IMG/VR virus record: IMGVR_UViG_3300016476_000292
Location: 3,063-67,062 of that record
Length of the DNA: 64,000 nucleotides
Strand: one strand, 5' to 3'
Origin: a virus
Lineage: Duplodnaviria; Caudoviricetes
Shown here: positions 1 to 64,000 of the stretch, piece by piece
Position numbering within the stretch: the first letter of the stretch is position 1
Layout: each line of letters starts with the position of its first letter
Program-made: the position numbers and the translations under genes
The notes under the pieces: model-generated
Seen by the model: the letters and a program-made list of their open reading frames with translations, nothing else
Told to the model about the DNA's origin: nothing
Databases searched by the model: none

Positions 1-237
1 AACACAGCCATCGACTGCTACAGCCGGCAGCCAATCAGCAAAGACACCCTGCTGACCAAGATGGCCGAGCGGTACGGATTACAGTACGAGACCACTGGCT
101 ATCAAGCTGGAATGCCTACCACTGGCATCAAGGAAAAGTACTACTCCACCAACACGGCGGCGTACGCACTAGGATATCGGCCCACCTTGACCTCGCTGGA
201 GACCATCTTCATCGAAGCAGACAAGATCCTGAAATAG
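1..237 (+). CDS. 3' end of a probable NAD-dependent epimerase/dehydratase (partial)
   Basis: Frame 1 is open from the window start to TAG 235-237 (NTAIDCYSRQPISKDTLL...YYSTNTAAYALGYRPTLTSLETIF). It resembles extended-SDR C-termini. Not in the ORF track (no start). Confidence 0.45.
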   Translation, partial: NTAIDCYSRQPISKDTLLTKMAERYGLQYETTGYQAGMPTTGIKEKYYSTNTAAYALGYRPTLTSLETIFIEADKILK

Positions 238-238
238 C

Positions 239-445
239 ATGTGGTGCCCATCTTGTGACAAGCCTACGCAGGTGACAGACACCCGCAAGTACCGGGACAT
301 TACCGGCACGTTTGACTTTGTTCACCGCCAGCGAGTCTGCCGGCATTGTGACCACAAGTTCCTGTCTATCGAGATACCGCAGGAAGTATGGGAGAAGCAC
401 TACAAACTACCAAAGAAATATAGACAAGATGAGCAAGACAGTTAA
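239..445 (+). CDS. NrdR N-terminal-like zinc-ribbon protein
   Basis: MWCPSC...VTDTR...HRQRVCRHCDHKFLSIE matches the NrdR zinc-ribbon pattern; no ATP-cone. Confidence 0.6.
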   Translation: MWCPSCDKPTQVTDTRKYRDITGTFDFVHRQRVCRHCDHKFLSIEIPQEVWEKHYKLPKKYRQDEQDS

Positions 446-716
446 GCAGTACATGAACGAAGTAGCGGAGATTGGTTGCGTGCTCTGCCACCATCTTGGC
501 TACGGTCATAGCCCTGCTCACCTGCACCATCCTCGCGACGCGGCTGGAGGAGCACAGAGGGCTTCTGACTGGCTGGTGATTCCACTCTGCCCGGAGCACC
601 ATCAGGGACAGAGCGGATACCATGGGTTAGGAAGCAAGGGGTTCTATACACGGTACAAGCTCACAGAGTGGGACTTGATGGCCATGACTATTGAGAGGCT
701 GCATAACTCTTCTTGA
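429..716 (+). CDS. Ref-like (recombination enhancement) HNH-family nuclease
   Basis: GCVLC...AHLHH...VIPLCPEHH...GYH motif; ATG at 429 within track ORF 312..716. Confidence 0.65.
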   Translation: MSKTVKQYMNEVAEIGCVLCHHLGYGHSPAHLHHPRDAAGGAQRASDWLVIPLCPEHHQGQSGYHGLGSKGFYTRYKLTEWDLMAMTIERLHNSS

Positions 717-3700
717 CCTCTATCCGAGCCTCTTCCATCTGACGGGCGAGCTCCCCGATCAACACCTTCATCCGGTCGATCTCTTCCTTCTTCTGAGCGC
801 CGGTCATGTTCTCATCGTTACGGATAGCCTGGATGGCTTGCCGCATCTTGGCCATATCCTTGGATGCATTGTCGTAGAACTTGGCCATGGCAATCTTGTC
901 GCCCTTTTCCTTCAGGATCTCCTGCACCTTGTCTGCTTGACCCAGCTGGGCGAAGTGCCGCATGTCAGCGTAAGCCTGGCTGATCTCCTTGTTGTTCTCG
1001 TAGAAGGCCGTGACGTACTTGGACTGCGTGGCCGGCAGAGATTTGATGAAGCCAGCAGATAGAGTTTCAGTCCAGTTATTGTCAGGATAAGCAGACTTGG
1101 AAAACGGCATCACAGCATAGTGTGACAGCCATGAAGCAGTTCCCCCAAGCCAGCCGAAGTATCCCTTGATTGAATAGTCTGCTTGCACTGGAGACAGTTC
1201 CGCAGATTCTGGCAAAAATACATTGGCAACTTTTGATAAAGCAATCGCCAGCGGACTGGTTTTCTCGGCCACACGCTGCTCTTTCGATAACCTTTCCATG
1301 CCGGCAGTCTCAATCGGCGCACCGGTAAAGCTGTCCTTGTTGGCGTACAGATCCACCAGAGGTTTGAACATTTGTGGCATAGGGTTCAAGGCAAACGTAT
1401 CCATAAACATACGGCTCAAGCTGTCCTTGAAGACTTTGCCCTCTGCGCCTTTGTCAAAAATTTGTTCAGCCACACGCTCTGCCATGGTTCCAAAAGCGCC
1501 AAGCTCAAACGGTTTTGGTAAGCGCAAAGCTTCATCCATTCCAGGAATCTTAACCCACCAGAAGTTATCCCGATCCCACTGCTCGCGCTTCTTAAACTCG
1601 TCGTCGTCCTTGTACGCCATGTACAACGCAAGAGATGCCATGGCAGTGGCAACCATAACAATAGAAAATTGCTGTGCTTTTTGTTTGTCTGTCAGCTCTA
1701 TTGGTTTGCCAGTGGCTGTGTTGTAAATAACGCGGCTTGTAGGAATGATGCCGTCCCTGCCCAACTTGTACAAACCCTGCACACGAGCATTCAGGAATGG
1801 AACGACGTTGGTTAAAAATCTAAACGCAGGCCAAGATCCCTGCATGGAAAAATCAAGCAGATCGCGCGCGTAGAAAGATGCCTCAAGGTGGCTGTAACCC
1901 TTTTCTTTTAGCTGAGTGTACAGCGCCATCCTGTTTGCAGCCTCAGATTTGTTGCCCCATTCTTGATATTTGTCCCAGAAATAAACCAGTGCTTTCTTAA
2001 CTTTTTCTGGCGTATCTAAAATAGTATCTGGATTAACGCCTTTGTCTATCAGCCTCTTTACCATTTTTGCTTGGTCGCCCTCATACATGGAACCAAAGTT
2101 AAAAATGGCACCGCCAGCCAACGCAGAAATATGTGCAGGATTGTTCTTGTCTGAGTCAGCCCAACCTTTGACAACATTACCAAAAGGATCAAGCTTCAAA
2201 TTTGATGTTGCCATAGCAGCCCAAGAATCTCGGAAAAGGTTTCGCACCTTAAATCCCGGAGACAGCGTGACGCCAAATTGCAGCATGTTCTTGAAGTTTT
2301 TTGCAATGTCGATGAACTTGGACTTCGGGCCCATGTAGCCGATCGACATGATGGACTCAAGCAGCATAGGATCTTTAATATCAAAGTAGGCTTGCTTGCC
2401 GTCAATCATAGTCTTGACCAAGCCAGTTCCTTCACTTGATGTGTACTCTGGCTTCAAAGATCCATCGCCAATCATTTCACCTGTCTTGGAGCTATAAACT
2501 TTTCCGTTCCTACCATCATCATCAAGCCGCCACTCATAAGCTTTTTTCAAATTTGGAAATGCACCACCTATATCCATGGTCGCACGAATGGTCGCATTAG
2601 CTGCTTCGTTCTTCATGGAAGCAGACAGGATGTGACTCCAATTCCGCAGCGTGTTTTCCATCAGATCGCCAAACGGTTTTTCTCCACCTTTCAGCGCTTT
2701 CGAGAAGTATTGGTTTACCAGCCCAGTATTCGTTGCCGCAGCTTGTACATCGCTGTTCTCGTCCAGCATTTTGTAGAACGGTATGTAATTGATGTCGCGA
2801 GCCAGAGTTTCAAAAGCTTGCTGATCAATAATCCCTTGCTCTAGCGCAACCTTTAATACCGAACGGTTCAGCTTGTTCATATCCTTCTGAACTTGCCTGT
2901 AAACCTCCAACCGAGACTTGTCGCCAATCTTTCCTGAAGACAACTGGTCTCGTCGCGCAACAATCTTTGGATTGATTGAAGGGAATTTGATGCTTTTCTT
3001 AAGATTGCCAATCTCTACACGCTTGGAAGAGATTGCTTTATCAACATCACTTCTGTAGTTATCCAAACTTTTCCGCAAAGACTTGAACGCATCTCGTTTT
3101 TTGGCAGAAGAAAGGCTGTCATCATCAAGAATCTTCTTGGATTCTTTGTCAAATGCTTTCCCGGCCTCTGTCTTTAGAGCGCCCATCCTCTTGATTTCTT
3201 GTTCAGCCGCAGATATTTCATCGCGAGCGCGGTTAGATTTTTCGGTAATCGCCGCATCACGTTGTAGCGCCACCCAGATCTGATAGCGGTCAACCTCTGC
3301 GCCTACCGGCTCCAGCACCTTCAACAGCCCTTTTGTATCCTTGGCGATATCAAGAGCGCCGTCAGTTAGCTTGACCTCACCGTTGAACAGTATGCCCTCC
3401 AGCGCACCGTCGATAGTCTTCGACATGCGGGCTTTCATGTACGCTTCTTGGCTGATGTCTTTGATAGACCGGTACTGGTCAGCTATACCCTGCGCCAACT
3501 TCATCCAAAAGTCGTCACGCATCCCGTCAATCTTGTCGATGATGGTCTTGCGTTCAGGGGCAAAGACTGGCTCCAAGTCTGCATACAGATCGTCAGACAC
3601 GCCCTCGAACTGGCTCTTGGGGAGCTTGCGCTTTTGCAGAGCTTTCTTGGCCTTTTCCTTGACCGCCTCAACTTTGCTAGGCTTGCCAGCTTGCTCGAAC

Positions 3701-6700
3701 AGCGCACCTTGCACTGGAGCTTCATTCGGCCTAACACCAAAGCTGTACTGCTTGGAGATGATCCTGTCTCCAACCGTGTTTACATCCTCGTCAAGGATAG
3801 ACTCCGTAGTCTTGACCAGTTGATCTAACGCGGTCAGGTATGGCTTGGTAACGTTCAGTATCTTGCGGATCAACTCCACAAGCTTATCCATGATGGTCTG
3901 TTCGCCAACCTTAATCTCTGACAGGAACTCCTGCATGTCACGGTCTGCGATCCCCCATGCCACCAGCTCGTCAGGCCCGGTCAAAGGATTGATCTCGCCT
4001 GCGTATACCTTCTCCATGAACGGAGTAAGACGGCCAGCCCGCACCTCTGTGTTGAAGTGTGTAACAACCTTGTTGAACAGGTCGCGCAGTTCTTTCACTA
4101 TTGGATCATCGCCCTTGAGCACGTTGATCTGCCCAACAGTTGCGGCGTGCAGCAGCTCATGAAGTACCGTGATGTACCGAGTGCCAGGCGGGTAGCCCCT
4201 CTGATTGTCAACGACAGCAGCACCATTCAAGGTAATCTTGATGGATGCCATCTTCTGCTCACCACGCTTACCAAAGTCGTACTCGGTCAGCCCGCGAGCA
4301 GCAGACATTTTCAACGGACGGCGGTCACCAGACGTAACCTCAAAGTCCAACTTGATGCCGCGCTTGGCCATGCCATTCAAGCGGTTGGATACTTTCTGGG
4401 CTATAGCCTTGGCAAACTGATTGGGCGCATTATCGACAGCCCACTGTGCCGTTTGCAGCATAGTCCTGCCGGTCAGCTCTTTCTCTATACGAGCGTGTTC
4501 TGGATCTTTGTTGATGACTAATTTGGCCTGCTCGGAAACTTGTTTTGTTTTTGGTGGGTTGCTTTTATCTATAACAACAACCGCTGGAATATTTTGTTTT
4601 CCTAGTGCGTCAAGAGCATCAATCCTATGAGCGCCCTCTAAAATATAGTTGCCATCTCCAGAATAAACAACAATTAAAGGATTTATTTCCCCCGACTGAG
4701 ATATTTGTTCTGCTAGATTTCTAGTCCTTTGATCAAGGGCATCTAAATTTCCAGTTGCCGGCCCTGGCTCACCAAGATCAGATATTGGCACTGATCTAAT
4801 ACCAGGAAGAACCGTGTAATCTTCTAAAGAAGCTTGAATTGAAGAAAGATTTGGAACATCTTTTCTTACCGTAAGTCCATCAACTACTTCGCCGGGCAAA
4901 ACTCTTGGTAAGGATTTTTCAAAATTTTCTTTATTTTGTTCCGCAGCACGACCGCGCCCCTCTTCCTTCAAAAGATCCTGATCAGGAAAATATTCTTCCT
5001 CTACTGGTTCTTCTGGGATAGTTTCGAAAACTCTCGCAGGTGGCTCAACACCTCCAGCCTCTGCTTCGGGGAAAGCTGCTTTAGTATCCTCATAAATTCT
5101 TCCCTGCTCATCGACTGCTTCTTGGACAAGGCTGTTGAATGTTTTTGCATCGACGTACTCCCGGTAGGCGTCTTCTAAGTCGGACAGCTTTACATTGTTT
5201 AGGCGCAACTGTTCTTGTGTGTTGTAGGTAAGATAGTTGCCGGAGCGGAGCATGTCTTTGATATGCTCTTCCGCCGCAAGATCACGGTCTAACGCCGCAG
5301 ACGGATCCATCTGCATTTCCATTTCCACAGAACCCTTGCGGAGTTCTGGCGGCAGCCATGCGTCCAAGTCGCCATCAGCCACAAGATCTGCTATGGCTGC
5401 GCCACGCTTACCCTTAGTGGCACGCAGACTAAAGAACCGCTTCGGCTCGCCTAATTCTGACAATTCTTCTGGAGCAAGACGGCCTTTCACTTTTGACCAA
5501 AGGCTGTCGCCCGGCTGCCCTTTACGCAGCTGCTCTGCTTCCTTTTGGACGGTGGCGATATCTTTTTCTACTTCTTGTATTTCAGGCGGTGCCGGGGGCT
5601 TTTCCTCAGATACATATTCACCTTTCGGCTCGGCCTCTGCGCGAGCGCGAAGAGCGTCAATTTGCTCGGCAGGTGGTAACGTTTCCACGGCCGGAGCAGT
5701 TGGTTGATGGGCAATTGGCGCAGCTACGGCAGCCGTTTCCAGCGGCTTTTCTTCTGCAACAGCAGGCGCTTCAGGTCGGCGCACAGCCTCTTCCGCAGGT
5801 GGTAACGTTTCCACCTGTTGTCTACGTGATAACCCGGCAGCAGTACCAAGACCCATACCACCAACAGCAGCCATACCCATGGTCTCGCCCAGACCTTCTG
5901 TCAGGCTGCGCGATGGATCCACCTGCTGCATGGCAAAGTTCTGGGCTACCTTGCCGCCGCCTTCCTCGATCATCTCGCTGACGGTCTCACCAGCACCGCC
6001 TTTGACTGCACCCATCAAGCGACTGCCCTTGCCTGGAACTTTGGCCATGGCTTCTTCAATCGCACGACCGCCAGGCAGTCTCTGTGCCAGCGCAGATATC
6101 ACCGTTGCCGCAGCACCGGTATAGCGGGCATAACCCAGCGCACGACCAGCAGCCTCTTCCTCCGGCACACCCCTAGACACCATCTCTTTGTACAGCTGCT
6201 CGTACGCCCCAGCGCCGATGTCTGCACCCTGCTGAACCGCACCAGTGCCGATCGCGCCACGCACAGCCCCGACAGTCATGCCGGCAGCAGACAGGCCGCG
6301 AGCTACAGCAAAACCTGGGATGAGATTGGGAACTTGTTCTGCGATGAAGTTGGACAGCAGCGCCGGATCCTTGATGGTCTCCATGAACGCCGTGACGCCA
6401 GCTTTGACCTGACCCTCTTTGCCAGCCTCCGCAATCTTGGCCGCACGCTCTGCCTCGCGACGCTTCAGCTCTTCCGACTTCATGGCCTCGCCGGTTTCAC
6501 GCAGCTCGCGCCCAACCTTGGTCAAACCAGTGTCAGAGAAGTCGCCCGTAGCCAGTCCGTACAGTTGGCCGGGAAGCTGGGCAAGCGCACCCACACCAGA
6601 TACGCCGCCGGCAAGAATATCTTTACCAGCTTCCAGCATCGTGCGTTCTTTGGGCGGCGCAGCAGGAGCCTCTGCCGGCTGGGCAGCCATAGCGGAACGA

Positions 6701-6789
6701 AGAGCATCAGCAAGAGCCTGAGCGGCCTGCTTGTCTCCCGCGTTGTGTGCGTTTAGGAAGGCGCGTTCAAGCTCTTGTACCGTTGCCAT
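688..6789 (-). CDS. Large polyvalent internal-virion (ejection) protein: ParB/Srx-like domain, HExxH metallopeptidase-like motif, LPD38-like C-terminus
   Basis: 2033 aa at the end of the structural operon; INPLIVVYSGDGNYILEGAHRIDAL (ParB/Srx), VLHELLHAAT, and C-terminal LDFSMQG...VPFLNARVQGL...WDRDNFWW...RLPKPFE typical of LPD38. Confidence 0.75.
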   Translation of the reverse strand: MATVQELERAFLNAHNAGDKQAAQALADALRSAMAAQPAEAPAAPPKERTMLEAGKDILAGGVSGVGALAQLPGQLYGLATGDFSDTGLTKVGRELRETGEAMKSEELKRREAERAAKIAEAGKEGQVKAGVTAFMETIKDPALLSNFIAEQVPNLIPGFAVARGLSAAGMTVGAVRGAIGTGAVQQGADIGAGAYEQLYKEMVSRGVPEEEAAGRALGYARYTGAAATVISALAQRLPGGRAIEEAMAKVPGKGSRLMGAVKGGAGETVSEMIEEGGGKVAQNFAMQQVDPSRSLTEGLGETMGMAAVGGMGLGTAAGLSRRQQVETLPPAEEAVRRPEAPAVAEEKPLETAAVAAPIAHQPTAPAVETLPPAEQIDALRARAEAEPKGEYVSEEKPPAPPEIQEVEKDIATVQKEAEQLRKGQPGDSLWSKVKGRLAPEELSELGEPKRFFSLRATKGKRGAAIADLVADGDLDAWLPPELRKGSVEMEMQMDPSAALDRDLAAEEHIKDMLRSGNYLTYNTQEQLRLNNVKLSDLEDAYREYVDAKTFNSLVQEAVDEQGRIYEDTKAAFPEAEAGGVEPPARVFETIPEEPVEEEYFPDQDLLKEEGRGRAAEQNKENFEKSLPRVLPGEVVDGLTVRKDVPNLSSIQASLEDYTVLPGIRSVPISDLGEPGPATGNLDALDQRTRNLAEQISQSGEINPLIVVYSGDGNYILEGAHRIDALDALGKQNIPAVVVIDKSNPPKTKQVSEQAKLVINKDPEHARIEKELTGRTMLQTAQWAVDNAPNQFAKAIAQKVSNRLNGMAKRGIKLDFEVTSGDRRPLKMSAARGLTEYDFGKRGEQKMASIKITLNGAAVVDNQRGYPPGTRYITVLHELLHAATVGQINVLKGDDPIVKELRDLFNKVVTHFNTEVRAGRLTPFMEKVYAGEINPLTGPDELVAWGIADRDMQEFLSEIKVGEQTIMDKLVELIRKILNVTKPYLTALDQLVKTTESILDEDVNTVGDRIISKQYSFGVRPNEAPVQGALFEQAGKPSKVEAVKEKAKKALQKRKLPKSQFEGVSDDLYADLEPVFAPERKTIIDKIDGMRDDFWMKLAQGIADQYRSIKDISQEAYMKARMSKTIDGALEGILFNGEVKLTDGALDIAKDTKGLLKVLEPVGAEVDRYQIWVALQRDAAITEKSNRARDEISAAEQEIKRMGALKTEAGKAFDKESKKILDDDSLSSAKKRDAFKSLRKSLDNYRSDVDKAISSKRVEIGNLKKSIKFPSINPKIVARRDQLSSGKIGDKSRLEVYRQVQKDMNKLNRSVLKVALEQGIIDQQAFETLARDINYIPFYKMLDENSDVQAAATNTGLVNQYFSKALKGGEKPFGDLMENTLRNWSHILSASMKNEAANATIRATMDIGGAFPNLKKAYEWRLDDDGRNGKVYSSKTGEMIGDGSLKPEYTSSEGTGLVKTMIDGKQAYFDIKDPMLLESIMSIGYMGPKSKFIDIAKNFKNMLQFGVTLSPGFKVRNLFRDSWAAMATSNLKLDPFGNVVKGWADSDKNNPAHISALAGGAIFNFGSMYEGDQAKMVKRLIDKGVNPDTILDTPEKVKKALVYFWDKYQEWGNKSEAANRMALYTQLKEKGYSHLEASFYARDLLDFSMQGSWPAFRFLTNVVPFLNARVQGLYKLGRDGIIPTSRVIYNTATGKPIELTDKQKAQQFSIVMVATAMASLALYMAYKDDDEFKKREQWDRDNFWWVKIPGMDEALRLPKPFELGAFGTMAERVAEQIFDKGAEGKVFKDSLSRMFMDTFALNPMPQMFKPLVDLYANKDSFTGAPIETAGMERLSKEQRVAEKTSPLAIALSKVANVFLPESAELSPVQADYSIKGYFGWLGGTASWLSHYAVMPFSKSAYPDNNWTETLSAGFIKSLPATQSKYVTAFYENNKEISQAYADMRHFAQLGQADKVQEILKEKGDKIAMAKFYDNASKDMAKMRQAIQAIRNDENMTGAQKKEEIDRMKVLIGELARQMEEARIEVKKSYAASQ

Positions 6790-8169
6790 TTATCGTCCGC
6801 CGTACTGTTGCAGTGCTTTCTGTGCTTCTGGACTGAGGTTGAATGTGGTGGGTGGCTTTGCGCCAGCCGCTCCGCTCGGCAAGGAAAATGCTCCGCCCCT
6901 CGCCGGATCACTCTGCATTAACTGTATCGCAGCTGCTCTTTTCTCTTCCAGACTCTTGCCCGCAAAAGACATATCCGCAGCAACAATCTTCATCGCCTCT
7001 TCAAAACTCGTGATGTTCTGCGGCTTACCTGCGCCTTTGGCTCGCTCCCAATCTCTCATGTACTGCTCTGCTTTTTCTGGCCCTTGTTTTGCAAGTATTT
7101 GATGATAAGTCGCCAAAACTTGCTGACCCTCAGTTGGCCTATTAGCGTACCTCTCATGAATTCTTGCAACAGCCAACTGATACTCGCCGCTCATCTTCGC
7201 AACTTCCAGAGCTTTCTTGGCGTTCTCGTCGATACCGTACTTCGTGATGAACAGATCGGATGCCTTCTCTGCCGCCTTGTTGTACTGATTATTCTGATGA
7301 ACTTGCAGGTCTTCAATCTGTTTTTGCTTGGCATCAACTCGCGCAAGAGATTTTGCTGACATATCGCGCTTGGCACGATCTTCGGCAAACATAAGCTCTC
7401 GCTCTGCCTTCTTAATATCTTTTTCCGTGTCGCGAATTTCACGCAAAGCTCCGCTGTACTGCATGACAGCTTGGCGACCAACATCAGACAGAGCTTGGAA
7501 TTCCTGACCCTTGCGAGCACCCATCAAGCCAAGCCCAGCCATAAGCAATGCTTCTCCTTTAGCTTCCTCGCGGCGACCCTTAAGTTCTTCACGACGGCCA
7601 GCCTCTTCTGCTCGCATCCGCTTGTACATCTCAGTATCTACGCCTGCTTCTTGCAAAGCCTCCCGCTCTTTGCCCATTTCGGTCTTGACGTCGGTTGGCT
7701 TGGGTATATCGTACGGTCGGAACCGGAAGCCACCAGGCAGTGTCAAACCATCGTCCTGTTGCAGTGTACCCAGAGCAGCGTTGAGAGCATCATTTGCCCG
7801 CACCATATCTTCTGGCTTGCCGCCGTCCGCAAACGCAACTATCCCACCGCCTGCCATGTTCTGTAGGCCGCTTGGCAATCCTGCCACACCCGCACTTGGC
7901 TCCGGCGCACCCGGCGCTCCCATCACACCCTGCGGGATCTGACCCTGTGCTGTAGTCGGCGCTGCCAAGACATCCTCTGCCACCGTGGTCTGTGGAGGCT
8001 GCATCGCCGACTTGGCTATGCGGTCAATCATCATGCCCGCCATCAACGCCCGCTGCGGATCAATCAGACCCATCTTCACCATACGTGCCAGATCAGGTTT
8101 GCTGTACTTTGTGGCCAGCTCGCGGATCTCGTCTATCCGCATCCCGAAGTCATCGCGCTTCATGATCAA
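6790..8169 (-). CDS. Putative internal virion protein, coiled-coil rich
   Basis: 459-aa ORF, MAGGGIVAFADGG motif, located among ejection-protein genes. Confidence 0.6.
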   Translation of the reverse strand: MIMKRDDFGMRIDEIRELATKYSKPDLARMVKMGLIDPQRALMAGMMIDRIAKSAMQPPQTTVAEDVLAAPTTAQGQIPQGVMGAPGAPEPSAGVAGLPSGLQNMAGGGIVAFADGGKPEDMVRANDALNAALGTLQQDDGLTLPGGFRFRPYDIPKPTDVKTEMGKEREALQEAGVDTEMYKRMRAEEAGRREELKGRREEAKGEALLMAGLGLMGARKGQEFQALSDVGRQAVMQYSGALREIRDTEKDIKKAERELMFAEDRAKRDMSAKSLARVDAKQKQIEDLQVHQNNQYNKAAEKASDLFITKYGIDENAKKALEVAKMSGEYQLAVARIHERYANRPTEGQQVLATYHQILAKQGPEKAEQYMRDWERAKGAGKPQNITSFEEAMKIVAADMSFAGKSLEEKRAAAIQLMQSDPARGGAFSLPSGAAGAKPPTTFNLSPEAQKALQQYGGR

Positions 8170-9263
8170 CCTTTCGAGAGATGTTCAACTGCCAGATCTG
8201 CCAGGCCGCCGCCAGCTAACTTGCTTGCGCCGTACAGCGCAGTACCCATACCCGCTAACTGTGCTGCCGTGGACGGAGGTGCTTGGTAGATAGCCTGCGT
8301 GGTCTGCTGTGGCACACCCTTGAGCATTTCTTGCATGAACGCAAGTTGCTGGTACGGATACTGTTTCTGCTGGAGAAAGTCTTCGTACTGGCGGGTAAGC
8401 TGTGCTTGCTGAAGTGCCTGACGCTGCTGACCTGCCGCTTGCAAGGCGTTGATGATCGCCTGCTGCTGCTGCATCTGTTCCTGCCCAAGCGCACCCAGCC
8501 CCTGTGCCGCCTGTAGCTGTGTCTGCAACCCCTGCATGCCAAGCCCTGCGCCGTACTGACGGGACTGTTCTGCCTGTTGCTGGGCCGCCAGCGCGCGTTG
8601 CGCTTCCGTGCCATATAGGTTCTGAGCCTGCTCGTATGCCGCCTGCAAGCCAGCTTTCTGGATGTCGCCCTTCTGCTGCGCCAGATTCCTAGCCGCCTCC
8701 GCTTCAAGGATTGCCTGACGGGATCCGCCGTACGCGCCACGACCAACAGCCTGAGCTTTCAATCCCTGTGCTGCGATGTCTGCCTGACGCTGCGCTTCCC
8801 GCTGCTGGATGTCGATGACGTTCTGGGCGTATGGCGACATGTACAGGCCGGCCAAACCTGGAGTGGTAAAGCTTGCTGTGCCGAACTGCTGCGGTTGGTA
8901 CTGGACATCGCCAGCTTTCAAACCTGCTGAAGTAGCAAACTGTGCGGCCGTGCCAAGCTGCTGCGACGGAGCAAGGTTGGCAACGGCCTGCTGGGCGGTA
9001 AGCTGGAACGGGTCAAAACCAGCAATTCGCTCACCCTTGTACGCCGTGTACGGGCTGGATGCCTCTGCCATAGCCCGTTGGGCAGTCTCCATGACCATCG
9101 GCTTGAACTCTGCCGGGTAGGACAGGTTGGTAACAGTCTGCGAGCTTGGCTGACTGCCGCCGCCGCTGTCATACAGACGGATCTTGCCGCCTTCTGCCTT
9201 GAACGCACGCAGATCGCCCGGCACGAAGCCAGCTTCCATCATTCCAAAAGATATACGGCTCAT
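8166..9263 (-). CDS. Putative internal virion / DNA-transfer protein (Gln/Ala-rich)
   Basis: 365 aa, Q/A-rich amphipathic helices, overlaps the next gene by 4 nt. Confidence 0.6.
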   Translation of the reverse strand: MSRISFGMMEAGFVPGDLRAFKAEGGKIRLYDSGGGSQPSSQTVTNLSYPAEFKPMVMETAQRAMAEASSPYTAYKGERIAGFDPFQLTAQQAVANLAPSQQLGTAAQFATSAGLKAGDVQYQPQQFGTASFTTPGLAGLYMSPYAQNVIDIQQREAQRQADIAAQGLKAQAVGRGAYGGSRQAILEAEAARNLAQQKGDIQKAGLQAAYEQAQNLYGTEAQRALAAQQQAEQSRQYGAGLGMQGLQTQLQAAQGLGALGQEQMQQQQAIINALQAAGQQRQALQQAQLTRQYEDFLQQKQYPYQQLAFMQEMLKGVPQQTTQAIYQAPPSTAAQLAGMGTALYGASKLAGGGLADLAVEHLSKG

Positions 9264-9271
9264 GGTAGCCC

Positions 9272-9703
9272 CTACTCAAAAAATCTTTGGTACATCACGC
9301 TCTGTGCTGTGTACCCGTAACGTTCGGCGTGCTTCTTCCAGCCCGGCCTGCCTACAAACTCTATGCCCCTGCAACCCACTTGGCGCGCGTACTGCTCGGC
9401 GTACTGCTGCATTAGATCCTCAATCTCAGCCATGTAGTTAGGCGTCATAGCTGCATACTGGATTACCAGCATCTTGCACTGCGGATACTGCTTGACCTCT
9501 GTGACAAAGTGTCCGTGCGCTTCTTGCGTCTCTTCGTCAAACACTACCCACAAAGCCATCTCGCCGGAAAACAGAAACCGCAGAATATCGTCCACGGTTG
9601 CCCTGCCCCTGCTTCGCTCCGCCGACTCCATCAGGTATGGCAAGATTGCCGGTATCGTTCCAGCTATCCTGCCGTACGGGATCAGCGAGATGTTTAGCTT
9701 CAT
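9272..9703 (-). CDS. GNAT-fold-like virion assembly protein (positional analogue of T7 gp13)
   Basis: 143 aa, LWVVFD...VTEVKQYPQCKMLVI...GIEFVGRPGW; sits between tail and internal-protein genes. Confidence 0.5.
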   Translation of the reverse strand: MKLNISLIPYGRIAGTIPAILPYLMESAERSRGRATVDDILRFLFSGEMALWVVFDEETQEAHGHFVTEVKQYPQCKMLVIQYAAMTPNYMAEIEDLMQQYAEQYARQVGCRGIEFVGRPGWKKHAERYGYTAQSVMYQRFFE

Positions 9704-12700
9704 ACGGGCAGAAGCTTCTCTGCCTTACTGTCCACGGCCACCCTGTCTTTTCCCACCGACTTGCGACGCGCACGCTGGATTCTGTCCATCATGGCGTACA
9801 GCTTACGCGCGCCAGCATCAGTGGAACCGTTGCCAAGCTCAGACACAATGCGCGCCGGGATCACAAATTCACCATCAGCAAGACGAGCAGGCTGCCTGCC
9901 CCCAATAGAAGCAGGAATTGAATCGCTAACTCCATCTCCTGGCCCTTTCAATAGTCTGCCGCCATCTGAATAATCGCCAAGGTTGTAACCGCCGCCAGCC
10001 ATACCGCCTTCTGCAAACTGGCTAACACCCTGCTGCTGTTGTGCGCGCAGAGCTGCCATCAGCGCCTCTAAAGACTGTGGCTGTGCCGTCTGGGCATACG
10101 GCTGGAAACCGAACACGTTTTGCGGTTGAGGCGCTGCAAACTGCATACCAGTCTGAAGCGCAGGAGCTTTCTCTGCCGCCTGTGTGGCCAATGTCTGAAG
10201 ACCAAGCTGTTCTTGGAATGTCGGGTTCAGCGGCATCGCGCCTTCCAGTGTCACAGCACCGCGAGTCAGCGGAGCCTGCAACCCTGACGGCGTAGGCTGA
10301 ACGCCAGTAGTGATACCACCCAAGCCAGTGGCTGCTTGTTGCTGCGGCGTGTACTCCAGCACCGTGCCCGGAGCAAAGCGCGGAGTGGGCGTGGGAACCA
10401 AAGGTTGGGTTAACTTGCCCAGATATTCTTGCGATCCCTTCAGAATGCCTTCCAATCCCTGCGGCGTCTGCTGTGCGCCCATGTACTGCTTGAGCTCATC
10501 CATGCTGGGCGTACGTCCAAGAACGTCACGGTAGGCTGTGGATACCTGCTCAGGCGTCAATGATGCCGCCAGACGAGCCTGCTCTGCCAGTGCCTCTTCA
10601 GCGGACTTTTGCTGAGCGGTAAATGCCGACTGGGCCACGGCATTCAGGTTCTGCAAATAAGCAGGCTGCGATTGCAGGAACGTTCGCATCTGATTGAAGT
10701 TGGTGATGTTCGCCTTCTTCATCGCAGCTAGCTCGCCGCTGGTAGGCTGACGTCCCATGTAATACTGGAAGTTTTCCTTGAAGTCGTCATCCGTGTACTT
10801 CATTGATGCCTTAACGTCAGGCGCGTTCATGGCGTACTGCGCAATAGCCGCATCAGTCGTCATGGTTCCCAAGAACTTATTCATCTCGTCAGCAGTAGGA
10901 CGACGGCCAGCAACATCCTCAAACACAGCCGTGATGTCCTTTTCTTCCATCAGGCGCTTGGTCGTGTCATAGCCAGGAACTTTCGTAAACGGCTTGAATT
11001 CTGTAATAGGCTCTGCTTCAGAAGAAGGAATCAGCTTTCCGGTTTTTGGATCTTTGATGTACGCAGGCGTATAACCAGCAGATGACCCAGCTTTAAGTTC
11101 ATCTATCTGCTTTTGTATATAAGCCTTTCCGTTTGTATCCCAATACGGAGTGTTTTCAAGTTGCTTTTGCAGCGCTGCTAGTTTTGCTGGATCTGCGCCA
11201 CCAAGACTTGTAGTCATAGTCTGCGGACGAATAGCCTGAAGACCGGTAGCTTTGCGACCGGTTTCTTCCTGCCAAGCTTGCTTCTCTGCAGTTAGATCTT
11301 CCTGATACTTGTTGTACTTTTCTGTTGCCGCATCGTTTGCAGCCTGCGCCTTTTCTTTCGCTTGAACAGCCTGTTGATATTGCTTGTTCAAGGAAGACGC
11401 ATTTTTTTCTGTAGCCAGCTCTTTGTTGTAGTCAGTCAACTGCTTGGCTGCATCAGCATTGAACTTTGTAACCTCTGCTTTAAAAGCATTCAAGTCGCCA
11501 GTCATGTCCTTGATTTTGCTTGCGTAATCGTTGTTTGTATTTTTTACATCGTTTTCATAATCACGCTTGCGACCAGCAAGACCTTCAGTTCTTTCCCTGT
11601 TTACATCAGCAATTGAAGACTGCAAATCTTTTCTGATGCCAGCCAGCTCGCTGTTTCTGTTTTTCTGGAATTCAGCAAGCTCTTGCTGCATCCTTTTCTT
11701 AGAAGCGGCATCTTTCTCTCGCGCAATATCAGATTGGCGATTCTTGATTTCGTTTGCAGTTTCTTTATTAAAGTCGTTGATCCGATTGTTGTATTCCGCA
11801 TTTAGTTCTTTTGTGCGGTTTGCAACATTTGCCTTTGACTCTTTGTCAAACTCGGCAATCTTTTGGCTGTACTCTTTATTCATCTCAGCCAAACGTGCAG
11901 CTTTTTCCTTGTTGATGGCGGCTATCTGGGCTTGGCTTGCCTTTGTGCGCTCTGCCAGTTCTCTGGCCTTGGCTGCTTTCTCATTGTTGATATCAGCAAC
12001 TTTTGATTTCAAGTCAGAGTACCTGCTTTGCAAAGCTCCGAGATCAGCATACTTTTCAAGATTTTTGATTTTGGCATCAAACTGCTTGAGATCAGTCAGC
12101 TTTGGCTTTTGCACCGTCTTCAGCTTGGAAACAAATCCACCTGTAGCCATGCTGACCAAAGATGTCAGACCGCCGTTGGCAAACTTTTGCTCGCCCGTGT
12201 ACGGATCTACGCGCTGGTAGTCCATCGGCTGGATCACATCTTGCGAGATAGGGTTGTTGCGAGGAACAGCGTAACCATACGGCTTGATCTGCGCCATCGG
12301 GTAATTCTGATTGCCGCCAGTCATGTTCTGCTGGGACATGCGGGCAACTGGCAAATCTGCCAAACCGCCATCAGCAAAGTACCTACGCTCGCCGGTCATG
12401 CTGGGATATGCGCCAGCTTGGTACTGGCCGCCAGACTGGGCGATGCGGTTGTAGGTAGGATTGAACGTGGTGTACTGGGTGGTTTCTTGTCGAGGTTTTT
12501 CTTCTTCTCTAGAAAGAGCAAGCGCGGAAATTCCACCAGCAATTAGTGGCATTTTGTATTTTTTGAGAAACTCTTCGCGAGTTTTGTCGGCAGCCTCGCC
12601 TTGACCTGTAAGAAGGTCAAACGCTTTGCCTGGCATACTTTTGAATTTATCAAACGCAGATGTTGCAGTTTCTACAGACTTTGCGCCCGCTGGCAATCCT

Positions 12701-13341
12701 GTTGTTGCATCAATTCCAGTTTGAACAATTGGAGCCGTTGAAGTTCCGCCCATAGTTCCATAAGCCTGTATTGGCGCAGCGGCAGTAGGAACGGCAGCTT
12801 GGCCAGTTCCAGTAACTGCGGCATTCAAAGCTGCTGGCATAGTTCCGGTCGTAGCGGCGGCAGATGGCGCAACAGCCATATTTGCAAAAGACTGGCCAAT
12901 ACCACTGGTTTTGGCGGCGGCAATATTGGCAGCATTTTGAGCTGCAATGGTTTCTGCTGATCCAAGTGCCCCGGCTGTGCCAGCAGCGCCAGCACCCATC
13001 AAACCAGCGCCAATACCAGCACCACCAAAAGCGCCCAAGCCCATCATCAGACCTTTGCTGAGACTACCTGTGGCAACAGCTCCAGCACCACCCACCATCA
13101 GGGCCGCCATCGGAGCGCCCACGCCCGTAGCAGCAAGCGCAGCGCCAGCTACCATCGGCAAAATGGATGACAGAAAGCCCGCTTCCGGCAAGCCAGTCTC
13201 AGGGTTGATGGTAAGACTTCCACCGTGCGCCATGGCCAAGGATTGAAGCCCGCTGACCTCGCGCGGCGTCATGTGGACGAGAACCTTGTCGTCGCCCCTG
13301 CCGGCGCTCTGGAGATGCTGTGCTAGGGTGTGCAGACTCAT
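9700..13341 (-). CDS. Large internal virion protein with central coiled-coil segment
   Basis: 1213 aa; N-terminal VLVHMTP..V.GL...GGSLTINPETGLPEA and C-terminal GPGDGVSDSIPA...RLADGEFVIPA..VSELGNGS motifs seen in related phage proteins. Confidence 0.65.
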   Translation of the reverse strand: MSLHTLAQHLQSAGRGDDKVLVHMTPREVSGLQSLAMAHGGSLTINPETGLPEAGFLSSILPMVAGAALAATGVGAPMAALMVGGAGAVATGSLSKGLMMGLGAFGGAGIGAGLMGAGAAGTAGALGSAETIAAQNAANIAAAKTSGIGQSFANMAVAPSAAATTGTMPAALNAAVTGTGQAAVPTAAAPIQAYGTMGGTSTAPIVQTGIDATTGLPAGAKSVETATSAFDKFKSMPGKAFDLLTGQGEAADKTREEFLKKYKMPLIAGGISALALSREEEKPRQETTQYTTFNPTYNRIAQSGGQYQAGAYPSMTGERRYFADGGLADLPVARMSQQNMTGGNQNYPMAQIKPYGYAVPRNNPISQDVIQPMDYQRVDPYTGEQKFANGGLTSLVSMATGGFVSKLKTVQKPKLTDLKQFDAKIKNLEKYADLGALQSRYSDLKSKVADINNEKAAKARELAERTKASQAQIAAINKEKAARLAEMNKEYSQKIAEFDKESKANVANRTKELNAEYNNRINDFNKETANEIKNRQSDIAREKDAASKKRMQQELAEFQKNRNSELAGIRKDLQSSIADVNRERTEGLAGRKRDYENDVKNTNNDYASKIKDMTGDLNAFKAEVTKFNADAAKQLTDYNKELATEKNASSLNKQYQQAVQAKEKAQAANDAATEKYNKYQEDLTAEKQAWQEETGRKATGLQAIRPQTMTTSLGGADPAKLAALQKQLENTPYWDTNGKAYIQKQIDELKAGSSAGYTPAYIKDPKTGKLIPSSEAEPITEFKPFTKVPGYDTTKRLMEEKDITAVFEDVAGRRPTADEMNKFLGTMTTDAAIAQYAMNAPDVKASMKYTDDDFKENFQYYMGRQPTSGELAAMKKANITNFNQMRTFLQSQPAYLQNLNAVAQSAFTAQQKSAEEALAEQARLAASLTPEQVSTAYRDVLGRTPSMDELKQYMGAQQTPQGLEGILKGSQEYLGKLTQPLVPTPTPRFAPGTVLEYTPQQQAATGLGGITTGVQPTPSGLQAPLTRGAVTLEGAMPLNPTFQEQLGLQTLATQAAEKAPALQTGMQFAAPQPQNVFGFQPYAQTAQPQSLEALMAALRAQQQQGVSQFAEGGMAGGGYNLGDYSDGGRLLKGPGDGVSDSIPASIGGRQPARLADGEFVIPARIVSELGNGSTDAGARKLYAMMDRIQRARRKSVGKDRVAVDSKAEKLLPV

Positions 13342-13372
13342 AACGCACCTTCAAGAAATTTTGTCAATCGTA

Positions 13373-14044
13373 TCATGTGGACAACCGTGAAACAAAGACT
13401 ATAGAGCCGATTGCCGATGGTATGGCGGGCATCACAAACGGGCTTGTCTGAGCACCGATAGCTTCCATAAAAATGCCATCTGCCGCCGGCGATATAACCC
13501 GCGCTTGGTTTGTCGCCCAGTACAAAGCAATCGGCTGGCCAGCAGTTATCTCAAATGTAACGCTGGAGTATGCAACCAGATAACCATTCACCGATCCGTG
13601 CTTGTTTGGAACCGTAAACTTGCTTGCCGATCCAGCAACCTGATCACCGTTTACTTGCAGCCAGACAAACGCATCATGGATCTGCGAATCAGTGTTTGCA
13701 AATTGCAAGCTGTAATCAATCTTGTAAACGCCGGTGAAATCAGCCGTCGCCGTGCTGTCCGGGTTCAGCGTAAATCCTGACCCTGAATCCAGTTGACTCC
13801 ACAAAACCTTTGTTGCTGTGTTAGTCGTCGTGTACTGATTGGTATTGTCCTGCGCAGCAATATGCGGTAGCTGGAGAAAGCGACCACCGTTGTCACCCAA
13901 AAGACCGGCAAATGCGCCATCAAGCTGGTGAAAGTACAGCCTCAGTACATTGCTGAATTGATCCTGATACTGACGGTTGTAATCTACAGGGCCAACCGGC
14001 AGCGAGGGCGAAACCGGATTAAGCAGTTTAGCAAGAGTTGCCAT
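13373..14044 (-). CDS. Putative tail/virion structural protein
   Basis: 223 aa, beta-rich C-terminal domain, downstream of the tail stabilisation gene. Confidence 0.5.
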   Translation of the reverse strand: MATLAKLLNPVSPSLPVGPVDYNRQYQDQFSNVLRLYFHQLDGAFAGLLGDNGGRFLQLPHIAAQDNTNQYTTTNTATKVLWSQLDSGSGFTLNPDSTATADFTGVYKIDYSLQFANTDSQIHDAFVWLQVNGDQVAGSASKFTVPNKHGSVNGYLVAYSSVTFEITAGQPIALYWATNQARVISPAADGIFMEAIGAQTSPFVMPAIPSAIGSIVFVSRLST

Positions 14045-14049
14045 TTAGG

Positions 14050-16185
14050 CTACCTCCGACCATCAGGTCTGATGTCGATTCTGGGTGCTCCCAGTTGCCA
14101 CTGACAACCTAACTGGTTGGAACTAACCTTGAATGCCATCTGCCGACCACGCAGCCTTGTGTACACAATCTGCGTAAATTCCTGTACTTCGTAGTTCCTG
14201 ACGCCGTTATAACTTTGTGCTGACGTAACTGTTGGCGTTTCTGACGATCCGTAAGGCGCACCAGGATTTTGCCGTGGACGCAAAGTAAACGTGACTTGAG
14301 GCTTGTTTGGCATCGGTGTGCTGGATCCGTCAAACGTGATGTCAGGGATCATCCTCCAGACAAATCCGTAGTTATGTCCATCCCCGATGTCAAAGTCAGA
14401 CGACTGGATGTACGCATTAATCGGCAGGACTGTGCCATTGACCTCTACGTCATCATTACCGCTCTCGTGGTACACAATGGTGTTCTGATACGTAGCGCCC
14501 ATTGGGTTTTCCCTTAACGGGCTGTCCAGCCATGCCGTGCGGCCAAGCGTGCCGTAGTACCAAACCTGATCCAGATAGTTGTAGATCACGTAACGGTCGA
14601 TCACATTACTGCCGGCCGAGCAATAGAACCACCAAACCTCGCTGTAGCCTTCGTTCGTGCCTGCAAAGAACTGATCTTGCTGATCCAGATTGATGTCGCC
14701 AAAGACATACTGGCGCAGCGCACATGGTAACGTTTCCACCCTACCGGTGTAGGCGTAAAACTTGTCCACGCCCATCCAGTACGTAATGTTGTTTGCCGTA
14801 GCCACAGCGTTTTGACTGGCAATCGAGATGTTGTCAGACAAGATGTTGAATCCCCAGACAAACGGCGGCCCCAGATACTGCATCGAAAACACAGCGCTGT
14901 CAGTGAATACCAGAATCTCCTGCCTAGTCTGCTGGGCGGTGACGATCGCCGATCCTGACGATAGGCGGAAGCTGCCGGCTTGATTCGTGATAGCCGGAGC
15001 CCAGACCTGATAATCCTCCTGATCTGACCAGCGAATCAGCATCGGATCCTGTGAAGTGCTGCCGTAGTCATTCACGCCGAACGCGATCACAAACCGGCTG
15101 GAGTCAGAAACCATCACAAAGTTACAGACCGACGGGCAGCTTGTGTCTGTCTGATATATCCCAGAGCTGGAGTTGGATAGCAGAGTTGCGGGCGTGTTAA
15201 ACAGCAGATTGCCCGCGCCTGAATACTCAGGAACCCACATGTACAGCGCACCGCCGCGCGGGTTGATAATCAGGTAATCACCGTAGTTGGCTTCTGACCA
15301 TAGGCGCAGCTGCTGCTGGATGCCAGACGCTGCCGACTGTCCCCAGCCAGTAAACGAGTTGGCTTTGTAGACGATTGTGCCATTTGAGTGAGCCGTGGCA
15401 ACAGTTCCATTGGCTCCGCGAACGCCGCCAGAAAATATCGTGGCAGTGTTGCTGGTGTACGTAGCAAGCTCCTGATCTATCAGGATTGTGCCAGTAGCGT
15501 TTGAGAACCCGGTGGTAGAGGCAACCGTGATATTGGTGTTCGATGAATTTAGACCCAACGTCAGGGTAGTCTGGTTTGTACCCAGCACAAAACCACCCCA
15601 GAGACCAGCACCCCAGCCAGCAGCGTAGCCAAACACAGCTTGGCCAACATTGATCTGATACGTAGCCGTAACCGTACCGCCGCCAGTGGCGTCAGCATTG
15701 GCAGCAGATGGCGCAATGATGGTATAGCTGTTCGTGTTGACGTACGTGATCCGAAACTCACCGTTCAAGGTCAAGCCACCCACAGCCGTAGCCCCTGAGA
15801 ACGTCACATAGTCGCCGTCGATCGCACCGTGATCAGCATCCGTCACAGTGACAATCGTAGAACCATTGACAGTGGTGAACGGGTTGGTAAGCGTAGCCGT
15901 AGCCCTGACAGGCGTAATGTCGTTGTATACACCGCCGCTCTCAACGTAATACTTCAGATTGGTGCCAACGCCCAGCAGGTTGTAACCACGCAGTGTCACC
16001 CAGTTCCACAATGTACGAGCTACACCAAGATAGGTATTACTGGAGATTGGCTGCCAGCCACCAAGCTTCTGCGGGTATCCGGAACGAAAACGGATCTTGT
16101 CGCACTCAAACCAACCGCCCTCGTTGGCGAGCGTCGTTCCTTCCCTATTCAAACCTGGACGCAGCTGCAATTTTTGGAGGGGCAC
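14050..16185 (-). CDS. Tail nozzle/stabilisation protein (P22 gp10 / T7 gp12-like)
   Basis: 711 aa beta-propeller-like repeats (IRWSDQED, WGFNILSDN, WMGVDKFY), C-terminal RLRGRQMAF...WQLG.PRIDIRPDGRR. Confidence 0.65.
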   Translation of the reverse strand: MPLQKLQLRPGLNREGTTLANEGGWFECDKIRFRSGYPQKLGGWQPISSNTYLGVARTLWNWVTLRGYNLLGVGTNLKYYVESGGVYNDITPVRATATLTNPFTTVNGSTIVTVTDADHGAIDGDYVTFSGATAVGGLTLNGEFRITYVNTNSYTIIAPSAANADATGGGTVTATYQINVGQAVFGYAAGWGAGLWGGFVLGTNQTTLTLGLNSSNTNITVASTTGFSNATGTILIDQELATYTSNTATIFSGGVRGANGTVATAHSNGTIVYKANSFTGWGQSAASGIQQQLRLWSEANYGDYLIINPRGGALYMWVPEYSGAGNLLFNTPATLLSNSSSGIYQTDTSCPSVCNFVMVSDSSRFVIAFGVNDYGSTSQDPMLIRWSDQEDYQVWAPAITNQAGSFRLSSGSAIVTAQQTRQEILVFTDSAVFSMQYLGPPFVWGFNILSDNISIASQNAVATANNITYWMGVDKFYAYTGRVETLPCALRQYVFGDINLDQQDQFFAGTNEGYSEVWWFYCSAGSNVIDRYVIYNYLDQVWYYGTLGRTAWLDSPLRENPMGATYQNTIVYHESGNDDVEVNGTVLPINAYIQSSDFDIGDGHNYGFVWRMIPDITFDGSSTPMPNKPQVTFTLRPRQNPGAPYGSSETPTVTSAQSYNGVRNYEVQEFTQIVYTRLRGRQMAFKVSSNQLGCQWQLGAPRIDIRPDGRR

Positions 16186-16226
16186 TTTTCACTCCTGTTT
16201 AGGCATCAACCGAGAGGATAAACATA

Positions 16227-16688
16227 TTAACCTCCTGACTTGTACGGGCGCGTGCCCTTCTTGTCGATGATAAGCGCCATCTTTCTAGGCTTGGCGTCCC
16301 TGGTATTCGGAATGCTCACATGCGTCCAGCCCCCACCACGTACCGGGTCTGAGAATTCGCGGATCACCTGATCGTATGGCAACGTGGATGCAATGATACG
16401 CTTTACTACCTGATCTGGAACCATTCCAGACACACGAATATCTGCCGCTGTGCCATGGCAGTGCTGACTGGTCTTGGAGCCACGGATGGCCGAGTTGACC
16501 TCCTGGCTGCGGTAGGCCGAGTTGATACTGATGGGCTTACCCAGCAGTGCGCGCAGGCTCTCAAGGAAGGCTGCCAGCCGACGGAGGTTCAACAGGTGGT
16601 CGTTCTGCGGAGTGTTGTCTAGCCCGTTCCTTGCGGCGTAGTCGCTGACCGTCAGCTCCTCCAGCGTGAAGTTGGGCGAGAGCTTCAT
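16227..16688 (-). CDS. Peptidase M15A endolysin
   Basis: LSPNFTLEEL...INSAYRS..VN..IRGSKTSQHCHGTAADI...WTHVS: M15 zinc ligands present. Confidence 0.85.
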   Translation of the reverse strand: MKLSPNFTLEELTVSDYAARNGLDNTPQNDHLLNLRRLAAFLESLRALLGKPISINSAYRSQEVNSAIRGSKTSQHCHGTAADIRVSGMVPDQVVKRIIASTLPYDQVIREFSDPVRGGGWTHVSIPNTRDAKPRKMALIIDKKGTRPYKSGG

Positions 16689-17179
16689 TTCTTCATAAGC
16701 TCCTTGGTCTTGTCCTTGCTGCTTTGGCTAGAACCAAAGAAGAAGTTCAGCATCGTAGACACCACCGTGCCCATGATGAAACCAAGAATCACATCAACAA
16801 ACCGCACGCTTTTCTCTGGGATATCTACCAGAGTAATGATCAAGATGTAGGCGATAGCAAAAGCCGACCAAAACCAAGCGAACTGGTACACAAACCGGCG
16901 CACCCAAGGATCGCTATTTTCCATCGCCTTTTCCTGCATGTCTCTGGCATCCTGCGTGTTCTTGAGATCAATCTCTGCCATGAACTCTGCGTGCTTCATG
17001 ACAGCCATTTGCAGATCTACCAGCTTGGAATCATCCAGAACGCCGTCCTCGTTAGGAGTCAGCTTGATCCCAAGCTTCTCCTCGACATGCTCTACGCCCT
17101 TGTCCAGCACGGCGTCAGCGACCTTCTGGAGCCCGGCTCCCGCAAGCTGCGTAAGGATAGGAGCTAGTAATGGCACCAT
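16685..17179 (-). CDS. Holin-like membrane protein (3TM holin family-like)
   Basis: DTQDARDMQ motif plus two hydrophobic helices ending FFFGSS; adjacent to the endolysin. Confidence 0.6.
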   Translation of the reverse strand: MVPLLAPILTQLAGAGLQKVADAVLDKGVEHVEEKLGIKLTPNEDGVLDDSKLVDLQMAVMKHAEFMAEIDLKNTQDARDMQEKAMENSDPWVRRFVYQFAWFWSAFAIAYILIITLVDIPEKSVRFVDVILGFIMGTVVSTMLNFFFGSSQSSKDKTKELMKK

Positions 17180-17592
17180 TATTTCCCCTCCGCAATCACT
17201 TGGTCGTCACCCTTCTTCACGGTAACTTTGCCGTCCTCAACCTCAACTCGCATTGGAGCCTCTTTACGATCCAGCTTGTCCAACTTGTCAATTAGCTGTT
17301 GCATGACGACGAATTCAGGCTTCTCTTCCTTCTGGGACGCGCCAGCTATGCTGTTCAGCATTTGAATCAAGGCCGTCAGAGAAGCACCTAGCAGCCCCAT
17401 GACTGCCGCCATCTTGCCCTCTTCCAGCCACAAACTAGCGACGACGCCGATAACTACAATAGACACAATGGCTGCCAGACCCCATTTGCCGATGGTCTTG
17501 CCAGCCACCTCCTTCGCGGGAGAAGTAGCTTCCAGCTTGGCAAGCTCAACTTCAGCATCCAGCTTTATCTTTTGTAGTTCGGCGTCCATCAA
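17179..17592 (-). CDS. Two-TM membrane protein in the lysis module
   Basis: Two hydrophobic segments; 137 aa. Confidence 0.5.
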   Translation of the reverse strand: MMDAELQKIKLDAEVELAKLEATSPAKEVAGKTIGKWGLAAIVSIVVIGVVASLWLEEGKMAAVMGLLGASLTALIQMLNSIAGASQKEEKPEFVVMQQLIDKLDKLDRKEAPMRVEVEDGKVTVKKGDDQVIAEGK

Positions 17593-17597
17593 TCACC

Positions 17598-17966
17598 TCA
17601 GGCGGCTTGTTGTGCTACCCAGCTAGTCGTAGCCTCATCCCATGAGTACATCTGGCCGTCAGTAGGCATATCTACCGGCGCTTTCCACTGGCAGGTATCC
17701 TCGTTCAGCACCCAGCTTGCGAAAGGCTTGGGCGGGATAAACGCATCACGCTGCTCGTCGTAGGTATAGCCAATACCTGCATAGTTCTTACGGATACGGG
17801 CGTTATAGCTAGTCTGCACCCAACGGCCCCCAAGAAGCCGCTCACAGAAAGCCGCGCCAATGTATTCCTTTTCAACACCATTAGCGTCAGCCGTATCTTT
17901 GTTATCAACAACGATGACTTGTTCGACCACGTTGTTCGGGCCGAGACGGGCAAAGTGGCTCATCAT
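17598..17966 (-). CDS. Conserved phage protein accompanying glycine-rich fibre genes
   Basis: SHFARL..NNVVEQVIVV...WVQTSYNARIRKNYAGIGYTYDEQRDAFIPPKPFASW pattern. Confidence 0.6.
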   Translation of the reverse strand: MMSHFARLGPNNVVEQVIVVDNKDTADANGVEKEYIGAAFCERLLGGRWVQTSYNARIRKNYAGIGYTYDEQRDAFIPPKPFASWVLNEDTCQWKAPVDMPTDGQMYSWDEATTSWVAQQAA

Positions 17967-18571
17967 TCTTCTCCTAGTTGCAGTCCAGTTAAGCTCTCAT
18001 CGACACCAATGTGCCCCTTGAGAAAGGTGTTAAATGCAATGCTGACACGAGTATCGTTGCCGACCTTCGTTTCAACCATGTGCTCAAGATGCGACGGGAA
18101 CAGGATCAAGTCTCCTGCACCAACCTCAAACCACCAGCTCTCAGAGTTCCAGTGATTCCATGTAGCAGGCTGAACCTTGATACGCTCGTAGCCGCTCTTG
18201 TAAAAGTAAATCTTGTCTACCGACCTGTCAGCCTGCGGGTAGAACACACCGCTGATAAAGCTGTTCGGGTGGGCATGTTTGTGGTGATACTGCCCCGGAT
18301 CAGTGTAGTTTGCCCATGACTGCGTGACGTACAAAGCAACATCTCCCTTGGGGTCATGCACTGTTTTGAAGTATTCCAGCATCGCGTCTTCAATAAATTC
18401 ACGGATGTCTGTCAACTCCTTACTAGCCAGTATCTTTCTGTCTGCACTGGTCACGTTGCCTTGGTTCGGGTACTTGTCTTGCCCCATGACGAAGAAAAGC
18501 TCGGACGGCGTTAAGTCACGACCGAGGCGGAAGAACCCAATAGGCAGCGGGAAAAGGTTGTGGATGTTCAT
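17963..18571 (-). CDS. 2OG-Fe(II) oxygenase (TIGR02466-like)
   Basis: HKHAHPNSFISGVFY...GDLILFPSHLEHMV...RVSIAFN. Confidence 0.85.
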   Translation of the reverse strand: MNIHNLFPLPIGFFRLGRDLTPSELFFVMGQDKYPNQGNVTSADRKILASKELTDIREFIEDAMLEYFKTVHDPKGDVALYVTQSWANYTDPGQYHHKHAHPNSFISGVFYPQADRSVDKIYFYKSGYERIKVQPATWNHWNSESWWFEVGAGDLILFPSHLEHMVETKVGNDTRVSIAFNTFLKGHIGVDESLTGLQLGEE

Positions 18572-18828
18572 GCCACCGCCTTCTCAAACTCACGCTGGCG
18601 ACCAAGCAGTTCATCCAGTTGATGCTGTGTCCAGATGGTGTTGATGCTGTCCTCGAAGGCTTTGATCTTCTCCATAGTCTCATGCACTTCTTCCATCGTA
18701 GGACAAGGACGCGGGTCATCCCATAGGCTGAAGAAGTTGTTGGTGATCTCCCAACGCGCACCCGGACGTAGCAGGTGCATCGCTGTATCAATGCCCACTA
18801 ACATGTAGACCTTTTTCTCCATTCTCAC
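18568..18828 (-). CDS. Small hypothetical protein (fibre-associated)
   Basis: 86-aa ORF with RBS, 4-nt overlap with the downstream gene. Confidence 0.55.
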   Translation of the reverse strand: MRMEKKVYMLVGIDTAMHLLRPGARWEITNNFFSLWDDPRPCPTMEEVHETMEKIKAFEDSINTIWTQHQLDELLGRQREFEKAVA

Positions 18829-18835
18829 TCTCCTT

Positions 18836-20392
18836 TTATGAGTTTAGTTTTAGGATGACTATGCCTGAACCGCCTGAACCACCATTTGTTGCTGGGCTGC
18901 CATCCCCACCAGCTCCACCACCTCCGGTGTTTGCTGTTCCAGAACCACCATTTCCAGTTCCTTGGCCAAAACTACCAACACATTTTCCTCCGCCAGCATA
19001 ATTCACAGAAATTCCACTAATTGTTGAAGCAGAACCATTTCCTCCATTTGATCCGATAGCATCTTGCCCTGCCCCACCACCTCCACCACCAACTCCAACA
19101 GATGGGCTTGCTGCCCCATTGTTTCCTTGTGATGGAGTCGTAACCGGCGTGTTTCCAGCCCCGCCAGTTGGCCTGCCGCCACTAGTAGTACCACCGCCAC
19201 CGCCACCAGATCCTCCGGCTAGGCCATTTCCACTTCCACCACCGCCGCCACCACCAGCAGACGTTATTGTAGAAAACACAGAAGCAACACCATTAGATCC
19301 TGCACTACCATTGTTTGTTCCACCAGCACCACCAGCACCAACGGTAATTGAGTAAGATTGCCCACCAACAACTGGAAAAGAAGTTCCAGTTCTAAACCCT
19401 CCGGCACCAGCACTTCCTGCATTTGTAGTTGAAGCACCACCACCTCCACCACCACCGCCAGCAACAACAAGATAATCCACGCTGGTAACACCGGGCGGAA
19501 CAGTCCACGAGCCTGATGCGTTGAATGTCAGTATTCCTGTCTGTGGAGCTAGATACTTGATGATGACAATACCGCTGCCGCCTGTTCCTCCAAGCGCCTG
19601 TGTATTTGGCGCGTTATACCCACCGCCAGCTCCGCCGCCTGTATTAATTACACCATTGCTTCCAGCAACTCCGGGTGATGGTGTTCCATATCCACCATTG
19701 CCACCACCGCCAGTGCCGCCCAATCCGTTGCCGCCAGATTGCGCAGAACCTCCGCCACCACCGCCGCCAGCATAAGTTGCCGATGTACCAGATAATGTTG
19801 ATGCGGCTCCATTCCCGCCGTTACCGCCTCTAGTAGCGCCGCCGGTTTTACCATCTTCACCGGCTCCTCCACCGCCCCCAGCATTTGATTGCGCAGACGC
19901 AGTAGCAGCACTCGCGCCGCCATTATTTCCTTGCGACGGGCTAGTTGCAGGGGTGTTCCCAGCCCCACCGGCAGCTGATGGTTGACCCGGAGCTGTTCCC
20001 CCACTAAAAGACCCACCACCAGATCCTCCAGCAAGACCAGAAACAGTTGTTCCGCCTCCACCAGCCCCACCACCGCCACCATTTGATGTAATAGTGGAGA
20101 AAATAGAATTGCCTCCATTACTACCAGTAGCATTTACACCAGCAGCACCTCCAGAACCAACCGTAATTGTGTATGTTGTTCCGGCGACAACAGGCAACCC
20201 AGAGCCAGTGCGGAAACCCCCGCCACCTCCGCCTCCAATTCCTCCACCGCCACCACCAGCCACTACGAGGTAATCCACCTGCGACACACCGTCAGGACAT
20301 GTCCATGAGCCAGAGGAAGTAAATGACAGGATGACTAAGGAATCTCCGGCAAGCGGACGCAATGCCTGCATTATTTTGGTGTAAGCAAACAT
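18836..20392 (-). CDS. Glycine-rich tail fibre/appendage protein with two tandem Gly-rich domains
   Basis: Two copies of F..SGSWT.P.GV..VDYLVVAGGGGGG...GGSGIVI(I/L)K. Confidence 0.75.
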   Translation of the reverse strand: MFAYTKIMQALRPLAGDSLVILSFTSSGSWTCPDGVSQVDYLVVAGGGGGGIGGGGGGGFRTGSGLPVVAGTTYTITVGSGGAAGVNATGSNGGNSIFSTITSNGGGGGAGGGGTTVSGLAGGSGGGSFSGGTAPGQPSAAGGAGNTPATSPSQGNNGGASAATASAQSNAGGGGGAGEDGKTGGATRGGNGGNGAASTLSGTSATYAGGGGGGGSAQSGGNGLGGTGGGGNGGYGTPSPGVAGSNGVINTGGGAGGGYNAPNTQALGGTGGSGIVIIKYLAPQTGILTFNASGSWTVPPGVTSVDYLVVAGGGGGGGGASTTNAGSAGAGGFRTGTSFPVVGGQSYSITVGAGGAGGTNNGSAGSNGVASVFSTITSAGGGGGGGSGNGLAGGSGGGGGGTTSGGRPTGGAGNTPVTTPSQGNNGAASPSVGVGGGGGGAGQDAIGSNGGNGSASTISGISVNYAGGGKCVGSFGQGTGNGGSGTANTGGGGAGGDGSPATNGGSGGSGIVILKLNS

Positions 20393-20401
20393 CAGCTATC
20401 C

Positions 20402-21361
20402 TCAGTTCGGGTTGTAGTTCTGAGCGTAATTTCCAAACCAGCTTGCGCCGTCTGCCGTGAACGTAAGTATGTCCATGCGGCTGGCTGTTGTGGTAATCGT
20501 AGGAGCCGTGTTGCTTACCCACTTTACGCCAGTAAAAGTGCCGGTGTAGTTACCAGATCCAGTCTTCAAGAACAGAATAAACGACTTGCCTGCGGTGTTG
20601 CTAGGCATGGTGAACGTGCAGTTTGCCGTCAGGTTTGCTGTGATTATCGTGCTAGTAGCGATGTTGATGGTGTAGGCATTGCCAGTGTTGGTGTAACCAG
20701 TAGTAATGCCCTCTGTATACGCATTGACTTGCGGATTATTGATAGTCGATGTGTTAATGGTTGCATTACTATGCGTCACACCATTTGACGTACCGCCGTT
20801 GATGGTTACGGTCGTGATCGTGCTATTTGTAATGCTTACGGCATTTGCACTACCGCTTACGATAGTCACATTGCTCTGCGTTACGCCATTTGATGTGCCG
20901 CCGTTAATGGTCACATTGCTAAGTGAAACATTTGCAAGAGAAGAAACAAACGTGACGACATCATTGATGTTTGTTCCATCATTAAAAACCAACGAGCTGC
21001 GCCCTGCTGGCAGCGTAAAGGTTGTGCCGGTTGCTCCACTGTTTGAACCGTTGGCAATAACGACAGGGAAAGTCAGGGTGTTGCTGACTAAGTACTGCTT
21101 TTCTATTGCTGGAACAAACAAGTGCTGTTGAGCAGCGATGGTACCCACCAAGTTTAACCGCAGGTTACGGGCAGTCTGCGTAGCGTTGGTATCTGTTAGC
21201 GCAATAGCCACGTTTGAGCTGGCAAAAGTGACGTTGGCAGAGCCAGTAATAGCTTCTTCCAAAGCTGTGCCAAGGTTGACGTTTGTAGTGGCACCCCACG
21301 TACCCGCCTGGTCGCCAGTACCGATCAGCTCGATCTTTAGCGCGGAATATGTACTTGCCAT
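20402..21361 (-). CDS. Tail fibre-like protein
   Basis: MASTYSALKIELIGTGDQAGTWG.TTN N-terminus; Thr/Asn/Ser-rich beta repeats; C-terminal KWVSNTAPTITTTASRMDILTF. Confidence 0.65.
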   Translation of the reverse strand: MASTYSALKIELIGTGDQAGTWGATTNVNLGTALEEAITGSANVTFASSNVAIALTDTNATQTARNLRLNLVGTIAAQQHLFVPAIEKQYLVSNTLTFPVVIANGSNSGATGTTFTLPAGRSSLVFNDGTNINDVVTFVSSLANVSLSNVTINGGTSNGVTQSNVTIVSGSANAVSITNSTITTVTINGGTSNGVTHSNATINTSTINNPQVNAYTEGITTGYTNTGNAYTINIATSTIITANLTANCTFTMPSNTAGKSFILFLKTGSGNYTGTFTGVKWVSNTAPTITTTASRMDILTFTADGASWFGNYAQNYNPN

Positions 21362-21370
21362 GATTCTTCC

Positions 21371-22279
21371 TTACATAATGGTATTTATGATCTGCCAACT
21401 TACGTTCTGACTATCATCAACAAACTCCCACAAGAACCTGCGAGATACCCTGTCTGTTGCGGTCACTGACTCAGATATCGTGACCCTGATCGTGCCTGTA
21501 ATCCCCAACTCTTCTGCCGCTGCGATCGCCTCTGCTACCGATGACTGGAATATTCCCAGCGAAGAAACAAGCTCTGACGCAGATATTGCCTCATTTATAG
21601 CATTCTGCAACACCACTTGGCCGCTCATCGACACACTAGCATTCGCGCTTTCCTCGATGAACGCCGGTACGCCAAACGCGCTTTCGATGGAATCGTTGCC
21701 AGTCAAAGTCTCAGACACAATCGCCGCGTAAGAAGGAGCGCCCGCAACCGTTTCACTCACAACAGCAGATTCGCTGACGTTAGCCGGGAACTGCGGCGTT
21801 GCCCTTACAGTCTCGCTTACCGTCACAGACTCTGCGATCGACGTGCCAAGTATTACATTCGTTCTGACAGTCTCAGAGCCAACTACAGACTCAATGATCC
21901 TGCCATTGATGATAAAGAGCGAAGAAACCGTTTCACTTACCGCCGCAGACTCAGCCGTTCTAGCTACAAGTATCTGCGCCGCTGCTACTGTCTCCGACCC
22001 AACCACTGACTCAATGATCGAATTTGGAATAATCTTTTCACCCGCTACCGCGTCGCTGGCAACTACAGACTCGGCAATGGATGCTTGGATTGCTGGGTTC
22101 TCGTTGAAAATAACCTGGTCAGATGCACTGACCAAACCACCATCACCTAGCCCCCAGCCAGCCTGCCCCCACTGACCGTTACCCCAGCCAGCATTCGAGA
22201 CGAGCGGATAGTAGACTGAACAGCCCCACCCTGCTTCGCCCCATGTGCCGCTGCTGTAGCCGCCATCGACAATAGCCAC
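21371..22279 (-). CDS. Virion protein with ~11 imperfect 20-aa repeats
   Basis: GTG start; repeat unit such as IIPNSIIESVVGSETVAAAQ; N-terminal GWG repeats. Confidence 0.6.
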   Translation of the reverse strand: MAIVDGGYSSGTWGEAGWGCSVYYPLVSNAGWGNGQWGQAGWGLGDGGLVSASDQVIFNENPAIQASIAESVVASDAVAGEKIIPNSIIESVVGSETVAAAQILVARTAESAAVSETVSSLFIINGRIIESVVGSETVRTNVILGTSIAESVTVSETVRATPQFPANVSESAVVSETVAGAPSYAAIVSETLTGNDSIESAFGVPAFIEESANASVSMSGQVVLQNAINEAISASELVSSLGIFQSSVAEAIAAAEELGITGTIRVTISESVTATDRVSRRFLWEFVDDSQNVSWQIINTIM

Positions 22280-22282
22280 TCA

Positions 22283-22459
22283 TTACTCCACGGCCACGAT
22301 CTGATCTGCCGTAAACCAGCGCTCTGCCGGCGTGCCGTCAGTATTAGTCCACTCGACCAGATAGTAGATGGTGCCGTCATCGTCCATACGCATTTTCGTG
22401 ATCGGGCCTTGCGGGATCACTGCGTTGACCTTGACGGTATCGCCTTTCTTGAAGCTCAT
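22283..22459 (-). CDS. 58-aa hypothetical protein
   Basis: Own translation (MSFKKGDTVKVNAVIPQGPITKMRMDDDGTIYYLVEW...) with GGAG RBS; below the track length cutoff. Confidence 0.55.
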   Translation of the reverse strand: MSFKKGDTVKVNAVIPQGPITKMRMDDDGTIYYLVEWTNTDGTPAERWFTADQIVAVE

Positions 22460-22471
22460 GGTTATCTCCTA

Positions 22472-23047
22472 TCAGGATGCGTCAAGGTTGAACGAGTACG
22501 TGATGTTTAGCACGTCACCGCTCACAACCGTACGATCACCCGGCGACTGGAAGTCCGACACCGAGAACAGCGTGCCGGAAGTGCCAGTAGCTACGTTGGC
22601 CACGAATGCCCCAGCGATAGTCGCGTTGGCGTTCATGGTAAACGATGCTGCCGAGGATGCGTTGTTAATGTTCGAAGGATCTGCCAGCGTAGCAGCGCCA
22701 AAGCTCAGAGCCTTGCGGTTGCCGCTGTAGCTGGAGTTCTCGTCCCAGCCTGCGTGCGATGCCAGGGTGTCTCCGCCAGAGAATGTGGTGGTAGAAGACG
22801 AGCCATTTACCAAACCGATATACCATGCTGCGGTATACGAGCTGCCAGTGAAATACTTGTTGTTCATGTCTTGCAGGCCAACGTTGACAACCAAGTTAGG
22901 GCAGATGTCTACCCACTTCTGGTTGCCCTCGCTGTCGTAGCAAGTTACGGTGAAGACGCCGCCAGCAGACATGCTCTCGTTAAAGCCATTCTTACGAGCA
23001 ACAGAGCCGTTGACGGTATCGTTTGCTTTGGATTTTTCAATAGTCAT
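22472..23047 (-). CDS. Putative virion structural protein
   Basis: 191 aa in the tail region; paralogous style to the adjacent 141-aa gene. Confidence 0.55.
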   Translation of the reverse strand: MTIEKSKANDTVNGSVARKNGFNESMSAGGVFTVTCYDSEGNQKWVDICPNLVVNVGLQDMNNKYFTGSSYTAAWYIGLVNGSSSTTTFSGGDTLASHAGWDENSSYSGNRKALSFGAATLADPSNINNASSAASFTMNANATIAGAFVANVATGTSGTLFSVSDFQSPGDRTVVSGDVLNITYSFNLDAS

Positions 23048-23056
23048 GATGACTCC

Positions 23057-23482
23057 TCAGTTAATACGAATCAGCGCACTTGACGCTGTGTCAGGTGGCA
23101 GGGTTACAGTAAAGGTGTTGTTACCAGACTGCGTTTTGTCAGAGCCAAAATCCAAGGTGGCCACTGACGCATTGCTTCTGGTTGAGTTGTAAATCAACGC
23201 ACCTCGCGCTGTGAACTCCGCCGGATTCCAAACGACATTTGCAAAACTTACATAAACGATGCCGTTGCTCGTCGAGTTGATGGTCACGTTCGCCAGTGTG
23301 TTTCCGCCTGCCGTGTAACCAACCCCCGAAATCTCATTTGTTGTGGTGTAAGCCTCTGTGTTTTCATTCAGATCAGCATACCCATCATACAAAGCCATCT
23401 TCAGCGTGTCAGACGCAATGTTCTGGCGGCCATTCAATATGTCCACCTTGAACTTGGTAGTCAGCCCTTGATAGATCGTCAT
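23057..23482 (-). CDS. Putative virion structural protein
   Basis: 141 aa, LKMALY...YTTTNEISG.GYTAGG..L...FTARGALIYN motif common in phage tail regions. Confidence 0.6.
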   Translation of the reverse strand: MTIYQGLTTKFKVDILNGRQNIASDTLKMALYDGYADLNENTEAYTTTNEISGVGYTAGGNTLANVTINSTSNGIVYVSFANVVWNPAEFTARGALIYNSTRSNASVATLDFGSDKTQSGNNTFTVTLPPDTASSALIRIN

Positions 23483-24162
23483 GTGACTTTCACCCTAGTC
23501 TGACCACTGCGGTACGCATCCTGACGTTCCATTCCATCACCGAGGCGCTTCAACTGACCCATGGCTTCGTTGTACTTTGCCTCAACATTTGCAATCACAT
23601 CCTGCTCGCCCTTCATGAAAAGATAGGCTTCGCGCAGCGCGCCATACAACAGGACAGGATCATAGTTGTCACCCAGCCACGTACGGCCGTCAGCCGCAGT
23701 AGTAATCGATTCTGGGTAGTAGTAATAGTGCAGCTCCGCCACATACGGCGCATCCGGGGTAGGGCCAAGGATAAACGTCAGTTCATCACTGACCACGCTG
23801 TTCGATACCGTCGGGCCGAAGATGGCGTAGTACTGCGGCAGCCCAGTATCAGCTGGCGTTGGATATGCCTCACGGATGTAGTTCACATCTTTGTTCAGCA
23901 GGTAGTGATACACCTCGGTTGCCGTGCCGTAATTCTCGATGACTGCCAGCGAGTACACAGCCAGAAAGTCTCCGGGCGCAGCAAGATACTTGTTGTTGGT
24001 AGACAGAATGCCGGTCTTATTGGCGCGCAAAGCCGGGATCTGAACCGTGTTGTACACACGGGTTTCAGTCTGGCGCAGGAATACAGGGATGTTGTCTACG
24101 AACGTCTGCTCGTAGTTCTCCGTGTACTCCGTGATTGCGGCAATAAGCTCGGTATACGTCAT
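23479..24162 (-). CDS. Head-tail connector / tail tubular-like protein
   Basis: 227 aa, MTYTELIAAI.EYTEN...LGPTPD..Y..ELHY...LLYGAL.EAY.FMKGE. Confidence 0.6.
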   Translation of the reverse strand: MTYTELIAAITEYTENYEQTFVDNIPVFLRQTETRVYNTVQIPALRANKTGILSTNNKYLAAPGDFLAVYSLAVIENYGTATEVYHYLLNKDVNYIREAYPTPADTGLPQYYAIFGPTVSNSVVSDELTFILGPTPDAPYVAELHYYYYPESITTAADGRTWLGDNYDPVLLYGALREAYLFMKGEQDVIANVEAKYNEAMGQLKRLGDGMERQDAYRSGQTRVKVT

Positions 24163-24413
24163 GCCATCGGGCCCCTAGCCATCACGCCCTTGGTCGCAGC
24201 ACCAGTGCCACGGATCTTGATGCCCGTAGTCTTAGTGTCCTCGCGGCCAGGATCGCCGGCAGACACGCGCTGAACGGCCGTTTTTGGGCCCAGCTTATCG
24301 GAAGGAATCTTGTTAGGATCCGGCACCTTCTTCAGCTTCGCAGATACGCCTTTCCCGCTCATAGTGTGCGGCTTGGCATAACTGGACGCCGGCAGAATGT
24401 TTTTCTTAGCCAT
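24159..24413 (-). CDS. Small basic protein
   Basis: ATG 24413 with GAGG RBS; ends RGTGAATKGVMARGPMA. Confidence 0.55.
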   Translation of the reverse strand: MAKKNILPASSYAKPHTMSGKGVSAKLKKVPDPNKIPSDKLGPKTAVQRVSAGDPGREDTKTTGIKIRGTGAATKGVMARGPMA

Positions 24414-24421
24414 GCTTGACC

Positions 24422-24571
24422 TCACTTAGAGCCTTGGTTCTTCACGCGAGCCATGTTTCGACCGTATTTTTTCAGATCGGCACCGGTTACGCCACCTTTT
24501 TTCATGCCTTTGTGCATACGCTTTTCATGCGCCTTCACCTCGGCCTTGGCTACCTTCTTCATCTTGTCCAT
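24422..24571 (-). CDS. 49-aa Lys-rich protein with MKKGG motif
   Basis: Own translation MDKMKKVAKAEVKAHEKRMHKGMKKGGVTGADLKKYGRNMARVKNQGSK; AGGAG RBS. Confidence 0.6.
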   Translation of the reverse strand: MDKMKKVAKAEVKAHEKRMHKGMKKGGVTGADLKKYGRNMARVKNQGSK

Positions 24572-24580
24572 CGCTTACTC

Positions 24581-25003
24581 CTAGTTTATGGTCACACTCG
24601 CGACCGCCGTCTGCGCTACCAAGTTGTTGGGCGTCAGCCCAGTATCATTTGACCTAGATCCGCCGATCGGAGCCCAGCCCCACTGGTAGATCCTGCTACC
24701 ACCACCGGGGAAGCCATCTTGGTCTTCCGCCGTCCCAGAGTTGTATGCCGTCTGCACTCCTGTCATGCCTGACTGCCAGTACGACAAATCTGGCCGTGGA
24801 TCCCTGACTGCCTGAGCATCCGTAACCGGATACATCCCCAAACTTAATTGAGGTTGGTCAGGTTCCCAGCAAGTAGGACACACTTTGATTTTGACATTTT
24901 TTGTCTTAATCGTGAGTGTTTTCAAGACCTTCAACATATACCGAAAGCCGCAACGATCACATTCAGAGATCGAATTTTTGCCTGATGCGTACTTACTGGG
25001 CAT
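24581..25003 (-). CDS. Conserved phage protein with CxxC...CxxC
   Basis: ECDRCGFRY...VCPTCWEPDQPQL...DPRPD. Confidence 0.6.
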   Translation of the reverse strand: MPSKYASGKNSISECDRCGFRYMLKVLKTLTIKTKNVKIKVCPTCWEPDQPQLSLGMYPVTDAQAVRDPRPDLSYWQSGMTGVQTAYNSGTAEDQDGFPGGGSRIYQWGWAPIGGSRSNDTGLTPNNLVAQTAVASVTIN

Positions 25004-25496
25004 AGTTGTTGTTCTTCAATCTATTTTGTTTTGCTGGTATTACCTGCAAGTTTTCTGGCACATGCAGCCCAGAAACGGCTTTTCCTTGCAGCGGCACAAT
25101 ATGGTCTACGTGATAGTCAAAGCCAACCCGTTTCAACGCATCCCTGTACAAATACACACAACTAATCTCAAACCAATGTCCTTTATTCAGCCAATTCGGC
25201 GTAGCCTGCAATTTGACCGCCCGGTACTTGGCTTTATTTGCAAGCACCCTTGCAGCATGTTTCTGCCTAGTTTTCCTAGATGATTCTGCCGCTCTTTCAG
25301 GATGCCTTTTTCTCCACTCTTGCGTTCTTTTTACAGTTTTTTCTGGATACCGCTCGGCATATCGCTTGTTCTGCTCCGCCCATTTCTCAGGATTCGCTGC
25401 GCGCCACTCTTTTACCCTTTGATAAGCCTTCTCCCGGTTACGCTGGGCGTAAGCTTTTTGATATGCTTTCCTAGCCTCTGGGTCTTTAAGTGGCAT
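24993..25496 (-). CDS. Free-standing HNH homing endonuclease
   Basis: YHVDHIVPLQGKAVSGLHVPENLQVIPAKQN; AT-richer than its neighbours. Confidence 0.85.
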   Translation of the reverse strand: MPLKDPEARKAYQKAYAQRNREKAYQRVKEWRAANPEKWAEQNKRYAERYPEKTVKRTQEWRKRHPERAAESSRKTRQKHAARVLANKAKYRAVKLQATPNWLNKGHWFEISCVYLYRDALKRVGFDYHVDHIVPLQGKAVSGLHVPENLQVIPAKQNRLKNNNYAQ

Positions 25497-25499
25497 ACA

Positions 25500-26240
25500 T
25501 CACCTGTACGTAATCATGCGAGGAACCAAGCGGTCAGGAGCTTTTTCCCGATCTTCGCCTGACGCCATCTCCCATGCTTCGTCGTACTGCGCCTTCAAAA
25601 ACTGTAACCGCTCAAGGCCGCCAGGAACCTTCATCGCCAGCCTGTATGCCAGCCCGCAGATGATCGCCTCCTGAAAGCGGAACGGGATGTCCTCAACATT
25701 GACACCGTTGCCAGCGTCAAACATCCTGCGCAGCCGCCAGTACACAAAGTAGTAATAGGGAGTCTCTACCGTGCCCTGATCCGGGCTTGGCCACACGTTG
25801 ATCTGCGGATACTGAGGGGTTGCACCTACCGCGTCGCTCGTTTGCCCGCTGCGGCGGTTGATCCAGACTTGGATCGGCCGGCCTTGCGTGAGCTTGTTCG
25901 GGATCGTGGCGTAGGTGGAAACAGAGATTCGGTTGATGTTGATGTCCGACTGGGTGCCGATCTGCCCAGGATTGGTTCGAATAACATGTTCCAAAAGATC
26001 CACGGTGTCATTAGGTAGATCATAGGTAATCTGCCCCTGTATCAGCGGAATCGTGCCCTGCTCAATAGTCCACAGATTGATGCCACGGTTGGCCCACTCC
26101 GTCAGCAGCAAGTTCAGGCTGCGCCGAGCCGTGCGGAAGTCATAGCCAGTTCGCATCTCAAGGCCGCAACGCTCATACGCCTCTTCAAACAGCTCGTTGA
26201 CTGTCGGATTGAATGACGTCGTGGATGTGGTGTAGGCCAT
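25500..26240 (-). CDS. Head-tail adaptor / neck protein
   Basis: 246 aa, ELFEEAYERCG...TARRSLNLLLTEWANRGINLWT...WPSPD...LAYRLAMK. Confidence 0.65.
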   Translation of the reverse strand: MAYTTSTTSFNPTVNELFEEAYERCGLEMRTGYDFRTARRSLNLLLTEWANRGINLWTIEQGTIPLIQGQITYDLPNDTVDLLEHVIRTNPGQIGTQSDININRISVSTYATIPNKLTQGRPIQVWINRRSGQTSDAVGATPQYPQINVWPSPDQGTVETPYYYFVYWRLRRMFDAGNGVNVEDIPFRFQEAIICGLAYRLAMKVPGGLERLQFLKAQYDEAWEMASGEDREKAPDRLVPRMITYR

Positions 26241-26507
26241 TTACTTCTTCCTTGCTGCCCAGATGTTGTCCACCATATTTGGATAAGGCCGGCCTGCCGC
26301 CTTAGCTCTAGCCTTCGCGGCAGCTTTCTTGGTCGCGGTCAGCACTGATGGCTTACCCAGCTTAGTCGGACGCGGCCTTTCCCATACCGGCTTCACCTTC
26401 CCACCTTTGGCGTACTCAGTGAAGTCAGTATTGTCCCGGCGCTTCTTAACTACGCCCTTGGGCATCTTTGACTTGGCGATATCGCCCATGCCGCGCGACG
26501 GCCTCAT
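26241..26507 (-). CDS. Small basic protein (YAKGG motif)
   Basis: 88 aa, highly Lys/Arg-rich; AKARAKAAGRPYPNMVDN. Confidence 0.6.
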   Translation of the reverse strand: MRPSRGMGDIAKSKMPKGVVKKRRDNTDFTEYAKGGKVKPVWERPRPTKLGKPSVLTATKKAAAKARAKAAGRPYPNMVDNIWAARKK

Positions 26508-26508
26508 C

Positions 26509-27102
26509 TCAGCATTTCCCGCCGTACTTCATGCCCTTGGACGAGCCGGCCATGACAACCTTCTTGGCCTTGGTCTTGCCCTTGGTAGCCACACCATCAG
26601 CCGACTTGTGGCCAGATGCCAGCCCGCCAGAAGCCATTTTCTTGACCTTGCCGCCCTTCTTCATCGCGCCCATCTCAGCAGCCTCGTGCTTCACCATGGA
26701 CTTGGGAGCACCCTTCTTCTTCATGAACTCGACTTCTTTCTTGACCATCATCTTTGACTCTTTCATAGCTCCACCTTTCGCTTTCTTGGATAGCCCAGCT
26801 TCTGACAGCCCGATGGCGATCGCCTGCTTGGGATTAGTCACCTTCTGGCCAGATGAAGACTTCAGCTTGCCAGCCTTGAACTCGCGCATCACCTTGCCGA
26901 CCTTTGCTTGACCGCCTTTGGCAAATCGCTGCTGCTGACCCATCTGATCGTTCGGGCCCGCCTGCGCCTGCGGCTGCATGTTGAACGTCTGGTTTACCCC
27001 ACCGTTCTGGCCGCCAGCCTGCGGTTGGTTTCCGTAGAAAGGATAGGTTGGCTGCTGTACACCAGTCACGCCACCATCAGCAAACTTTTTGCGCTTTCTC
27101 AT
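26509..27102 (-). CDS. Basic multi-module protein with six xxGG motifs
   Basis: ATG 27102; KVMREFKAGKLKSSSGQKVTNPKQAIAIGLSEA module plus ADGVATKGKT module. Confidence 0.6.
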   Translation of the reverse strand: MRKRKKFADGGVTGVQQPTYPFYGNQPQAGGQNGGVNQTFNMQPQAQAGPNDQMGQQQRFAKGGQAKVGKVMREFKAGKLKSSSGQKVTNPKQAIAIGLSEAGLSKKAKGGAMKESKMMVKKEVEFMKKKGAPKSMVKHEAAEMGAMKKGGKVKKMASGGLASGHKSADGVATKGKTKAKKVVMAGSSKGMKYGGKC

Positions 27103-27365
27103 ACCATCTTTCCTCTGGTTTTGCCGCGTATTGCACAACCATCTGCGCGGGAAGAAGCAGTGCCACCCTTCGCATACTTAATGGCATCTTCTCCCAAAGC
27201 CTTTTTCTTCTCAGGCTTGCCGGGCAGCGTCTGCGGCTCAACTGATTTACCAGGCTTCGGCAACGGCAAAGGATCACCATAGATACCTTTTTCCATGCGG
27301 CGCTGGTTTTTCTCGTTTATAGCATCTCGACGAGCCTGCTTGACGTCCTCATCAGTAACAGCCAT
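27099..27365 (-). CDS. Small basic protein with C-terminal ASSRADG.A.RGKTRG module
   Basis: ATG 27365; C-terminus nearly identical to that of 27367-27954. Confidence 0.6.
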   Translation of the reverse strand: MAVTDEDVKQARRDAINEKNQRRMEKGIYGDPLPLPKPGKSVEPQTLPGKPEKKKALGEDAIKYAKGGTASSRADGCAIRGKTRGKMV

Positions 27366-27366
27366 A

Positions 27367-27954
27367 TCAGCACACCTTTCCACGGGTTTTGCCGCGCTGG
27401 GCGATGCCGTCAGCACGGGACGATGCGCTGGAAACTTTTCCACCTGACTTCATGCGCTTGGCAAACGGATTGTCGTACGAACGACCAGCCGACTCCATGG
27501 TGCCTTTGATTGCTCTGCCAACCCTAACCAACGGAGGCTCTTTGGCGTCTGACATAGATGTCTTGCGGCGCGACTCTATACCCGCCTCATCTACACCGAA
27601 GGACTGGCTGGCACGCTTGACTGGGGCCTTCTTGACTGTCTTTTTCGCCACAGCAGGCTTGGTTTCGCTACGTGGGCCGACGCCTTTGGACTCGGATTCT
27701 TCGAGATAACGCTTGGCATCAAAACCAGCCGCAATTCCTTTGGGGGCTTCTGACTCAACCTCAGTCTCCTTGGACTCGGTGATGTACTCTTTCGGGCCAG
27801 CAAACGGAGAAGTTGCTCGCGCACGACCGCCCAAGCCAGCATAATCGTCAGGAGCTTTAGCTTTTTCTTCAGCAATCAATCTTGGGCTTTTGGTCGATCG
27901 CTCTTCAATCTCAACCTCTTTACCCTCGGCGTAACGCTTGACTTTGCGCTTCAT
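27367..27954 (-). CDS. Basic protein with C-terminal ASSRADG.A.RGKTRG module
   Basis: 195-aa ORF. Confidence 0.6.
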   Translation of the reverse strand: MKRKVKRYAEGKEVEIEERSTKSPRLIAEEKAKAPDDYAGLGGRARATSPFAGPKEYITESKETEVESEAPKGIAAGFDAKRYLEESESKGVGPRSETKPAVAKKTVKKAPVKRASQSFGVDEAGIESRRKTSMSDAKEPPLVRVGRAIKGTMESAGRSYDNPFAKRMKSGGKVSSASSRADGIAQRGKTRGKVC

Positions 27955-28214
27955 AAAACTCTCCTGTTAGACTCAATCAGCTGATCCAGTTTGGACTCAA
28001 GCCGGTTGAACCGCTGGTCAATATGATCGGTAATGCGATCGACCTCTGCTTTGGTAACGTTATCCCGCGCGATTTCCTCACGAGTCTTGTTTATAAGAAT
28101 CGTGATACGAGCCAATTCTGAGAACTTTTCATGGGCGATGTACGCAAACAAGCCCACAAACAGCGATAGCGCGCCATTCCAGACAAGATTGATATCCACG
28201 GTTAGCATTTCCAC
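27951..28214 (-). CDS. Small membrane-anchored coiled-coil protein
   Basis: N-terminal hydrophobic helix followed by a heptad-rich segment. Confidence 0.55.
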   Translation of the reverse strand: MEMLTVDINLVWNGALSLFVGLFAYIAHEKFSELARITILINKTREEIARDNVTKAEVDRITDHIDQRFNRLESKLDQLIESNRRVL

Positions 28215-28456
28215 CTTTTCAGGGAAGCAGCCTTCCTTGTTGGCCGCCCCTTTTCATCTTTCATCGGGCCTGGCATTCCTGACATGCGCGCGCAGAATGA
28301 CCGCTTGCGTGGCCCACCCTCCGGCTGCGGTGCCTTCAAATTGCTGCCGGTTGCCTTGTTGTACTTAGCTCGTCCCTTGGCCGTCAACCCCGCACCCTTG
28401 GATACCGGGAGTTTCTCTCCACGACCGATCGCAAGGGATGGGGTCTTCTTAGCCAT
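28202..28456 (-). CDS. Small basic conserved phage protein
   Basis: GLTAKGRAKYN..TGSNLKAPQ...RKRSFCARMSG...SLKRWKC. Confidence 0.6.
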   Translation of the reverse strand: MAKKTPSLAIGRGEKLPVSKGAGLTAKGRAKYNKATGSNLKAPQPEGGPRKRSFCARMSGMPGPMKDEKGRPTRKAASLKRWKC

Positions 28457-28718
28457 AGAACACCGTCACAGATGTGTTGACCAGCGTTACCGTCACATTC
28501 GTCGAGAACAGGATGCCATCAGCTGGGATCAGCGCATTAAACGCCTCACCGTTCGCAACCGTCTGAACAGCAAACACGTTCGTGCCGCCGTCAGCGATGG
28601 TAACGTTACCAGCACTCGATGTCGGGGCGATGATCATGCCCTTCACGCGAGTGCGGCCCTCAAATATCACACCGGACGAGCCAAGACTCTTGGCTTTTAC
28701 GTCTGTTTGTTGAGCCAT
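28449..28718 (-). CDS. Small putative capsid-associated protein
   Basis: 89 aa beta-rich, ends VTVFYG. Confidence 0.55.
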   Translation of the reverse strand: MAQQTDVKAKSLGSSGVIFEGRTRVKGMIIAPTSSAGNVTIADGGTNVFAVQTVANGEAFNALIPADGILFSTNVTVTLVNTSVTVFYG

Positions 28719-28730
28719 CTCGGCCCCCTA

Positions 28731-29204
28731 TCAGTTGTTCTGCTGACCAGACAGAGGGTCAATGACGTAGTAGGTGATGTAACCAGCAACGTCGCCGACA
28801 GCCGAGCTTGCGCTCTCAGTGGTAACGGTGAAGTTCTTGGTCGCGCTGCCAGCAGTTCCGATGCCAGCACCAGCACCCGTCGCACCAGGCGTCACAGTCT
28901 TGGCCGAAGTCGCAGCCAGAGCCGACACGTAGAACGAAGCGTTTGAAGTAGCGCCGTCGATCGTGGTGTAGCCGACATTCATCGTGCCCGAAGTCAGGCC
29001 GTTCGTGATGACCACGGACGTAACGACAGCATTAGCCGGAAGAATAACTGGGGTAGTGGAACCGGAAGCAACGACAACGTTGCCGGCAACAGCGGCGTTA
29101 GCAACATAGAACTGAGCAGCCATGATGCCAGTGCCACAGTAGGCTTGACGGGTATTGTCACCGCCGCCCGAACGCCAGATGGATTGGGTAGTAGATACAG
29201 CCAT
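28731..29204 (-). CDS. Putative capsid decoration/structural protein
   Basis: 157 aa Ala/Thr/Val-rich, first gene after the capsid module. Confidence 0.55.
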   Translation of the reverse strand: MAVSTTQSIWRSGGGDNTRQAYCGTGIMAAQFYVANAAVAGNVVVASGSTTPVILPANAVVTSVVITNGLTSGTMNVGYTTIDGATSNASFYVSALAATSAKTVTPGATGAGAGIGTAGSATKNFTVTTESASSAVGDVAGYITYYVIDPLSGQQNN

Positions 29205-29298
29205 TGAATTGTCCTCTTCATGCGAGTTAGGTGCAAGCGATCTGCATGAACGTCAGCCGGGACTGTTCGCAAGCACCGGATTTCCCGGATTTCATAGC

Positions 29299-29327
29299 CT
29301 TATACTATGAGAGGACAGGGATTGCAA
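29299..29327 (-). promoter_or_regulatory. sigma70-type promoter
   Basis: TTGCAA-17 bp-TATAAG on the minus strand. Confidence 0.6.
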
Positions 29328-29335
29328 GAGAAATT

Positions 29336-30046
29336 CTATGGCTGCGCGTAGCAAAATTTCCAGCCAGCATACCGGCCGCGAGAAATGGGATTCCCAGACT
29401 TTAGCGCACGATTGGCCGTGGGAGGTTTGATGCCAAGAGCTTCGCGCAGCGCGGCTATGCTAGGGTACACAGTCTCGCCATCAGGCCCGATCGCAATGAC
29501 AGTTCGGCTTACCTTGGCCCCGTGATCAGGACGCTTCTTGCCGTACCAGTAATTGCCCTCGCCAGATAGCGTGGCGGAGATTTTGGCCCTGACTTCCGCT
29601 GACTTTGGCTTGCCGATAAGGTGCGCTGTCTTTTTCTTGTTGGTCTCTTCAGTAAACTTCCTTCCTTTGGCCGCCATGCCAATTTTTATCTTGGCATCTT
29701 CAGTGTGTTCATACCCCCACGTTGGACTTAGCTCTCCGCCAAAACCTGTCATAGGAGCCGTGGCGTCTACGCCCAAGTTGTAGCAATACTCTTTGCCGAC
29801 ATGTTCCTTGAGCCAGACATTCTCGGCCGCCAGCAGATCAGCATCATCTGGCAATTCTTCCACGACCACAAAGACAAAAGCCTGTTCCCCGTACTTCACC
29901 CATGCCGCCTGCAAATGCCGGTTTTTATGCTTGCCGGTGCGCAGCTCTGAGAAATGGCGTGTCTTACGCCGCTTTAAGTCTACCGCGCTGCCGACATAGA
30001 ACTTGTTGTTGACCACATTGATGATCTTATAGATTCCGCGAGCCAT
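29336..30046 (-). CDS. Free-standing GIY-YIG homing endonuclease with NUMOD3-type DNA-binding repeats
   Basis: MARGIYKIINVVNNKFYVGSA...; HTEDAKIKIG and KSAEVRAKISATL repeats; ATG 30046 preceded by GGAGG. Confidence 0.9.
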   Translation of the reverse strand: MARGIYKIINVVNNKFYVGSAVDLKRRKTRHFSELRTGKHKNRHLQAAWVKYGEQAFVFVVVEELPDDADLLAAENVWLKEHVGKEYCYNLGVDATAPMTGFGGELSPTWGYEHTEDAKIKIGMAAKGRKFTEETNKKKTAHLIGKPKSAEVRAKISATLSGEGNYWYGKKRPDHGAKVSRTVIAIGPDGETVYPSIAALREALGIKPPTANRALKSGNPISRGRYAGWKFCYAQP

Positions 30047-30072
30047 ATACCCTCCTTGGTTGTGACACCTGA

Positions 30073-30101
30073 AGTGTACCTGAACTAAACCAATAACGCA
30101 A
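30073..30101 (-). promoter_or_regulatory. sigma70-type promoter for the GIY-YIG gene
   Basis: TTGCGT-17 bp-TACACT immediately downstream of the capsid terminator. Confidence 0.6.
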
Positions 30102-30105
30102 GAGG

Positions 30106-30133
30106 AAATAAAAGAGGGAGCCGAAGCTCCCTC
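30106..30133 (-). terminator. Intrinsic terminator after the major capsid gene
   Basis: GAGGGAGC-TTCG-GCTCCCTC followed by TTTTATTT. Confidence 0.85.
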
Positions 30134-30161
30134 AAATACCGCATGTTTACTAGCTTTTGGC

Positions 30162-31070
30162 TTAAGCGCCTTGGCTTGCAAACATTCCGAGCGGATCCGA
30201 CCATCCAAAGGAATATCGCTCGCGCGCTTTGTAACGGACATTACCGGTGTCAAAGTCACCATCCATGCTATTTTGCAAAGGAATACGAACAAAGTGCTTC
30301 ATGCCGTTGGGAACGTCAGTGGTCAGGAACCATGCGTTCGTGTCGGTCAGGAAGTGGTTGATCGTATAGCCTTCCGGGATGGAACCGTTGTTAACGATCG
30401 CGTTCACGTCGTTGTCATTGGTGCCCGGACGCAGCTGGGTTTCCAGCAGACGGGTGGCTACGAACTGAAGTGCCGGGGGCACAATCAGCTTGCGGGGACG
30501 AGCGGCGATCAGCAGACCACGTTCGTCAGTCCAACCTGCGATCTGGATGACTGCGTTTTCAAGCGCGGTCTCAGACAGGTCAACCTGGGTCGTCGGGGTG
30601 TTGCTGTTGGTGCCGCCGCTTACCAGCGGGTGAGCGGTCGAGAACAGAGCCACGCCATCACCACCTGGGTAGTTAGACGAGAAGCCGTTGTTCAGGACTG
30701 CTGCTGCTTTGACCTGCTTGGTGTACGCCATCGCACGAGCGAGCGCCTTGGTGTAACGAGCCGACAGCGAGTCATAGAGGTTGTCCTCGATGGCCTCTTC
30801 GGTCAGGCTGAAACCCAGAGCGATAGTCTCGTGGTTGTAGCGTGCAGTCCAAGCTTCTTGGCCGTTGTCGTAGCGAATTGCCGAACCTTCGTTCTTGACC
30901 GGTGCTGCCGAGAAGCCGGACAGCTTGGTCTCTTCTTCGAACGAACGCTCAGAGGTCTCGGTCTCGTAGATCTCTTTGTGCTCTTCGCCGTAACGGTCGT
31001 ACTCCATGCCAAACAGGGCGTTAAGGCCAGGCAGGAGCTCTTTCAGTAGTTGTGCGCGTGAAATAGCCAT
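30162..31070 (-). CDS. Major capsid protein
   Basis: 302 aa, MAISRAQLLKELLPGLNALFG...FSAAPVKNEG...DFDTGNVRYKARERYSFGWSDP; follows scaffold genes and precedes a strong terminator. Confidence 0.9.
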   Translation of the reverse strand: MAISRAQLLKELLPGLNALFGMEYDRYGEEHKEIYETETSERSFEEETKLSGFSAAPVKNEGSAIRYDNGQEAWTARYNHETIALGFSLTEEAIEDNLYDSLSARYTKALARAMAYTKQVKAAAVLNNGFSSNYPGGDGVALFSTAHPLVSGGTNSNTPTTQVDLSETALENAVIQIAGWTDERGLLIAARPRKLIVPPALQFVATRLLETQLRPGTNDNDVNAIVNNGSIPEGYTINHFLTDTNAWFLTTDVPNGMKHFVRIPLQNSMDGDFDTGNVRYKARERYSFGWSDPLGMFASQGA

Positions 31071-31080
31071 GTCTTACTCC

Positions 31081-31737
31081 TTAAACGCCAGTCGGGTTCA
31101 GATACGCATGACCACCAGTCACCGTCGAGGTAACAGTGTTCGAGGTATTCGTGAACGTCGAAACAATGTAGGGCGCGTTGAATTTGCAGATGAACTCGCA
31201 ATAGCCATTAGCGCTATTCGAGGTGTCAGGAACAATGTCCACAATGCGGATCGGCAGCGATGCAGTGGTGGCGAACGAAGCGCCATTCAGTGCAACTGCT
31301 GAGTCGCCAGTGGTGTTCGAGCCGGCATTCTGAACCAGCGCAGCGTTCAGGCCGACTTGCTCCGAGCTATAGAAAGCAACGGTAGTGCCGGACGAAACAG
31401 CAGCCATCTTGAACAGAACGTCGGGATCATCCACAACGTAAGCTTGGATATCAGGCGCAGCTGTGCCACCAGCGTAATACTGGTAGTTCAGCTTTTGCTG
31501 AGTGGACGGGTTCGTGTAAGTGCAACCCAGGAAGATGCCAACCGGTGTCGCGGTCGAAGTACCAGTATCCTTGACGATAGTGCCGTCAGAATTCATCTTG
31601 ACCACATCGCCGTAGTAAATGCTGGTAGCGTAGCCACTAGCAATACGGAACAGGCGAGTTGAACCGGCGTACACCTGACCGCCGATCAGATTGACCGGCT
31701 GAAGCCCGTAGGGCTTCGATACAGTAGGATAAGCCAT
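31081..31737 (-). CDS. Capsid cement/decoration-like protein
   Basis: 218 aa, PYGLQPV...IYYGDVV...GIFLGC.Y...AYVVDDPDVLF, directly upstream of the MCP. Confidence 0.65.
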   Translation of the reverse strand: MAYPTVSKPYGLQPVNLIGGQVYAGSTRLFRIASGYATSIYYGDVVKMNSDGTIVKDTGTSTATPVGIFLGCTYTNPSTQQKLNYQYYAGGTAAPDIQAYVVDDPDVLFKMAAVSSGTTVAFYSSEQVGLNAALVQNAGSNTTGDSAVALNGASFATTASLPIRIVDIVPDTSNSANGYCEFICKFNAPYIVSTFTNTSNTVTSTVTGGHAYLNPTGV

Positions 31738-31753
31738 CGTTTACTCCAAAAAG

Positions 31754-32203
31754 TTAACTACCACTGCCCCTTGAAGTCGATGAACTCGACTCCTTAAACA
31801 GCGGCATACGTGGGTCATTTTGACGCATAAGATTGTTGTCCACAGCCTTGATTTGTTGCTCGGATTGTTGCAGGTAATGCTGATTACGCTGCTCCGCGAA
31901 CTCTTCAGGCGTCTTGCACAACAATACGTCGCCGACTTGTACGCAATCTTTCCAGCGTCCTTCGCCGTTGACTAGCAGTTGATATTGCGGCTGCTCTTCG
32001 ATCTTGACTGGCTCCCAACCTTCTCGGATTTTGATCGAGATGTTGCGTGCATCAGTCTGACCGCCAAGCGTCACGCGGATCCAACGGTACTTGTAGCCGG
32101 GCTGCTTATCTGGTTCTGGCAGAAGCTCTGGAGGCATCCACTGCTTGGGACGCTCCGCCTGGGCACGAGTCTCAATATTGCGAGGGGTACGGTTTTCAGC
32201 CAT
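31754..32203 (-). CDS. Conserved head-module protein
   Basis: ATG 32203; PGYKYRWIR...REGWEPV...GDVLLCKTP. Confidence 0.6.
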   Translation of the reverse strand: MAENRTPRNIETRAQAERPKQWMPPELLPEPDKQPGYKYRWIRVTLGGQTDARNISIKIREGWEPVKIEEQPQYQLLVNGEGRWKDCVQVGDVLLCKTPEEFAEQRNQHYLQQSEQQIKAVDNNLMRQNDPRMPLFKESSSSTSRGSGS

Positions 32204-33146
32204 TTCGTTTCTCCAATTTTTGCATTTCCTGTACGTATTTCTCCAGCGGCACGCCAAGTTTTTTGGCCATGGCGACTGCTGACTGCTTCACCGTGATCTT
32301 TTTAGATCCAGTGCTGCGAGTTGCCGGAGCCACGACAGGTGGAGCTTTCTCACGCTGGGGTTTTGTGTCCTGCGCATCAGCATCATCCCGTTGCTCAAAA
32401 TACTCTGGGAACCGACGACGCATCGTGTCATCGACCTTCTTCCAGTATTCATCAGTCGAGGGGTACGAAGTCCCGTACTGACTGACCAGCTTTTGGTGCA
32501 AGCCCAGAGCCAAACTGGTCATCTCCTCGTCCTTACCGAACCATTCGTTGCGCTCTTGCCACGCAACTGCCCTCTGGTCAGGACGAGACACTGGAATTTG
32601 TTGCGGTTGTACATCAACTTCTTCTTGTTGTCTAGCCGGAACAAAATCTTCCGCCTTTTGCAACTTGAACTGCGCCTTGTTTAGCCGCTCCTGCGCCGCC
32701 AGAAGCAGGTCAGAATCCCCTAGATCATAGGCATCCTTGTACTCCTTCTTGGCTGCCTCCAGCTCCAGCTCGGCCGCAGTCTTGGCTGTCTCAGCATAAA
32801 CTTGCTCACCTTGGGTCAGCCGGCCCTTCAGCGCTTTGTTCTCTTCAATCAGCCGCTGGGCGTAGGCCAAAGCCTCTTGCTGCTCACGCAAGGCCCGCTC
32901 TTTCTCCCGGCGCTCGTCGTGCCACACCTTCTTCATCTGTTTTAGGCGAGTCTTGACGTTCTCCGAGTAGTCCTCAAGCTCGTCAGTTTCCAGCTCTTCC
33001 ACAATCTCCTTTGGCATCGGTTTCTTGTCCCGATCCTCCGGCGGCGTGTCATCTTCTATCTCGAACTCAAAATCCTCGGCTTCACCCTTCGGCTCGTCTA
33101 CCTCATCCGGGAACTTGAATTCATCAGCATCCATCTTGTTTGCCAT
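32196..33146 (-). CDS. Capsid scaffolding protein
   Basis: Acidic coiled-coil 316 aa; AVAWQERNEWFG...; C-terminal AMAKKLGVPLEKY; located between portal and MCP. Confidence 0.7.
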   Translation of the reverse strand: MANKMDADEFKFPDEVDEPKGEAEDFEFEIEDDTPPEDRDKKPMPKEIVEELETDELEDYSENVKTRLKQMKKVWHDERREKERALREQQEALAYAQRLIEENKALKGRLTQGEQVYAETAKTAAELELEAAKKEYKDAYDLGDSDLLLAAQERLNKAQFKLQKAEDFVPARQQEEVDVQPQQIPVSRPDQRAVAWQERNEWFGKDEEMTSLALGLHQKLVSQYGTSYPSTDEYWKKVDDTMRRRFPEYFEQRDDADAQDTKPQREKAPPVVAPATRSTGSKKITVKQSAVAMAKKLGVPLEKYVQEMQKLEKRNG

Positions 33147-33160
33147 TTGTTTCTCCTTTG

Positions 33161-33709
33161 TTAACAGTCGAACCTATTTCCTTTGGAACGGTTCTCCCGT
33201 ATCGGCAGCACCTGTAAATTTTCCGGCACATGCAATCCAGATACTTTTTTGCCATTTAGGGGGATTTTGTGATCCACCTCAAAGCCTTTGAATATCTGAC
33301 AAAACATGTACATGCCGTCAATTTCTGCCTGATGACCCGCCGTTAATTGCTGTTGCCCCCTGATGCGACCTTGCCTACGACGCACCCTTTCAATTTCACG
33401 AGAACTATTTGCGGCATAATTTTTTCTCCGCAATTCCAACCAATGCTCATGGTTTGTTTTTTGCCATTCCATAGCTTTTTTGGAATAGTACTCACGCTTT
33501 TTTTTCATTGAAGCTACAGATCTGGCGTTGCAAATTTCTCTGTTTGCTTCTCTGTACTTGGTAGCCACAGCTTTGCGGTTAGGGCTATTCCTCTGCATTT
33601 CTGCTTTGCACATCTTGCAATAAACTTGATACCCAGTAGCCGCTCTCCGGTCTTTATGAAAGTCGGATACTAGTTTTTCAGTTTTGCAATTTGAACAAAA
33701 CTTATGCAC
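33161..33709 (-). CDS. Free-standing HNH homing endonuclease with N-terminal CxxC..CxxC
   Basis: FEVDHKIPLNGKKVSGLHVPENLQVLPIREN; AT-rich; paralogous to 24993-25496. Confidence 0.85.
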   Translation of the reverse strand: MHKFCSNCKTEKLVSDFHKDRRAATGYQVYCKMCKAEMQRNSPNRKAVATKYREANREICNARSVASMKKKREYYSKKAMEWQKTNHEHWLELRRKNYAANSSREIERVRRRQGRIRGQQQLTAGHQAEIDGMYMFCQIFKGFEVDHKIPLNGKKVSGLHVPENLQVLPIRENRSKGNRFDC

Positions 33710-34103
33710 GGCTTATGCCCCTTGGGTCTTGCACCACTGCCTCCACGCAATCGTCGTTTATCAAGCGGAATTCACGGCCATGGATCTTTAGTCGGGTGCC
33801 GGTGTTAGGGCGGGCGAGAATGAAATCCCCTTCCTTGCACCATGGGCCGTTGGGAAACCGCTTTTCATCTTTGTAGCAGTCTGGGCCCATCTTAATTACG
33901 AAGAAAACCGTTGCCAGTACTTGCTCATGGTGGATGGTTGTATCCGCCTTGATCAGCCCGCTGTCAAACTTGTCCTCGATCTCCGGCAAACCTACCAGGA
34001 TGTGATACCCGGTCGGCTCCGGCAATTGCCTTGCCTTTTCCTCCGCTGTTTCTGGCAGCGTTGAAACTTCGCCATCTTGGCTGGCGATCAAAAACTCACT
34101 CAT
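33702..34103 (-). CDS. groES: GroES-like co-chaperonin
   Basis: PEPTGYHILV...SGLI...VIKMGPD...KEGDFIL...EFRLINDDCVEAVV; ATG 34103. Confidence 0.75.
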   Translation of the reverse strand: MSEFLIASQDGEVSTLPETAEEKARQLPEPTGYHILVGLPEIEDKFDSGLIKADTTIHHEQVLATVFFVIKMGPDCYKDEKRFPNGPWCKEGDFILARPNTGTRLKIHGREFRLINDDCVEAVVQDPRGISRA

Positions 34104-34287
34104 CAGAAAACTCCAGTTTTTTTGCGAGGTCAAGAATGAAGCCCTCTGCCAGGGATAAGCCTCGTATCTCCCCGCAAAGTTTTTGGTACTCTGAATAGTC
34201 CTTGGCCGCGTTGTTGGACACGGCCTCCACTATCTGTTCACGCTTGTCGCGTAGCTGTTTGAGCAGTACTTCAAGCGTCTTGTCCAT
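34096..34287 (-). CDS. Small conserved protein between portal and GroES
   Basis: 63 aa, DYSEYQKLCGEIRGL. Confidence 0.6.
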   Translation of the reverse strand: MDKTLEVLLKQLRDKREQIVEAVSNNAAKDYSEYQKLCGEIRGLSLAEGFILDLAKKLEFSDE

Positions 34288-34289
34288 AC

Positions 34290-36761
34290 TTAATCCTTCT
34301 TAGGTTTTGACTTCGGTTGTGGACGAAGCATCTCCATGCGATCTTTGGCAATCCTGCTGCCAACCTCGATGCCTTTGATTTCCATCTCCGCATCCAAGCG
34401 GGACTTTTCGGACGCTGCCTTGACGCCTGCTTGTAGGCCGGCAATACGTTCCTGTGCTTCGATCCGGGCTTTCTCGATCTCGATTTGATCTGCTTTTGCC
34501 GCAGCATCCATCGCAATCTTCTGCTTCTTGATCTGCACTTCTTCCGCTTTGAGCTGGAGCTCTTGCTGCTGCATCTGCACCAGCGGGTCTTGAGCCGCCT
34601 GTTGTGCTTGCTGCTGCGCTGCCTCCGCCTGATCTTTCTGCAACAGCTTCGTGGCAGCCATTGCCATCATGCGAGACACCTCGACCTCCATTTCTTCGGG
34701 CAACTGCTTGTCCATATCCGGCAGCGGTACTCCAAGCTGCTTCTCGATCTCGATGCGGTATTGGAAAGCGATGTGCTCGTTGATGTGCGCCATGGCAGCA
34801 GCCATGATCATCTGTGCCTTCGGGTTTTGGCCAACAAGCGCAGCGATCTTCGGATCCTGCATAGCTGCTCTATGGACAGTAATGTGCGCCTCGTGATCCT
34901 GGTAAATGAAAGCCTTCACGGGTTTGCCGTTCAGGATATTCATGTTCTCGGACACTGGGTCTTTCGGCTTCTGATCTTCCGCACTGGGAACCAGCTTGCC
35001 GATATTCTTGATGCCCAATACTTCGAGCATCTGTCGGTTCAGCTCAACCTGATCGTAGATCTGCGGGTTTGCCTGCGCCATCTGCATCACAGCTTGATAC
35101 TGCACCACCTTCTGCGCCATCGTGGCCGAGTTTGGATCGGACACTGGGATGACATCTACATCGTCGTAGTCTGACTTCTTCGCGCGCGGCGTGCCCTCAA
35201 CCGGCATGTAGTCGTACTCATCCGGCGTGTAGTCACGGATGATGTCTTTCAGCAGCTTCAACTCTTGCTTCATCGCGTAGTGGATACGCGCCTGCACTGC
35301 TGACATAACCTTCAGCGTGCGCTCAAGAATTGCCAGCGTTGTGCCAACAGGAGAATTGGCCGACATGTCTGCGATCTTGAGGTCAGCAGCCGCAGCAAAA
35401 CGACGGCCTTCCTCAACGATCTGATTCATCAATCCAAGGAGGACTTGGCTTGGCTCTTTGTACGGGAGAGGGAGGATATTGTCCCGGATTGTTCCAGCCG
35501 CGACGTCCACATCTCGGAACTCGCCGGGAGCAATTGGAGTGTCGTCACCCTTGACTCGCATCCCCTTAGTCTTAAGACCGCCCGGCAGGTTTGATAAAGT
35601 GCCAGCATCAACAAGCTGACGAATAATAGAAGTACCAGACTTAGCAAAAGCACCAATAAGGTGGATAAGACCGAAGGCATAGAAACCAAAGCCTGGAATG
35701 TATGGGTAGTGAACAAAGTGATTCCTCTTTTGGTACGACTCATCTTCTGGCCGCCAGTTTCTTCGAATGGCCAGAATTTCTTTTGATGTCTTCTCGATGG
35801 TAACGATGTACGGCAAGCCAATACCAGTCGGTTCATCGTCATCATCCTTATCTTCATATCCAGGCAGATCCAGATATACCTGCATCTCCAACAGTTTGTA
35901 TCGATCGTCCGTGGTTGCACGAAAACCCATCTTCTCTGCAATCTCTCGCTCAATATCGTCCAGCGAGTTCTCAGGATCCGGCAGATCAATGTCGCGATAG
36001 AAACCGGCAACCATCAGCTTTCTCAACTCATTCTTGGTCTTGCGCATAACATGCGTCACACGCGGCGTAGACTCAAGATTGCTCGCGCCATAAGGAACAA
36101 CTACATCCTCTGCCGGCACAAACACTGACACCTGACGGCCAAGCGCAGGATCGTAGTACACCTTTTTGAACGCATTGCCCGCCAAGCCCAAACCCCACAA
36201 CATGCGCTCATGTTCCGGACGGTATTCAGTCATGACTTCCGTCAGCTGATAGTTCATGTCCTCACGAACCCGCTCGGCAGAGTCGCGTTTCTGCGGAGTT
36301 TCCTTGCCGATGATCTTTGTCTTGACTGGGCCGCCAGCCGGAAACGTTTCCATGATCGTTTCAGCCTGAAACTTCACCAGCGCCTCCGACAGCAGCGGGT
36401 GATACACGCCGCACGCGCCTTCCCATGGCTCCGATCGCTCCTCTATCTTCATGCCAAGCAGCTCAAGGCCGTCAACATAAGTCTTCATCCAGTCCTTGCG
36501 GGAGTCAATGTCGTCCTGAAAGTCGCCCAACAGATCGCCGGCCAAGCTTTGTAGCTCGCCTTCGTCCATCTCCTCGGCCAGATTGGCGTTGAAGTCATCT
36601 TGCTTCTCGCCCATCTCCATGCCGATCTGTAAATCCCCAATCCCGATCGAAACCGCTTCCGGATCCTCGATCTCAATCTCAATCGGCTCCGCATCCATCA
36701 GGTCTTCGTCCATCCCAACAGGAAGTTGGTACAAAGCCTTATCAATATTTGTGGCCATCAT
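34290..36761 (-). CDS. Portal protein
   Basis: 823 aa following TerL; WEGACGVYHPLL.EA.VKFQA...YIPGFGFYAFGLIHLIG; long C-terminal Gln-rich barrel. Confidence 0.85.
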   Translation of the reverse strand: MMATNIDKALYQLPVGMDEDLMDAEPIEIEIEDPEAVSIGIGDLQIGMEMGEKQDDFNANLAEEMDEGELQSLAGDLLGDFQDDIDSRKDWMKTYVDGLELLGMKIEERSEPWEGACGVYHPLLSEALVKFQAETIMETFPAGGPVKTKIIGKETPQKRDSAERVREDMNYQLTEVMTEYRPEHERMLWGLGLAGNAFKKVYYDPALGRQVSVFVPAEDVVVPYGASNLESTPRVTHVMRKTKNELRKLMVAGFYRDIDLPDPENSLDDIEREIAEKMGFRATTDDRYKLLEMQVYLDLPGYEDKDDDDEPTGIGLPYIVTIEKTSKEILAIRRNWRPEDESYQKRNHFVHYPYIPGFGFYAFGLIHLIGAFAKSGTSIIRQLVDAGTLSNLPGGLKTKGMRVKGDDTPIAPGEFRDVDVAAGTIRDNILPLPYKEPSQVLLGLMNQIVEEGRRFAAAADLKIADMSANSPVGTTLAILERTLKVMSAVQARIHYAMKQELKLLKDIIRDYTPDEYDYMPVEGTPRAKKSDYDDVDVIPVSDPNSATMAQKVVQYQAVMQMAQANPQIYDQVELNRQMLEVLGIKNIGKLVPSAEDQKPKDPVSENMNILNGKPVKAFIYQDHEAHITVHRAAMQDPKIAALVGQNPKAQMIMAAAMAHINEHIAFQYRIEIEKQLGVPLPDMDKQLPEEMEVEVSRMMAMAATKLLQKDQAEAAQQQAQQAAQDPLVQMQQQELQLKAEEVQIKKQKIAMDAAAKADQIEIEKARIEAQERIAGLQAGVKAASEKSRLDAEMEIKGIEVGSRIAKDRMEMLRPQPKSKPKKD

Positions 36762-36767
36762 TCATCC

Positions 36768-39140
36768 TTAGTAGTAAACGCGCCTGCGCGGCAAGCCCAT
36801 GGGCTCATCTTCCTCGTCCGACCCAAGCCGCAAGAATCCACCCTGCCGGAATCGCATCAAAGCCTGAACGCCGGAGTCAACCAAGTCATCATGTTCCGCG
36901 TTCGGGAACCTGGCAAACTCCTCAATCACCTCTTGCGCCCACCGGGTGTCGGGTGCCCACACTTTACCGGAAGAAAATAGGTCTGTAACGCTGTTCAAAC
37001 GCACGAATTTGTCGTTCCCTCGCGTCGGAGTGAAGTCCTGAACCATAACACCCATCCTTCTCAGCTCAAATATCAGCGGTGCACCCGCCGCCTTGGCTTC
37101 AATGATGCAAGCATCCGGCTCCCACTCGTCATACAGCTCTTTGGCCTTGGCTTTCAGGTCAGGAAACTCGACTTTCCCCTTCCAAGCGTCCAGCAAAATG
37201 ATGTTTACGTCGTTTTCGTCCTCGTCCTTGTGGAAAACCCCCCACGTAGTACAGGCCGAATAGTCACTTCGCTGGTTTTTTGTGTACGCCGTGTCCCAAG
37301 ATTGGATGATGAACTCGCATGGCGGGGCTCGATCCCCCTCATAAACCTGCCACCAGTCCCTTTTTACCAGTGCACCCTCTTCTCCAGTGGGCTTTTGCTG
37401 GTACTGAGCGTTCCATTTGTACGGCGGAAGCTCTTCTTTCAGGGCTAACAGCTCGTCTATCGGCCAAAACTCAGGCCAAAGGCTGTTTCCGCTCGGTAAA
37501 ATTGCCGGGAATTCGATGACTTCCCACTCCGTCGCGTCTGATTTCAGTACTCTGCCGGTCAAATCCTTGTCTGACCAGCGGGTATTGTGGCTTACAACCC
37601 CATTTGCTATGAAGTTTTCGGTTCTATCTACCTCAACGTCAAATACTTCCTCTTTGCCATCATAAGTTATTGCCGCTATCGGATCCGCCGTGAAGTCGGA
37701 GATACGATGCAGCTCGCTCAAGAATGCTTGGCGTCTTCCCATATCCAACGGCAAGGTTGCAGTCATTGCAGAGCAGCCCTCTGACTTTGCCGGTTTCATG
37801 GGAATGGTCGATGCAGAGCTTGCCATTCCAGTAGGCGCGTGTATTGTTGCTAGTTGGCGGCTGACCACATACGTCGCAAAGGTTATTGCGCTCCTTAACC
37901 ATTGCTTCGTACTGTTCAACAGTGATCCCATACCGGTGTTTGAGTCGGTGTTTTCTGGCTTCCTCTGATGATTTTTTAGGAATGTATTCTTGCCTGTAAT
38001 GGTTGGCACACAATCCACGGCTTGTAACATGCCTGTTGCACCCTTCAACACTACATTCAACGCCCTTCCACTTCCCGTGGCTGCCAAGTGGGCGATACGG
38101 TGCATCAGGGTTCTTGCGGTGGTAGCTGTCTTTTGCCTGACATGGCCCGCACTTTCCGGGCTTTGTTTTTGACCTAGATTGCCTGTTGCACCCTTCAACG
38201 ATACAAGTAAATCCCCCACTCGTAGCTGATTTAGCCTTGTCCATTCCAGCACTCCTTCGTTCATCACAAGAAACGGATGTCTCTCGTTTGCACGAAGAAT
38301 CTTACCAGATTGTGTTCGTATCTTATATATGGAATCAACACCACTTGACCGCCAGTTATTGATCTTGCTGACCGACAGCCTTCCTTTGTCAAAGGTTGCG
38401 ACAACATCGCCCGGCCGGATGTCGCGCAAAGGTTTTTCAGTGCCATCGTGCATCAGGACTGGCGTATCGCCGGTCATGCACATCACGATGACAATCGCTC
38501 CTCCAGGCTGTAAACGTTGCCGAGGCCCGGAGGTATACCACTCGTACACGCTATCAAATACAGACGGATCCCCTTGTGCCAATCTGGCTTCTTGTTCTGA
38601 GTGGGGGTCGTCAATAATGAGCAAATCCGCGCCTTTACCAGTAATAATTCCGCCGACGCCGATAGCAAAGTAATCGCCATTGTGGCTAGTGTTCCATCGT
38701 CCAGCCGCTTTTGAATCTGTTCTTAGGCCCACCCCTGGAAAAATCTTTGCGTATTGCTCGCTGTCTACAAGGTTCCTAACCTTACGACCAAACCCCACCG
38801 CCAGTTCGGCCGTGTTGGATGCCTGAATAATCTTCTTATTAGGGTGGTTCCCCAGATACCACGCCGGCAGCATGAAGGAAGCAAACTCAGATTTCGTATG
38901 TCGCGGCGGCATATTAATGATCAGCCGCTTCAACTTCCCTTCCGCTATCTCCTCAAACTTTTTGGCCATGATAGCGTGGTGCCGGCCATGAATAAAGCCC
39001 GGCCACATCTCATTTACAAAAGCCATGAACTTCTTCTGAGCTTTTTCCCGGACAACGGCGTCCTTGTATTGGCTCACCTGCTCCAGCAGTTTCTCCTGCT
39101 CAGCCGGCGGAAGCTTGGATATCAGTTCACTCAAGTCCAT
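36768..39140 (-). CDS. terL: Terminase large subunit interrupted by an intein (precursor 790 aa; spliced ~491 aa)
   Basis: INMPPRHTKSE Walker A region, LIIDDPH Walker B, IVIVM/TRW split by the intein, nuclease IQSWDTA and HDDLVDS. Confidence 0.95.
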   Translation of the reverse strand: MDLSELISKLPPAEQEKLLEQVSQYKDAVVREKAQKKFMAFVNEMWPGFIHGRHHAIMAKKFEEIAEGKLKRLIINMPPRHTKSEFASFMLPAWYLGNHPNKKIIQASNTAELAVGFGRKVRNLVDSEQYAKIFPGVGLRTDSKAAGRWNTSHNGDYFAIGVGGIITGKGADLLIIDDPHSEQEARLAQGDPSVFDSVYEWYTSGPRQRLQPGGAIVIVMCMTGDTPVLMHDGTEKPLRDIRPGDVVATFDKGRLSVSKINNWRSSGVDSIYKIRTQSGKILRANERHPFLVMNEGVLEWTRLNQLRVGDLLVSLKGATGNLGQKQSPESAGHVRQKTATTARTLMHRIAHLAATGSGRALNVVLKGATGMLQAVDCVPTITGKNTFLKNHQRKPENTDSNTGMGSLLNSTKQWLRSAITFATYVVSRQLATIHAPTGMASSASTIPMKPAKSEGCSAMTATLPLDMGRRQAFLSELHRISDFTADPIAAITYDGKEEVFDVEVDRTENFIANGVVSHNTRWSDKDLTGRVLKSDATEWEVIEFPAILPSGNSLWPEFWPIDELLALKEELPPYKWNAQYQQKPTGEEGALVKRDWWQVYEGDRAPPCEFIIQSWDTAYTKNQRSDYSACTTWGVFHKDEDENDVNIILLDAWKGKVEFPDLKAKAKELYDEWEPDACIIEAKAAGAPLIFELRRMGVMVQDFTPTRGNDKFVRLNSVTDLFSSGKVWAPDTRWAQEVIEEFARFPNAEHDDLVDSGVQALMRFRQGGFLRLGSDEEDEPMGLPRRRVYY
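37584..38480 (-). mobile_element. Intein (299 aa) in TerL at the IVIVM/TRW site
   Basis: Starts C(MTGDTPV), block B ANERHPF, block F VFDVEV..TENFIANG, ends VVSHN followed by +1 Thr. Confidence 0.95.
37660..38244 (-). CDS. Endonuclease VII-family homing endonuclease overprinted in the -1 frame inside the intein
   Basis: HRYGITVEQYEAM...CDVCG...CIDHSHETGKVRGLLCNDCNLAVG; two CxVEGCNR repeats; AAGGAG 7 nt upstream of the ATG. Confidence 0.9.
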   Translation of the reverse strand: MDKAKSATSGGFTCIVEGCNRQSRSKTKPGKCGPCQAKDSYHRKNPDAPYRPLGSHGKWKGVECSVEGCNRHVTSRGLCANHYRQEYIPKKSSEEARKHRLKHRYGITVEQYEAMVKERNNLCDVCGQPPTSNNTRAYWNGKLCIDHSHETGKVRGLLCNDCNLAVGYGKTPSILERAASYLRLHGGSDSGNNL

Positions 39141-39348
39141 CCGGCACCTCTAGAAGCATCTTCTTACACCGCTCCAGCAACCACAAAACTTCACTCCCAT
39201 CAGCGTACGTACTAGCAAAATACTCACTCCCGTCCTTGCCGTAGCCAAGAATTACCAGCCCCTCCAGCTTCCCCTTGTTGTTCTCCAGCACCATGTCCGG
39301 ATCCAAGTTCAGCCGGGTGATGCCGTGGAATTGAATTACGTTACTCAT
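39127..39348 (-). CDS. Hypothetical protein
   Basis: 73-aa ORF coupled to terL. Confidence 0.55.
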   Translation of the reverse strand: MSNVIQFHGITRLNLDPDMVLENNKGKLEGLVILGYGKDGSEYFASTYADGSEVLWLLERCKKMLLEVPDGLE

Positions 39349-39569
39349 CAGTAGGAAGCCTTATCGTCCCACGGCCGGTTGGCCTCTTGTCTCTGTCTTA
39401 CTATCGACATCGCCTCACGCTCGACAGGCTTATCCAGCCGACGCTGTATCTTTGCCAACGTTGGATATATAGACACCGGCCGGAAATACCGCCGCCCAGA
39501 CTTCTGCTCCTTGTACACCTGGTACAAAAGCCCAAAAGCCTCCAGCAATAACTCCTCGTCCCGACTCAT
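39348..39569 (-). CDS. Hypothetical protein
   Basis: 73-aa ORF with overlapping start/stop. Confidence 0.5.
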   Translation of the reverse strand: MSRDEELLLEAFGLLYQVYKEQKSGRRYFRPVSIYPTLAKIQRRLDKPVEREAMSIVRQRQEANRPWDDKASY

Positions 39570-39895
39570 TCCAATGTCCTGAAATTCACATACACAGGCC
39601 GCACCGACCGCCCGCTACCCCTAACCTTCTTCAATACCCCCAACCTCACCAACCTATCAATAATCTCCGCCGTATTCCCCATCCCACCCTTCTTACGTAT
39701 CTCACATATATCCCGTATCGACGGCCCAAACCCGTACTGCTTCCACCACTCATCTATCACCAAAAACACTTCCTTCTGCGCCGGCGTCATATCCAACCCC
39801 ATACACTCTTCATACGTCCTGTCCCGCCTCTTCGCCACCATCTCCCGATTTATCTCAATCGCTCGTGGTAACGTTTCCACGAGTGACTTGCTCAT
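39566..39895 (-). CDS. LexA DNA-binding-domain-like winged-helix protein (no peptidase domain)
   Basis: MTPAQKEVFLVIDEWWKQYGFGPSIRDIC...IIDRLVRLGVLKK...RSV. Confidence 0.7.
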   Translation of the reverse strand: MSKSLVETLPRAIEINREMVAKRRDRTYEECMGLDMTPAQKEVFLVIDEWWKQYGFGPSIRDICEIRKKGGMGNTAEIIDRLVRLGVLKKVRGSGRSVRPVYVNFRTLE

Positions 39896-40647
39896 TTGGT
39901 AACCTCGTCATTTTTCCCAAAAATATCCCCCCGGTGGGTCTGCGTTTCCGAGGACAAGGGGGGGTCTTCGCTGGGATCGGGGTCTGCGTTTCCAGGATCG
40001 GAAAAAGATGGGGAGGGTTCGTGTGGAATAGTATGCTCATGCGAGTCGGAGTCCCATTCTGAATTTGGGGGCGTGCCCTCGGGGTGGGGTTCCTGGCCAG
40101 CCAATTCTTCTAGCAGCGAATCCGCGTCCACTGTTTCCGCATCATCACTGGCCAGCATGAGCGTTTTCAATTGGCCGAGTATCTGCTCGCGTATCGCGCC
40201 AGAGTCCCGAACATGGGTTATTTCCTTGCGCTCGGTGAAAGCTGCTACTTCCGTCACTTGTCCCAGGATTTTGGCAGCCTGTATCTTCGTTGCCATTTTG
40301 ACATCTGGGTCAATGAGTGCGGAGGTGAGCGTAGAAATGGTGAGACTGCGCAAAGCTTCAGCGGTATGCAACGCCGCGACCTGTTTAGCGTGTTCTAGTG
40401 CAACTATTTCCGCCTGGATTCTGTAATCCGCTTTCAGCCTGGACGCTGCATCCCCGACGGTTTTCGGTGTTCCACCTGCTTTATATGCAGCCCTGTATGC
40501 GTCCGCGCCGGACATCTCATCCAGCACCAGAGCTTCCACGAACTTGCGCTGCTTATGTGTAATCGCAGACTTGGGAACTTTCAGGACGGAAGTTATTCCT
40601 TTTTCCTTTATTGCTTCCTTTAGCTGTTTCCTGCTGGGAGGTTTCAT
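39892..40647 (-). CDS. terS: Terminase small subunit
   Basis: ITHKQRKFVEALV...AYRAAY...VGDAASRLK HTH, upstream of terL; ATG 40647. Confidence 0.7.
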   Translation of the reverse strand: MKPPSRKQLKEAIKEKGITSVLKVPKSAITHKQRKFVEALVLDEMSGADAYRAAYKAGGTPKTVGDAASRLKADYRIQAEIVALEHAKQVAALHTAEALRSLTISTLTSALIDPDVKMATKIQAAKILGQVTEVAAFTERKEITHVRDSGAIREQILGQLKTLMLASDDAETVDADSLLEELAGQEPHPEGTPPNSEWDSDSHEHTIPHEPSPSFSDPGNADPDPSEDPPLSSETQTHRGDIFGKNDEVTK

Positions 40648-40785
40648 TTTGTACCGATGCTCGCTCGCGCTCGCTTGCCAGCGACCAGGCAACGCACCCG
40701 ACCGCCCGCGGCTATTGCCCGCAATTTACCCGGAACAGAACCGGTACGTCAACAAAACCTATCAAAACCTAAATTCCGATAGCCA

Positions 40786-40840
40786 CTGTAACTGTTACAC
40801 CTGTCACACCTGTTACAAAAAACTGTAACACCTGTTACAC
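40786..40840. repeat. Five near-tandem 9-bp repeats CTGTHACAC in the divergent terS/early intergenic region
   Basis: ctgttacac 40792, ctgtcacac 40801, ctgttacaa 40810, ctgtaacac 40823, ctgttacac 40832. Confidence 0.8.
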
Positions 40841-40961
40841 CGCGTTCACGCATTTACTGGCTTTCCGGCATGGCACAACTTGTGCAATAGGCGCTTGCAC
40901 AGGAAGGCAATACATGAGACACTTCCGAGTGCAATACATGACAAACCACATGGAGGCATAC

Positions 40962-41204
40962 ATGAAGCAATACGAGTTCGAAGCAATCAACCGCAAGCGC
41001 GGCAACGTCGAACGTATCCGCGCCACTGCTAAGACCGCAGCAATTGCCCGCGCCCACATAGTGAACTACTACGGGGAGCAATTCGATGTTTTGGAAACTT
41101 ACTGCGATATCAATCCTCCGCATCACATCCTCGGCGAGATTAATTGCAGCAGCCCGGAGCATGAAGCATTCGCGCTCGATCTGATCGCAAAAGGCCTTGT
41201 TTAA
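40962..41204 (+). CDS. Early hypothetical protein
   Basis: GGAGG RBS, ATG 40962. Confidence 0.6.
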   Translation: MKQYEFEAINRKRGNVERIRATAKTAAIARAHIVNYYGEQFDVLETYCDINPPHHILGEINCSSPEHEAFALDLIAKGLV

Positions 41205-41248
41205 TCAACCCGCCCGGCCATGCGCCGGGCATTACCGGAGTTTACAAA

Positions 41249-41452
41249 ATGAAAATCACAATTCGCGTGAAGTCTATATACGGACTCGAAACCTATTATC
41301 CCGCTTGCCCCGCCGCGGAGCTTTTCGCAAAAATCGCCGGCACGAAAACAATTACCGCCCATGCCCTGGCCGATATTCGCGCCCTGGGTTATGAAATCGC
41401 CGTTAAGACCGACGCGCCCAAAGTACTGCGCGCGCTCGCCATTGTGGAGTAA
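41249..41452 (+). CDS. Early hypothetical protein
   Basis: 67 aa, GGAG RBS. Confidence 0.6.
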   Translation: MKITIRVKSIYGLETYYPACPAAELFAKIAGTKTITAHALADIRALGYEIAVKTDAPKVLRALAIVE

Positions 41453-41457
41453 TTGCC

Positions 41458-41622
41458 ATGCGCCTATTGAATACCGCCCTTTGCGCCCTTTGCCTGTTAC
41501 TGGCCGGAGCTTGCCTTGCCGCTTGGACTGTCGGCCACCTTGACCATGCAGCCGGACTGCTTACCACTGGCGCAAGCCTGTTTTGCGCCGCCCTTGCCCG
41601 CACCCAACCGGAGATCGACTAA
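41458..41622 (+). CDS. Small two-helix membrane protein
   Basis: Own translation MRLLNTALCALCLLLAGACLAAW..., 54 aa, stop overlaps the next ATG. Confidence 0.45.
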   Translation: MRLLNTALCALCLLLAGACLAAWTVGHLDHAAGLLTTGASLFCAALARTQPEID

Positions 41623-41804
41623 TGAAAACTTACCGCGATTACAGCCAGATACCATCAACCGCCGCCTACATTGGCGGAACTTACCCGGACGGAACGATCG
41701 ACATGTCAACAATGGACGCGATTGAAGATGCGCTCGCGCCCGTTTGCCTGATCGAAACCGATGGAAGCCGTCATTATTTTGAAACCGCAATTGAACTTAA
41801 CTAA
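41622..41804 (+). CDS. Early hypothetical protein
   Basis: GGAG RBS, ATG 41622. Confidence 0.55.
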   Translation: MKTYRDYSQIPSTAAYIGGTYPDGTIDMSTMDAIEDALAPVCLIETDGSRHYFETAIELN

Positions 41805-41814
41805 GGATACCGCC

Positions 41815-42012
41815 ATGCGTAACGACCCTTATTTCACCCGCGCCCGCTTTCCCTCACTTTGCGCCGAAACTGGCCGCAAAATCAACAAAGGCGACGAAAT
41901 AGCCTATTACCCGCGCGCGCGCAAGGTTTACCACGCCGAGAGCAAGCAAGCCGCCGAGCTTCGCGGGCAACAATTCAACGCCGCTTTTGGCATGGCCGAC
42001 GCTAACTGGTAA
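41815..42012 (+). CDS. Early hypothetical protein
   Basis: AAGGA RBS, ATG 41815. Confidence 0.55.
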   Translation: MRNDPYFTRARFPSLCAETGRKINKGDEIAYYPRARKVYHAESKQAAELRGQQFNAAFGMADANW

Positions 42013-42024
42013 AGGAAACCGACC

Positions 42025-42222
42025 ATGAACTTGCAACGCATAAACCCGCCCGCGCCATTGTTTAAATTTTTCTGCTTTGTTTGCAACGAGCAAACCAGCA
42101 GCAGCAGCGGTTATGCCGACTTGGACGGTGAACCGTTCAAAGCTTATTTTTGCCGCGCTTGCGCCGCTGGCCTGAAATCGACCGCAATAAATCGCGGCCA
42201 GCAACCCCTCAACCTAGACTGA
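42025..42222 (+). CDS. Small CxxC...CxxC protein
   Basis: FCFVC...YFCRAC. Confidence 0.5.
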   Translation: MNLQRINPPAPLFKFFCFVCNEQTSSSSGYADLDGEPFKAYFCRACAAGLKSTAINRGQQPLNLD

Positions 42223-42234
42223 AGGAAAAAGACC

Positions 42235-42609
42235 ATGAAAAAAGAACTAATCGCGCACATCGCGCAAAAACTCCACTCATTCGGCTACACGGTTTACCTG
42301 AGCGACGATGGCCGCCACGGTTTTTACACCGACGGAAAACGCGCAGTTTCATTCGGTGGACAATGGAATTTTTGCGTAGATTTTTCTGGCAATTACAAAG
42401 CGAGCCAGGCCGGCGGTACAGGATGGCAAATTGCCGCCGAGCAAGCCGACATCAACGCCGAACAAGCCCACGCCTATGTAACCGCAGACGCGCCGCAGTG
42501 GGCAAATAAAAACCCCATTTACACCACGCCAGAGCAGCACCTGGAAACCTACGGCCAATCATCAGGTTATAAAAAATTTGAGCCGACCGCCGCCACGACC
42601 ACCGCATAA
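42235..42609 (+). CDS. Early hypothetical protein
   Basis: 124 aa, AAGGA RBS. Confidence 0.6.
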   Translation: MKKELIAHIAQKLHSFGYTVYLSDDGRHGFYTDGKRAVSFGGQWNFCVDFSGNYKASQAGGTGWQIAAEQADINAEQAHAYVTADAPQWANKNPIYTTPEQHLETYGQSSGYKKFEPTAATTTA

Positions 42610-42617
42610 GGCCGACC

Positions 42618-43267
42618 ATGCAGACAATCCTATTTGGAGTGCCCGATAGCCGCTGGACTGTAGCCCTGGCCGAGTCAATAGCTGGCCGACTCGGCAAGCC
42701 GAGCAAGTTACCAGGCCGCGCCTATGGACTATCGGCCGCGCTTTGTAATATCGGCCAGAAATTGGCCGCTATTCCTGGTAGCGTATGCGCCGACTGCTAC
42801 GCGATGCGCGATAACTACACTTATCCCGACGTTAAAAAAGGCCACGCCCGCCGCGCCGCTGGCCTAAGTTCAGTTAGCTGGCGCGATGCGATGGTCAGAC
42901 TTATCAGACGATCAGACGACCCGCATTTCCGCTGGCATGATTCGGGCGACTTGCAAAGTTTTCAACACTTGCTTGATATTGTCTGGATTGCAGAGCAATT
43001 GCCAGAGTTCCGCTTTTGGTTACCGACCAGGGAAAAAAGCTTGTGATTCAATATCAGACGGTTTTCGGCCAGTTCCCGCAAAACCTGATTGTCAGACTTT
43101 CGGCCGCGATGATTGACGCACCGCCGCCCGCTTACACCGGAAACACTTCCACAGTTGTCACGACCACCGCTTACACCTGCCCCGCCCCCGACCAGCAGGG
43201 CAAGTGCCAGGATTGCCGCGCTTGTTGGAACCCCGACGTCAAGAACGTCGCATATCTAAAACATTAA
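42618..43267 (+). pseudogene. GP88-like protein split by a -1 frameshift in an A6 run (43033-43038)
   Basis: LCNIG..L...PGSVCADCYA...FRWHDSGDLQS...WLPTRE in one frame; KKLVIQ...NLIVRLSA...CPA..Q.GKC.DCRACW in the -1 frame. Confidence 0.65.
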
Positions 43268-43281
43268 CAGGAGATCAGACG

Positions 43282-43581
43282 ATGAAACCTAATTCAGATG
43301 CAATTCAGATGCTATACCCGCCAACGCCAGAAAACATCTGGCTTACCGATTGTTTCGACGAAACCTGCACTATCGGCTCAGGCGATTATGCCTTGGCCGC
43401 TGGCATACCGATTGAAATAGGCCGACTGTTCGCCGCCGCGCCGGATTTACTGGCAGCCCTTCGCGGAATGCTGGAGTATTTTTGCGAGGCCGGAATAGAC
43501 GATTACAGCGACACCGAGACAGTACAAGCCGCCCGCGCCGCCATCGACCGCGCGACAGGCGATCAGACGGTAACCGCATAG
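43282..43581 (+). CDS. Hypothetical protein (RLFAAAPDLLAAL motif)
   Basis: AGGAG RBS, ATG 43282. Confidence 0.55.
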   Translation: MKPNSDAIQMLYPPTPENIWLTDCFDETCTIGSGDYALAAGIPIEIGRLFAAAPDLLAALRGMLEYFCEAGIDDYSDTETVQAARAAIDRATGDQTVTA

Positions 43582-43593
43582 GAGATCAGACCG

Positions 43594-43722
43594 ATGAAAT
43601 ACCAACGAATCATGCACAAACTTTTTGACATTCCTTGCCGCGAGTGCCGCGAAGTTCGCGTTTTATTCTGGCGCGGGCGTTGCAGCTTTTGCGATGCCGA
43701 CGAAGGCAAAATAATTAAATGA
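43594..43722 (+). CDS. 42-aa CxxC...CxxC protein
   Basis: Own translation MKYQRIMHKLFDIPCRECREVRVLFWRGRCSFCDADEGKIIK; AGGAG RBS. Confidence 0.45.
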   Translation: MKYQRIMHKLFDIPCRECREVRVLFWRGRCSFCDADEGKIIK

Positions 43723-43739
43723 GTCAGGCTTAACAATAA

Positions 43740-43767
43740 TGCAAGGTGGAAACGTTACCACCTTGCA
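43740..43767. promoter_or_regulatory. 28-bp palindrome (one mismatch) centred on GGAAACGTTACC
   Basis: TGCAAGGTGGAAACGTTACCACCTTGCA, intergenic. Confidence 0.7.
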
Positions 43768-43807
43768 ATTGTGATAATCAGAATTTATATCGTGCTATTC
43801 TGCGCCA

Positions 43808-44008
43808 ATGAATAATCAACGCATGTTCACCCTGTACCTGATCGAGGATGAATTCGGCCAGGTCAGGGTTGTTTCCGATTACTCCGGTCAGGGTGATCGC
43901 TGCCTGTCGATGGGCGTCGAACTAATGCAAATGCTGACGGCCATTCAGCCCTTCACAGACGGCGGCCTATCGCTGGTAATGCCTGCCCGTACTGATGTTG
44001 AGCATTGA
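43808..44008 (+). CDS. Hypothetical protein
   Basis: 66-aa ORF converging on the primase gene. Confidence 0.5.
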   Translation: MNNQRMFTLYLIEDEFGQVRVVSDYSGQGDRCLSMGVELMQMLTAIQPFTDGGLSLVMPARTDVEH

Positions 44009-44824
44009 TTGGGTCAGGCTTTGACTAAAAGCAAACAGCCCGACACGCCGCATGTGGTCGTTTGCATCTTCACCTTCACGATCAGACATCCAGACCGGCC
44101 AGCCTATATCTTCCGCAGCCTGCTGTCCCGTCCCGCTTTTGTCATTGTCAGCGATGACCAGCCCTGGCTCCAGACCAGCGGCCACCTTGACCATATTGCC
44201 AGCGGAAAAGCACACATGAATGTGATATCGCTGCTTCATCTGCTTCATGGCCGCACGAACGGAAAGCGCGGTCGCGTATCCCTCGCAGACGATATTGATT
44301 CCTTTATTGTCAAAGCTGAAGGTTGCACCGGCTGTCCTCTGCCCATACAGAAAACGCTTGTCGCCCTCCGGCCATATCTGTTGCAATCCGACGAGCGACT
44401 TGCCCACGCGCATCGGGATGAGCAGGACAGGCTTGCTCTCGATCATCAGCACGTTGCCGGTTTCGTCGGGAAAACCTTTCCGAACAAGGTACGGGTGAGT
44501 CGCATACCCGGATTCATTGAGCATGGCCACTGCTTTGCCGACAGCCTGGGTCGCCAACCGCTTGCGGGCTTGCTCGGCCTTTGCTTGGCTGATGATGATG
44601 GCCTTCATGTCGGGCACCTGCCCGTTGCTTGAGTCAGGCTTCCACAATGCCGTGACCGTAGACAGCGCGTGATTCTGTACGAATCCATGCGTCCCCATGT
44701 ACTTGACGCTGCCGTTCTTCTTGCGCGGGTGATCTTCTGTCCGGTAACGTTTCCACACACCGACAGGCGGCAACTCATTGATGATGATGCCGTGGCTGCG
44801 GGCAAACTGAATGAAGTCAGACAT
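43967..44824 (-). CDS. Toprim-domain DNA primase
   Basis: HPYLVRKG...LLIPMR...LQQI...KRFLYG...IVCEGYATALS...FSAGNM...IADND..GTG...DAND. Confidence 0.85.
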   Translation of the reverse strand: MSDFIQFARSHGIIINELPPVGVWKRYRTEDHPRKKNGSVKYMGTHGFVQNHALSTVTALWKPDSSNGQVPDMKAIIISQAKAEQARKRLATQAVGKAVAMLNESGYATHPYLVRKGFPDETGNVLMIESKPVLLIPMRVGKSLVGLQQIWPEGDKRFLYGQRTAGATFSFDNKGINIVCEGYATALSVRAAMKQMKQRYHIHVCFSAGNMVKVAAGLEPGLVIADNDKSGTGQQAAEDIGWPVWMSDREGEDANDHMRRVGLFAFSQSLTQSMLNISTGRHYQR

Positions 44825-45020
44825 TGTTTTCCCTCAACTTGGCTTCAATAGCTTTTGCATACGTCAATGTGTCGAAATAACAATTGGTAACGTGCTGCTC
44901 TGCCAGCCGTTCGTAAAACTCATCCGGCAAACCGACCCATTTTTTCTTCGGTTTTACATTTTCTCGCTCACATCCAGATTTCCTACAAAACCCACCGCAA
45001 CTTGAACATTGCCTATCCAT
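44817..45020 (-). CDS. Small protein with WVGL.DE...AIEAKLRE.N module
   Basis: ATG 45020. Confidence 0.55.
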   Translation of the reverse strand: MDRQCSSCGGFCRKSGCERENVKPKKKWVGLPDEFYERLAEQHVTNCYFDTLTYAKAIEAKLRENNV

Positions 45021-45723
45021 TGTTCTTCTTCCGCAAAGCTTGTTCGATGGCGCGAGCAATAGCTTCATCGCCCAAACATATTTCATCTCGTTCCTCATCC
45101 GTCAGACCTATGAACTCGCGCTGTGGCGGAGCTGCGTAGAGTGGGACAAGTTTGTCTGGATATTGGACATCTTGATTCTTGTGCAGCAGCATCATAAATT
45201 GCGCTTTCTCTGTCGGCCTAGTGTTTGGCACACCCCACGCCACCGGCTCCTGCTGTTTTGGCTTGCACTTTTCGCACTCAACATAATCCCCGCCGGACAT
45301 AGTGCCGTCATCGTTTTCATGACCCTCGTCGTAATAACCAAGCCCCTTGCACCAGTCGCATACCGGCTCCGGTTTAGTAGTCAACTGCTGGTTTACAGCT
45401 GGCTGCTGTGGAGCTGTGTAGAGTGCTCGAAGCTCACGAATGTGCCTACGAAGCAACGCATTATTACGTTCTGCAACCTGCAATTTCTGCCATATATCTC
45501 TGTAGTCGTCATCCCAGCTTTCAGGCGTTTCTTGTGCATACGGCAAATCAGCAAGGCTTTCACGCTCAGGAAAATCAGGTAATTTCACCGGCTCCGGCTC
45601 ACCTTGCGCTAGTCTGGCGCGAAGTGCTTCGATTGTTCTGTTTCGTAGATGGTCGGTAAGGTGCTTCTTAGATTCCTCCAACGCGTCCAGCGCCATCTGT
45701 AATAGCTCGCGGTCAGTCTGCAT
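45013..45723 (-). CDS. Mosaic protein with EPV modules and GLTDEE C-terminus
   Basis: 236 aa. Confidence 0.6.
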   Translation of the reverse strand: MQTDRELLQMALDALEESKKHLTDHLRNRTIEALRARLAQGEPEPVKLPDFPERESLADLPYAQETPESWDDDYRDIWQKLQVAERNNALLRRHIRELRALYTAPQQPAVNQQLTTKPEPVCDWCKGLGYYDEGHENDDGTMSGGDYVECEKCKPKQQEPVAWGVPNTRPTEKAQFMMLLHKNQDVQYPDKLVPLYAAPPQREFIGLTDEERDEICLGDEAIARAIEQALRKKNNG

Positions 45724-45812
45724 TGTCTTTTCCTTTCGCTATCCACAAGGCCAACTCAAAAAGAAACGCCCACATATAAACAATTATCCCGCCCGAGAAG
45801 AAATACAGTAGG

Positions 45813-46001
45813 TCAGTCATTGTTCCCTCCCTGCGGCACAAACCGGGTGCCCAGACACCGAAACCAATCCACGCTTTGAGGATTCTCTAAAACGGAAAAA
45901 ATATCCTCATCGTTCAATCGAACCTCAGTCAGCGCCATGCCCATCGTGGCCTGCCCAACTTTAAGTTCAATCAACCCTCCGTCTTTTTTAATGGCTTTCA
46001 T
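45813..46001 (-). CDS. Hypothetical protein
   Basis: 62-aa ORF, coupled overlaps. Confidence 0.45.
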   Translation of the reverse strand: MKAIKKDGGLIELKVGQATMGMALTEVRLNDEDIFSVLENPQSVDWFRCLGTRFVPQGGNND

Positions 46002-46260
46002 TGTTCTCCCCTGTGGCTTTAGCGAGTGCCTGCATTGCTCTGTAAATTTCTGGGTTCTGATTTATTGCTGGGAGTATTTCGTTTTCAGGGTCTCTAGCCG
46101 AGTACCAAACAGTTATATCTTTCAACGCCTCAACCAACTCCGCATTTACCTCATGCAAGCGGCGTAACTCTGCTGCGGCTTTCTTGTCCCATGGAGTAGA
46201 CAGACTCATACGCTCAAGCTGGTCAGCCAGTCTCAAAGCATCTGGTTGTTTGTCAGTCAT
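45988..46260 (-). CDS. Hypothetical protein
   Basis: 90 aa, ALRLAD.LE...AAAELRRL motif. Confidence 0.55.
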   Translation of the reverse strand: MTDKQPDALRLADQLERMSLSTPWDKKAAAELRRLHEVNAELVEALKDITVWYSARDPENEILPAINQNPEIYRAMQALAKATGENNESH

Positions 46261-46469
46261 TGTTCTCTCCTTGCGTTCTCTGCTGCGTTCATGCCTGACA
46301 GAAAGATAGCCGCCAATGCTTGCTGAAACGTACAGCCGCCGTTCGTCATTGTGGCAAAGATGTCGATAGCCTCGGCCTCGATAAACTCCCGCATCTCTCT
46401 GCTTCCAAGGTGCGCTTTTGTCATGCCCCGCGGTGTGCGCTTGGCTAGTGTTGGGCGTATTGGTGTCAT
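46257..46469 (-). CDS. Hypothetical protein
   Basis: 70 aa, ATGA overlaps. Confidence 0.5.
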   Translation of the reverse strand: MTPIRPTLAKRTPRGMTKAHLGSREMREFIEAEAIDIFATMTNGGCTFQQALAAIFLSGMNAAENARREQ

Positions 46470-46672
46470 GGCTTCACCCTTGCGAGGATAGCGGCGCTCA
46501 CATCATTCTCAGGCATCTTCAAAATCCATGCAGCCAGTTCCGCGCAGGCTTCGCGCTCGGCAAGCACGGCCTCCCTGATCTGATCTTGGATTGAATCTCG
46601 GATGGCCTCGTCCCATGTTTGCTGGACAGAATCCCGCCATTCTTCTGCTGTCAGTATCTTGTTTGCCATCAT
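46466..46672 (-). CDS. Hypothetical protein (AEREACA motif)
   Basis: 68 aa. Confidence 0.5.
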   Translation of the reverse strand: MMANKILTAEEWRDSVQQTWDEAIRDSIQDQIREAVLAEREACAELAAWILKMPENDVSAAILARVKP

Positions 46673-48153
46673 CTTCTCCCTATCTTCTTCAAAAACGCAT
46701 GTAGTTTTTTGTCCATGAACTTTTTTGTCTCTGCCGTGGGGGCTTCCGGCTGCGTGTCGATCAGACCTCTCGGCCAGACTCCAAACTTATCCTTGTAGGT
46801 ATGCGCTGCCCTGCCCTTGCTCCAGCCTTGGTAACGCTGCATCCAGACCATCTGATTCCAGAATGCCTGCTTGCTCTCGCGGCTGACGGTGCCACTGAGC
46901 TCAACCATCTCGCCTTCCACCGCGATGACTTTGTTCTTGCGCTCACGAACGTGGCCGCAGTTGTAGCAAGTATCAGAGTGCGATGGCCAGAGAGCCGAGC
47001 AAGACGGGCATTTGGCTGCCTCCTTTTCCTTCTGCGTGGGTTCTTTCTTGGCCTTCTCTTTGCCTTCGTCCAGCTTGTCTACGCCCTGCTCGTACAACTC
47101 TTCCCAGTCCTCACGAAATCGGATGTAGTTACCTGAATGGCAAATCCAAAGCGCGAAGGGTTTGGCTTCTGGATTGGATTGATTGCTACGCATGACCCTG
47201 CCCATCTGCTGAACATGGCTTGAAAATGATTTGCTAAATGGTCTAGCCGATACTCCTATACTAACCAGTTCATTATCAAACCCCTTGGTCAGAAGGTCAG
47301 TTGCGATAAGTCCTATGATTTTGCTATCAGGTTTTGCAAAGTCTTCAATTACTTGCCGCTTCCATTCATCATCGTCTCTGTAGCTCAGGCTGACAAAGTT
47401 ATATCCTTGCTCTTGGAACTTCTGGGAAAGGTGCGCTCCGTGATCTACGCCAGCAGCAAACACAATAGTCTTGCGTGGCTCACCAAATATTTCATGGGTT
47501 TTTTTAATCCATTCTGTGACAACATCCCCGGTAATTTTCATGCCACGGCCCGATGCTTCTGCCTGCGACCACTCTCCGGCAACTTTCTTTGCGCCAGTCA
47601 TGTCTATTTCTTTGGCAATGAACACACGCAAGGGAACCAATGATCCTTGATCAACAAGTTGCTTGGTAGTTATCGGAGAAACTACGTTGGAATAAACATT
47701 TGCCAGCCCTTTTGTAAAAGGCGACGCCGACAAGCCAACCACCCTAACTTCCGGGTTGTTCTTGATGAACTCGATAGTCTGCTTCCTTTGAGCATGGCAT
47801 TCATCAATAACAAGTAGGTCGAGACCTGGAAAGCTGCCACGCTTTTCCAATGTTTGGGCAGAACAAACCTGTATTGGTTCATACGGGCGATATCGCCAGT
47901 GACCAGCCTGTAAAACGCCGTGGTCTATCTTGTACTTCTCAAGTCTTCGGGATGTTTGATCGCACAGAATGATGCGATCTAGGATCATTGCCGCTTTGCT
48001 GCCTTTTTTCTTTGCGGCATCAAGCATGGCTATTGCAGCCTCTGTTTTCCCGGCTCCTGTCCCCATGTAAAGCAACTGGGATCTGTGGCCCTTGGCAAAT
48101 CCTTCTCTCAGGAGGGCGAGAGCTTCCTCCTGATACTGCCGTAATTGCAGCAT
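46669..48153 (-). CDS. SF2 DNA helicase with C-terminal zinc finger
   Basis: MGTGAGKT (motif I), IDECH (II), GLSASP (III), QQMGRVMR (VI), CPSC...CYNC. Confidence 0.9.
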   Translation of the reverse strand: MLQLRQYQEEALALLREGFAKGHRSQLLYMGTGAGKTEAAIAMLDAAKKKGSKAAMILDRIILCDQTSRRLEKYKIDHGVLQAGHWRYRPYEPIQVCSAQTLEKRGSFPGLDLLVIDECHAQRKQTIEFIKNNPEVRVVGLSASPFTKGLANVYSNVVSPITTKQLVDQGSLVPLRVFIAKEIDMTGAKKVAGEWSQAEASGRGMKITGDVVTEWIKKTHEIFGEPRKTIVFAAGVDHGAHLSQKFQEQGYNFVSLSYRDDDEWKRQVIEDFAKPDSKIIGLIATDLLTKGFDNELVSIGVSARPFSKSFSSHVQQMGRVMRSNQSNPEAKPFALWICHSGNYIRFREDWEELYEQGVDKLDEGKEKAKKEPTQKEKEAAKCPSCSALWPSHSDTCYNCGHVRERKNKVIAVEGEMVELSGTVSRESKQAFWNQMVWMQRYQGWSKGRAAHTYKDKFGVWPRGLIDTQPEAPTAETKKFMDKKLHAFLKKIGRR

Positions 48154-48199
48154 TGTCTCTCCTTCACTGCTGGCACACCCGCCAGCTTGGGGTTAGTGG

Positions 48200-49012
48200 T
48201 TAATTGCCTTCGAGCTTTTTCAACTTCTTCTGCAACATCTGCACTTGCTTCATCAGCTGCGCGTTCTCTGCTTGGAACTGATCACGCGAACTTGTGACGG
48301 CCTTCAATTCTATCTCCAACAAACGAATCTGAGCACGCAAATCCTTAATGATTGACTGGGCTTTTTCCTTCTCAATGTCATCCGTGCTTGCCGCCATTGC
48401 AACTGTTAGCTGATCTTGCAAGTCTTCATTCTCTTCTCGCAACTTCTGTACTGCTGCCGTCATTTCCTCGCGTTCGACTTCTGCCTCGGTAAAAATGGCA
48501 ACAGGATCTTCTTCCTGCTTCGGCTTCTCCTGCCGGGTGGTAATTTTTCCACCTTGCTTGAACGTAGTTTCTGTTTTCTCTGCGCCCATCTCTTTGCGTA
48601 TGGCTGCCACGAATGGATGGCTGACACAGCACTGGCGGGCGATCTCACGATCAGACCAGTCTTGCCATTCAATATCTGACAACATAGCCATGACTGCTTT
48701 GCGCTTGTCTGCTGGCGTGCGACGCAGGCCGTGGTCAGCGTTGGCTCCGAAGCTGTACAGAATTGCATCCCGCAACGTGCCTTCGCGTACATCACACTTG
48801 ATACCAGGGCTGCCGGCTTTCTTGGCAGCGAAGTATCTGTGGAAACCATCGGCCAGAAAATACTCTGCGCCGTCGTGGAATACGATGATGGCCGGGAACT
48901 TCGCACCATCCCGCATGTTGTCTGCATACTCAGCGACCACATCCTGATCGATCTTCGCGCGGCTCTGTGTACCGCCGTCAATTTTTATTTTGTCAAGACT
49001 CAGATTCATCAT
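48200..49012 (-). CDS. ParB/Srx-domain protein with HTH and C-terminal coiled coil
   Basis: TQSRAKID...FPAIIVF...LADGFHRYFAA; WSDREIARQCCVSHPFVAAIRK. Confidence 0.8.
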   Translation of the reverse strand: MMNLSLDKIKIDGGTQSRAKIDQDVVAEYADNMRDGAKFPAIIVFHDGAEYFLADGFHRYFAAKKAGSPGIKCDVREGTLRDAILYSFGANADHGLRRTPADKRKAVMAMLSDIEWQDWSDREIARQCCVSHPFVAAIRKEMGAEKTETTFKQGGKITTRQEKPKQEEDPVAIFTEAEVEREEMTAAVQKLREENEDLQDQLTVAMAASTDDIEKEKAQSIIKDLRAQIRLLEIELKAVTSSRDQFQAENAQLMKQVQMLQKKLKKLEGN

Positions 49013-49115
49013 TTACTCCAAGGATAAATGCGACCGTGGCCGCGAAGATAAAAAGCAGGATCCCCATGCCCATCAGGATGCCGCCGATCAAAGTTAATTG
49101 TTCAAATGTTTCCAT
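48993..49115 (-). CDS. 40-aa single-TM peptide
   Basis: Own translation METFEQLTLIGGILMGMGILLFIFAATVAFILGV... Confidence 0.4.
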   Translation of the reverse strand: METFEQLTLIGGILMGMGILLFIFAATVAFILGVNDESES

Positions 49116-49689
49116 TTTTCTCTCGCAGCTTGGCTAAGATAATGTCACGCAATTTGTACAGAGTATCGTCACACCGATCCCCGTCTTCCGACCACCAATG
49201 CAGCGCATCAGGATCGTCTTCGTTGTCGTAATCTTCATGCACATCAAAACCCGCCTGAAATGCTGCGATCATCATTTCCTCATCCGTCAGCCCTATGAAC
49301 TCACGTTGCGGTGGGGCGGTGTAATAAAGCGCCTTTTGCGTCCAGCCTCGGCTTATTTCATCTTCAGTTAATTCACGGAAACACGGGTCTTCGTGATTTC
49401 CTTGTATGTGCATCCACGCCACCGGCTCTGACTCAGAAACCATTCTTTTGCCGTCCGAAACTCGTCGCACCTTGCCTTCGTTCCAATCTTTTATAAACTC
49501 AGCCTCGTAATCTGTCTCTGGCTGAGATCGAACCAAGCCGGTAGTCATGTTGTCTATTTGTGTAAGCACCCCCAATAGATCATTAAGTGGTTTCCAATGT
49601 GGTGATTCATTTTTGTAATGCTTTTCCCAGATCCAAGTTGCAAGCCTAGATGCGTATTCATAGGAATCAGGTTCTCCGTCATGAGTCAT
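49102..49689 (-). CDS. Mosaic protein with EPVAW and GLTDEE modules
   Basis: 195 aa. Confidence 0.6.
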   Translation of the reverse strand: MTHDGEPDSYEYASRLATWIWEKHYKNESPHWKPLNDLLGVLTQIDNMTTGLVRSQPETDYEAEFIKDWNEGKVRRVSDGKRMVSESEPVAWMHIQGNHEDPCFRELTEDEISRGWTQKALYYTAPPQREFIGLTDEEMMIAAFQAGFDVHEDYDNEDDPDALHWWSEDGDRCDDTLYKLRDIILAKLREKNGNI

Positions 49690-49970
49690 ATCAACTCCAC
49701 TTTGATTAACTGCTTGGTGTCGGAATCAAACGTCAAACGGACGTTGGCCGGATCGTCGTAATCAACGCGTATAAAACTGTCGTAATGAAGGCGTATCACA
49801 TCTACTATCGGCGGCTTGGGTTCTGGCTTGATGCGCCATTCCAACTCGTAGGAAGTGATTGGGTTTATATATCCTCCAGATGCCCATTCTCCAGCTTCAA
49901 TGCTCCAATACTCCACCTCTTTCCCATCAGCGATGGCTCGCAACACTTTGGCATGCTTGTGCTCTCCCAT
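49686..49970 (-). CDS. Hypothetical protein
   Basis: ATG 49970 with GGAG RBS; HKHAKVLRAIADGKEVEY...EWRIKP. Confidence 0.55.
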   Translation of the reverse strand: MGEHKHAKVLRAIADGKEVEYWSIEAGEWASGGYINPITSYELEWRIKPEPKPPIVDVIRLHYDSFIRVDYDDPANVRLTFDSDTKQLIKVELI

Positions 49971-49978
49971 GGCTCCCC

Positions 49979-51094
49979 CTATATCAAAAGGTATCGATAG
50001 ACAGGATTGCTGAGGCTGTAGTTCTCTGTCTCGCACCTGCTCCACTGTGCCGCGTTGACGATGTTGGCTGACGGGCAAGACATGTTTTCCTTGGCCTCGA
50101 CCATTTTCAGGTAATTGTTGATGATGGGCAGACAGCTGACTTTGCGGCCGGGCTGGTGATGATAGCCGCCCTCGACATGATCGCCGCCGTTGATGGCGTA
50201 CCCATCCAAGTTGCACACATCCTCGGCCAACTCTGCATCATCTGACAGCACGATCCGCGAGCTGCACCTGCGTGCCATCCAGCGCAGTTCCTTGAACCAC
50301 ATCTCACGCGGGGGTCGGATGGTCTCTGTCTGCAGCTTGTCCCCACCGCGCACGAACATCACGCCTGCTTCTTCCATGCCGTCGACCGTGCCGATTTGGT
50401 ATAGGTCTTTCATAACGTAGTCGTACGCCCGGCACTTTGCATCTGCAAGGTATAACGCGGTCAAATCCGTTGGCTGTAGCCATACCTTGCGGAAGGCATC
50501 AAAGCTCATCTGCGGGACACCGCTGCCGTACTGGAATGCCTCCGGGAATATCTCGTCGAATGGTTCTTCGTAGTTCCACCAGTTGCCTGACAGATCGACA
50601 TAGAAGTCATGACCGTCCATCTCGGCCACTGTCTGGGCGGCGATGATGTTCTCGATTACGGAGAAGAACCCGCTGCTGCGTGGCTGGTAGTACACAGGGC
50701 TACCGGCACCCAGCGATCCCTTGTGCATCTCTGTGTCCAGGCCTTGGAATAATTGCCACTTGTCTTCGCTGATGCCCCACTCTCTGGCCGCCCGCTCGAA
50801 GCCCACGCAGCCGGTGATCTCTTGCTTGTAGAAGAAGGTGGCCGGTAGTTCTCGCGGGAGCATAGGCTGGATGTCAGCCCACGCACACTTGCCCCAGAAG
50901 AACAACCTGGCAGCGACCGCAGGCAGGCGTTCGTTCAGCGGGTAGCTTTGTGCCAGCGAGCGCAGCAAGTCCATGCTGTTGTGCATGTAGTAAATGTTGT
51001 CCATCTCGTGGACGATGGCGTTGACCAGCGCGATGAACTTGACGTGGAAGTCTGGAGTTTCATCCACAAGTCTGTATCTATTGAACTGAATCAA
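49979..51094 (-). CDS. Putative GT-B glycosyltransferase (NodZ/FUT8, GT23-like)
   Basis: SSGFFS; GVMFVRGGDK (cf. motif I HxRxxDK); IVLSDD (motif II); MSCPSANIV (motif III-like). Confidence 0.5.
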   Translation of the reverse strand: MIQFNRYRLVDETPDFHVKFIALVNAIVHEMDNIYYMHNSMDLLRSLAQSYPLNERLPAVAARLFFWGKCAWADIQPMLPRELPATFFYKQEITGCVGFERAAREWGISEDKWQLFQGLDTEMHKGSLGAGSPVYYQPRSSGFFSVIENIIAAQTVAEMDGHDFYVDLSGNWWNYEEPFDEIFPEAFQYGSGVPQMSFDAFRKVWLQPTDLTALYLADAKCRAYDYVMKDLYQIGTVDGMEEAGVMFVRGGDKLQTETIRPPREMWFKELRWMARRCSSRIVLSDDAELAEDVCNLDGYAINGGDHVEGGYHHQPGRKVSCLPIINNYLKMVEAKENMSCPSANIVNAAQWSRCETENYSLSNPVYRYLLI

Positions 51095-51110
51095 AATTTT
51101 CTCCTCAAGT

Positions 51111-51170
51111 AATCCATACCAAGCCGCGCCAGACCCGACCTAAACGTGCCCTTGCAAACCTCTCCCTACC
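51111..51170 (-). ncRNA. GGY-NN pentamer tract A (12 units), downstream of the Cas7-like gene
   Basis: GGTAG GGAGA GGTTT GCAAG GGCAC GTTTA GGTCG GGTCT GGCGC GGCTT GGTAT GGATT. Confidence 0.8.
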
Positions 51171-51780
51171 CCTGAGAAACATCAAACTTCACAACATTGA
51201 ATCGTCCGAACGTGGGGCGGAAGTCGCCGATACCCACCAGCCTGCCTGCCATGGACAGCGTGTCTTGCAGCCAATGGCGGTCGATATACTCCGGCGTCAG
51301 AATCATCAGATCAAAGTCCAGCCGGTAGCCTGCCTTCATTGCCGGACGCACACGGTTGACGCCTGCTCGCTGGATGACCACGCGACGCTTGTCCTCGTAG
51401 TCCCATTTTTCTTTGCCGAAGGTGGAAAGATTGGTAAGGCTGACCACGCCCGCCTTGGTTAGATCCATAGCTGACTTGCGGGGGCTGCGGGGATCCTGCT
51501 TGAACTTGGCTGCCATGATGATGGACTGACGTAGGTACTCGCCTGGGCAGCACAGCTCGCCGTCCTCGTTGCGCCAGACGTAGGACTCGATGTCATCTGT
51601 CTTCTTGGCTGCGGAATTCTTGGCCGCTTTGGCCTTGGTTTCTACGGCCTCGCAGTTCCAGCGATGGAACAGGAAGTCTGCGCTGCCCTCAATGGTGATG
51701 TGCGCCGTGTACGGGATGCTGTACTCGATTGCTTCTGCGCCGCCGTTGGTTACTTCTGATACTTGTTTTGCCTTTGCCAT
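51166..51780 (-). CDS. Solitary Cas7-like RAMP (RRM-fold) protein, 204 aa
   Basis: beta1 AHITIEGSADFLFHR; LCCPGEYLRQSIIMAA (Cas7 xPGxxLK/R helix); C-terminal Gly-rich loop AGRLVGIGDFRPTFGRF; AGGAG 7 nt before ATG 51780. Confidence 0.75.
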   Translation of the reverse strand: MAKAKQVSEVTNGGAEAIEYSIPYTAHITIEGSADFLFHRWNCEAVETKAKAAKNSAAKKTDDIESYVWRNEDGELCCPGEYLRQSIIMAAKFKQDPRSPRKSAMDLTKAGVVSLTNLSTFGKEKWDYEDKRRVVIQRAGVNRVRPAMKAGYRLDFDLMILTPEYIDRHWLQDTLSMAGRLVGIGDFRPTFGRFNVVKFDVSQG

Positions 51781-51801
51781 TTTCACTCTCCTAAGTTAAA
51801 A

Positions 51802-51861
51802 AACCCTCACCACACCGAACCGCAGCTTGCCCCGCCGTGACTTACCACGCCGTGCCCGACC
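51802..51861 (-). ncRNA. GGY-NN pentamer tract B (12 units), preceded by a GATGC-GTAA-GCATC hairpin (51866-51879)
   Basis: GGTCG GGCAC GGCGT GGTAA GTCAC GGCGG GGCAA GCTGC GGTTC GGTGT GGTGA GGGTT, then a T run. Confidence 0.8.
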
Positions 51862-51919
51862 GCTAGATGCTTACGCATCGCACAGAAGCCTCTATAAAGC
51901 CCCTGTACGCTGCACAGCA

Positions 51920-51979
51920 GCTCCTCATCAGACCCAAACTCACCATGCCCAACCTAACCCAGCCGAACCGGGTCTTGCC
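51920..51979 (-). ncRNA. GGY-NN pentamer tract C (12 units), preceded by a long GCAA-loop hairpin (51987-52018)
   Basis: GGCAA GACCC GGTTC GGCTG GGTTA GGTTG GGCAT GGTGA GTTTG GGTCT GATGA GGAGC. Confidence 0.8.
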
Positions 51980-52027
51980 TTATTACCGGAAGGAGGACTT
52001 TTGCAAATCCCCTATCCGCTGATAGAC

Positions 52028-52107
52028 AGCCCATACCCATCCTTAGCGTGCCTTGCCGAGCCGGAACATTCCATGCCCTGCCTAGCCAATCCATTGCCTG
52101 CCCTGCC
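52028..52107 (-). ncRNA. GGY-NN pentamer tract D (16 units)
   Basis: GGCAG GGCAG GCAAT GGATT GGCTA GGCAG GGCAT GGAAT GTTCC GGCTC GGCAA GGCAC GCTAA GGATG GGTAT GGGCT. Confidence 0.8.
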
Positions 52108-52113
52108 GCATTT

Positions 52114-52320
52114 TTATTTTCCAAGTATGGCAGTGGCTATCGCCTCTGCCGGGTTGTCCTGCCAGTCCCTGTGCTGGTGGCAAATCATAGCCGCACGCTC
52201 GCGCTCGGCCTCGCTGATAAACACAGCCAGCCGCTCTATCTCCGGCATGAAGTCCCGGAAGATCCCCCAGTCCTCCCCGCCAGCCCGACGTGCCAATTGA
52301 AATAAGTCTGCTTGGTTCAT
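52114..52320 (-). CDS. Hypothetical protein (EAERERAA motif)
   Basis: 68 aa, AGGAGG RBS, first gene after the tandem promoters. Confidence 0.55.
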   Translation of the reverse strand: MNQADLFQLARRAGGEDWGIFRDFMPEIERLAVFISEAERERAAMICHQHRDWQDNPAEAIATAILGK

Positions 52321-52344
52321 CTCCCCTCCTATATCTAGGATTCC

Positions 52345-52390
52345 ACTGTACCCCTACATCTAGGATATGTCAACACATGGTTCCTGTCAA
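52345..52390 (-). promoter_or_regulatory. Two overlapping sigma70-type promoters
   Basis: TTGACA(52390-85)-17-TATCCT and TTGACA(52373-68)-17-TACAGT. Confidence 0.7.
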
Positions 52391-52422
52391 TACCCATGTA
52401 TTACATATATGGTAAAAATAAA

Positions 52423-52953
52423 CTACGATCTCCAGTCCGACTGATCCCAGTTGCCTTTGCCGTGGTTGCATTCATGGCACAGGATCTGAAGGTTAGACAG
52501 CTCCAGCGCCAGTTCTGGGAATAGCTTGCGCGGTTTGATGTGATCCACATTCATGACCGCCCCAGTGGCCGGCGTAGCACCGCAGCACATGCACTTCGGC
52601 CCGTACTTCTTCAAAGCTTCCATGCGTACCTTGCGCCATTCGTAGGTGCTGAGAAAAGAATCTCCTGCCACAAATGCCAGCGTTTTGGGATTGCTCTGCT
52701 TTTTCTTTGGCTTAGGTTTTGGTGGGGGTTGATAAGGCTTTGAGTCCACATGCAGTCGCGCCTCCGCTGCTATGTGTTCTATATTTTTTTCCACCCACGC
52801 TTTTGGTTTGTAGCTTCCTGGTTTTGGATAGCCATCCATGGCCAAGACCTTGCAACCCAAGTCATACGGACTTACGCCATTCTTTGCGCCGTATCCCAGC
52901 TTGCGCTTGATGTACCGAGACAGCATTGCCATCCCAATTTTTGCCGCTCCCAT
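52423..52953 (-). CDS. HNH endonuclease
   Basis: KCMCCG...MNVDHIKPRKLFPELALELSNLQILCHECNHGK. Confidence 0.85.
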   Translation of the reverse strand: MGAAKIGMAMLSRYIKRKLGYGAKNGVSPYDLGCKVLAMDGYPKPGSYKPKAWVEKNIEHIAAEARLHVDSKPYQPPPKPKPKKKQSNPKTLAFVAGDSFLSTYEWRKVRMEALKKYGPKCMCCGATPATGAVMNVDHIKPRKLFPELALELSNLQILCHECNHGKGNWDQSDWRS

Positions 52954-53289
52954 CCCAATCTCCCATAGGTTCCCCAGGGGTGATAAGCCGTGCTGTTACC
53001 TCACCGGAGGTCACGACTGGAGTATCACGCCTGCCCAGACCAGCAATGATTCCTGCTGTTCCTAGCTGCCGGTCGCTTGCTCATGGCACTTTCGTGTCCA
53101 GTCGCTTGCTATGGCTCCCAGAAGGCAGCGATTGCTTCAACCACGGATCTGTCTCACCACTGTCTCCGTAATCTTATGCAGTCCCTCGCTGACAGGCTGC
53201 GCGGCGTTGCCGGGGTGTACGGTAGCCGGTGTTCTCTCTTCGGCAGCCCATGCAGGCTCTCTGACTATCGCGGAAGGTGCGGTCAGAGC

Positions 53290-53480
53290 ACCAAAAGAAA
53301 AACCCCAGACAACTTAGGTGGGGCATGGCCCGTTGGCATGGGCAACTCAGTCATATCCTGTCAGGGACTTATCTCTACTGTCGTGCAGAGAACATACGAC
53401 TGAACTACACATGCCCCACCTAAACTGACTGGGGTTACTTGTTTGCCCTGACAAGGCATGACAGAGTGCCACCTCTGACG
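53290..53480 (-). ncRNA. Candidate structured leader/small RNA with a 27-bp stem and a U-tract
   Basis: Inverted repeat 53301-53327 / 53410-53436 (24/27 identical), followed on the minus strand by TTTTCTTTT; promoter directly upstream. Confidence 0.5.
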
Positions 53481-53485
53481 GCGCA

Positions 53486-53514
53486 ATGATAGGACAGGAA
53501 CAGAATCTATGCAA
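53486..53514 (-). promoter_or_regulatory. sigma70-type promoter
   Basis: TTGCAT-17 bp-TATCAT. Confidence 0.6.
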
Positions 53515-53698
53515 GAGGCTGTTGGTGGCCGGTGCTGAACTCCGGCTTTACTTGTGCAATCCTAGTAGGCAGGTCGCATCGCCCGCATTTGCACTCGCTG
53601 CAAGGCGCATCAGCCTGCGCATTCACCAACACGGCTGGACACTCGCCTCTCTCTCGTGGCCGTGGTGCAGTCGGCCGTCAGCAAATGCCCATGCGTCT

Positions 53699-53783
53699 TG
53701 GTGGAGGCGGCTGGATTTGCACCAACTCACCCGAAGGAACGGATTTACAGTCCGCCGCGACTCGCTGTCTTCGCCGCGCCTCC
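53699..53783 (-). tRNA. tRNA-Tyr (GTA), long variable arm, encoded CCA, several non-canonical positions
   Basis: Acceptor GGAGGCG/CGCCTCC-A-CCA; anticodon arm GCGGA-CTGTAAA-TCCGT; T arm GTTGG-TGCAAAT-CCAGC. Confidence 0.85.
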
Positions 53784-53980
53784 AACACAGGTAAGTATAC
53801 AGGAACAATCAGTGGCAAAAAAGACCCCGGCACGGAGACCGGGGAAAGTCGCTGGCTCGCCTCAAAAGCCAGTGGTGAGATTCTGTGGGGGTACACCCAG
53901 TCCGAGGAGATTCACGGAAGGAGAGTGATAGCCAGGCTTTCCCCCGCACAAACAGTATCACCCCTACCACCCAGGCGCAA

Positions 53981-53998
53981 GGTGGAAACGTTTCCACC
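53981..53998. promoter_or_regulatory. Perfect 18-bp palindrome GGTGGAAACGTTTCCACC
   Basis: Intergenic between divergent operons, about 50 bp upstream of a consensus promoter. Confidence 0.7.
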
Positions 53999-54044
53999 TC
54001 CGTTGCTGTCCATGCAACACATGGTTCCTGTTATGAATTACCTG

Positions 54045-54073
54045 TTGACAGGTGCTAGATCTAGGACTAGTAT
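54045..54073 (+). promoter_or_regulatory. sigma70-type promoter of the rightward operon
   Basis: TTGACA-17 bp-TAGTAT. Confidence 0.7.
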
Positions 54074-54098
54074 TGTTCCTACATCTAGGGAGGGTGAC

Positions 54099-54281
54099 AT
54101 GACTCAGGCAATTACAGACGACGTAATCGTGGCTGTTCGCATAGCCAGCTTTTATCCGTTGAGCGACAGCGCAAGACAAGAAATGGCGAAGTTTATTTCT
54201 CAAGCCATGGTTGATCTTGGCCATCAGCGTAACTTCATAGTTCATAGCACCAGCGTAGAAACCAAGCCGAGGAAAACATGA
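54099..54281 (+). CDS. Hypothetical protein
   Basis: GGAGG RBS, ATG 54099, 60 aa. Confidence 0.55.
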   Translation: MTQAITDDVIVAVRIASFYPLSDSARQEMAKFISQAMVDLGHQRNFIVHSTSVETKPRKT

Positions 54282-54454
54282 TGTATGACCCGCGAAAGCT
54301 ACAGTGCTACACCATGGCCGCCCGTATGCGCGGGTACGCAGATGCACTGGAAGATGATCCAAGGTACGAAGGACTGGTAGACATGCTGATGAAGGCCGCA
54401 GGTCTGCTGGAGGGTGTATGGGAAGAGTATCTGATGTCGGTGGAGGAGCCATGA
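54278..54454 (+). CDS. Hypothetical protein
   Basis: Own translation, 58 aa, ATGA overlaps on both sides. Confidence 0.5.
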   Translation: MMYDPRKLQCYTMAARMRGYADALEDDPRYEGLVDMLMKAAGLLEGVWEEYLMSVEEP

Positions 54455-54687
54455 AGCCAACACAAGAGCAAGTCACAGAATGGTCAAATGAGGCGGGTTT
54501 GTATGCCAGTAGACAGACTGACGATAAGTTTGATTGGAAGATTATTTACGCGCAGCAGTTCGCCACCCTCGCCTATGCACAGGGTCGCAAGGATGAGAAT
54601 GAGGCGTGTATTAGAGACTGTGACAGTGTGGACTTAGTTGGGGCTGATGATTGTATAGCTGCTATTCGCGCAAGGAGGGAACAATGA
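54451..54687 (+). CDS. Hypothetical protein (ENEACI motif)
   Basis: GGAGG RBS, 78 aa. Confidence 0.55.
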   Translation: MKPTQEQVTEWSNEAGLYASRQTDDKFDWKIIYAQQFATLAYAQGRKDENEACIRDCDSVDLVGADDCIAAIRARREQ

Positions 54688-55040
54688 CAAAACTACGAGA
54701 AGCGGTTGCTAATTTAATCGCAGTTAAGGGTAGGCATCATACGGAGATTGCGTACCAGCGTTTAATCGAAGCGTATGACGCAGCACTAACGCAGCCAGAA
54801 CAGGAACGCGATAGAGGCGGCGCTTGTGTAGTGGTCAATGGCACCAGCGGGGTTTTTACAATTCCTTTACCAGGCACACCGGGTGGCGGCGGCATTTCAC
54901 CAGCCCCATCACAACGCGAATGGCAGGGTCTGACGGCAGCAGAAAGGATCAACATTGTTAATGGCGCAATTGGTTTGATGGACGCTATTTCTGATGCTGA
55001 AGCCAAGCTCAAGGAGAAGAACTGTGCGCCTAACAAATAA
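54684..55040 (+). CDS. Mosaic protein with REWQGLT...EAKLKEKN module
   Basis: AGGAGG RBS, 118 aa. Confidence 0.55.
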   Translation: MTKLREAVANLIAVKGRHHTEIAYQRLIEAYDAALTQPEQERDRGGACVVVNGTSGVFTIPLPGTPGGGGISPAPSQREWQGLTAAERINIVNGAIGLMDAISDAEAKLKEKNCAPNK

Positions 55041-55899
55041 ATTCAACCTGCCTGACACTTTTATCAACGTCATACAGCGGCCTACATACAGCCGTGGCGA
55101 CAGTGAGATTAGCGTCACAGAAATCCTGTCTCCGCCCCAGTTGGTGCAGCTACGCCGCCGGCACGCTGAGGATATCGAGGAAGATGCCGCCGACCGCGTG
55201 TGGTCTCTGTTCGGCAGCGCCTGTCACAACATCCTCCAGCACGGCAAGGATGAGAACCACGTCGTCGAGGAGCGATTGTTCACGACTTTCCAAGGATGGT
55301 CTATCTCCGGCGCTATCGACCTTCAGGAATACCAGCCCGATGGCACGGTGGTGATCAGCGACTACAAGGTCACATCGGCATGGGCAGTACAGCAGGAGAA
55401 GACCGAGTGGATAGACCAGCTCAACATGTACGCATGGCTGGCAGAAACCACGAAGTCCGTGACTGTTTCTGGCCTGAAGATCGTGGCTATCGTGCGGGAC
55501 TGGAGCCGCAGAGAAGCGGCTGTCAAAGAAGGCTATCCGCAGGCACCTATCGTGGTGCTGGATATCCCGATGTGGGATCACGACACCCGTGAGTTCTACG
55601 TCAGCGCCAGGCTGAACCTACACAACGAAGCGAACTTTGCAGCGGTCAGCGGCAAGATGCCGGAGTGCACGCCGGATGAAATGTGGGAGAAGCCCACGAC
55701 CTACGCTGTCATGAAGGAAGGCGGCAAGCGGGCGAAGAAAGTATTCACCATCAAGCAGGAGGCCGAAGCGTTCCTGGCCGAACAGAAAGGAGCGCACTTC
55801 ATTGAGACCAGAGAGGGCGGCAGGACTAGATGCGAGAGCTTCTGTTCCGTGGCTCCGTTCTGTGAGCAGTGGAAAAACTACCGCAAGGAGGAAGTATGA
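55024..55899 (+). CDS. PD-(D/E)XK exonuclease (Cas4/RecB-like) of the recombination module
   Basis: FGSACH...ISGAIDL...ISDYKVT...QLNMY; C-terminal RCESFCSVAPFCEQW. Confidence 0.8.
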   Translation: MRLTNKFNLPDTFINVIQRPTYSRGDSEISVTEILSPPQLVQLRRRHAEDIEEDAADRVWSLFGSACHNILQHGKDENHVVEERLFTTFQGWSISGAIDLQEYQPDGTVVISDYKVTSAWAVQQEKTEWIDQLNMYAWLAETTKSVTVSGLKIVAIVRDWSRREAAVKEGYPQAPIVVLDIPMWDHDTREFYVSARLNLHNEANFAAVSGKMPECTPDEMWEKPTTYAVMKEGGKRAKKVFTIKQEAEAFLAEQKGAHFIETREGGRTRCESFCSVAPFCEQWKNYRKEEV

Positions 55900-56042
55900 A
55901 ATACCTAATCGCTATCTGGGCAATCTCCGCAGCATCGCTGGCCTACGCAAGCTGCACCTATCACACGTACACGCAGAACGGCCGCATGATTACATGTACT
56001 ACGTGCTGCTACGGCAATCAGTGTTCGACCAACTGCTACTGA
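55896..56042 (+). CDS. 48-aa signal-peptide-bearing Cys-rich peptide
   Basis: Own translation MKYLIAIWAISAASLAYA-SCTYHTYTQNGRMITCTTCCYGNQCSTNCY; AGGAGG RBS. Confidence 0.6.
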   Translation: MKYLIAIWAISAASLAYASCTYHTYTQNGRMITCTTCCYGNQCSTNCY

Positions 56043-56049
56043 GGCAGCC

Positions 56050-56232
56050 ATGAAGATCAACGTCGAGATTGTTGACGCCACCCCGGAGCAGCTTGTTGTC
56101 TTGGCTAGAGCGCTTGGTGCAAAGATGCGCAAGAGCTACAGCAACAAGTCCGATGATGCGCCGTACGGCAAGAAGAGGGACGGCACTCCACGCAAGAAAC
56201 CTGGGCGGCCTGCCTACAAGTTTGAACTATAA
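56050..56232 (+). CDS. Small basic protein with AT-hook-like KKPGRP
   Basis: YGKKRDGTPRKKPGRP. Confidence 0.5.
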   Translation: MKINVEIVDATPEQLVVLARALGAKMRKSYSNKSDDAPYGKKRDGTPRKKPGRPAYKFEL

Positions 56233-56241
56233 GGAGAAACA

Positions 56242-56940
56242 ATGAAAGAAATCGCTTCAGCACTGGTGAAAGCGCAGAAGGAGTTCGGCCCTGCGCTGAA
56301 GACCTCTACCAACCCACACTTCCGTAGCAAGTACGCTGACCTGTCAGCCTGCGTCGAAGCAGTCATCGATGCCCTGAACAATAACGGAATCTACCTGATG
56401 CAGCTAACCGACGAGCATGATGGTGGTGTAAAAGTTTCCACCATCTTCATTCATGAGTCTGGCGAGCAGATATCAGGTGGATCCCTTTACATGCCGGCAG
56501 CCAAGCATGACCCGCAGGGATTCGCTAGTGCTCTGTCTTACGCCCGCAGGTACAGCCTGATGGCAGCCTGCTCTATTGCCCCGGAGGATGATGATGGAAA
56601 CGCAGCAACAGCGTCTGCGCCGCCGAAAGCGGCTCCTAAAGCTACGCCGGCAGCGCCGCCGAAACCTACCGCTGCGGCTCCTAAAAAGGTGGAGGGAAAA
56701 GCTGGAGAGTGGAATCTTAAGGTCTCATCAGAACCTGACACGAACTTCGAGGATTGGCTCGCGGTGGTGGTTGAGCTTACGGTTACAGCATTGGATGCTG
56801 CGGCGAGCAAAGATGATGTCATGAACATCTGGCGCACGAATGCCAACATCTACAAGATCATTGAGCAGCAGGCTTCTGATGCCTACGCAGAGCTGACAGG
56901 AACTTTCAAGACTTACAAGGAGAGCTTTGATGGCAACTAA
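56242..56940 (+). CDS. erf: ERF-family single-strand annealing protein
   Basis: ALVKAQ...NPHFRSKYADL...DPQGFASALSYARRYSLMAACSIAPEDDDG. Confidence 0.9.
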   Translation: MKEIASALVKAQKEFGPALKTSTNPHFRSKYADLSACVEAVIDALNNNGIYLMQLTDEHDGGVKVSTIFIHESGEQISGGSLYMPAAKHDPQGFASALSYARRYSLMAACSIAPEDDDGNAATASAPPKAAPKATPAAPPKPTAAAPKKVEGKAGEWNLKVSSEPDTNFEDWLAVVVELTVTALDAAASKDDVMNIWRTNANIYKIIEQQASDAYAELTGTFKTYKESFDGN

Positions 56941-57229
56941 GTTTCCAAATTCTGGGCGCTTGAATTATAGCCAGCGCAAGGTACACCCGAAGTCACCAGA
57001 TCTATACGGTGAGCTGGTGCTGGAGCGTCAGTATCTTAAAGATTTGCTGGAGGCTACGGATGCTGACGATATCCCCATCAAGCTCGACGGCTGGCAGAAC
57101 GATGGCCAGTACGGTACGTACTTCAGCCTGAAGGTGAACACTTGGAAGAAGCCAGATGGAAACGTTACCACCCCGCCGGCCAGACCGTCGCAAGTAGTGG
57201 ACGACGGCGATGACCCGATTCCGTTCTAG
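56930..57229 (+). CDS. SSB-like OB-fold protein with acidic DDPIPF tail
   Basis: PDLYGEL...KLDGW...YFSLKV; C-terminal DDGDDPIPF. Confidence 0.6.
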
Positions 57230-57237
57230 GAGACACA

Positions 57238-57492
57238 ATGAAATTCCGCAAGAAGCCCGTAGTCATTGAGGCTACACAGTGGTTTGAGTTGGGCGATCAT
57301 CCTGAGGTATTGTGGGCTCCTCCCGATTACACAAATATTCCAGAATTCAAAGTCGGCTATCACGGCGGCATAAAAACACTTGAAGGCTGGCACATCGTTA
57401 CGCCCGGAGACTGGATCATTACAGGCGTCAAAGGCGAGCATTACCCATGCAAGCCTGACATTTTTGAAGCCACCTATGAGCCGGCGGAATAG
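57238..57492 (+). CDS. PGDYG-like conserved phage protein
   Basis: [13 protein letters not shown]...[24 protein letters not shown]. Confidence 0.7.
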
Positions 57493-57494
57493 GC

Positions 57495-57815
57495 ATGGCA
57501 ACCAAGTCACCCACCCAGCGCAGCCTTGAGTATCTCCGGGAGCAGGGATACCACCCGGAGGTAGTCGAGCGGTTTAACAGTTTCACAAAGCAGCGCAAGG
57601 ATCTGTGGACGTGGTGCGACATCTTGGCCATCAAGAAGGACGAGGTGCTCGCAGTGCAGGTGACAGACAGCACCAGTGTTTCCAAGCGGATACGGAAGAT
57701 CCAAGAGTCTGACACCGTTGGGAAGGTGCGCGACGCCGGAATCAGGATCGAAGTCCACGGCTGGGGCAAGAACAGCAAGGGAAGGTACGTGTTGAGAGTG
57801 GAGGACATAAGCTGA
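57495..57815 (+). CDS. PD-(D/E)XK nuclease, Holliday-junction-resolvase-like
   Basis: KDLWTWCDILAI...VLAVQVT...IEVHGW. Confidence 0.6.
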   Translation: MATKSPTQRSLEYLREQGYHPEVVERFNSFTKQRKDLWTWCDILAIKKDEVLAVQVTDSTSVSKRIRKIQESDTVGKVRDAGIRIEVHGWGKNSKGRYVLRVEDIS

Positions 57816-58051
57816 TGCCAGACATCAAACTGTACGATTACCAGCGGGAGCCACGGAGTAAGCGAGTGAGGTGGACAACCAACTTCTTTGTGCCGGTCAA
57901 GAAGGCCGCCACCATTCACTCTAGGTCTCCATGGCTGGACGGCTCGATGCTCTCTTGCTACTACGATGAGAACGAAGACTTGATCGGCGTCAGGTTTGTA
58001 CACGCAGACGGCAAGTATGTGGATTTGATAGAGGTTCCAGATGGAGAGTAG
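57815..58051 (+). CDS. Hypothetical protein
   Basis: 78-aa ORF. Confidence 0.5.
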   Translation: MPDIKLYDYQREPRSKRVRWTTNFFVPVKKAATIHSRSPWLDGSMLSCYYDENEDLIGVRFVHADGKYVDLIEVPDGE

Positions 58052-58469
58052 CCACCCCAGTTTCGAGGCCGTCAAGGTAGGGATCAAGCAGGACAACTCC
58101 GGCTACATCCTGACCTTGCGGATTCACCCTGATGACCTGGACGAGCGGATCATGCGGGACTTCGTGGGCGCACGGTACATGACTGTCATGGTCAGGCTGA
58201 ACGAGGAAGAGAAGCCCATGAACCGCGAGCAGGAGCTGGCCAAGGACATGGTGCGGGTATCAGGGATGCTGTGCCGGGATTCCAAGTTCTGGGACTTCCT
58301 GCACGAATCAAACGAGATTATTGAGAAATCAGAAAAGGAGGCCACGACATGGCTGAAGGGGTATTTGCACGTAGAAAGCCGAGCCGACATAGCAAAGAGT
58401 CAAAAGGCGGTGGAAAAGATGCTGGGTCTAAAGCAGGAGTTCGCGTCATGGAAGGATCGAAACGGCTAG
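58041..58469 (+). CDS. Hypothetical protein
   Basis: 142-aa ORF. Confidence 0.6.
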   Translation: MESSHPSFEAVKVGIKQDNSGYILTLRIHPDDLDERIMRDFVGARYMTVMVRLNEEEKPMNREQELAKDMVRVSGMLCRDSKFWDFLHESNEIIEKSEKEATTWLKGYLHVESRADIAKSQKAVEKMLGLKQEFASWKDRNG

Positions 58470-58738
58470 TCCCGTACTCGGTTTACCTGTCTGAGGACGT
58501 ACACACCGCGCTGAAGGAGAAGGCTCGCAGCCGGCAGGCCAGCAAGATCGTGCGCGATGCCATCACCATGATCTTGGAAGGCGGCGACCAGTTCTCCAGC
58601 GGCTACAAGCAGGGGCTGCGGGATGCCATGGACATGATCCACAAGGATGATCTAGCTAGCACTGTGTCTGTGCATGACCGCAAGATAGCGGATCACTTGA
58701 TCGACCAGCTGGAGGGGATGCTGAATGAACAGGGATGA
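58448..58738 (+). CDS. Ribbon-helix-helix-like small regulator
   Basis: RLVPYSVYLSEDVHTALKEKA...ASKIVRDAI; ATG 58448. Confidence 0.55.
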   Translation: MEGSKRLVPYSVYLSEDVHTALKEKARSRQASKIVRDAITMILEGGDQFSSGYKQGLRDAMDMIHKDDLASTVSVHDRKIADHLIDQLEGMLNEQG

Positions 58739-58946
58739 CATTATCCGCATGGCGGAGGAAGCCTCTGGCGGTAGACAACCTGACGGTTGGGGCGTGATGC
58801 TAGACCATGAACAGCTTGAACGCTTTGCCGTTCTAGTGGCAGCGGCTGAACGTGAAGCTTGCATCGACATAGCTGAACAACACGCAACGATTGAGGGAAT
58901 AGCGCAGAAAATTATTGCAGATATCCGCGCAAGGGGGCAGGGATGA
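58725..58946 (+). CDS. Hypothetical protein (MNRDDIIRMA...AEREAC family)
   Basis: 73 aa. Confidence 0.6.
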   Translation: MNRDDIIRMAEEASGGRQPDGWGVMLDHEQLERFAVLVAAAEREACIDIAEQHATIEGIAQKIIADIRARGQG

Positions 58947-59707
58947 TTGATGGGCGACCAACCATCATGATCGGCACCCCTGCCTACGGCGGAGCTATGT
59001 TCATGGAGTACGTAGATAGTCTAGCTAGGAACCTGTCCTTCCTTGAGCAGAAGGGTATCCGCACCCGCTGGCAGTTCATGAACAAAGAAGCCCTGATCAC
59101 TCGCGCCCGTAACGAGATCGTGCGGTACTTCTTGGACGAGACTCAGGACGATTACCTGATGTTCATTGATGCCGACATCTGGTTCCCTACCGATGGTATT
59201 TACCGTCTGCTTGAGCACGGCAAGGAAGTGACCTGCGGCGTGTACCCCAAGAAGTTCCTGTTCTGGGACAGGATCCGAGAGGCTGCCCTTCGCGGCGAGA
59301 AGGACATTGAGAACTTCGGCTGTAGCTACGTTCTGAACGCCGTGGCCGATGATGGCGATAAAGTCCCACTAAACGATGAAGGTCTGGTGGAAGTCCTGCA
59401 TGGCGGCACAGGATTCATGATGATCCACAGGAACGTGTTTAAAGCCCTGCGATTCAAGGTTCCCACCTATCGCACCAGCTTGATCACCAACCCTGCTAAC
59501 GGGCAGTTCCTGGCACCGCTCACGCGCGAGTTCTTTGGCACCAGTATTACCGAGCTTGGCCTGCTGTTGTCAGAGGATTATCACTTCTGCGAGTTGTGGA
59601 AGAAGGAGGGCGGTAAAATCTTTGCTGATCCGACAATAGAGCTGCGCCATGTTGGACAACACGTATATGCCGGCGACCTGATGCGGGCTGGCAGGAATAA
59701 CACGTAG
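58943..59707 (+). CDS. GT-A fold glycosyltransferase-like protein
   Basis: IGTPAYGG...ESLITRARN-like EALITRARN...MFIDADI...GGTGFMMIHR...LSEDYHFC. Confidence 0.75.
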   Translation: MIDGRPTIMIGTPAYGGAMFMEYVDSLARNLSFLEQKGIRTRWQFMNKEALITRARNEIVRYFLDETQDDYLMFIDADIWFPTDGIYRLLEHGKEVTCGVYPKKFLFWDRIREAALRGEKDIENFGCSYVLNAVADDGDKVPLNDEGLVEVLHGGTGFMMIHRNVFKALRFKVPTYRTSLITNPANGQFLAPLTREFFGTSITELGLLLSEDYHFCELWKKEGGKIFADPTIELRHVGQHVYAGDLMRAGRNNT

Positions 59708-59716
59708 GAGGCAAAG

Positions 59717-59959
59717 ATGCTGAGAGATGGAAAGTTCATCAAGGAAGATCCGCCAAAGATTGGTTCTGCGTACGTAGCACCGTTCTACCGGACAGTGAGC
59801 GACGAGGCTCCAACAGTTGAGTACACCACCCGCTGGCAGCATATCCACGAGAAGTACCTGTCGTCGATCGACGTGGGTGCGTGGATCATCCTGTTCTACA
59901 CGGCCATAGCGGTGGCGCTGACTATTCTGCGAGCGGCGTTCGACTGGCTGTTTAGATGA
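59717..59959 (+). CDS. Small membrane protein
   Basis: C-terminal hydrophobic helix, AGGAGG RBS. Confidence 0.5.
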   Translation: MLRDGKFIKEDPPKIGSAYVAPFYRTVSDEAPTVEYTTRWQHIHEKYLSSIDVGAWIILFYTAIAVALTILRAAFDWLFR

Positions 59960-60156
59960 GTCGGAAGCTCTTTGAGCTGGCCAATGCAGCCGCCGAGGAA
60001 GAGGGACTGGTGTACGCCCCTGACTCAGCGGCCATGGCTTGGATGCGCAAGTTCTCGAAGATGGTAGCAACACAAGAGCGGGAGCGGTGCGCGAGAGTAT
60101 GTGAGGAGATGGGTAGCCCAGACATAGCGGCGACCATACGAAGGGGAGAAGAATGA
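59956..60156 (+). CDS. Hypothetical protein (ERERCA motif)
   Basis: 66 aa. Confidence 0.5.
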   Translation: MSRKLFELANAAAEEEGLVYAPDSAAMAWMRKFSKMVATQERERCARVCEEMGSPDIAATIRRGEE

Positions 60157-60809
60157 CACCACAAGAACGAGAAGTAATGCAGATGGCGCTGGATGCGTTA
60201 ATTGATGCGGCAGATTCGCAAAGCTGGGAGATGCAGCAAAACATGGATCAGCATGGCGAATGGTACAGGCGTTCTGTGTATTTAAAAAAGGCGGTAGCAA
60301 AGTCTCAGGAAGCAATAGAAGCACTCCGCGCAGCACTAGCGGCTGATGAGCCGTCTGCCAATAGGTTAACGCAGCCAGAGCAGGAGCCGGTGGCGGCAGC
60401 ACTAAGACATGCAGCGCAAGTTGTGCAGCTTTATGACGATGCTTGTTCCGATAATAATTACATGCTTGATTCCAACGATTGCGAGGGAATACTAAACGCA
60501 TTAGCTGATTATTACGATGCAGGTTACACCGCCCCACCACAGCAGTTAAAACAGAAGCCGGTGGCGCAGGTTCAAGTGGCAGAGGATTACTACCCGCACG
60601 TAGTTTTCCTTGATGGCGTAGACACCACATCTCTTGACCAGAAATTTCTTTATACAGCCCCATCACAGCGCGAATGGCAAGGGCTGACGGATGAGGAAAG
60701 AAAAGAAGTCATCCGGCAACAGAAAGATTTTTGGGGGCCTGTTGGCTGGGAGTTGGAATGTGTGAAATCCATTGAAACCAAACTCCGGGAGAAAAACAGT
60801 GCCATTTAA
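60153..60809 (+). CDS. Mosaic protein with EPV and REWQGLTDEE modules
   Basis: 218 aa. Confidence 0.6.
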   Translation: MTPQEREVMQMALDALIDAADSQSWEMQQNMDQHGEWYRRSVYLKKAVAKSQEAIEALRAALAADEPSANRLTQPEQEPVAAALRHAAQVVQLYDDACSDNNYMLDSNDCEGILNALADYYDAGYTAPPQQLKQKPVAQVQVAEDYYPHVVFLDGVDTTSLDQKFLYTAPSQREWQGLTDEERKEVIRQQKDFWGPVGWELECVKSIETKLREKNSAI

Positions 60810-60990
60810 AAAACATCCGGCAGACCCAGACAGGGTGGTCTATGTAAAGGCTGAGTATTATTTCCCAGAAAAGAAAGAATGGGTTGGGATAACGTATGAA
60901 GAACAAGAAGAATTAGTTGAAGCATCGCATTCAATTCGAGATGCCATCAACCGCACCGATTGGAAGCTCCGGGAGAAAAACAGCAAATGA
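60799..60990 (+). CDS. Small protein with EWVGIT.EE...KLREKN module
   Basis: GTG 60799. Confidence 0.5.
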   Translation: MPFKKHPADPDRVVYVKAEYYFPEKKEWVGITYEEQEELVEASHSIRDAINRTDWKLREKNSK

Positions 60991-61931
60991 GAGTCGCAGT
61001 CCATAACCACTATGAGTTCATCACAACCAATGGCTACCTGTTCAAGAACGAGAACAGCGACATCGGTCACAACCTGCTGAAGTCTTGGAACGAGCTGTAC
61101 AAGCTATGCACATCTACCGGCATAGAGATGTACACCCTCGACCAAGTAGACCCGCATGTCGTAGACCTTGTGATCTACATGGATCGCCCGCGCATAGAGC
61201 CAGACGTACCTGGTGCCAGCAAAGTCCTGATCCTGTACGAACCGCCACTGATCCTGCCGGACAACTGGGACGAGGCTTACCACGATCAGTTCAGCCGGGT
61301 GCTGACATGGGACGATAAGCTGACCATCAGGAAGGGCTACGAGAAGCACAACTTCACCGTGGACTGGAAAGACCGCTGGCCGTGCGAGAAATCACGGGGA
61401 GACTTCTTCACCCACAAGCTGGCAGTCATGATCCAGACCGCCAAGAATATCACCGGCAGCCTGTACGAGAAGCGCATAGAGCTAATCCAGTGGTTCAAGG
61501 ACAACGCCATCTTTGACCTCGACCTGTACGGACGCGGGTGGGATATCAGAACCATCCCGTTCTACAAAGGAATTACCAATCACAAACTGCAAACCTATAG
61601 CAATTATAAATTTGCCATTACGTTTGAGAACACGGACACTGCTACTGGATACATCAGCGAGAAGATACTTGACGCCTTCATGGCCGGCATCGTGCCTGTG
61701 TACTGGGGAGCGCCCAATATCCACGAGCACATCCCGCCCGAATGCTTCGTAGACATGCGGCAATTTAAGTCGTACAAGGAGCTGTACAACTTTTTGCGGG
61801 ACATGGACTACGCCACGTACTGCGGATACCTGGAGGCGATAGACAGTTTCATCCGGTCAGACAAGGCCAACCAGTTTGACTGTGACGAGGAAGTAAAGCA
61901 GCTATACAAACTGATAGAGGAGCATCGATGA
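60987..61931 (+). CDS. GT10 (alpha-1,3-fucosyltransferase-like) glycosyltransferase
   Basis: YKFAITFENT...GYISEKILDAF.AG.VPVYWGAPNI hallmark of GT10. Confidence 0.85.
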   Translation: MRVAVHNHYEFITTNGYLFKNENSDIGHNLLKSWNELYKLCTSTGIEMYTLDQVDPHVVDLVIYMDRPRIEPDVPGASKVLILYEPPLILPDNWDEAYHDQFSRVLTWDDKLTIRKGYEKHNFTVDWKDRWPCEKSRGDFFTHKLAVMIQTAKNITGSLYEKRIELIQWFKDNAIFDLDLYGRGWDIRTIPFYKGITNHKLQTYSNYKFAITFENTDTATGYISEKILDAFMAGIVPVYWGAPNIHEHIPPECFVDMRQFKSYKELYNFLRDMDYATYCGYLEAIDSFIRSDKANQFDCDEEVKQLYKLIEEHR

Positions 61932-62644
61932 GTTTATCCGTGGCAGTAGTCACCAGCACACAAGGCAGATCAACTATAACGAGGGCTATCAAAAGTGTTC
62001 AGGATCAAACTAGGAAGGCTACGCATTACGTATTCATCCACGGTGCAGACTATTCCGACAAGACCGTCCCTCATCTGGCGAATGATACGGTCGCCGTTCA
62101 CTTACCTCGCGCTAACGGTGGCGGTGGTTATGGCATGGCTCCTGTATTTGCTCTGGCTCCCTACGCCATCGACGAAGACATCATCTGCTACCTCGACGAC
62201 GATAACTGGTACGAGCCTGACCACATCGAATCACTGGTTGGCCTGATAGAAAAGCACGACCTCGGCTGGGCGTACAGCCTGCGCAAGATTGTGGACAACG
62301 ATGGCAACTGGATATGCGACGACAACTGCGAGTCCCTTGGCTGCCATCCAAACTCTCACGGTCATTATCTTGTGGACAACTCCTGCTACGTGGTCAGGAC
62401 TGAGGTTGCCCGCAGGTATGGCTTCGCGTGGTACGTGCCAATTATCTCAGACCGCAACTTCCAAGCAGAGCTAATGCGTAACAGGATCAGGGCTGGCACA
62501 TCTGGCCGCCACACATCTGTCTACCGGCTGTCCCACGACGGCACTGGAGGGATGACGAAGGAAAAATTCATCGGCAATAACGAGTGGATGAAGCAGAACC
62601 GCCCAGGCTTCGAGTGGGCTAAACAACAGATCTTTAACTTCTAG
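61928..62644 (+). CDS. GT2 family glycosyltransferase
   Basis: RAIKSVQDQT...ICYLDDDNWYEPDHIESL. Confidence 0.8.
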   Translation: MSLSVAVVTSTQGRSTITRAIKSVQDQTRKATHYVFIHGADYSDKTVPHLANDTVAVHLPRANGGGGYGMAPVFALAPYAIDEDIICYLDDDNWYEPDHIESLVGLIEKHDLGWAYSLRKIVDNDGNWICDDNCESLGCHPNSHGHYLVDNSCYVVRTEVARRYGFAWYVPIISDRNFQAELMRNRIRAGTSGRHTSVYRLSHDGTGGMTKEKFIGNNEWMKQNRPGFEWAKQQIFNF

Positions 62645-62653
62645 GAGATTCGC

Positions 62654-63421
62654 ATGGCAAAACTCTTTGTATCAGTACCTATGTACGGTGGCCAGTGCTA
62701 CGGCTACTTTGCACAGTCCATGATGCAGCTACAGAACATCTTGCGGGACAACAAAGTGGACATGGCTGCCAGCTTCCTGTTCAACGAGTCGCTGATCCAG
62801 CGCGCCCGCAACGCCTTAGCACACGGGTTCTTGAAGACAGACTTTACCCACCTGATGTTTATCGACGCAGACATCCACTTCAATCCGCATGACGTTCTTC
62901 CGATGCTGCTGGCAGACAAGCCCATCATCTGCGGGATATACCCCAAGAAAGAAATCAACTGGAGCCAGATCCATGCTGCCGCTCTGGCTGGCGTGCCTCC
63001 GCATGAGCTTCGCAAGTACAGCGGATCGTTCGTGGTAAACCTGAAAGACTATGCCGGCGAGCAGCGCGTAGACATTAGCCAGCCCGTGGAAATCTGGAAC
63101 GGCGGCACTGGATTCATGCTGATCAAGCGGGAAGTATTTGAGCAGCTGAAGGATCATGTCCCCACCTACGTTAACGATACCAATGACCTAGGCGGCACCA
63201 TCGGAGCAGACCGTATCCATGAGTTCTTCGCCACCAGCATTGAGCCGATCGGTGAGCGCCTGCTGTCTGAGGACTACCATTTCTGCAAGATCTGGCGCGA
63301 GAAGTGCAACGGTACTGTCTGGGCGGCACCGTGGGCGCAGCTTGCACATATTGGCACTCACAAGTTCGACGGCATCTTGACCGAGAAGCCGACACCCCAA
63401 CCCAAAGCCGAGGAAGTATGA
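62654..63421 (+). CDS. GT-A fold glycosyltransferase-like protein, paralogue of 58943-59707
   Basis: VPMYGG...ESLIQRARN...MFIDADI...GGTGFMLIKR...LSEDYHFC. Confidence 0.75.
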   Translation: MAKLFVSVPMYGGQCYGYFAQSMMQLQNILRDNKVDMAASFLFNESLIQRARNALAHGFLKTDFTHLMFIDADIHFNPHDVLPMLLADKPIICGIYPKKEINWSQIHAAALAGVPPHELRKYSGSFVVNLKDYAGEQRVDISQPVEIWNGGTGFMLIKREVFEQLKDHVPTYVNDTNDLGGTIGADRIHEFFATSIEPIGERLLSEDYHFCKIWREKCNGTVWAAPWAQLAHIGTHKFDGILTEKPTPQPKAEEV

Positions 63422-64000
63422 CCATATCCTTCACGCCCGGTGAAACCTTCATCCCAGCCTCCGGTCAGGTGATCGGAGACCGGGAGAAGGAGCTGATGCA
63501 CCAAGCCGTGGACAAGGGCTGGCTGACAGCCAGTTCCTTCAACCGCGAGTTCGAGGACACGCTCACCCGCTGGATCGGCAGCAAGGCCGTCAGGACTGTC
63601 AACAGCGGCAGTTCTGCCAACCTTGTGGCGTTCATGGCGCTGACCTCCCCAAAGCTGGGAGACAGGGCTATCAAGAAGGGCGACGAGGTAATCAGCGTGG
63701 CCTGCGGGTTCCCGACGACCATCAACCCCATCGTCCAGTTCGGTGCTGTGCCAGTGTTCTTGGATATCAACACAACCCTGAACATTGCCACCAAGGATTT
63801 GGAATCAGCCATCACAGAGAAGACCAAAGCTATCTTCATCGCCCACACTATGGGCAATCCCTTCAACCTGGAGGAGATAGCGGCACTGGCCAAGAAGCAC
63901 AACCTGTGGCTGATCGAGGACTGCTGTGACGCGCTGGGCGCACGCTGGCGCAACCAGAACGTTGGCACTTTTGGCGACCCCGGCGCACCACATCACGATG
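63418..64000 (+). CDS. rfbH: RfbH/DdhC-like CDP-4-keto-6-deoxyglucose 3-dehydrase (DegT/DnrJ fold), partial, with a frameshifting lesion near the window end
   Basis: IPASGQVI...WLT...VNSGSSANLVAF.ALTSPKLGDRAIKKGDEVI.VA.GFPTTINPI...EDCCDALG; PAHHITM lies in the +1 frame. Not in the ORF track. Confidence 0.8.
   Translation, partial: MTISFTPGETFIPASGQVIGDREKELMHQAVDKGWLTASSFNREFEDTLTRWIGSKAVRTVNSGSSANLVAFMALTSPKLGDRAIKKGDEVISVACGFPTTINPIVQFGAVPVFLDINTTLNIATKDLESAITEKTKAIFIAHTMGNPFNLEEIAALAKKHNLWLIEDCCDALGARWRNQNVGTFGDPGAPHHD

Follow-up and report, generated by a model that had tools for sequence, protein, structure and literature searches.

A palindrome dispersed across a freshwater phage genome is predicted to be bound by a ParB-like protein that the phage encodes

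When a single short palindrome recurs all over a phage genome, mostly inside genes, the obvious question is which factor reads it. We addressed this in an uncultured freshwater phage whose complete, podophage-like genome measures 67 kb. In a 64-kb window of it, bases 3063-67062, exact matching returned exactly 10 copies of GGWAACGTTWCC, all at the coordinates given in a preliminary description; the whole 67,062-bp record also holds exactly ten. The full motif is approximately (G)TGGWAACGTTWCCA(C), a palindrome of 14 to 16 bp with TGGWAACGTTWCCA as its core. The individual sites are:

Site 1, 5675..5686: GGTAACGTTTCC in the gene of a 2033-aa virion-RNAP-like protein, residue 368, PAVETLPPA
Site 2, 5801..5812: GGTAACGTTTCC within the 20-bp AGGTGGTAACGTTTCCACCT, same 2033-aa virion-RNAP-like gene, residue 326, QQVETLPPA
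Site 3, 14726..14737: in a 711-aa virion structural gene, GRVETLPCA
Site 4, 28599..28610: GGTAACGTTACC in a small gene (28449-28718, minus strand), SAGNVTIAD
Site 5, 36340..36351: GGAAACGTTTCC in the portal gene, residue 137, TIMETFPAG
Site 6, 39867..39878: CTCGTGGTAACGTTTCCACGAG at the junction of terS and a winged-helix (wHTH) gene, 17 nt into the longer version of the wHTH ORF
Site 7, 43740..43767, core 43748-43759: inside the 28-bp palindrome TGCAAGGTGGAAACGTTACCACCTTGCA, the sole clearly intergenic copy
Site 8, 44743..44754: in the Toprim/primase gene, residue 24, GVWKRYRTE
Site 9, 53984..53995: AAGGTGGAAACGTTTCCACCT in gene 53532-54281, plus strand, RKVETFPPP
Site 10, 57158..57169: GGAAACGTTACC in gene 56927-57229, plus strand, PDGNVTTPP
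Decayed eleventh copy, 48539..48550: GGTAATTTTTCC, two mismatches, peptide GGKIT, inside the gene of a ParB-like protein

The preliminary figure of 0.015 copies expected at uniform base composition is arithmetically correct, and dinucleotide-preserving shuffles (n=100) contained no match. The enrichment also survives the codon-aware null proposed with that figure: synonymous-codon shuffles (n=1000), which keep all protein sequences and per-gene codon usage and count in the one unshufflable intergenic copy, gave a mean of 1.22 copies and a maximum of 4, as compared to the 10 observed. The palindrome enrichment is real, and selection acts on the DNA. The peptides encoded at the copies, V/M-E-T-L/F-P at six, G-N-V-T at two and W-K-R-Y at one, bear out the earlier observation that the site is read in three frames (ETL/ETF, GNV, WKRY).

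In 7 of the 10 window copies, as well as in 23 of 37 sites of three relatives (G000, G001, G004), the W position of one half does not complement that of the other, which fits a dimer on duplex DNA, not a hairpin. Among 89 sites, 30 lie within 100 bp of a gene start compared to 22.9 expected (P = 0.056); without a clear promoter link, the reading as a simple operator is weakened, although no other function is indicated thereby. It had been proposed that two intergenic copies extend into palindromes of 28 and 18 bp near promoters. The 28-bp palindrome at 43748 stands, but the copy at 39867 extends over ~20-22 bp instead of 18 and its intergenic status is doubtful, and a consensus scan found no sigma-70-like site at either position.

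Relatives of the window phage provided a much broader view. In IMG/VR, 95 of the 118 loci at which the 16-mer occurs encode proteins in common with this phage, such that the motif marks a phage lineage and is almost lineage-specific in this collection. Relatives carry 2-23 copies, and the motif is maintained in identical form in phages of 49-69% GC; in the richest of them, the sites are evenly spaced at one per 2.6-2.8 kb. Among distant genomes, G003 (69% GC), G006 and G010 carry 8, 23 and 21 copies, respectively. Besides weak TerL/HNH matches, what these have in common with the window is limited to a helicase, an ERF annealing protein and the ParB-like protein, the last being the only DNA-binding protein common to the window and very different phages with 8-23 copies. 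No set other than these three genes is co-conserved in all of the distant phages rich in sites, and in G006 and G010 the three lie side by side.

The palindrome is also associated with the ParB-like gene itself. The family is encoded in 10 of 11 motif-bearing whole genomes, the exception having 2 sites, and 8 of these 10 have a site in or adjoining the ParB-like gene. In a sample drawn blind to the motif, 9 of 48 sites fell inside this gene, compared to 2.4 expected (P = 6e-4). Bacterial homologues (Aquamicrobium; a Xanthobacteraceae MAG) likewise have a site in or at the gene, and the bacterial loci surrounding such homologues contain 4 sites in 1.25 Mb, of which two lie at the gene of the homologue. 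Some relatives (G011, G014) possess the gene together with very few sites. The position of the decayed copy at 48539 holds an intact site encoding GGNVS(T) in relatives; in the window, this site within the ParB-like gene has been lost. Both observations count against the ParB-like protein as binder.

The protein in question is encoded as follows:

ParB-like HTH protein, 270 aa, 48200..49012, minus strand: proposed binder

It combines a ParB/Srx-type N-terminal domain (residues 1-112) with an HTH, a beta-hairpin (148-161) and a coiled coil (176-269), the HTH helices (121-128 and 132-141) directly following the N-terminal domain in an AF2 model (pLDDT 85). A family profile matched ParB in the PDB (7o0n, E 6e-6) and also Spo0J (1vz0) and sulfiredoxin (6ky4), and the protein matches PHROG 1033, 'ParB-like partition protein', with E 8e-25. 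The best Foldseek matches were ParB, Noc and KorB (probability 1.00), with KorB (8qa9) aligning over 149 columns at an rmsd of 3.5 Å; these structural alignments reach to about residue 145-150. Pfam ParB_N (PF02195) did not match the window protein at E<=0.01 and matches 3 of 54 family members, with a best E of 5e-5. Judged by these similarities, the family is a remote branch of the ParB/KorB/Noc family.

Beyond the aligned region, the C-terminal fold is unlike the canonical ParB C-terminal domain, and the G006 and G010 proteins have a zinc-ribbon-like C-terminus in place of the coiled coil. Homodimer prediction gave an ipSAE of 0.50 against 0.00 for the best control, with contact agreement between runs of at least 84% and partner pLDDT of at least 69; 20 of 30 solved homodimers score this high, as does 1 of 23 monomers. 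We take the predicted coiled-coil homodimer as a likeness, not as proof, coiled coils being a common solved motif. As for nucleotide binding, CTP box I retains invariant Q16 and R18 (canonical QxR); box II reads D55-G56-F57-H58-R59, keeping the G and the last R of canonical GERRxR; and box III reads A90-N91, missing the catalytic E of canonical E-N. Given these altered boxes II and III, CTP-gated clamping may not apply; from the residues retained, nucleotide binding appears possible and canonical hydrolysis doubtful.

ParB-like relatives without the window motif have other repeated palindromes, including GTAAATATTTAC and GTTAAATTTAAC, GGCAACGTTGCC (ten copies, G012), T[GC]CAAC (G015) and TGGAA-N4-TTCCA (ten copies, G013). 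Altogether, the natural site variants comprise GGW, GGC, GAC, TGC, GTAAAT, GTTAAA and TGGAA-N4, and in each lineage variant both arms have switched to a new fixed sequence, with no free compensatory change. Residues H132 and P133 of the ParB-like protein rank second and third among 203 columns for association with site class; for example, T133 is found in 5 of 5 GGC loci vs 2 of 20 GGW loci. A partial Mantel test of class on HTH given the N-terminal domain was significant (r = 0.27, P = 0.012), and the reverse test was not. There are exceptions, L220 and L239 combining T133 with GGW sites and L230 combining SHPFV with GGC-type sites, so no single residue explains site class. Site class thus appears to follow the HTH of the ParB-like protein, a correlation in which shared ancestry is only partly controlled, and H132 and P133 are candidate specificity residues.

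The same class dependence is visible at individual sites. Where the peptides VETLP, METFP and WKRY/F are conserved, an exact GGW site occurs in GGW-class genomes alone; the codon position of site 8 is conserved only among GGW-class relatives, and at site 3, relatives of other classes encode the identical peptide with different codons. The position of site 5 is occupied in 12 motif-bearing relatives and empty in other-class genomes with the same or a similar peptide. At the orthologous codons of site 10, G012 carries GGCAACGTTGCC (GNVA), its own class. Site 6 is the most widely conserved location, where each genome examined has its own palindrome class, and the virion-RNAP-like gene of relatives has 2-3 clustered sites in the region equivalent to sites 1 and 2.

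Taken together, the palindromes are probably cognate parS-like docking sites of the phage's own ParB-like protein, a prediction in which we place considerable confidence. The core of the preliminary description, a genome-wide protein-binding site, thereby holds as a prediction and is supported by the comparison with relatives. The protein would dimerize via its C-terminal coiled coil and present two recognition helices that read the half-sites independently, which would explain the non-complementary W positions; its affinity for a GTGGAAACGTTTCCAC duplex would be expected to exceed that for a scrambled or GGC-class one. DNA-level selection would have written the sites into genes via codon choice, mostly V-E-T-L/F-P, and spread them genome-wide. 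Dimers would load at the sites, perhaps, by analogy with KorB, Noc and ParB, as nucleotide-gated clamps that spread, and the loaded protein may mark or coat the phage chromosome for long-range gene silencing or timing, for condensation or protection, or for coupling to packaging. Any particular one of these downstream functions is a tentative assignment, each rather less than an even bet.

Partition, in turn, seems an unlikely purpose. The genome yielded no CbiA/ParA family match, while 14 of 14 control genomes did, and the ParA-binding motif (L|F|I)G(K|R)G(L|F|I) occurs in the first 60 residues of 0 of 54 family members, which together make classical ParA-driven segregation unlikely. As judged from gene content, the array is not a ParA-driven partition system.

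The preliminary description had listed the ParB-HTH protein, a winged-helix protein and a host factor as candidate binders, a choice now narrowed to the ParB-like protein, with the winged-helix protein disfavoured. The latter is encoded next to site 6:

LexA-type winged-helix protein, 39566..39895, minus strand: between terS and terL, flanked by sites

Were this protein the binder, the sites would be its operators and its own gene would be autoregulated. In dozens of relatives, one or two sites do flank the wHTH gene, often 48 or 70 bp apart and varying by lineage in each genome's own class, and the winged-helix domain matches LexA_DNA_bind. However, a 65-sequence profile did not detect the family at E<=10 in G003, G006 and G010, with their 8-23 sites, and its helix does not track class, G000 and G014 having nearly identical helices and different classes while G000 and G004 share a class and have different helices. 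With the family absent from three site-rich genomes, its helix not following class, and most sites distant from the wHTH gene within coding sequence, we regard these operators as unlikely. Still less probable is a host binder such as a LacI/GalR-type regulator or a nucleoid protein. The central AAACGTTT presumably resembles LacI-family operator cores, as noted earlier, but the likeness ends with this shared core and the mechanism finds no support; no LacI-family match was found among the window proteins scanned. A host protein would also have to account for an identical motif across phages of 49-69% GC, presumably with different hosts, for close relatives changing their palindrome together with a phage-encoded helix, and for the sparsity of sites in the bacterial ParB-like loci described above, where half of them lie at the ParB-like gene.

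A different possibility, to which we assign a small chance, is that the ParB-like protein recognizes the sites as an enzymatic or targeting subunit that nicks or cuts the motif by a 'ParB-like nuclease' domain, so that recombination-dependent replication starts with the help of ERF and helicase, or that directs a DNA-modifying enzyme. The co-conservation of helicase, ParB-like and ERF genes across distant site-rich phages and a glycosyltransferase cluster in the genome are in line with this, as is the varied nucleotide-dependent chemistry supported by the ParB/Srx fold (PMC12704722); phage thymine dioxygenases, moreover, have ParB activators (PMC13229309). Yet those activators lack a DNA-binding domain, whereas the window protein has an HTH, no Tet/JBP match was found among neighbouring genes, and double-strand cutting at ten palindromes per genome would fragment the phage. 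The least probable reading takes the palindromes as nucleic-acid hairpins, be it to terminate transcription, to mark points of RNA processing or to serve the 2033-aa protein, whose match to virion RNA polymerases is weak, as N4-style hairpin promoters. The copy at 43748 is flagged as terminator-like on the minus strand, but it is the only one, and nine of the ten copies are intragenic, without T-tracts. With arms non-complementary at W in most copies, an intrinsic terminator or hairpin identity was rejected; it is sequence that is conserved, not pairing, and the lineage variants shift both arms to a fixed new sequence instead of compensating freely.

In the literature, we found no description of such a ParB-type dispersed-site array for phages. 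ParB-fold proteins are common yet unexplained in phages, where they have been surveyed without assigned DNA targets (PMC12704722), and the dispersed invariant palindromes of non-temperate phages have been a puzzle since at least the Cluster O paper (PMC4351075). The present results connect both in one large lineage of environmental phages. With a defined protein, a 16-bp site, natural variants and candidate residues, the question becomes testable by simple binding assays, and the lineage offers a natural system for concerted specificity change between a DNA-binding protein and tens of dispersed, often intragenic sites. More speculatively, and we consider this unlikely as a whole, an orphan, ParA-less ParB-type protein might load at gene-embedded sites, spread and coat the entire replicating chromosome, its specificity being repeatedly reset by concerted change of helix and site. 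Such a virus-wide 'self-marking' or coating system, if true, could set global timing or silencing, condense the chromosome ahead of headful packaging or protect it from host nucleases.

Among known systems, the predicted array resembles chromosomal ParB/Spo0J-parS in its 16-bp palindrome and N-terminal domain homology (7o0n, 7bnk, 1vz0). In B. subtilis, a parS site even lies inside the parB/spo0J gene itself. However, parS sites are concentrated around the origin, with ParA and SMC as partners, whereas the phage half-site is different and its sites are genome-wide. Noc (7nfu, 7ol9), one of the top structural matches, is likewise an orphan ParB paralogue without ParA whose palindrome, the 14-bp NBS, is widely dispersed. 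It is a chromosomal protein of Bacillus that attaches to the membrane by an N-terminal helix and takes part in selecting the division site; nothing suggests membrane binding by the phage ParB-like protein. KorB has 12 OB operators on the IncP plasmid RK2, OB being a 13-16-bp palindrome that occurs about a dozen times on a replicon of roughly 60 kb, whether at promoters, away from them or within genes (PMC11790492). The phage protein is predicted to share the KorB layout of N-terminal domain, HTH and C-terminal dimerization, but its GERR reads DGFHR and its dimerization domain is a long coiled coil. KorB also partners with ParA (IncC) and KorA on the plasmid, whereas no ParA was found and no KorA-like partner identified in the phage, a replicon without detected lysogeny genes and with sites mostly in coding sequence.

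As for phages, L5/Bxb1 stoperators are also many copies of one site dispersed over the genome, though they lack symmetry, follow the direction of transcription and are recognized by a temperate phage's immunity repressor (PMC4351075). This identity was rejected for the present site, which is palindromic; in the window, no tyrosine integrase was found, and Pfam and PHROG scans of its proteins identified no repressor. A closer parallel is offered by Cluster O mycobacteriophages, which have neither integrase nor parAB and carry >30 invariant copies of a 17-bp dyad repeat, TGTTCGGNNNCCGAACA, many in or near ORFs and mostly not at promoters (PMC4351075). While motif, host and phage type differ, these phages also encode a ParB-like domain protein, and the repeats were taken by the authors to point to a dimeric DNA-binding protein whose role lies outside transcription initiation, with no binder named and the ParB-like protein dismissed only as a partition factor (PMC4351075). 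The array described here combines features of the parS, OB and NBS type: a 14-16-bp palindrome, a copy in or near the putative binder gene in most genomes, decayed in the window, and covariation with the recognition helix.

The palindrome GGWAACGTTWCC occurs exactly ten times in the window, at 5675, 5801, 14726, 28599, 36340, 39867, 43748, 44743, 53984 and 57158, precisely where a preliminary description of the sequence had placed it, and the complete 67,062-bp record, of which the window is bases 3063-67062, likewise holds ten copies. It had no match in 100 dinucleotide-preserving shuffles of the window, and with up to two mismatches allowed we counted 25 matches against 4.9 expected. Flanking bases extend the consensus to roughly (G)GTGGWAACGTTWCCAC(C), and the 14-mer TGGWAACGTTWCCA is almost invariant among relatives. 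Classed by half-site, the window phage is of the GGW class; a site of this class reads GTGGAAACGTTTCCAC and one of the GGC class TGGCAACGTTGCCA.

Nine of the ten copies lie inside genes and one is intergenic. The genic copies encode V/M-E-T-L/F-P (six copies, one phase), G-N-V-T (two) and W-K-R-Y (one), different peptides in otherwise unrelated proteins, which bears out the earlier statement that this is not a protein motif. The enrichment also survived a codon-aware control, the test by which the preliminary description had proposed that its reading might fall: 1000 shuffles that kept all protein sequences and each gene's codon usage, with the intergenic copy unshuffled but counted, gave a mean of 1.22 and a maximum of 4 copies versus the 10 observed. 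These shuffles reject both chance and a common protein motif as the origin; from the frames, the unrelated proteins and the shuffles, therefore, it is the DNA motif that imposes the peptides and not vice versa. Insertion of a mobile mini-element is similarly rejected for the coding copies, since the VETLP, METFP and WKRY peptides are kept in homologues without the site, indicating that these copies arose by codon choice. The W positions of the two half-sites vary independently, being non-complementary in 7 of the 10 window copies and in 23 of 37 from three genomes, which is consistent with a dimer bound to duplex DNA and at odds with a hairpin.

The source is a tailed phage, whose 67,062-bp record is rated 100% complete by IMG/VR. 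Our own ORF calls gave the following features:

34290-36761, portal
36768-39140, (-) strand, large terminase (terL)
39566-39895, (-) strand, LexA-type winged-helix protein (wHTH), between terS and terL
39892-40692, small-terminase-like protein (terS)
48200-49012, (-) strand, 270-aa ParB-like helix-turn-helix (HTH) protein
688-6789, (-) strand, 2033-aa protein with a weak match, over residues 95-443, to the N4-type virion RNA polymerase PHROG
also encoded in the genome, capsid protein and DNA-ejection protein
replication/recombination module, Toprim primase, helicase, ParB-like protein, ERF annealing protein and PD-(D/E)XK exonuclease

The 2033-aa protein also strongly matches an uncharacterised PHROG of 2118 residues. 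Neither a ParA-type ATPase nor a tyrosine integrase was found in the genome. Megablast of 10 kb against cultured phages returned no match, and the nearest cultured phages at the protein level, all distant, are the Pelagibacter phages HTVC027P and HTVC023P and Planktothrix phages. Among public runs, the best match was a freshwater metagenome; four partial matches, taken at 85% likeness, represent a mixture of related phages.

Several further features deserve mention. An intein (Pfam Intein_splicing at residues 230-519, with a Hint module) interrupts the 790-aa large terminase between its ATPase and nuclease parts, and terL matches are longer still in some relatives (loci L175, L193 and L194). 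A DegT/DnrJ/EryC1 aminotransferase gene is divided between the record ends, 63304-63999 (+) in the window and 18-659 of L219 (record bases 1-3062), the former matching profile positions 3-164 at the 3' end, the latter 178-359 at the 5' end. Despite its "linear" label, the genome is thus either circular or circularly permuted. This gene belongs to an auxiliary sugar-metabolism cluster (window 58943-63999 (+) and L219:656-2391) that comprises three to four glycosyltransferases (GT2, GT10 fucosyltransferase-like), the aminotransferase and a split thiamine-pyrophosphate enzyme. An HNH endonuclease gene (52423-52953 (-)), with weak homologues in the related genomes G006 and G010, lies where leftward and rightward gene blocks diverge. 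A 42-aa ORF absent from the listing (43595-43723 (+)) has two CxxC pairs, zinc-ribbon-like, and sits directly upstream of the 28-bp palindrome that holds the 43748 copy.

At least 118 IMG/VR loci contain GTGGWAACGTTWCCAC, and 95 of them have proteins in common with the window; judging by this comparison, the palindrome marks a lineage. Related whole genomes carry up to 23 copies (G006 and G008 23 each, G010 21, G001 14, G004 13, G003 8, others 2-5). Homologous sites recur near residue 140 of the portal, near residue 26 of the primase, inside the ParB-like gene and in the 2033-aa gene, where the window phage and its relatives have two to three copies clustered at intervals of about 75-130 bp in a repeated PxVETLPP stretch. 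Another recurrent site lies on either side of the wHTH gene between terS and terL, often paired 48 or 70 bp apart.

The ParB-like protein matches the PHROGs family "ParB-like partition protein" (E 8e-25); Pfam ParB_N misses it and recognises only 3 of 54 family members. Its family profile matches the CTP-binding N-terminal domain of M. xanthus ParB, Spo0J and sulfiredoxin. The structural model (pLDDT 85) comprises an N-terminal domain, a compact HTH, a beta-hairpin and a coiled coil of about 95 residues, and Foldseek aligned some 145 residues best with ParB, Noc (rmsd 4.1 A) and KorB (rmsd 3.5 A). The protein was predicted to homodimerise through its coiled coil, with an ipSAE of 0.50 against 0.00 for the best control (contact agreement between runs at least 84%, pLDDT at least 69). 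Of the solved structures used as a yardstick, 20 of 30 homodimers reach this mark, as does 1 of 23 monomers; coiled coils being abundant among solved structures, we read the prediction as likeness rather than proof. Residues Q16, R18, G56, R59 and N91 are invariant in the family, GERR is replaced by DGFHR, and the catalytic Glu is Ala. Nucleotide binding appears plausible, canonical CTP hydrolysis doubtful. The ParA-binding motif was found in none of the 54 members. In G006 (L203-L205) and G010 (L206-L208), the C-terminus is a CxxC...CxxC zinc-ribbon-like segment with no coiled coil, and G006 has a second over-represented half-site, [AC]GCAAC (7 + 5 counts). One Planctomycetes chromosome has at least seven separate copies of a DGFHR-type ParB-like N-terminal domain plus HTH, suggestive of a mobile element or gene family that is proliferating:

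CP087563.1, loci L312, L315, L323, L325, L329, L359 and L380

Both the ParB-like protein and the wHTH had been put forward as candidate binders. Three independent lines point to the former, rather than the latter, as the putative binder, and the array is quite probably a set of docking sites for it. G003 (69% GC), G006 and G010 are phages very different from the window phage; beyond weak TerL and HNH matches, the helicase, ERF protein and ParB-like protein are all that they have in common with it. The ParB-like family is encoded in 10 of 11 motif-bearing whole genomes, the exception having only two sites, and in 8 of these 10 a site lies within or adjoins the ParB-like gene, in different frames: GGNVS(T) directly after the HTH in some, VETFP in others. 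Of 48 sites in a sample picked by ParB-like homology alone, 9 fall inside the ParB-like gene versus 2.4 expected (P = 6e-4). The surroundings of bacterial homologues hold only four sites in 1.25 Mb, two of them at the gene itself, in Aquamicrobium and a Xanthobacteraceae MAG, with the same 24-bp extended palindrome. In the window's own gene, the internal copy has decayed to GGTAATTTTTCC (peptide GGKIT).

Relatives that bear the ParB-like protein without the window motif have other repeated palindromes instead:

GGCAACGTTGCC, 10 exact copies in G012
T[GC]CAACGTTG[GC]A, in G015
TGGAA-N4-TTCCA, 10 copies in G013 (L391-L394)
further palindromes in such relatives, GACAACGTTGTC, GCAAACGTTTGC, GTAAATATTTAC and GTTAAATTTAAC

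As G013 keeps the outer half-sites and leaves the centre free, not every family member needs the central AACGTT. High-entropy linker columns swamped the raw mutual information of ParB-like columns with site class, so that normalisation was needed; after entropy correction, H132 and P133 rank second and third among 203 variable columns for association with site class. In the AlphaFold model these residues open helix 132-141, the second of the HTH, which usually serves for recognition. With the N-terminal domain controlled, a partial Mantel test linked the HTH segment to site class (r = 0.27, P = 0.012), the reverse test being null. Residue 133 by itself (P or V for W, T for C) does not give an exact code, with exceptions in L220, L239 and L230. 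The clearest evidence for the ParB-like protein as predicted binder comes from orthologous positions. That is, residue 78 of the gene at 56927-57229 is coded within GGAAACGTTACC (GNVT) in the window versus GGCAACGTTGCC (GNVA) in G012; the conserved peptides VETLP, METFP and WKRY/F coincide with an exact GGW site in GGW-class genomes only; and G013 codes VETLP as TGGAAACTCTTCCA, consistent with its own class.

On the alternative, unlikely reading, the wHTH (LexA_DNA_bind) would bind the palindrome as an autoregulator. Its gene is adjoined by sites, in each genome of that genome's own class, and a neighbouring palindrome that changes with lineage looked at first like autoregulation. However, the wHTH sequence does not track site class as the flanking palindromes do: G000 and G014 have nearly the same helix and different classes, G000 and G004 the same class and different helices. 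The terS/wHTH/terL junction is for this reason a conserved array location, not evidence for the binder. A 65-sequence profile found no wHTH family member in the site-rich G003, G006 and G010 even at E<=10, and this absence, together with the class mismatch, disfavours the wHTH.

Most sites lie in coding sequence, with a modest intergenic excess. Proximity to gene starts is marginal (30 of 89 sites within 100 bp versus 22.9 expected, P = 0.056), gene ends show no association, and a sigma-70 and terminator scan gave no more matches than in shuffles. Sites are spaced more evenly than at random in G010 (CV 0.55, P = 0.002) and G006 (CV 0.66, P = 0.027), the two richest genomes, where gaps never exceed 6.4 kb; their spacing is not significantly even in the window genome (CV 0.74, P = 0.30). 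There the longest site-free arc, 15.6 kb, spans the record junction and the sugar-biosynthesis/glycosyltransferase cluster, which could be a recent acquisition. This pattern suits a function of whole-chromosome coverage better than it does a set of classical operators. The analogy of KorB, Noc and ParB (PMC11790492) suggests that the ParB-like protein would load at the sites and then spread. It may thereby silence or time genes at long range, condense or protect the DNA or, as the conserved site next to terS and terL hints, act in packaging.

Our conclusions on the array and the ParB-like protein are comparative throughout. In our literature search we met no account of parS-like arrays that span the genome of such a phage and serve a ParB lacking a ParA. 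A recent survey reports orphan ParB-fold proteins in phages with no DNA targets assigned (PMC12704722). ParB activators of phage thymine dioxygenases are a different case, as they have no DNA-binding domain (PMC13229309); a Tet/JBP family search of the genome gave no matches, nor did its controls. Among phages, the nearest precedent is an unexplained 17-bp palindrome in Cluster O mycobacteriophages; these too encode a ParB-like protein, which the authors did not connect with the repeat (PMC4351075). The closest system to the putative docking array is KorB with its 12 OB sites on RK2, and Noc-NBS and ParB-parS have their protein architecture in common with the phage ParB-like protein.

Follow-up and report, generated by a model that had tools for sequence, protein, structure and literature searches.

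Introduction

Nucleases resembling endonuclease VII (Endo VII) that are encoded out of frame within the inteins of large terminase subunit (TerL) genes were described for actinobacteriophages in 2025 (bioRxiv 10.1101/2025.01.02.630785). The overprinted-nuclease intein design is not new, as it was first described for phages of actinobacteria in that preprint. In the inteins described there, the nuclease ORF is flanked by the splicing blocks and shares their strand but is read in frame 3 (+2 offset), the in-frame centre is unstructured, and the alternate-frame product matches Endo VII. The preprint appears to offer no selection statistics by frame and no survey outside PhagesDB, because "synonymous" and "metagenom" are absent from its text and "purifying" occurs only in its discussion.

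Three other systems are related. The TerL6-f intein in gp6 of mycobacteriophage Chandler splices efficiently in an MBP-intein-GFP reporter and, as far as the available text goes, was tested only for splicing, with no mention of an out-of-frame nuclease (Kelley et al., 2016, mBio, PMC5050341). In ShiLan, a hidden HNH endonuclease is encoded out of frame inside a phage DNA methylase gene (Arsenault et al., 2025, Genes, PMC11855218). In fractured genes, a free-standing endonuclease gene lies between the halves of a split intein (Dassa et al., 2009, as cited in bioRxiv 10.1101/2025.01.02.630785).

Here, we analyze an intein-bearing terL gene in a stretch of 64,000 nt (hereafter, the window), which comes from a metagenome assembly and comprises positions 3,063 to 67,062 of IMG/VR record IMGVR_UViG_3300016476_000292. 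Positions below are those of the window. The virus has 52% GC, is assigned to freshwater (with sequencing runs of small word shares left out of the habitat inference), and carries a TerL extein that resembles the TerL of Proteobacteria-linked phages, not actinophage TerL. What we add is a member from outside the actinophages, a wide host range, evidence of selection resolved by frame, and conservation of the ribosome-binding site.

The window intein shares with the inteins of the 2025 preprint the same host gene and insertion point (..VM/..IQ | C...SHN | TRW), the same strand and +2 offset of a nuclease placed between the splicing blocks, and an unstructured in-frame centre whose alternate-frame product matches Endo VII. 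The Hint halves are homologous to those of the actinophage inteins (CMTGDTPVLM... and ...TENFIANG.VSHN), as is the nuclease, with 50% identity to that of Angelicage and 42% to that of Phlyer. Searches with the window intein and nuclease by tblastn gave E values of 4e-40 for Angelicage and 2e-31 for Phlyer, with nucleotide identity of 73-80% over parts. Unlike the actinophage members, the window nuclease is longer at its N terminus and has two Cys-rich modules. The Chandler intein falls in the same insertion site class, the ATPase coupling C-motif of terminase_6-type TerL, and its tblastn match is that of Phlyer, but its extein is only distantly related to that of the window.

The ShiLan insertion resembles our locus in that a homing nuclease is overprinted and the host-gene frame is stop-free. 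It contains neither a Hint nor a splicing domain, however, and presumably persists as a tolerated loop. Its nuclease belongs to another HNH family, starts with GTG, and lacks a ribosome-binding site; that paper reports no detectable ribosome-binding site for hidden HNH genes, whereas the window has a clear Shine-Dalgarno (SD) sequence and ATG (PMC11855218). Fractured genes, as summarized in the preprint, likewise have a free-standing nuclease gene lodged between N- and C-terminal splicing halves, an arrangement proposed as an evolutionary route. Their host gene is physically split and trans-spliced, while the window intein stays contiguous because the TerL frame (frame 0) is kept open.

A class-1 intein interrupts terL

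The terL precursor ORF (36768..39140, minus strand; Pfam Terminase_6C, 8e-12) encodes 790 aa including the intein. Its 220-aa N-extein, which ends in ...GGAIVIVM (38481..39140, minus strand), is joined to the C-extein without any gap in 75 intein-less relatives. The C-extein (36768..37583, minus strand), delimited by the ORF translation and comparison with intein-less alleles, begins with TRWSDKDL and comprises 271 aa and a stop codon. Between them lies a class-1 intein (37584..38480, minus strand) running from Cys1 to His298-Asn299 and followed by Thr+1; exactly these 897 nt, encoding 299 aa, are missing in intein-less alleles.

A preliminary description of this DNA had proposed a 299-aa TerL intein with intact Hint blocks at both ends, and both a Pfam match and invariant splicing residues bear this out. 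The match to PF14890 (Intein_splicing) spanned profile positions 3-155 of 155 and, at 65.8 bits, exceeded the cut-off of 35.8; E was 5e-18 for the intein and 9e-17 for the terL ORF. The match falls in two parts, one at each end of the intein, such that the N- and C-terminal splicing blocks are covered. Across 33 aligned sequences, C1, H68 (in RANERHPF), H298-N299, and T+1 are all invariant. In block B, Asn replaces the usual Thr, as it does in the actinophage homologues.

The N-terminal Hint half (residues 1-95; 38196..38480, minus strand) contains blocks A and B, including RANERHPF, and is modeled with pLDDT of about 90. The C-terminal half (residues 255-299; 37584..37718, minus strand) contains blocks F and G, ends in TENFIANGVVSHN, and has pLDDT of 86-94. 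Both halves are conserved in the alignment. The TerL-frame linker between them (residues 100-248; 37737..38183, minus strand) is poorly conserved, stop-free, and predicted to be disordered: in the AlphaFold2 model the intein centre has pLDDT of about 30 and no secondary structure. These values, and a dN/dS of 1.30 (below), agree with the earlier view that the centre is motif-less in the TerL frame.

An Endo VII gene overlaps the intein in the -1 frame

An ORF of 194 aa plus stop (37660..38244, minus strand), offset by 2 from terL (the -1 frame), encodes an Endo VII/HNH protein, a putative homing endonuclease. It matches Pfam PF02945 (Endonuclease_7) over profile positions 2-81 of 82 (E 6.8e-19), scoring 68 bits where the cut-off is 23.6, and its translation contains YGIT..QY, CDVC, DHSH, RGLLCNDCN, and two C-x-VEGCNR motifs. 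The complete Endo VII gene that had been reported in this frame is present with all of its listed motifs. The Pfam stretch corresponds to a catalytic beta-beta-alpha-Me core at residues 99-183 (37696..37950, minus strand). The alignment of 33 sequences has 50 invariant columns, among which are all Zn-ligand and catalytic residues (C123, C126, D146, H147, H149, C159, C162, and N163).

The N-terminal part contains two Cys-rich modules. In the first (C14-x4-C19...C32-x2-C35; 38140..38205, minus strand) the cysteines are invariant; in the second (C64-x4-C69...C79-x2-H82-Y83; 37996..38055, minus strand) C64, C69, C79, and Y83 are invariant in the same 33 sequences. A direct repeat beneath the two CxVEGCNR motifs, noted earlier, was found as 26 nt with 92% identity (20 exact), one copy in the first module (38180-38205) and the other in the second (38030-38055). 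Judged from its sequence, the first module is likely a zinc- and DNA-binding module, and the two modules suggest sequence-specific binding.

T4 gp49 (Endo VII) is a structure-specific junction resolvase and is not known as a homing enzyme. The window nuclease resembles it (PDB 1EN7, 1E7D) and Hpy99I in the beta-beta-alpha-Me core and the order CxxC...DHxH...CxxCN, but identity is about 25% and confined to the core, and both of these proteins lack the N-terminal Cys-rich modules. An AlphaFold2 model of the nuclease (pLDDT 82) matched T4 Endo VII in Foldseek with probability 0.99, E 0.02, and TM of about 0.3, over the core only. Foldseek against the PDB gave no match at E <= 0.001, and the Endo VII and Hpy99I matches, weak by E value and high in probability, were weighed only together with the Pfam result and a PDB profile search, in which the nuclease gave a match at E 2e-4.

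The dual-frame arrangement recurs in relatives

The preliminary description had noted that both frames stay open for about 190 codons. The identical +2 offset with both frames open was present in all of the best 80 IMG/VR relatives (80/80; nuclease identity 59-91%). It recurred in bacterial genomes or MAGs, at 19 loci, and in each of the three cultured phages checked, Gordonia phage Angelicage and Mycobacterium phages Phlyer and Vincenzo. The -1 ORF, whose disruption in homologues had been named as evidence against a dual-coding reading, was intact in every relative examined. In five free-standing relatives, the +1 frame was closed.

A metagenome assembly could in principle carry two compensating indels that create a second frame from a true allele with Endo VII as an in-frame domain, and in-frame HNH domains are known in inteins. 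This artefact is extremely improbable and can be regarded as already refuted, because the 80 independently assembled relatives, the genome and MAG loci, and contigs from an independent study agree. The latter contigs have 0 differences and no indel across 37611-38233, disposing of the assembly indel raised earlier as a concern, and the cultured phages have the same offset. Moreover, all intein lengths are multiples of 3, and a search for longer proteins (see below) recovered no form with the whole intein and nuclease in one frame.

Isolate-genome contigs carrying the architecture come from Firmicutes, Alphaproteobacteria, and Actinobacteria, and are probably prophages. The architecture is thus not confined to actinobacteriophages but also occurs in freshwater viruses and in probable prophages of these three groups. 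We also considered the MAG bin labels of close relatives as a clue to the host of the window virus; these labels (Microbacteriaceae, Saccharimonadales, Geobacteraceae, and Caulobacteraceae) contradict one another, probably because phage contigs were mis-binned, and were not used.

Selection differs between frames along the intein

The preliminary description predicted purifying selection in the central -1 frame. Among 60 distinct homologues, central dN/dS was low in the nuclease frame (0.12) and higher in the TerL frame (1.30) and in a third-frame control (1.67), values that agree with this prediction and are to be read as biased estimates, as for any dN/dS in overlapping frames, from an alignment built in the nuclease frame. 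Within the catalytic core, the nuclease-frame value was 0.09, in sequences up to about 40% different. Nucleotide diversity by nuclease codon position was 0.27/0.20/0.55. Over the first 16 nuclease codons the pattern was reversed, with dN/dS of 1.19 in the nuclease frame and 0.27 in the TerL frame.

In 60 unique sequences, the TerL frame contained 0 stops and the third frame 14 on average. When the nuclease was re-coded with the phage's own codon usage, the TerL frame was stop-free in only 2.6% of trials (P 0.026). In the same analysis of TerL-frame stops, we found 0 Met-[IMTNK] dipeptides among 151 Met residues. By these sequence measures, the intein centre behaves in the TerL frame as a non-coding frame, with no amino-acid constraint there. 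The layering of the frames therefore implies three constraints: on the Hint ends in frame 0, on the centre in frame -1, and on the central frame 0 against stops only.

Such selection makes it very unlikely that the -1 ORF is a silent relic, that is, a free-standing nuclease gene that invaded a mini-intein, is unexpressed, and is open by chance or through TerL-frame constraint. Pseudogenisation is named as a possible fate in the 2025 preprint (bioRxiv 10.1101/2025.01.02.630785). However, a relic would not be expected to combine the low dN/dS of the nuclease, above all in its catalytic core, with 50 invariant columns that include the Zn-ligand and catalytic residues, a TerL frame free of amino-acid constraint in the same region, and an SD and ATG kept at synonymous sites (below).

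Few overprinted genes are under selection in both of their frames, and those that are illustrate the information capacity of a single piece of DNA. In this case the layers are cleanly separable: one frame specifies a folded enzyme, and the other need only be readable as a flexible tether between splicing halves.

Candidate start signals of the nuclease

The nuclease ATG (38242..38244, minus strand) is formed by the last base of a Glu codon and the TG of an invariant Hint Trp codon. As the preliminary description had it, an SD sequence, AAGGAG, occupies 38252..38257 (minus strand), 7 nt upstream of the ATG and within the intein N-E-G-V codons. We examined whether these signals are retained beyond what the Hint protein dictates. 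GGAG was present at -16..-5 of the nuclease start in 46/60 relatives, compared with 4.9% of background windows, and the Gly codon of the SD region was GGA in 47/59, compared with a background of 21%. Among 60 unique relatives, the codon preceding the invariant Trp ended in A in 58 and in G in 2. Where this codon encodes Glu, it was GAA in 48 cases and GAG in 1, against a GAA background of 51%. Part of the SD conservation is due to the Hint protein, because the SD overlaps conserved Hint codons, and the argument for its conservation rests on the synonymous positions. The retention of the SD and ATG/GTG at such sites fits independent initiation.

Another route to the nuclease would be a programmed -1 ribosomal frameshift inside Hint-N, giving a fusion of N-extein, Hint-N, and Endo VII with no start of its own. 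The nuclease frame is indeed -1 relative to terL and, in the window, extends without a stop through the 19 codons that precede the ATG, and two metagenomic contigs (L189 and L190, below) encode exactly such fusions via frameshifting deletions. Nevertheless, we give frameshifting little credence, since a stop lies at most 4 codons upstream of the nuclease start in 34/60 distinct loci and directly adjoins it in 9, the nuclease frame is unconstrained over its first 16 codons, and the SD and ATG/GTG are held at synonymous sites. Initiation at an internal start is the preferred reading.

These signals, preserved across the clade, bear on how hidden nucleases are translated. The nested ORF is missed by gene callers, and intein surveys limited to in-frame endonuclease domains would misclass such elements as endonuclease-free or decaying.

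The sole contig from an RNA library that falls on the intein (run X19) is 208 nt long, covers Hint-N only, comes from a relative with 10 differences, and is uninformative on nuclease expression.

The intein looks like a mobile element

Around the window's own clade, where intein-less alleles were sampled, the intein was absent precisely at VM|TRW, with exteins abutting at a gap of 0, in 75 of the nearest 80 TerL alleles. The extein clade of the window comprises 25 intein-less and 3 intein-bearing alleles, the latter on separate branches. Metagenomes that contain the intein also contain intein-less alleles, and two runs yielded contigs from which precisely the 897 nt of the intein are missing. 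From these sequence comparisons, intein and nuclease look like a mobile element, although part of the patchy distribution could come from precise losses.

T4 gp49 is an Endo VII that debranches DNA before packaging, and HK97 gp74 is a terminase-associated HNH protein. By analogy, the window nuclease might serve DNA packaging rather than homing, as its family membership and its location inside a terminase gene would suggest. We consider this role very unlikely: intein and nuclease are together precisely absent from the 75 intein-less alleles and patchily distributed inside one extein clade, and when an Endo VII homologue was sought in five complete (CheckV 100%) intein-less relatives, 4/5 had none anywhere. 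The Cys-rich N-terminal modules, with the sequence-specific binding they suggest, also point away from it.

A model for intein and nuclease

The explanation that we favor, and consider highly probable, is a mobile TerL6-f-type intein that interrupts the ATPase C-motif at VM|TRW and whose homing endonuclease, instead of being an in-frame domain, has its own overprinted gene in the -1 frame. Translation of terL in frame 0 would produce a precursor consisting of N-extein, Hint-N, a disordered linker of ~150 residues, Hint-C, and C-extein, as the open frame and predicted disorder indicate. The Hint halves would then associate and undergo class-1 splicing, using Cys1, the block-B His, the terminal His-Asn, and Thr+1, to give a working terminase. 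Other ribosomes would start at the internal SD and ATG, which lie over the last Hint-N strands, and synthesize a free Endo VII/HNH nuclease of 194 aa; this step is suggested by selection on the protein and on the SD and ATG.

HNH homing enzymes often cut away from their insertion site. In a mixed infection, the nuclease would cut an intein-less terL at or near GTGATG|ACNCGCTGG, and repair would copy in the intein together with the nuclease gene. We infer this homing step because the intein is patchily distributed, its empty sites are exact, and the two alleles occur together. The dual-coding reading with a free-standing nuclease, put forward in the preliminary description, is supported by selection and by the SD and ATG, with translation, splicing, and cleavage as its predicted steps, but the design had already been described in 2025. 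The arrangement speaks for the "splicing first, nuclease later" account of how inteins become mobile.

Fused forms in two divergent contigs

A protein-database search for longer fused forms returned only three proteins, in none of which intein and nuclease adjoin in a single frame. Two of the three, encoded by the divergent contigs L189 and L190, are fusions of N-extein, Hint-N, and nuclease that result from apparent frameshifting deletions. These forms may be intermediates toward the fractured-gene arrangement. A broader proposal, which we regard as doubtful, is that the dual-coding TerL intein is one ancient lineage that has retained both overlapping frames despite >50% divergence and in phages of several bacterial phyla, and that it is still making new architectures. 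In L189 and L190, Hint-C and the C-extein lie in a second, overlapping ORF. If these phages are viable, they would have naturally split TerL inteins with the nuclease on the N-terminal half, and would be living intermediates in the birth of split inteins and of in-frame HNH inteins.

An intein and an endonuclease share terL in different frames

The terL gene (large terminase subunit; 36768-39140, minus strand) encodes a 790-aa open reading frame (ORF) that matches the Pfam families Terminase_6C (8e-12) and Intein_splicing (9e-17). Translation and Pfam place a 897-nt intein at TerL residues 221-519 (37584-38480, minus strand), which begins with CMTGDTPVLM, contains the block-B motif RANERHPF, and ends with TENFIANGVVSHN, followed by the Thr of TRW. 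As the preliminary description had claimed, the splicing halves at the two ends (Hint-N and Hint-C) are intact and the middle is featureless: the Intein_splicing match covers both ends and skips ~150 middle residues. In an AlphaFold2 model built from a 33-sequence alignment, the two Hint halves have a pLDDT of ~90, and residues 100-248 have a pLDDT of ~30 and no secondary structure.

Within the intein, offset by 2 (= -1) from terL, lies a 194-aa Endonuclease VII ORF (37660-38244, minus strand; Pfam Endonuclease_7, 6.8e-19, 68 bits against a cut-off of 23.6). AAGGAG (38252-38257, minus strand) is found 7 nt 5′ of its ATG, and a 26-nt direct repeat (38030-38055 and 38180-38205, 92% identity) encodes two C-x-VEGCNR motifs. 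ORF, AAGGAG, and repeat had all been described from the sequence, and each was confirmed. The AlphaFold2 model (33-sequence alignment) is that of a folded protein, with a pLDDT averaging 82 overall and reaching 85-95 over the catalytic part. Structure comparison revealed resemblance to T4 endonuclease VII (probability 0.99) and Hpy99I, both of which were also detected by a profile search of PDB sequences (~2e-4). The alignment shows no variation at C123, C126, D146, H147, H149, C159, C162, and N163, or at the cysteines of either N-terminal module.

The intein centre is selected as a nuclease gene

We estimated dN/dS for 60 distinct sequences, using a codon alignment built in the nuclease frame; in overlapping frames, such values are approximate. 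In the centre (nuclease codons 17-172), dN/dS was 0.12 in the nuclease frame, 1.30 in the TerL frame, and 1.67 in the third frame, in agreement with the earlier prediction of purifying selection in the -1 frame centrally. Pairwise nucleotide differences there were 0.27, 0.20, and 0.55 at nuclease codon positions 1, 2, and 3, as is usual for a coding frame. Over Hint-N (the first 16 nuclease codons), the pattern was reversed (1.19, 0.27, and 0.78, respectively), while over Hint-C (the last 22), constraint was moderate on both the nuclease and TerL frames (0.44 and 0.58; third frame, 1.86).

None of the 60 sequences contained a TerL-frame stop, compared to means of 14 in the third frame and 4 to 7 in the antisense frames. 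When the window's nuclease was re-coded with the phage's own codon usage, the TerL frame stayed open in 2.6% of trials. Dipeptides that would force a stop, with Met before I, M, T, N, or K, were absent among 151 Met residues. Together, the per-frame dN/dS and the stop-free TerL frame indicate that the centre is selected as a nuclease gene and, in frame 0, only for readability.

The nuclease start is conserved

The nuclease start codon consists of the last base of the codon preceding the invariant Hint Trp and the TG of the Trp codon. That base is A in 58/60 distinct sequences and G in 2/60, but never C or T; in homologues from mycobacteriophages, GTG occupies this Trp-overlapping position. Where Glu precedes Trp, its codon is GAA in 48 sequences and GAG in 1 (GAA background elsewhere in the same genes, 51%), and Gly four positions upstream is encoded by GGA in 47/59 (background, 21%). 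GGAG occurs at -16 to -5 in 46/60 sequences versus 4.9% of random terL windows, and a nuclease-frame stop lies at most 4 codons upstream of the start in 34/60. The codon bias at the start and Gly, the GGAG excess, and the upstream stops favor independent initiation over a frameshift fusion. We infer from these sequence features that the nuclease is translated in this phage.

The arrangement recurs in relatives

Using tblastn against cultured phages, we found nuclease homologues within the terL genes of Gordonia and Mycobacterium phages. In all three records checked (Angelicage, Phlyer, and Vincenzo), the match is offset by 2 from the annotated terL CDS and both frames are open. The best 80 of 227 IMG/VR relatives (nuclease identity 59-91%, flanking TerL exteins 45-100% identical) all share this offset, and in each the TerL frame is full-length and the nuclease frame open. 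Intein lengths among relatives are 888-915 nt, always a multiple of 3. A species-representative genome collection yielded 19 more such loci, including isolate contigs of Oribacterium, Dysosmobacter, Bradyrhizobium tropiciagri, and Mycolicibacterium vanbaalenii. In five free-standing relatives without Hint flanks, the +1 frame is closed.

The preliminary description had raised an assembly indel as a possible source of the frame offset. Contigs spanning the intein from independent freshwater and aquaculture runs contained no intein indels, and a run from another study showed 0 differences across 37611-38233. With the same offset in relatives, these indel-free runs rule out an assembly artefact.

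Several loci depart from the common form. Two divergent metagenomic contigs, each a singleton (L189:273-2097 and L190:506-2756), have a frameshifting deletion that places N-extein, Hint-N, and a truncated Endo VII in one continuous frame (476 and 449 aa); Hint-C and C-extein are encoded by another ORF that overlaps the first and has an ATG of its own (L189:1309, L190:1551). Each locus may be a broken gene, an assembly error, or a naturally split TerL intein. In an uncultured Alphaproteobacteria MAG (L180:2635-3913, 911-kb contig), N-extein and Hint-N share the nuclease frame, which is broken upstream (~2683), with Hint-C and C-extein in the next frame; this is probably a decaying prophage terL. 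The Oribacterium sp. and Dysosmobacter sp. loci (L170 and L171), from isolates of one series, agree exactly in match coordinates, identities, and ORF boundaries despite different genus labels, pointing to a shared prophage or cross-contamination between assemblies. Five intein-bearing relatives (L031, L050, L052, L038, and L169) have terL frames of 959-1261 aa, 150-450 residues beyond the usual ~800, suggesting a second insertion (perhaps another intein) or upstream-gene fusion.

Out-of-frame Endo VII in TerL inteins is already known from actinobacteriophages. The insertion site, in the ATPase coupling C-motif, is named TerL6-f by Kelley et al. (2016; PMC5050341), who also showed with a reporter that the intein of Chandler gp6 splices. 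In TerL of actinobacteriophages, among them Angelicage and relatives, [quoted passage not shown] were described by Gosselin, Arsenault, and Gogarten (bioRxiv 10.1101/2025.01.02.630785), who showed the in-frame centre to be unstructured and suggested invasion of the intein by a free-standing nuclease gene. A companion paper, on an HNH gene hidden within a methylase gene, did not find a ribosome-binding site and did not settle how the HNH is translated (PMC11855218). Since our element and those of actinophages are homologous in Hint halves, nuclease, insertion site, and frame, ours is a new member of this kind rather than a new kind. We add a different carrier, a complete 67-kb freshwater virus (~52% GC) whose TerL extein is nearest to TerL of phages linked to Proteobacteria; an architecture common among environmental viruses and extending to Firmicutes and Alphaproteobacteria isolate genomes; selection quantified frame by frame; and, as the aligned sequences demonstrate at synonymous sites, a conserved putative SD and start codon.

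Intein-less alleles are frequent among close relatives

Of the 80 relatives nearest in C-extein (79-97% identity), 75 have directly joined exteins, and their empty site, GTGATG/ACNCGCTGG, encodes VM/TRW. In a tree of exteins, the window's allele falls in a well-supported clade of 28, with 25 intein-less and 3 intein-bearing alleles on separate branches; intein-less alleles were taken only from around the window, confining inference to its surroundings rather than more distant clades. Contigs skipping exactly the 897-nt intein are present in the same or similar metagenomes. In sequencing runs X3 and X4, such contigs (window 37580-38481) come from freshwater and aquaculture metagenomes that also contain the intein-bearing allele, and differ only at the Thr+1 codon (ACG or ACA in place of ACC). 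Thus, both alleles coexist in one community. Splicing, cleavage, and homing are all predicted for this phage's element.

Could the nuclease instead be essential for packaging? Four of five complete intein-less relatives have no Endo VII homologue, which argues against such a role. One complete intein-less relative of this virus (G001) carries, far from terL, a distant free-standing Endo VII-like ORF (L191, G001:C1:52811-53050; E 9e-10; open frame 213 aa), which may have given rise to the intein's nuclease gene or be derived from it. The window also encodes a second, unrelated HNH-type nuclease (52450-52593, minus strand; G000:C1:55512-55655 in the virus genome; PF01844, 36.8 bits; open frame 190 aa), and a weaker HNH-like match occurs at 25038-25115.

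Follow-up and report, generated by a model that had tools for sequence, protein, structure and literature searches.

A probable VIPR locus in a metagenomic tailed phage: a Cas7-like RAMP gene among four GGY-NN pentamer tracts

The locus at positions 51111-52390 of the analysed window (64 kb of DNA) is very probably a genuine VIPR (Viral Interference Programmable Repeat) system, carried by a metagenomic tailed phage of about 67 kb. The evidence consists of the pentamer tracts themselves, the predicted fold and homology of the encoded protein, its conserved contact residues, the gene-plus-tract architecture, the tails of two of the guides and the absence of self-targets. VIPR has already been published in three bioRxiv preprints of 2026 (10.64898/2026.04.26.720920, 10.64898/2026.04.26.720927, 10.64898/2026.10.15.759431). 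Therefore the locus is no new system, but a further VIPR member, its Vipr belonging to a clade remote from those tested (27% identity). The name VIPR had been put forward in the preliminary description of this DNA, and correctly so: the protein is homologous to the solved SUSP1 Vipr.

According to the VIPR preprints, Vipr is an early-branching RAMP of about 200 aa that polymerises along vrRNAs, each made up of a run of 9-16 YNNGG units with a structured 3' tail behind it. A vrRNA gene is recognised by four or more tandem YNNGG units (as a rule 9-16) with conserved GGY and hypervariable NN, lying in intergenic DNA beside vipr. GGY is sequestered by Vipr and the NN dinucleotides pair with double-stranded DNA, every third target base being skipped, so that competing phages and satellites are silenced transcriptionally (10.64898/2026.04.26.720920, 10.64898/2026.04.26.720927). 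Cryo-EM shows each GGY held jointly by two adjacent protomers, the residues reading G1, G2 and Y3 being H17, R138, D177, W178 or Y176, and R179. VIPR loci are minimal (vipr, usually one vap, and flanking vrRNA genes) and mostly viral. Array architectures vary among them, and seven types (I-VII) are distinguished, with six vap families across them. Systems with tailed vrRNA arrays include type II of Escherichia phage SUSP1, which has Felixounavirus relatives such as HY02, and of the Pseudomonas fulva prophage.

Pentamer tracts and the Vipr protein

The source record is an IMG/VR virus of 67,062 bp, rated 100% complete, and the window covers 64 kb of it. Its phage genes include terminase, portal, helicase, ParB-like, exonuclease and Erf genes. 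The 790-aa large terminase (36768-39140, minus strand) matches PHROGs in two stretches, at about residues 21-221 and 515-768; the approximately 290 residues in the middle are unmatched, consistent with the intein noted in the preliminary description.

Four tracts of pentamers were located on the minus strand, in perfect 5-nt register (Table 1). All 52 units start with G; GG opens 42 of them and GGY 34. The entropies at positions 4 and 5 are 1.89 and 1.99 bits, with 15 of 16 dinucleotides represented. The coordinates, strand and exact periodicity of the tracts, the three counts and the free variation of the last two bases had all been given in the preliminary description, and were reproduced exactly on recount. 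At the strand's own GG frequency, the probability of finding at least 42 GG in 52 units is 3e-38. A phased scan of both strands of the 64 kb, with a threshold of at least 8 GG in 12 phased pentamers, detected the four tracts and no other place, and no tract was detected in 30 Markov shuffles (maximum 7 GG in 12 phased pentamers).

Table 1. Features of the locus in minus-strand order (positions are those of the window).
Feature	Position	Strand	Description
Two overlapping sigma-70-like promoters	52345..52390	-	TTGACA, 17-nt spacer, -10 TATCCT or TACAGT; likely operon start
68-aa ORF	52114..52320	-	Strong ribosome-binding site; between promoters and vrRNA1
vrRNA1 guide tract	52028..52107	-	16 GGY-NN units
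vrRNA1 3' tail (type B)	51980..52027	-	48 nt; short hairpin using last repeat unit, then 8-bp hairpin with GCAA loop
vrRNA2 guide tract	51920..51979	-	12 units; last unit GGAGC part of first tail hairpin
vrRNA2 3' tail (type A)	51862..51919	-	58 nt; three hairpins: GCUGC-UGU-GCAGC; 13-bp helix; GAUGC-GUAA-GCAUC
vrRNA3 guide tract	51802..51861	-	12 units; ends about 10 nt before the AGGAG ribosome-binding site of vipr; no structured tail
vipr	51166..51780	-	204-aa Vipr (ancestral-type RAMP, Cas7-like), by sequence homology and predicted fold
vrRNA4 guide tract	51111..51170	-	12 units; starts across vipr stop codon; ends 16 nt before next gene's start codon; no tail
371-aa gene	49979..51094	-	Real gene, directly downstream of vrRNA4

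The protein encoded between the third and fourth tracts was compared with known Viprs at the sequence level. A phmmer search of PDB sequences returned 36pp_D, 'SUSP1 Vipr protein' (E 1.6e-5), with an alignment running across the thumb and the G-loop. A profile built from 68 family members matched the same entry with an E value of 7e-18 over residues 5-189 of 202. BLASTP comparison with the Vipr of HY02, a Felixounavirus related to SUSP1, gave 27% identity over 185 aa (E 2e-10), and hhalign a probability of 99%. The published GGY-contact residues H17, R138, D177, W178 and R179 align with H39, R145, D186, F187 (the aromatic residue is kept) and R188, respectively. The published alpha-bundle K33 aligns with A52, within a lysine-rich helix. 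The G-loop, GIGDFRPTFGRF, occupies residues 183-194.

The fold was assessed on a predicted structure. AlphaFold run from the single sequence gave a pLDDT of 38.6, and this model was replaced by an AF2 model from the 68-sequence alignment (pLDDT 94, pTM 0.87). The preliminary description had taken the 204-aa protein to be a Cas7-like RAMP, and the model bears this out. The best Foldseek matches are type VII Cas7 and Csm3 (E 4e-8, probability 1.0). VIA-align placed only CRISPR RAMPs at ranks 1-29 (down to Z 7.3), with Cmr4, Csm3 and Cas7 in the lead (Z 12.1-10). The family is large, with 6,247 clusters in one database (E <=1e-3) and 953 representatives at 50% identity in another. Vipr has no match in Pfam, and its only match in PHROGs is phrog_4652, of 'unknown function'.

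The preliminary description had also stated that the window holds no CRISPR repeat-spacer array and no cas1/2/3/5. Both CRISPR-type interspaced repeats and Cas1 are absent from the whole phage record. The exonuclease gene at 54994-55899 (plus strand; PD-(D/E)XK, phrog_2139) has 'exonuclease' as its best PHROG match. A second, weak match (E 5.8e-6) is to a PHROG that bears the label 'CRISPR/Cas system associated', but this does not make it a cas operon. Together with the Erf-like annealing protein at 56242-56940 (plus strand), it lies on the opposite strand beyond the locus and has the look of a recombination module.

Architecture of the locus and of its relatives

On the minus strand, the order is HNH endonuclease gene, promoters, 68-aa ORF, vrRNA1, vrRNA2, vrRNA3, vipr, vrRNA4 and 371-aa gene. 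Tandem consensus sigma70 promoters had been proposed at the start of this series. Both -35 boxes and both 17-nt spacers hold, but the -10 boxes are imperfect, so that the word 'consensus' fits the -35 boxes only. Each promoter site scores 10 of 12 matches. Because shuffles gave a mean of 1.1 such sites, they are to be taken as consensus matches only.

The two tracts furthest upstream are each followed by a structured 3' tail. The vrRNA1 tail folds with an MFE of -19.6 kcal/mol (z -2.3). The same type B tail also follows tracts in three related loci (L003, L010, L012), with compensatory changes visible in the sequences. Folding of the vrRNA2 tail gave an MFE of -31.1 kcal/mol (z -4.1), and an equally good fold was obtained in 0 of 200 shuffles. 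In 22 type A tails of this phage clade, compensatory changes occur at 8 of the 13 pairs of the central helix. The paired share of its cells is 97.9%, and slid controls reach no more than 48.5%. As the last repeat unit forms part of the first hairpin of this tail, the tail and its preceding tract are tied together. No structured 3' end was detected on folding for vrRNA3 and vrRNA4, both of which run straight into ribosome-binding sites. Thus a structured tail is present at vrRNA1 and vrRNA2 and absent at vrRNA3 and vrRNA4. The spacers between the vrRNAs fold as plain hairpins. Hammerhead ribozymes between the guides were considered and rejected: the sole Rfam match was Hammerhead_II with 15.9 bits (gathering threshold 37) and an E value of 5.7, and it fell on the repeat tract itself.

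The genes on either side of this array were searched for a vap. The 68-aa ORF has no Pfam or PHROG match, and the only phages in which homologues turned up are L003 and L004, the two closest. The 371-aa gene has 78 homologues at 26-91% identity (most at 37-91%), most of them near 371 aa long. It also lacks Pfam and PHROG matches, and it adjoins vipr only in L003 and L004; it is probably not a vap. Neither neighbour was retained as a candidate for a conserved vap, as neither is kept beyond the two closest phages. Moreover, HY02 vap1 has no homologue anywhere in the phage. Therefore no vap was recognised at the locus. In the published account a vap gene is 'typically' present in VIPR loci, and its presence was therefore not taken as strictly defining. 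Weak ESM Atlas leads (0.86) connect the 371-aa gene to FUT8/NodZ-like fucosyltransferase clusters, and may fit the glycosyltransferase genes noted at 58.9-64 kb in the preliminary description.

The association of gene and tracts was then examined in other phages (L numbers designate individual records). Among the 80 IMG/VR loci encoding a Vipr relative at 53-92% identity, 76 carry GG-pentamer tracts beside the vipr homologue, almost always on the gene's strand. The closest phage record by tblastn among the matches listed, from which the phage's own genome or very near records were possibly excluded, is phage DSL-LC04 (GenBank OR003939, WJZ48083; L001 22429-23046). Its Vipr is 71% identical, and three GGY-NN tracts lie directly upstream. 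The periodicity expected beside homologues in other phages was thus found both in these 76 loci and in DSL-LC04. The DSL-LC04 homologue is annotated as a 'helix-turn-helix transcriptional regulator'; given the three tracts directly upstream, this annotation is probably wrong.

In phages whose Vipr is 82-92% identical to the present one, the NN strings differ, and GGY, the inter-tract sequences and the tails are kept. A changing NN beside kept GGY and inter-tract sequence is the published signature of guides. Guides homologous to vrRNA3 are present in L004, L009 and L014. The tail-less tract adjoining vipr is kept in L003-L014, and a downstream tract occupies the place of vrRNA4 in L004-L014, with different NN.

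The relatives also display features of their own. Very long unbroken tracts lie either downstream or upstream of vipr in L057:3593-4307, L021:2424-2788, L046, L047, L060 and L066. The longest tract in relatives counts 143 consecutive pentamers (715 nt), versus 9-16 units in characterised vrRNAs; such tracts may be staggered or unprocessed arrays. L080 carries two tracts (951-1010 and 2530-2604, minus strand) opposite to its vipr strand, besides those on the gene's own strand. In many relatives (L015-L017, L022-L024, L028-L042), vipr is located in a recombination/replication module, by an AAA_24 (PF13479) ATPase, a phrog_2480 protein or an SF2 helicase. Here, unlike in these relatives, it lies between the HNH endonuclease gene and the ParB-like gene.

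Candidate targets, proposed mechanism and alternative readings

In the preprints, natural targets were sought with nhmmer at a minimum of 80% NN match, the skipped base falls on the codon wobble position, and the authors' own self-target control revealed no self-targets. In the genome of the present phage, no guide exceeded 62-67% NN match under the xNN rule. Exact scans with full or trimmed patterns spanned IMG/VR, JGI metagenomes and GTDB genomes, and returned nothing for vrRNA1, vrRNA2 and vrRNA4. In IMG/VR there were 0 exact matches to the full-length xNN pattern of any of the four guides. There were also 0 to the 10-unit trimmed patterns of vrRNA4 and vrRNA2, and 0 to the 14-unit vrRNA1 pattern in JGI metagenomes.

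The best target lead was obtained for vrRNA3. When 479 kb of related loci were scanned without bias, this guide matched 16-17 of 20 NN bases at the 3' ends of phrog_2480 genes, the skipped base coinciding with the wobble position. Scans with its 8- and 9-unit cores yielded two phrog_2480 genes in which units 1-9 are perfect, one in a temperate-phage fragment (L090) and one in a Pseudorhodoplanes MAG (L095), both in an early region beside a CI-like repressor. The homologous guide of L004 reaches 17 of 20 at that site of L090. This lead was weakened by the controls and did not survive them. The vrRNA3 core also matches, in frame, a DNA polymerase, a portal, a tail-fibre and two unknown ORFs, two of these matches reaching 18-19 of 20. 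Metagenomes contained a single exact 10-unit match, which lies in an unrelated ORF but not in its reading frame. For vrRNA2, 17 of 20 NN were matched in frame in a RuvC-like gene on the L022 contig, which also carries a near-match to vrRNA3. No closer vrRNA2 match was detected in 401 genomes of the order of the L095 MAG (three chance-like matches) or in five further records. When 45 guides of the clade were compared with six candidate target records, 5 matches of at least 17/20 were obtained, which is not significant: 20 shuffled runs gave 0-5 (mean about 1.8), one of them reaching 5. With equally good matches in unrelated genes and a non-significant enrichment, the leads fail their controls, and therefore no target is claimed.

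For this clade, transcription, processing, RNP formation, the DNA-binding rule and what is targeted are inferred from homology. One transcript probably extends from the tandem promoters (52390-52345) through the 68-aa ORF, three vrRNAs, vipr and the fourth vrRNA to the genes that follow. If the characterised systems of SUSP1 and P. fulva are a guide, Vipr protomers would polymerise along each GGY-NN tract. Every GGY would be sequestered by His39, Arg145, Asp186, Phe187 and Arg188, and the NN dinucleotides would be presented. The filament would read double-stranded DNA by a 1-nt-skip rule (target xNN xNN ...), an R-loop triplex would form and transcription of a competing mobile element would be blocked. 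With only 27% identity to the tested Vipr, this clade could follow another skip rule. Much of this scheme had been anticipated in the preliminary description. A gripped GGY and an NN presented as a non-contiguous guide agree with what the VIPR papers describe for homologous systems, and the locus has the corresponding sequence features and fold. The suggested action against phages or on transcription is also what these papers report for such systems. The grip of one GGY by each subunit was right as to sequestration, but has to be refined, two adjacent protomers sharing each GGY in the cryo-EM structures.

Three other readings were weighed against a VIPR system with four guides. A first possibility is that the tracts arose by chance or as simple G-rich DNA independent of the gene, for instance DNA that forms G-quadruplexes; only their G-richness speaks for it. 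The exact 5-nt phase (p about 3e-38), which no shuffle in the phased scan reproduced, and the same-strand tracts beside homologous genes in 76 of 80 loci refute it, and we give it practically no credence. It is also very unlikely that this Vipr relative acts on RNA or pairs by another rule, with 0, 2 or 3 skipped bases. Such a departure would be compatible with the 27% identity to the tested Vipr and with the lack of a convincing xNN target, but the GGY-contact residues and the G-loop are conserved, patterns with 0 or 2 skipped bases gave no better matches in the phage's own genome, and in the near-matches, as in the preprints, it is the codon wobble position that is skipped.

The third reading concerns only the tail-less vrRNA3 and vrRNA4, whose main role would be regulation in cis. 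By coating the leader of its own mRNA, Vipr would block access to the ribosome-binding site 10-16 nt downstream, in a negative feedback. Release of these two tracts as guides would not occur, or would be only part of their function. Their ending directly before a ribosome-binding site with no structured tail points this way, as does the conserved placement of the tail-less tract in L003-L014. However, the NN series of both tracts vary among relatives like those of other guides, homologous vrRNA3 guides exist in L004, L009 and L014, and the published systems do without such a role. We therefore regard a mainly cis-regulatory function as unlikely. A combined form, in which the locus is a vap-less VIPR variant whose leader-embedded guides also act as translational autoregulators of vipr and the next gene, and whose vrRNA3 silences the early operon in temperate alphaproteobacterial phages, acting at the 3' end of a phrog_2480 gene, is conceivable but rather improbable. 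A VIPR system with guides in all four tracts thus remains the preferred reading.

Relation to known systems

The locus adds a well-documented example of VIPR in a complete genome, from a clade distant from the tested Viprs. It supplies a defined tail RNA motif with covariation and recurrent tail-less guides in mRNA leaders, and leaves the understanding of how VIPR works unchanged. It also illustrates that public annotation misses the Vipr family: Pfam has no entry matching it, PHROGs give 'unknown function' and the closest GenBank phage names an HTH regulator.

Compared with the SUSP1 clade, the Vipr studied here is only 27% identical and its phage has no vap1 homologue. The three-hairpin tail differs from the pseudoknot tail that the paper describes for that clade. 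Unlike the published tailed vrRNAs, two of the four tracts are tail-less and abut ribosome-binding sites, and no hammerhead ribozymes separate the vrRNAs, in contrast to hammerhead-interspersed VIPR arrays. DSL-LC04 differs from the present locus by another downstream gene (147 aa) and by having no downstream tract.

The features held in common are nevertheless extensive. As in SUSP1/HY02 and P. fulva VIPR, Vipr is a protein of about 200 aa with an RRM core, a thumb, a G-loop (GxGD[WFY]RPxFGRF) and the GGY-contact residues kept. As in the SUSP1 and P. fulva systems, vrRNAs of 12-16 GGY-NN units lie on the gene's strand in flanking intergenic DNA, structured tails occur (here on two vrRNAs), and the system is phage-borne, with no CRISPR array and no self-targets. 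Three vrRNAs upstream of vipr are also found in the Pseudomonas fulva prophage VIPR.

Finally, the predicted model has the same RAMP fold as the Cas7 proteins of class 1 CRISPR systems (Csm3, Cmr4, type VII Cas7). Unlike in CRISPR-Cas, there is no array, Cas1 or other cas gene, and sequence identity is 8-16%. Polymerisation on a guide RNA and a thumb flipping bases at a fixed period, as published for Vipr and presumably valid here, are shared with Cas7. The period is 5 with three guide bases sequestered in Vipr, versus 6 with one base sequestered in Cas7.
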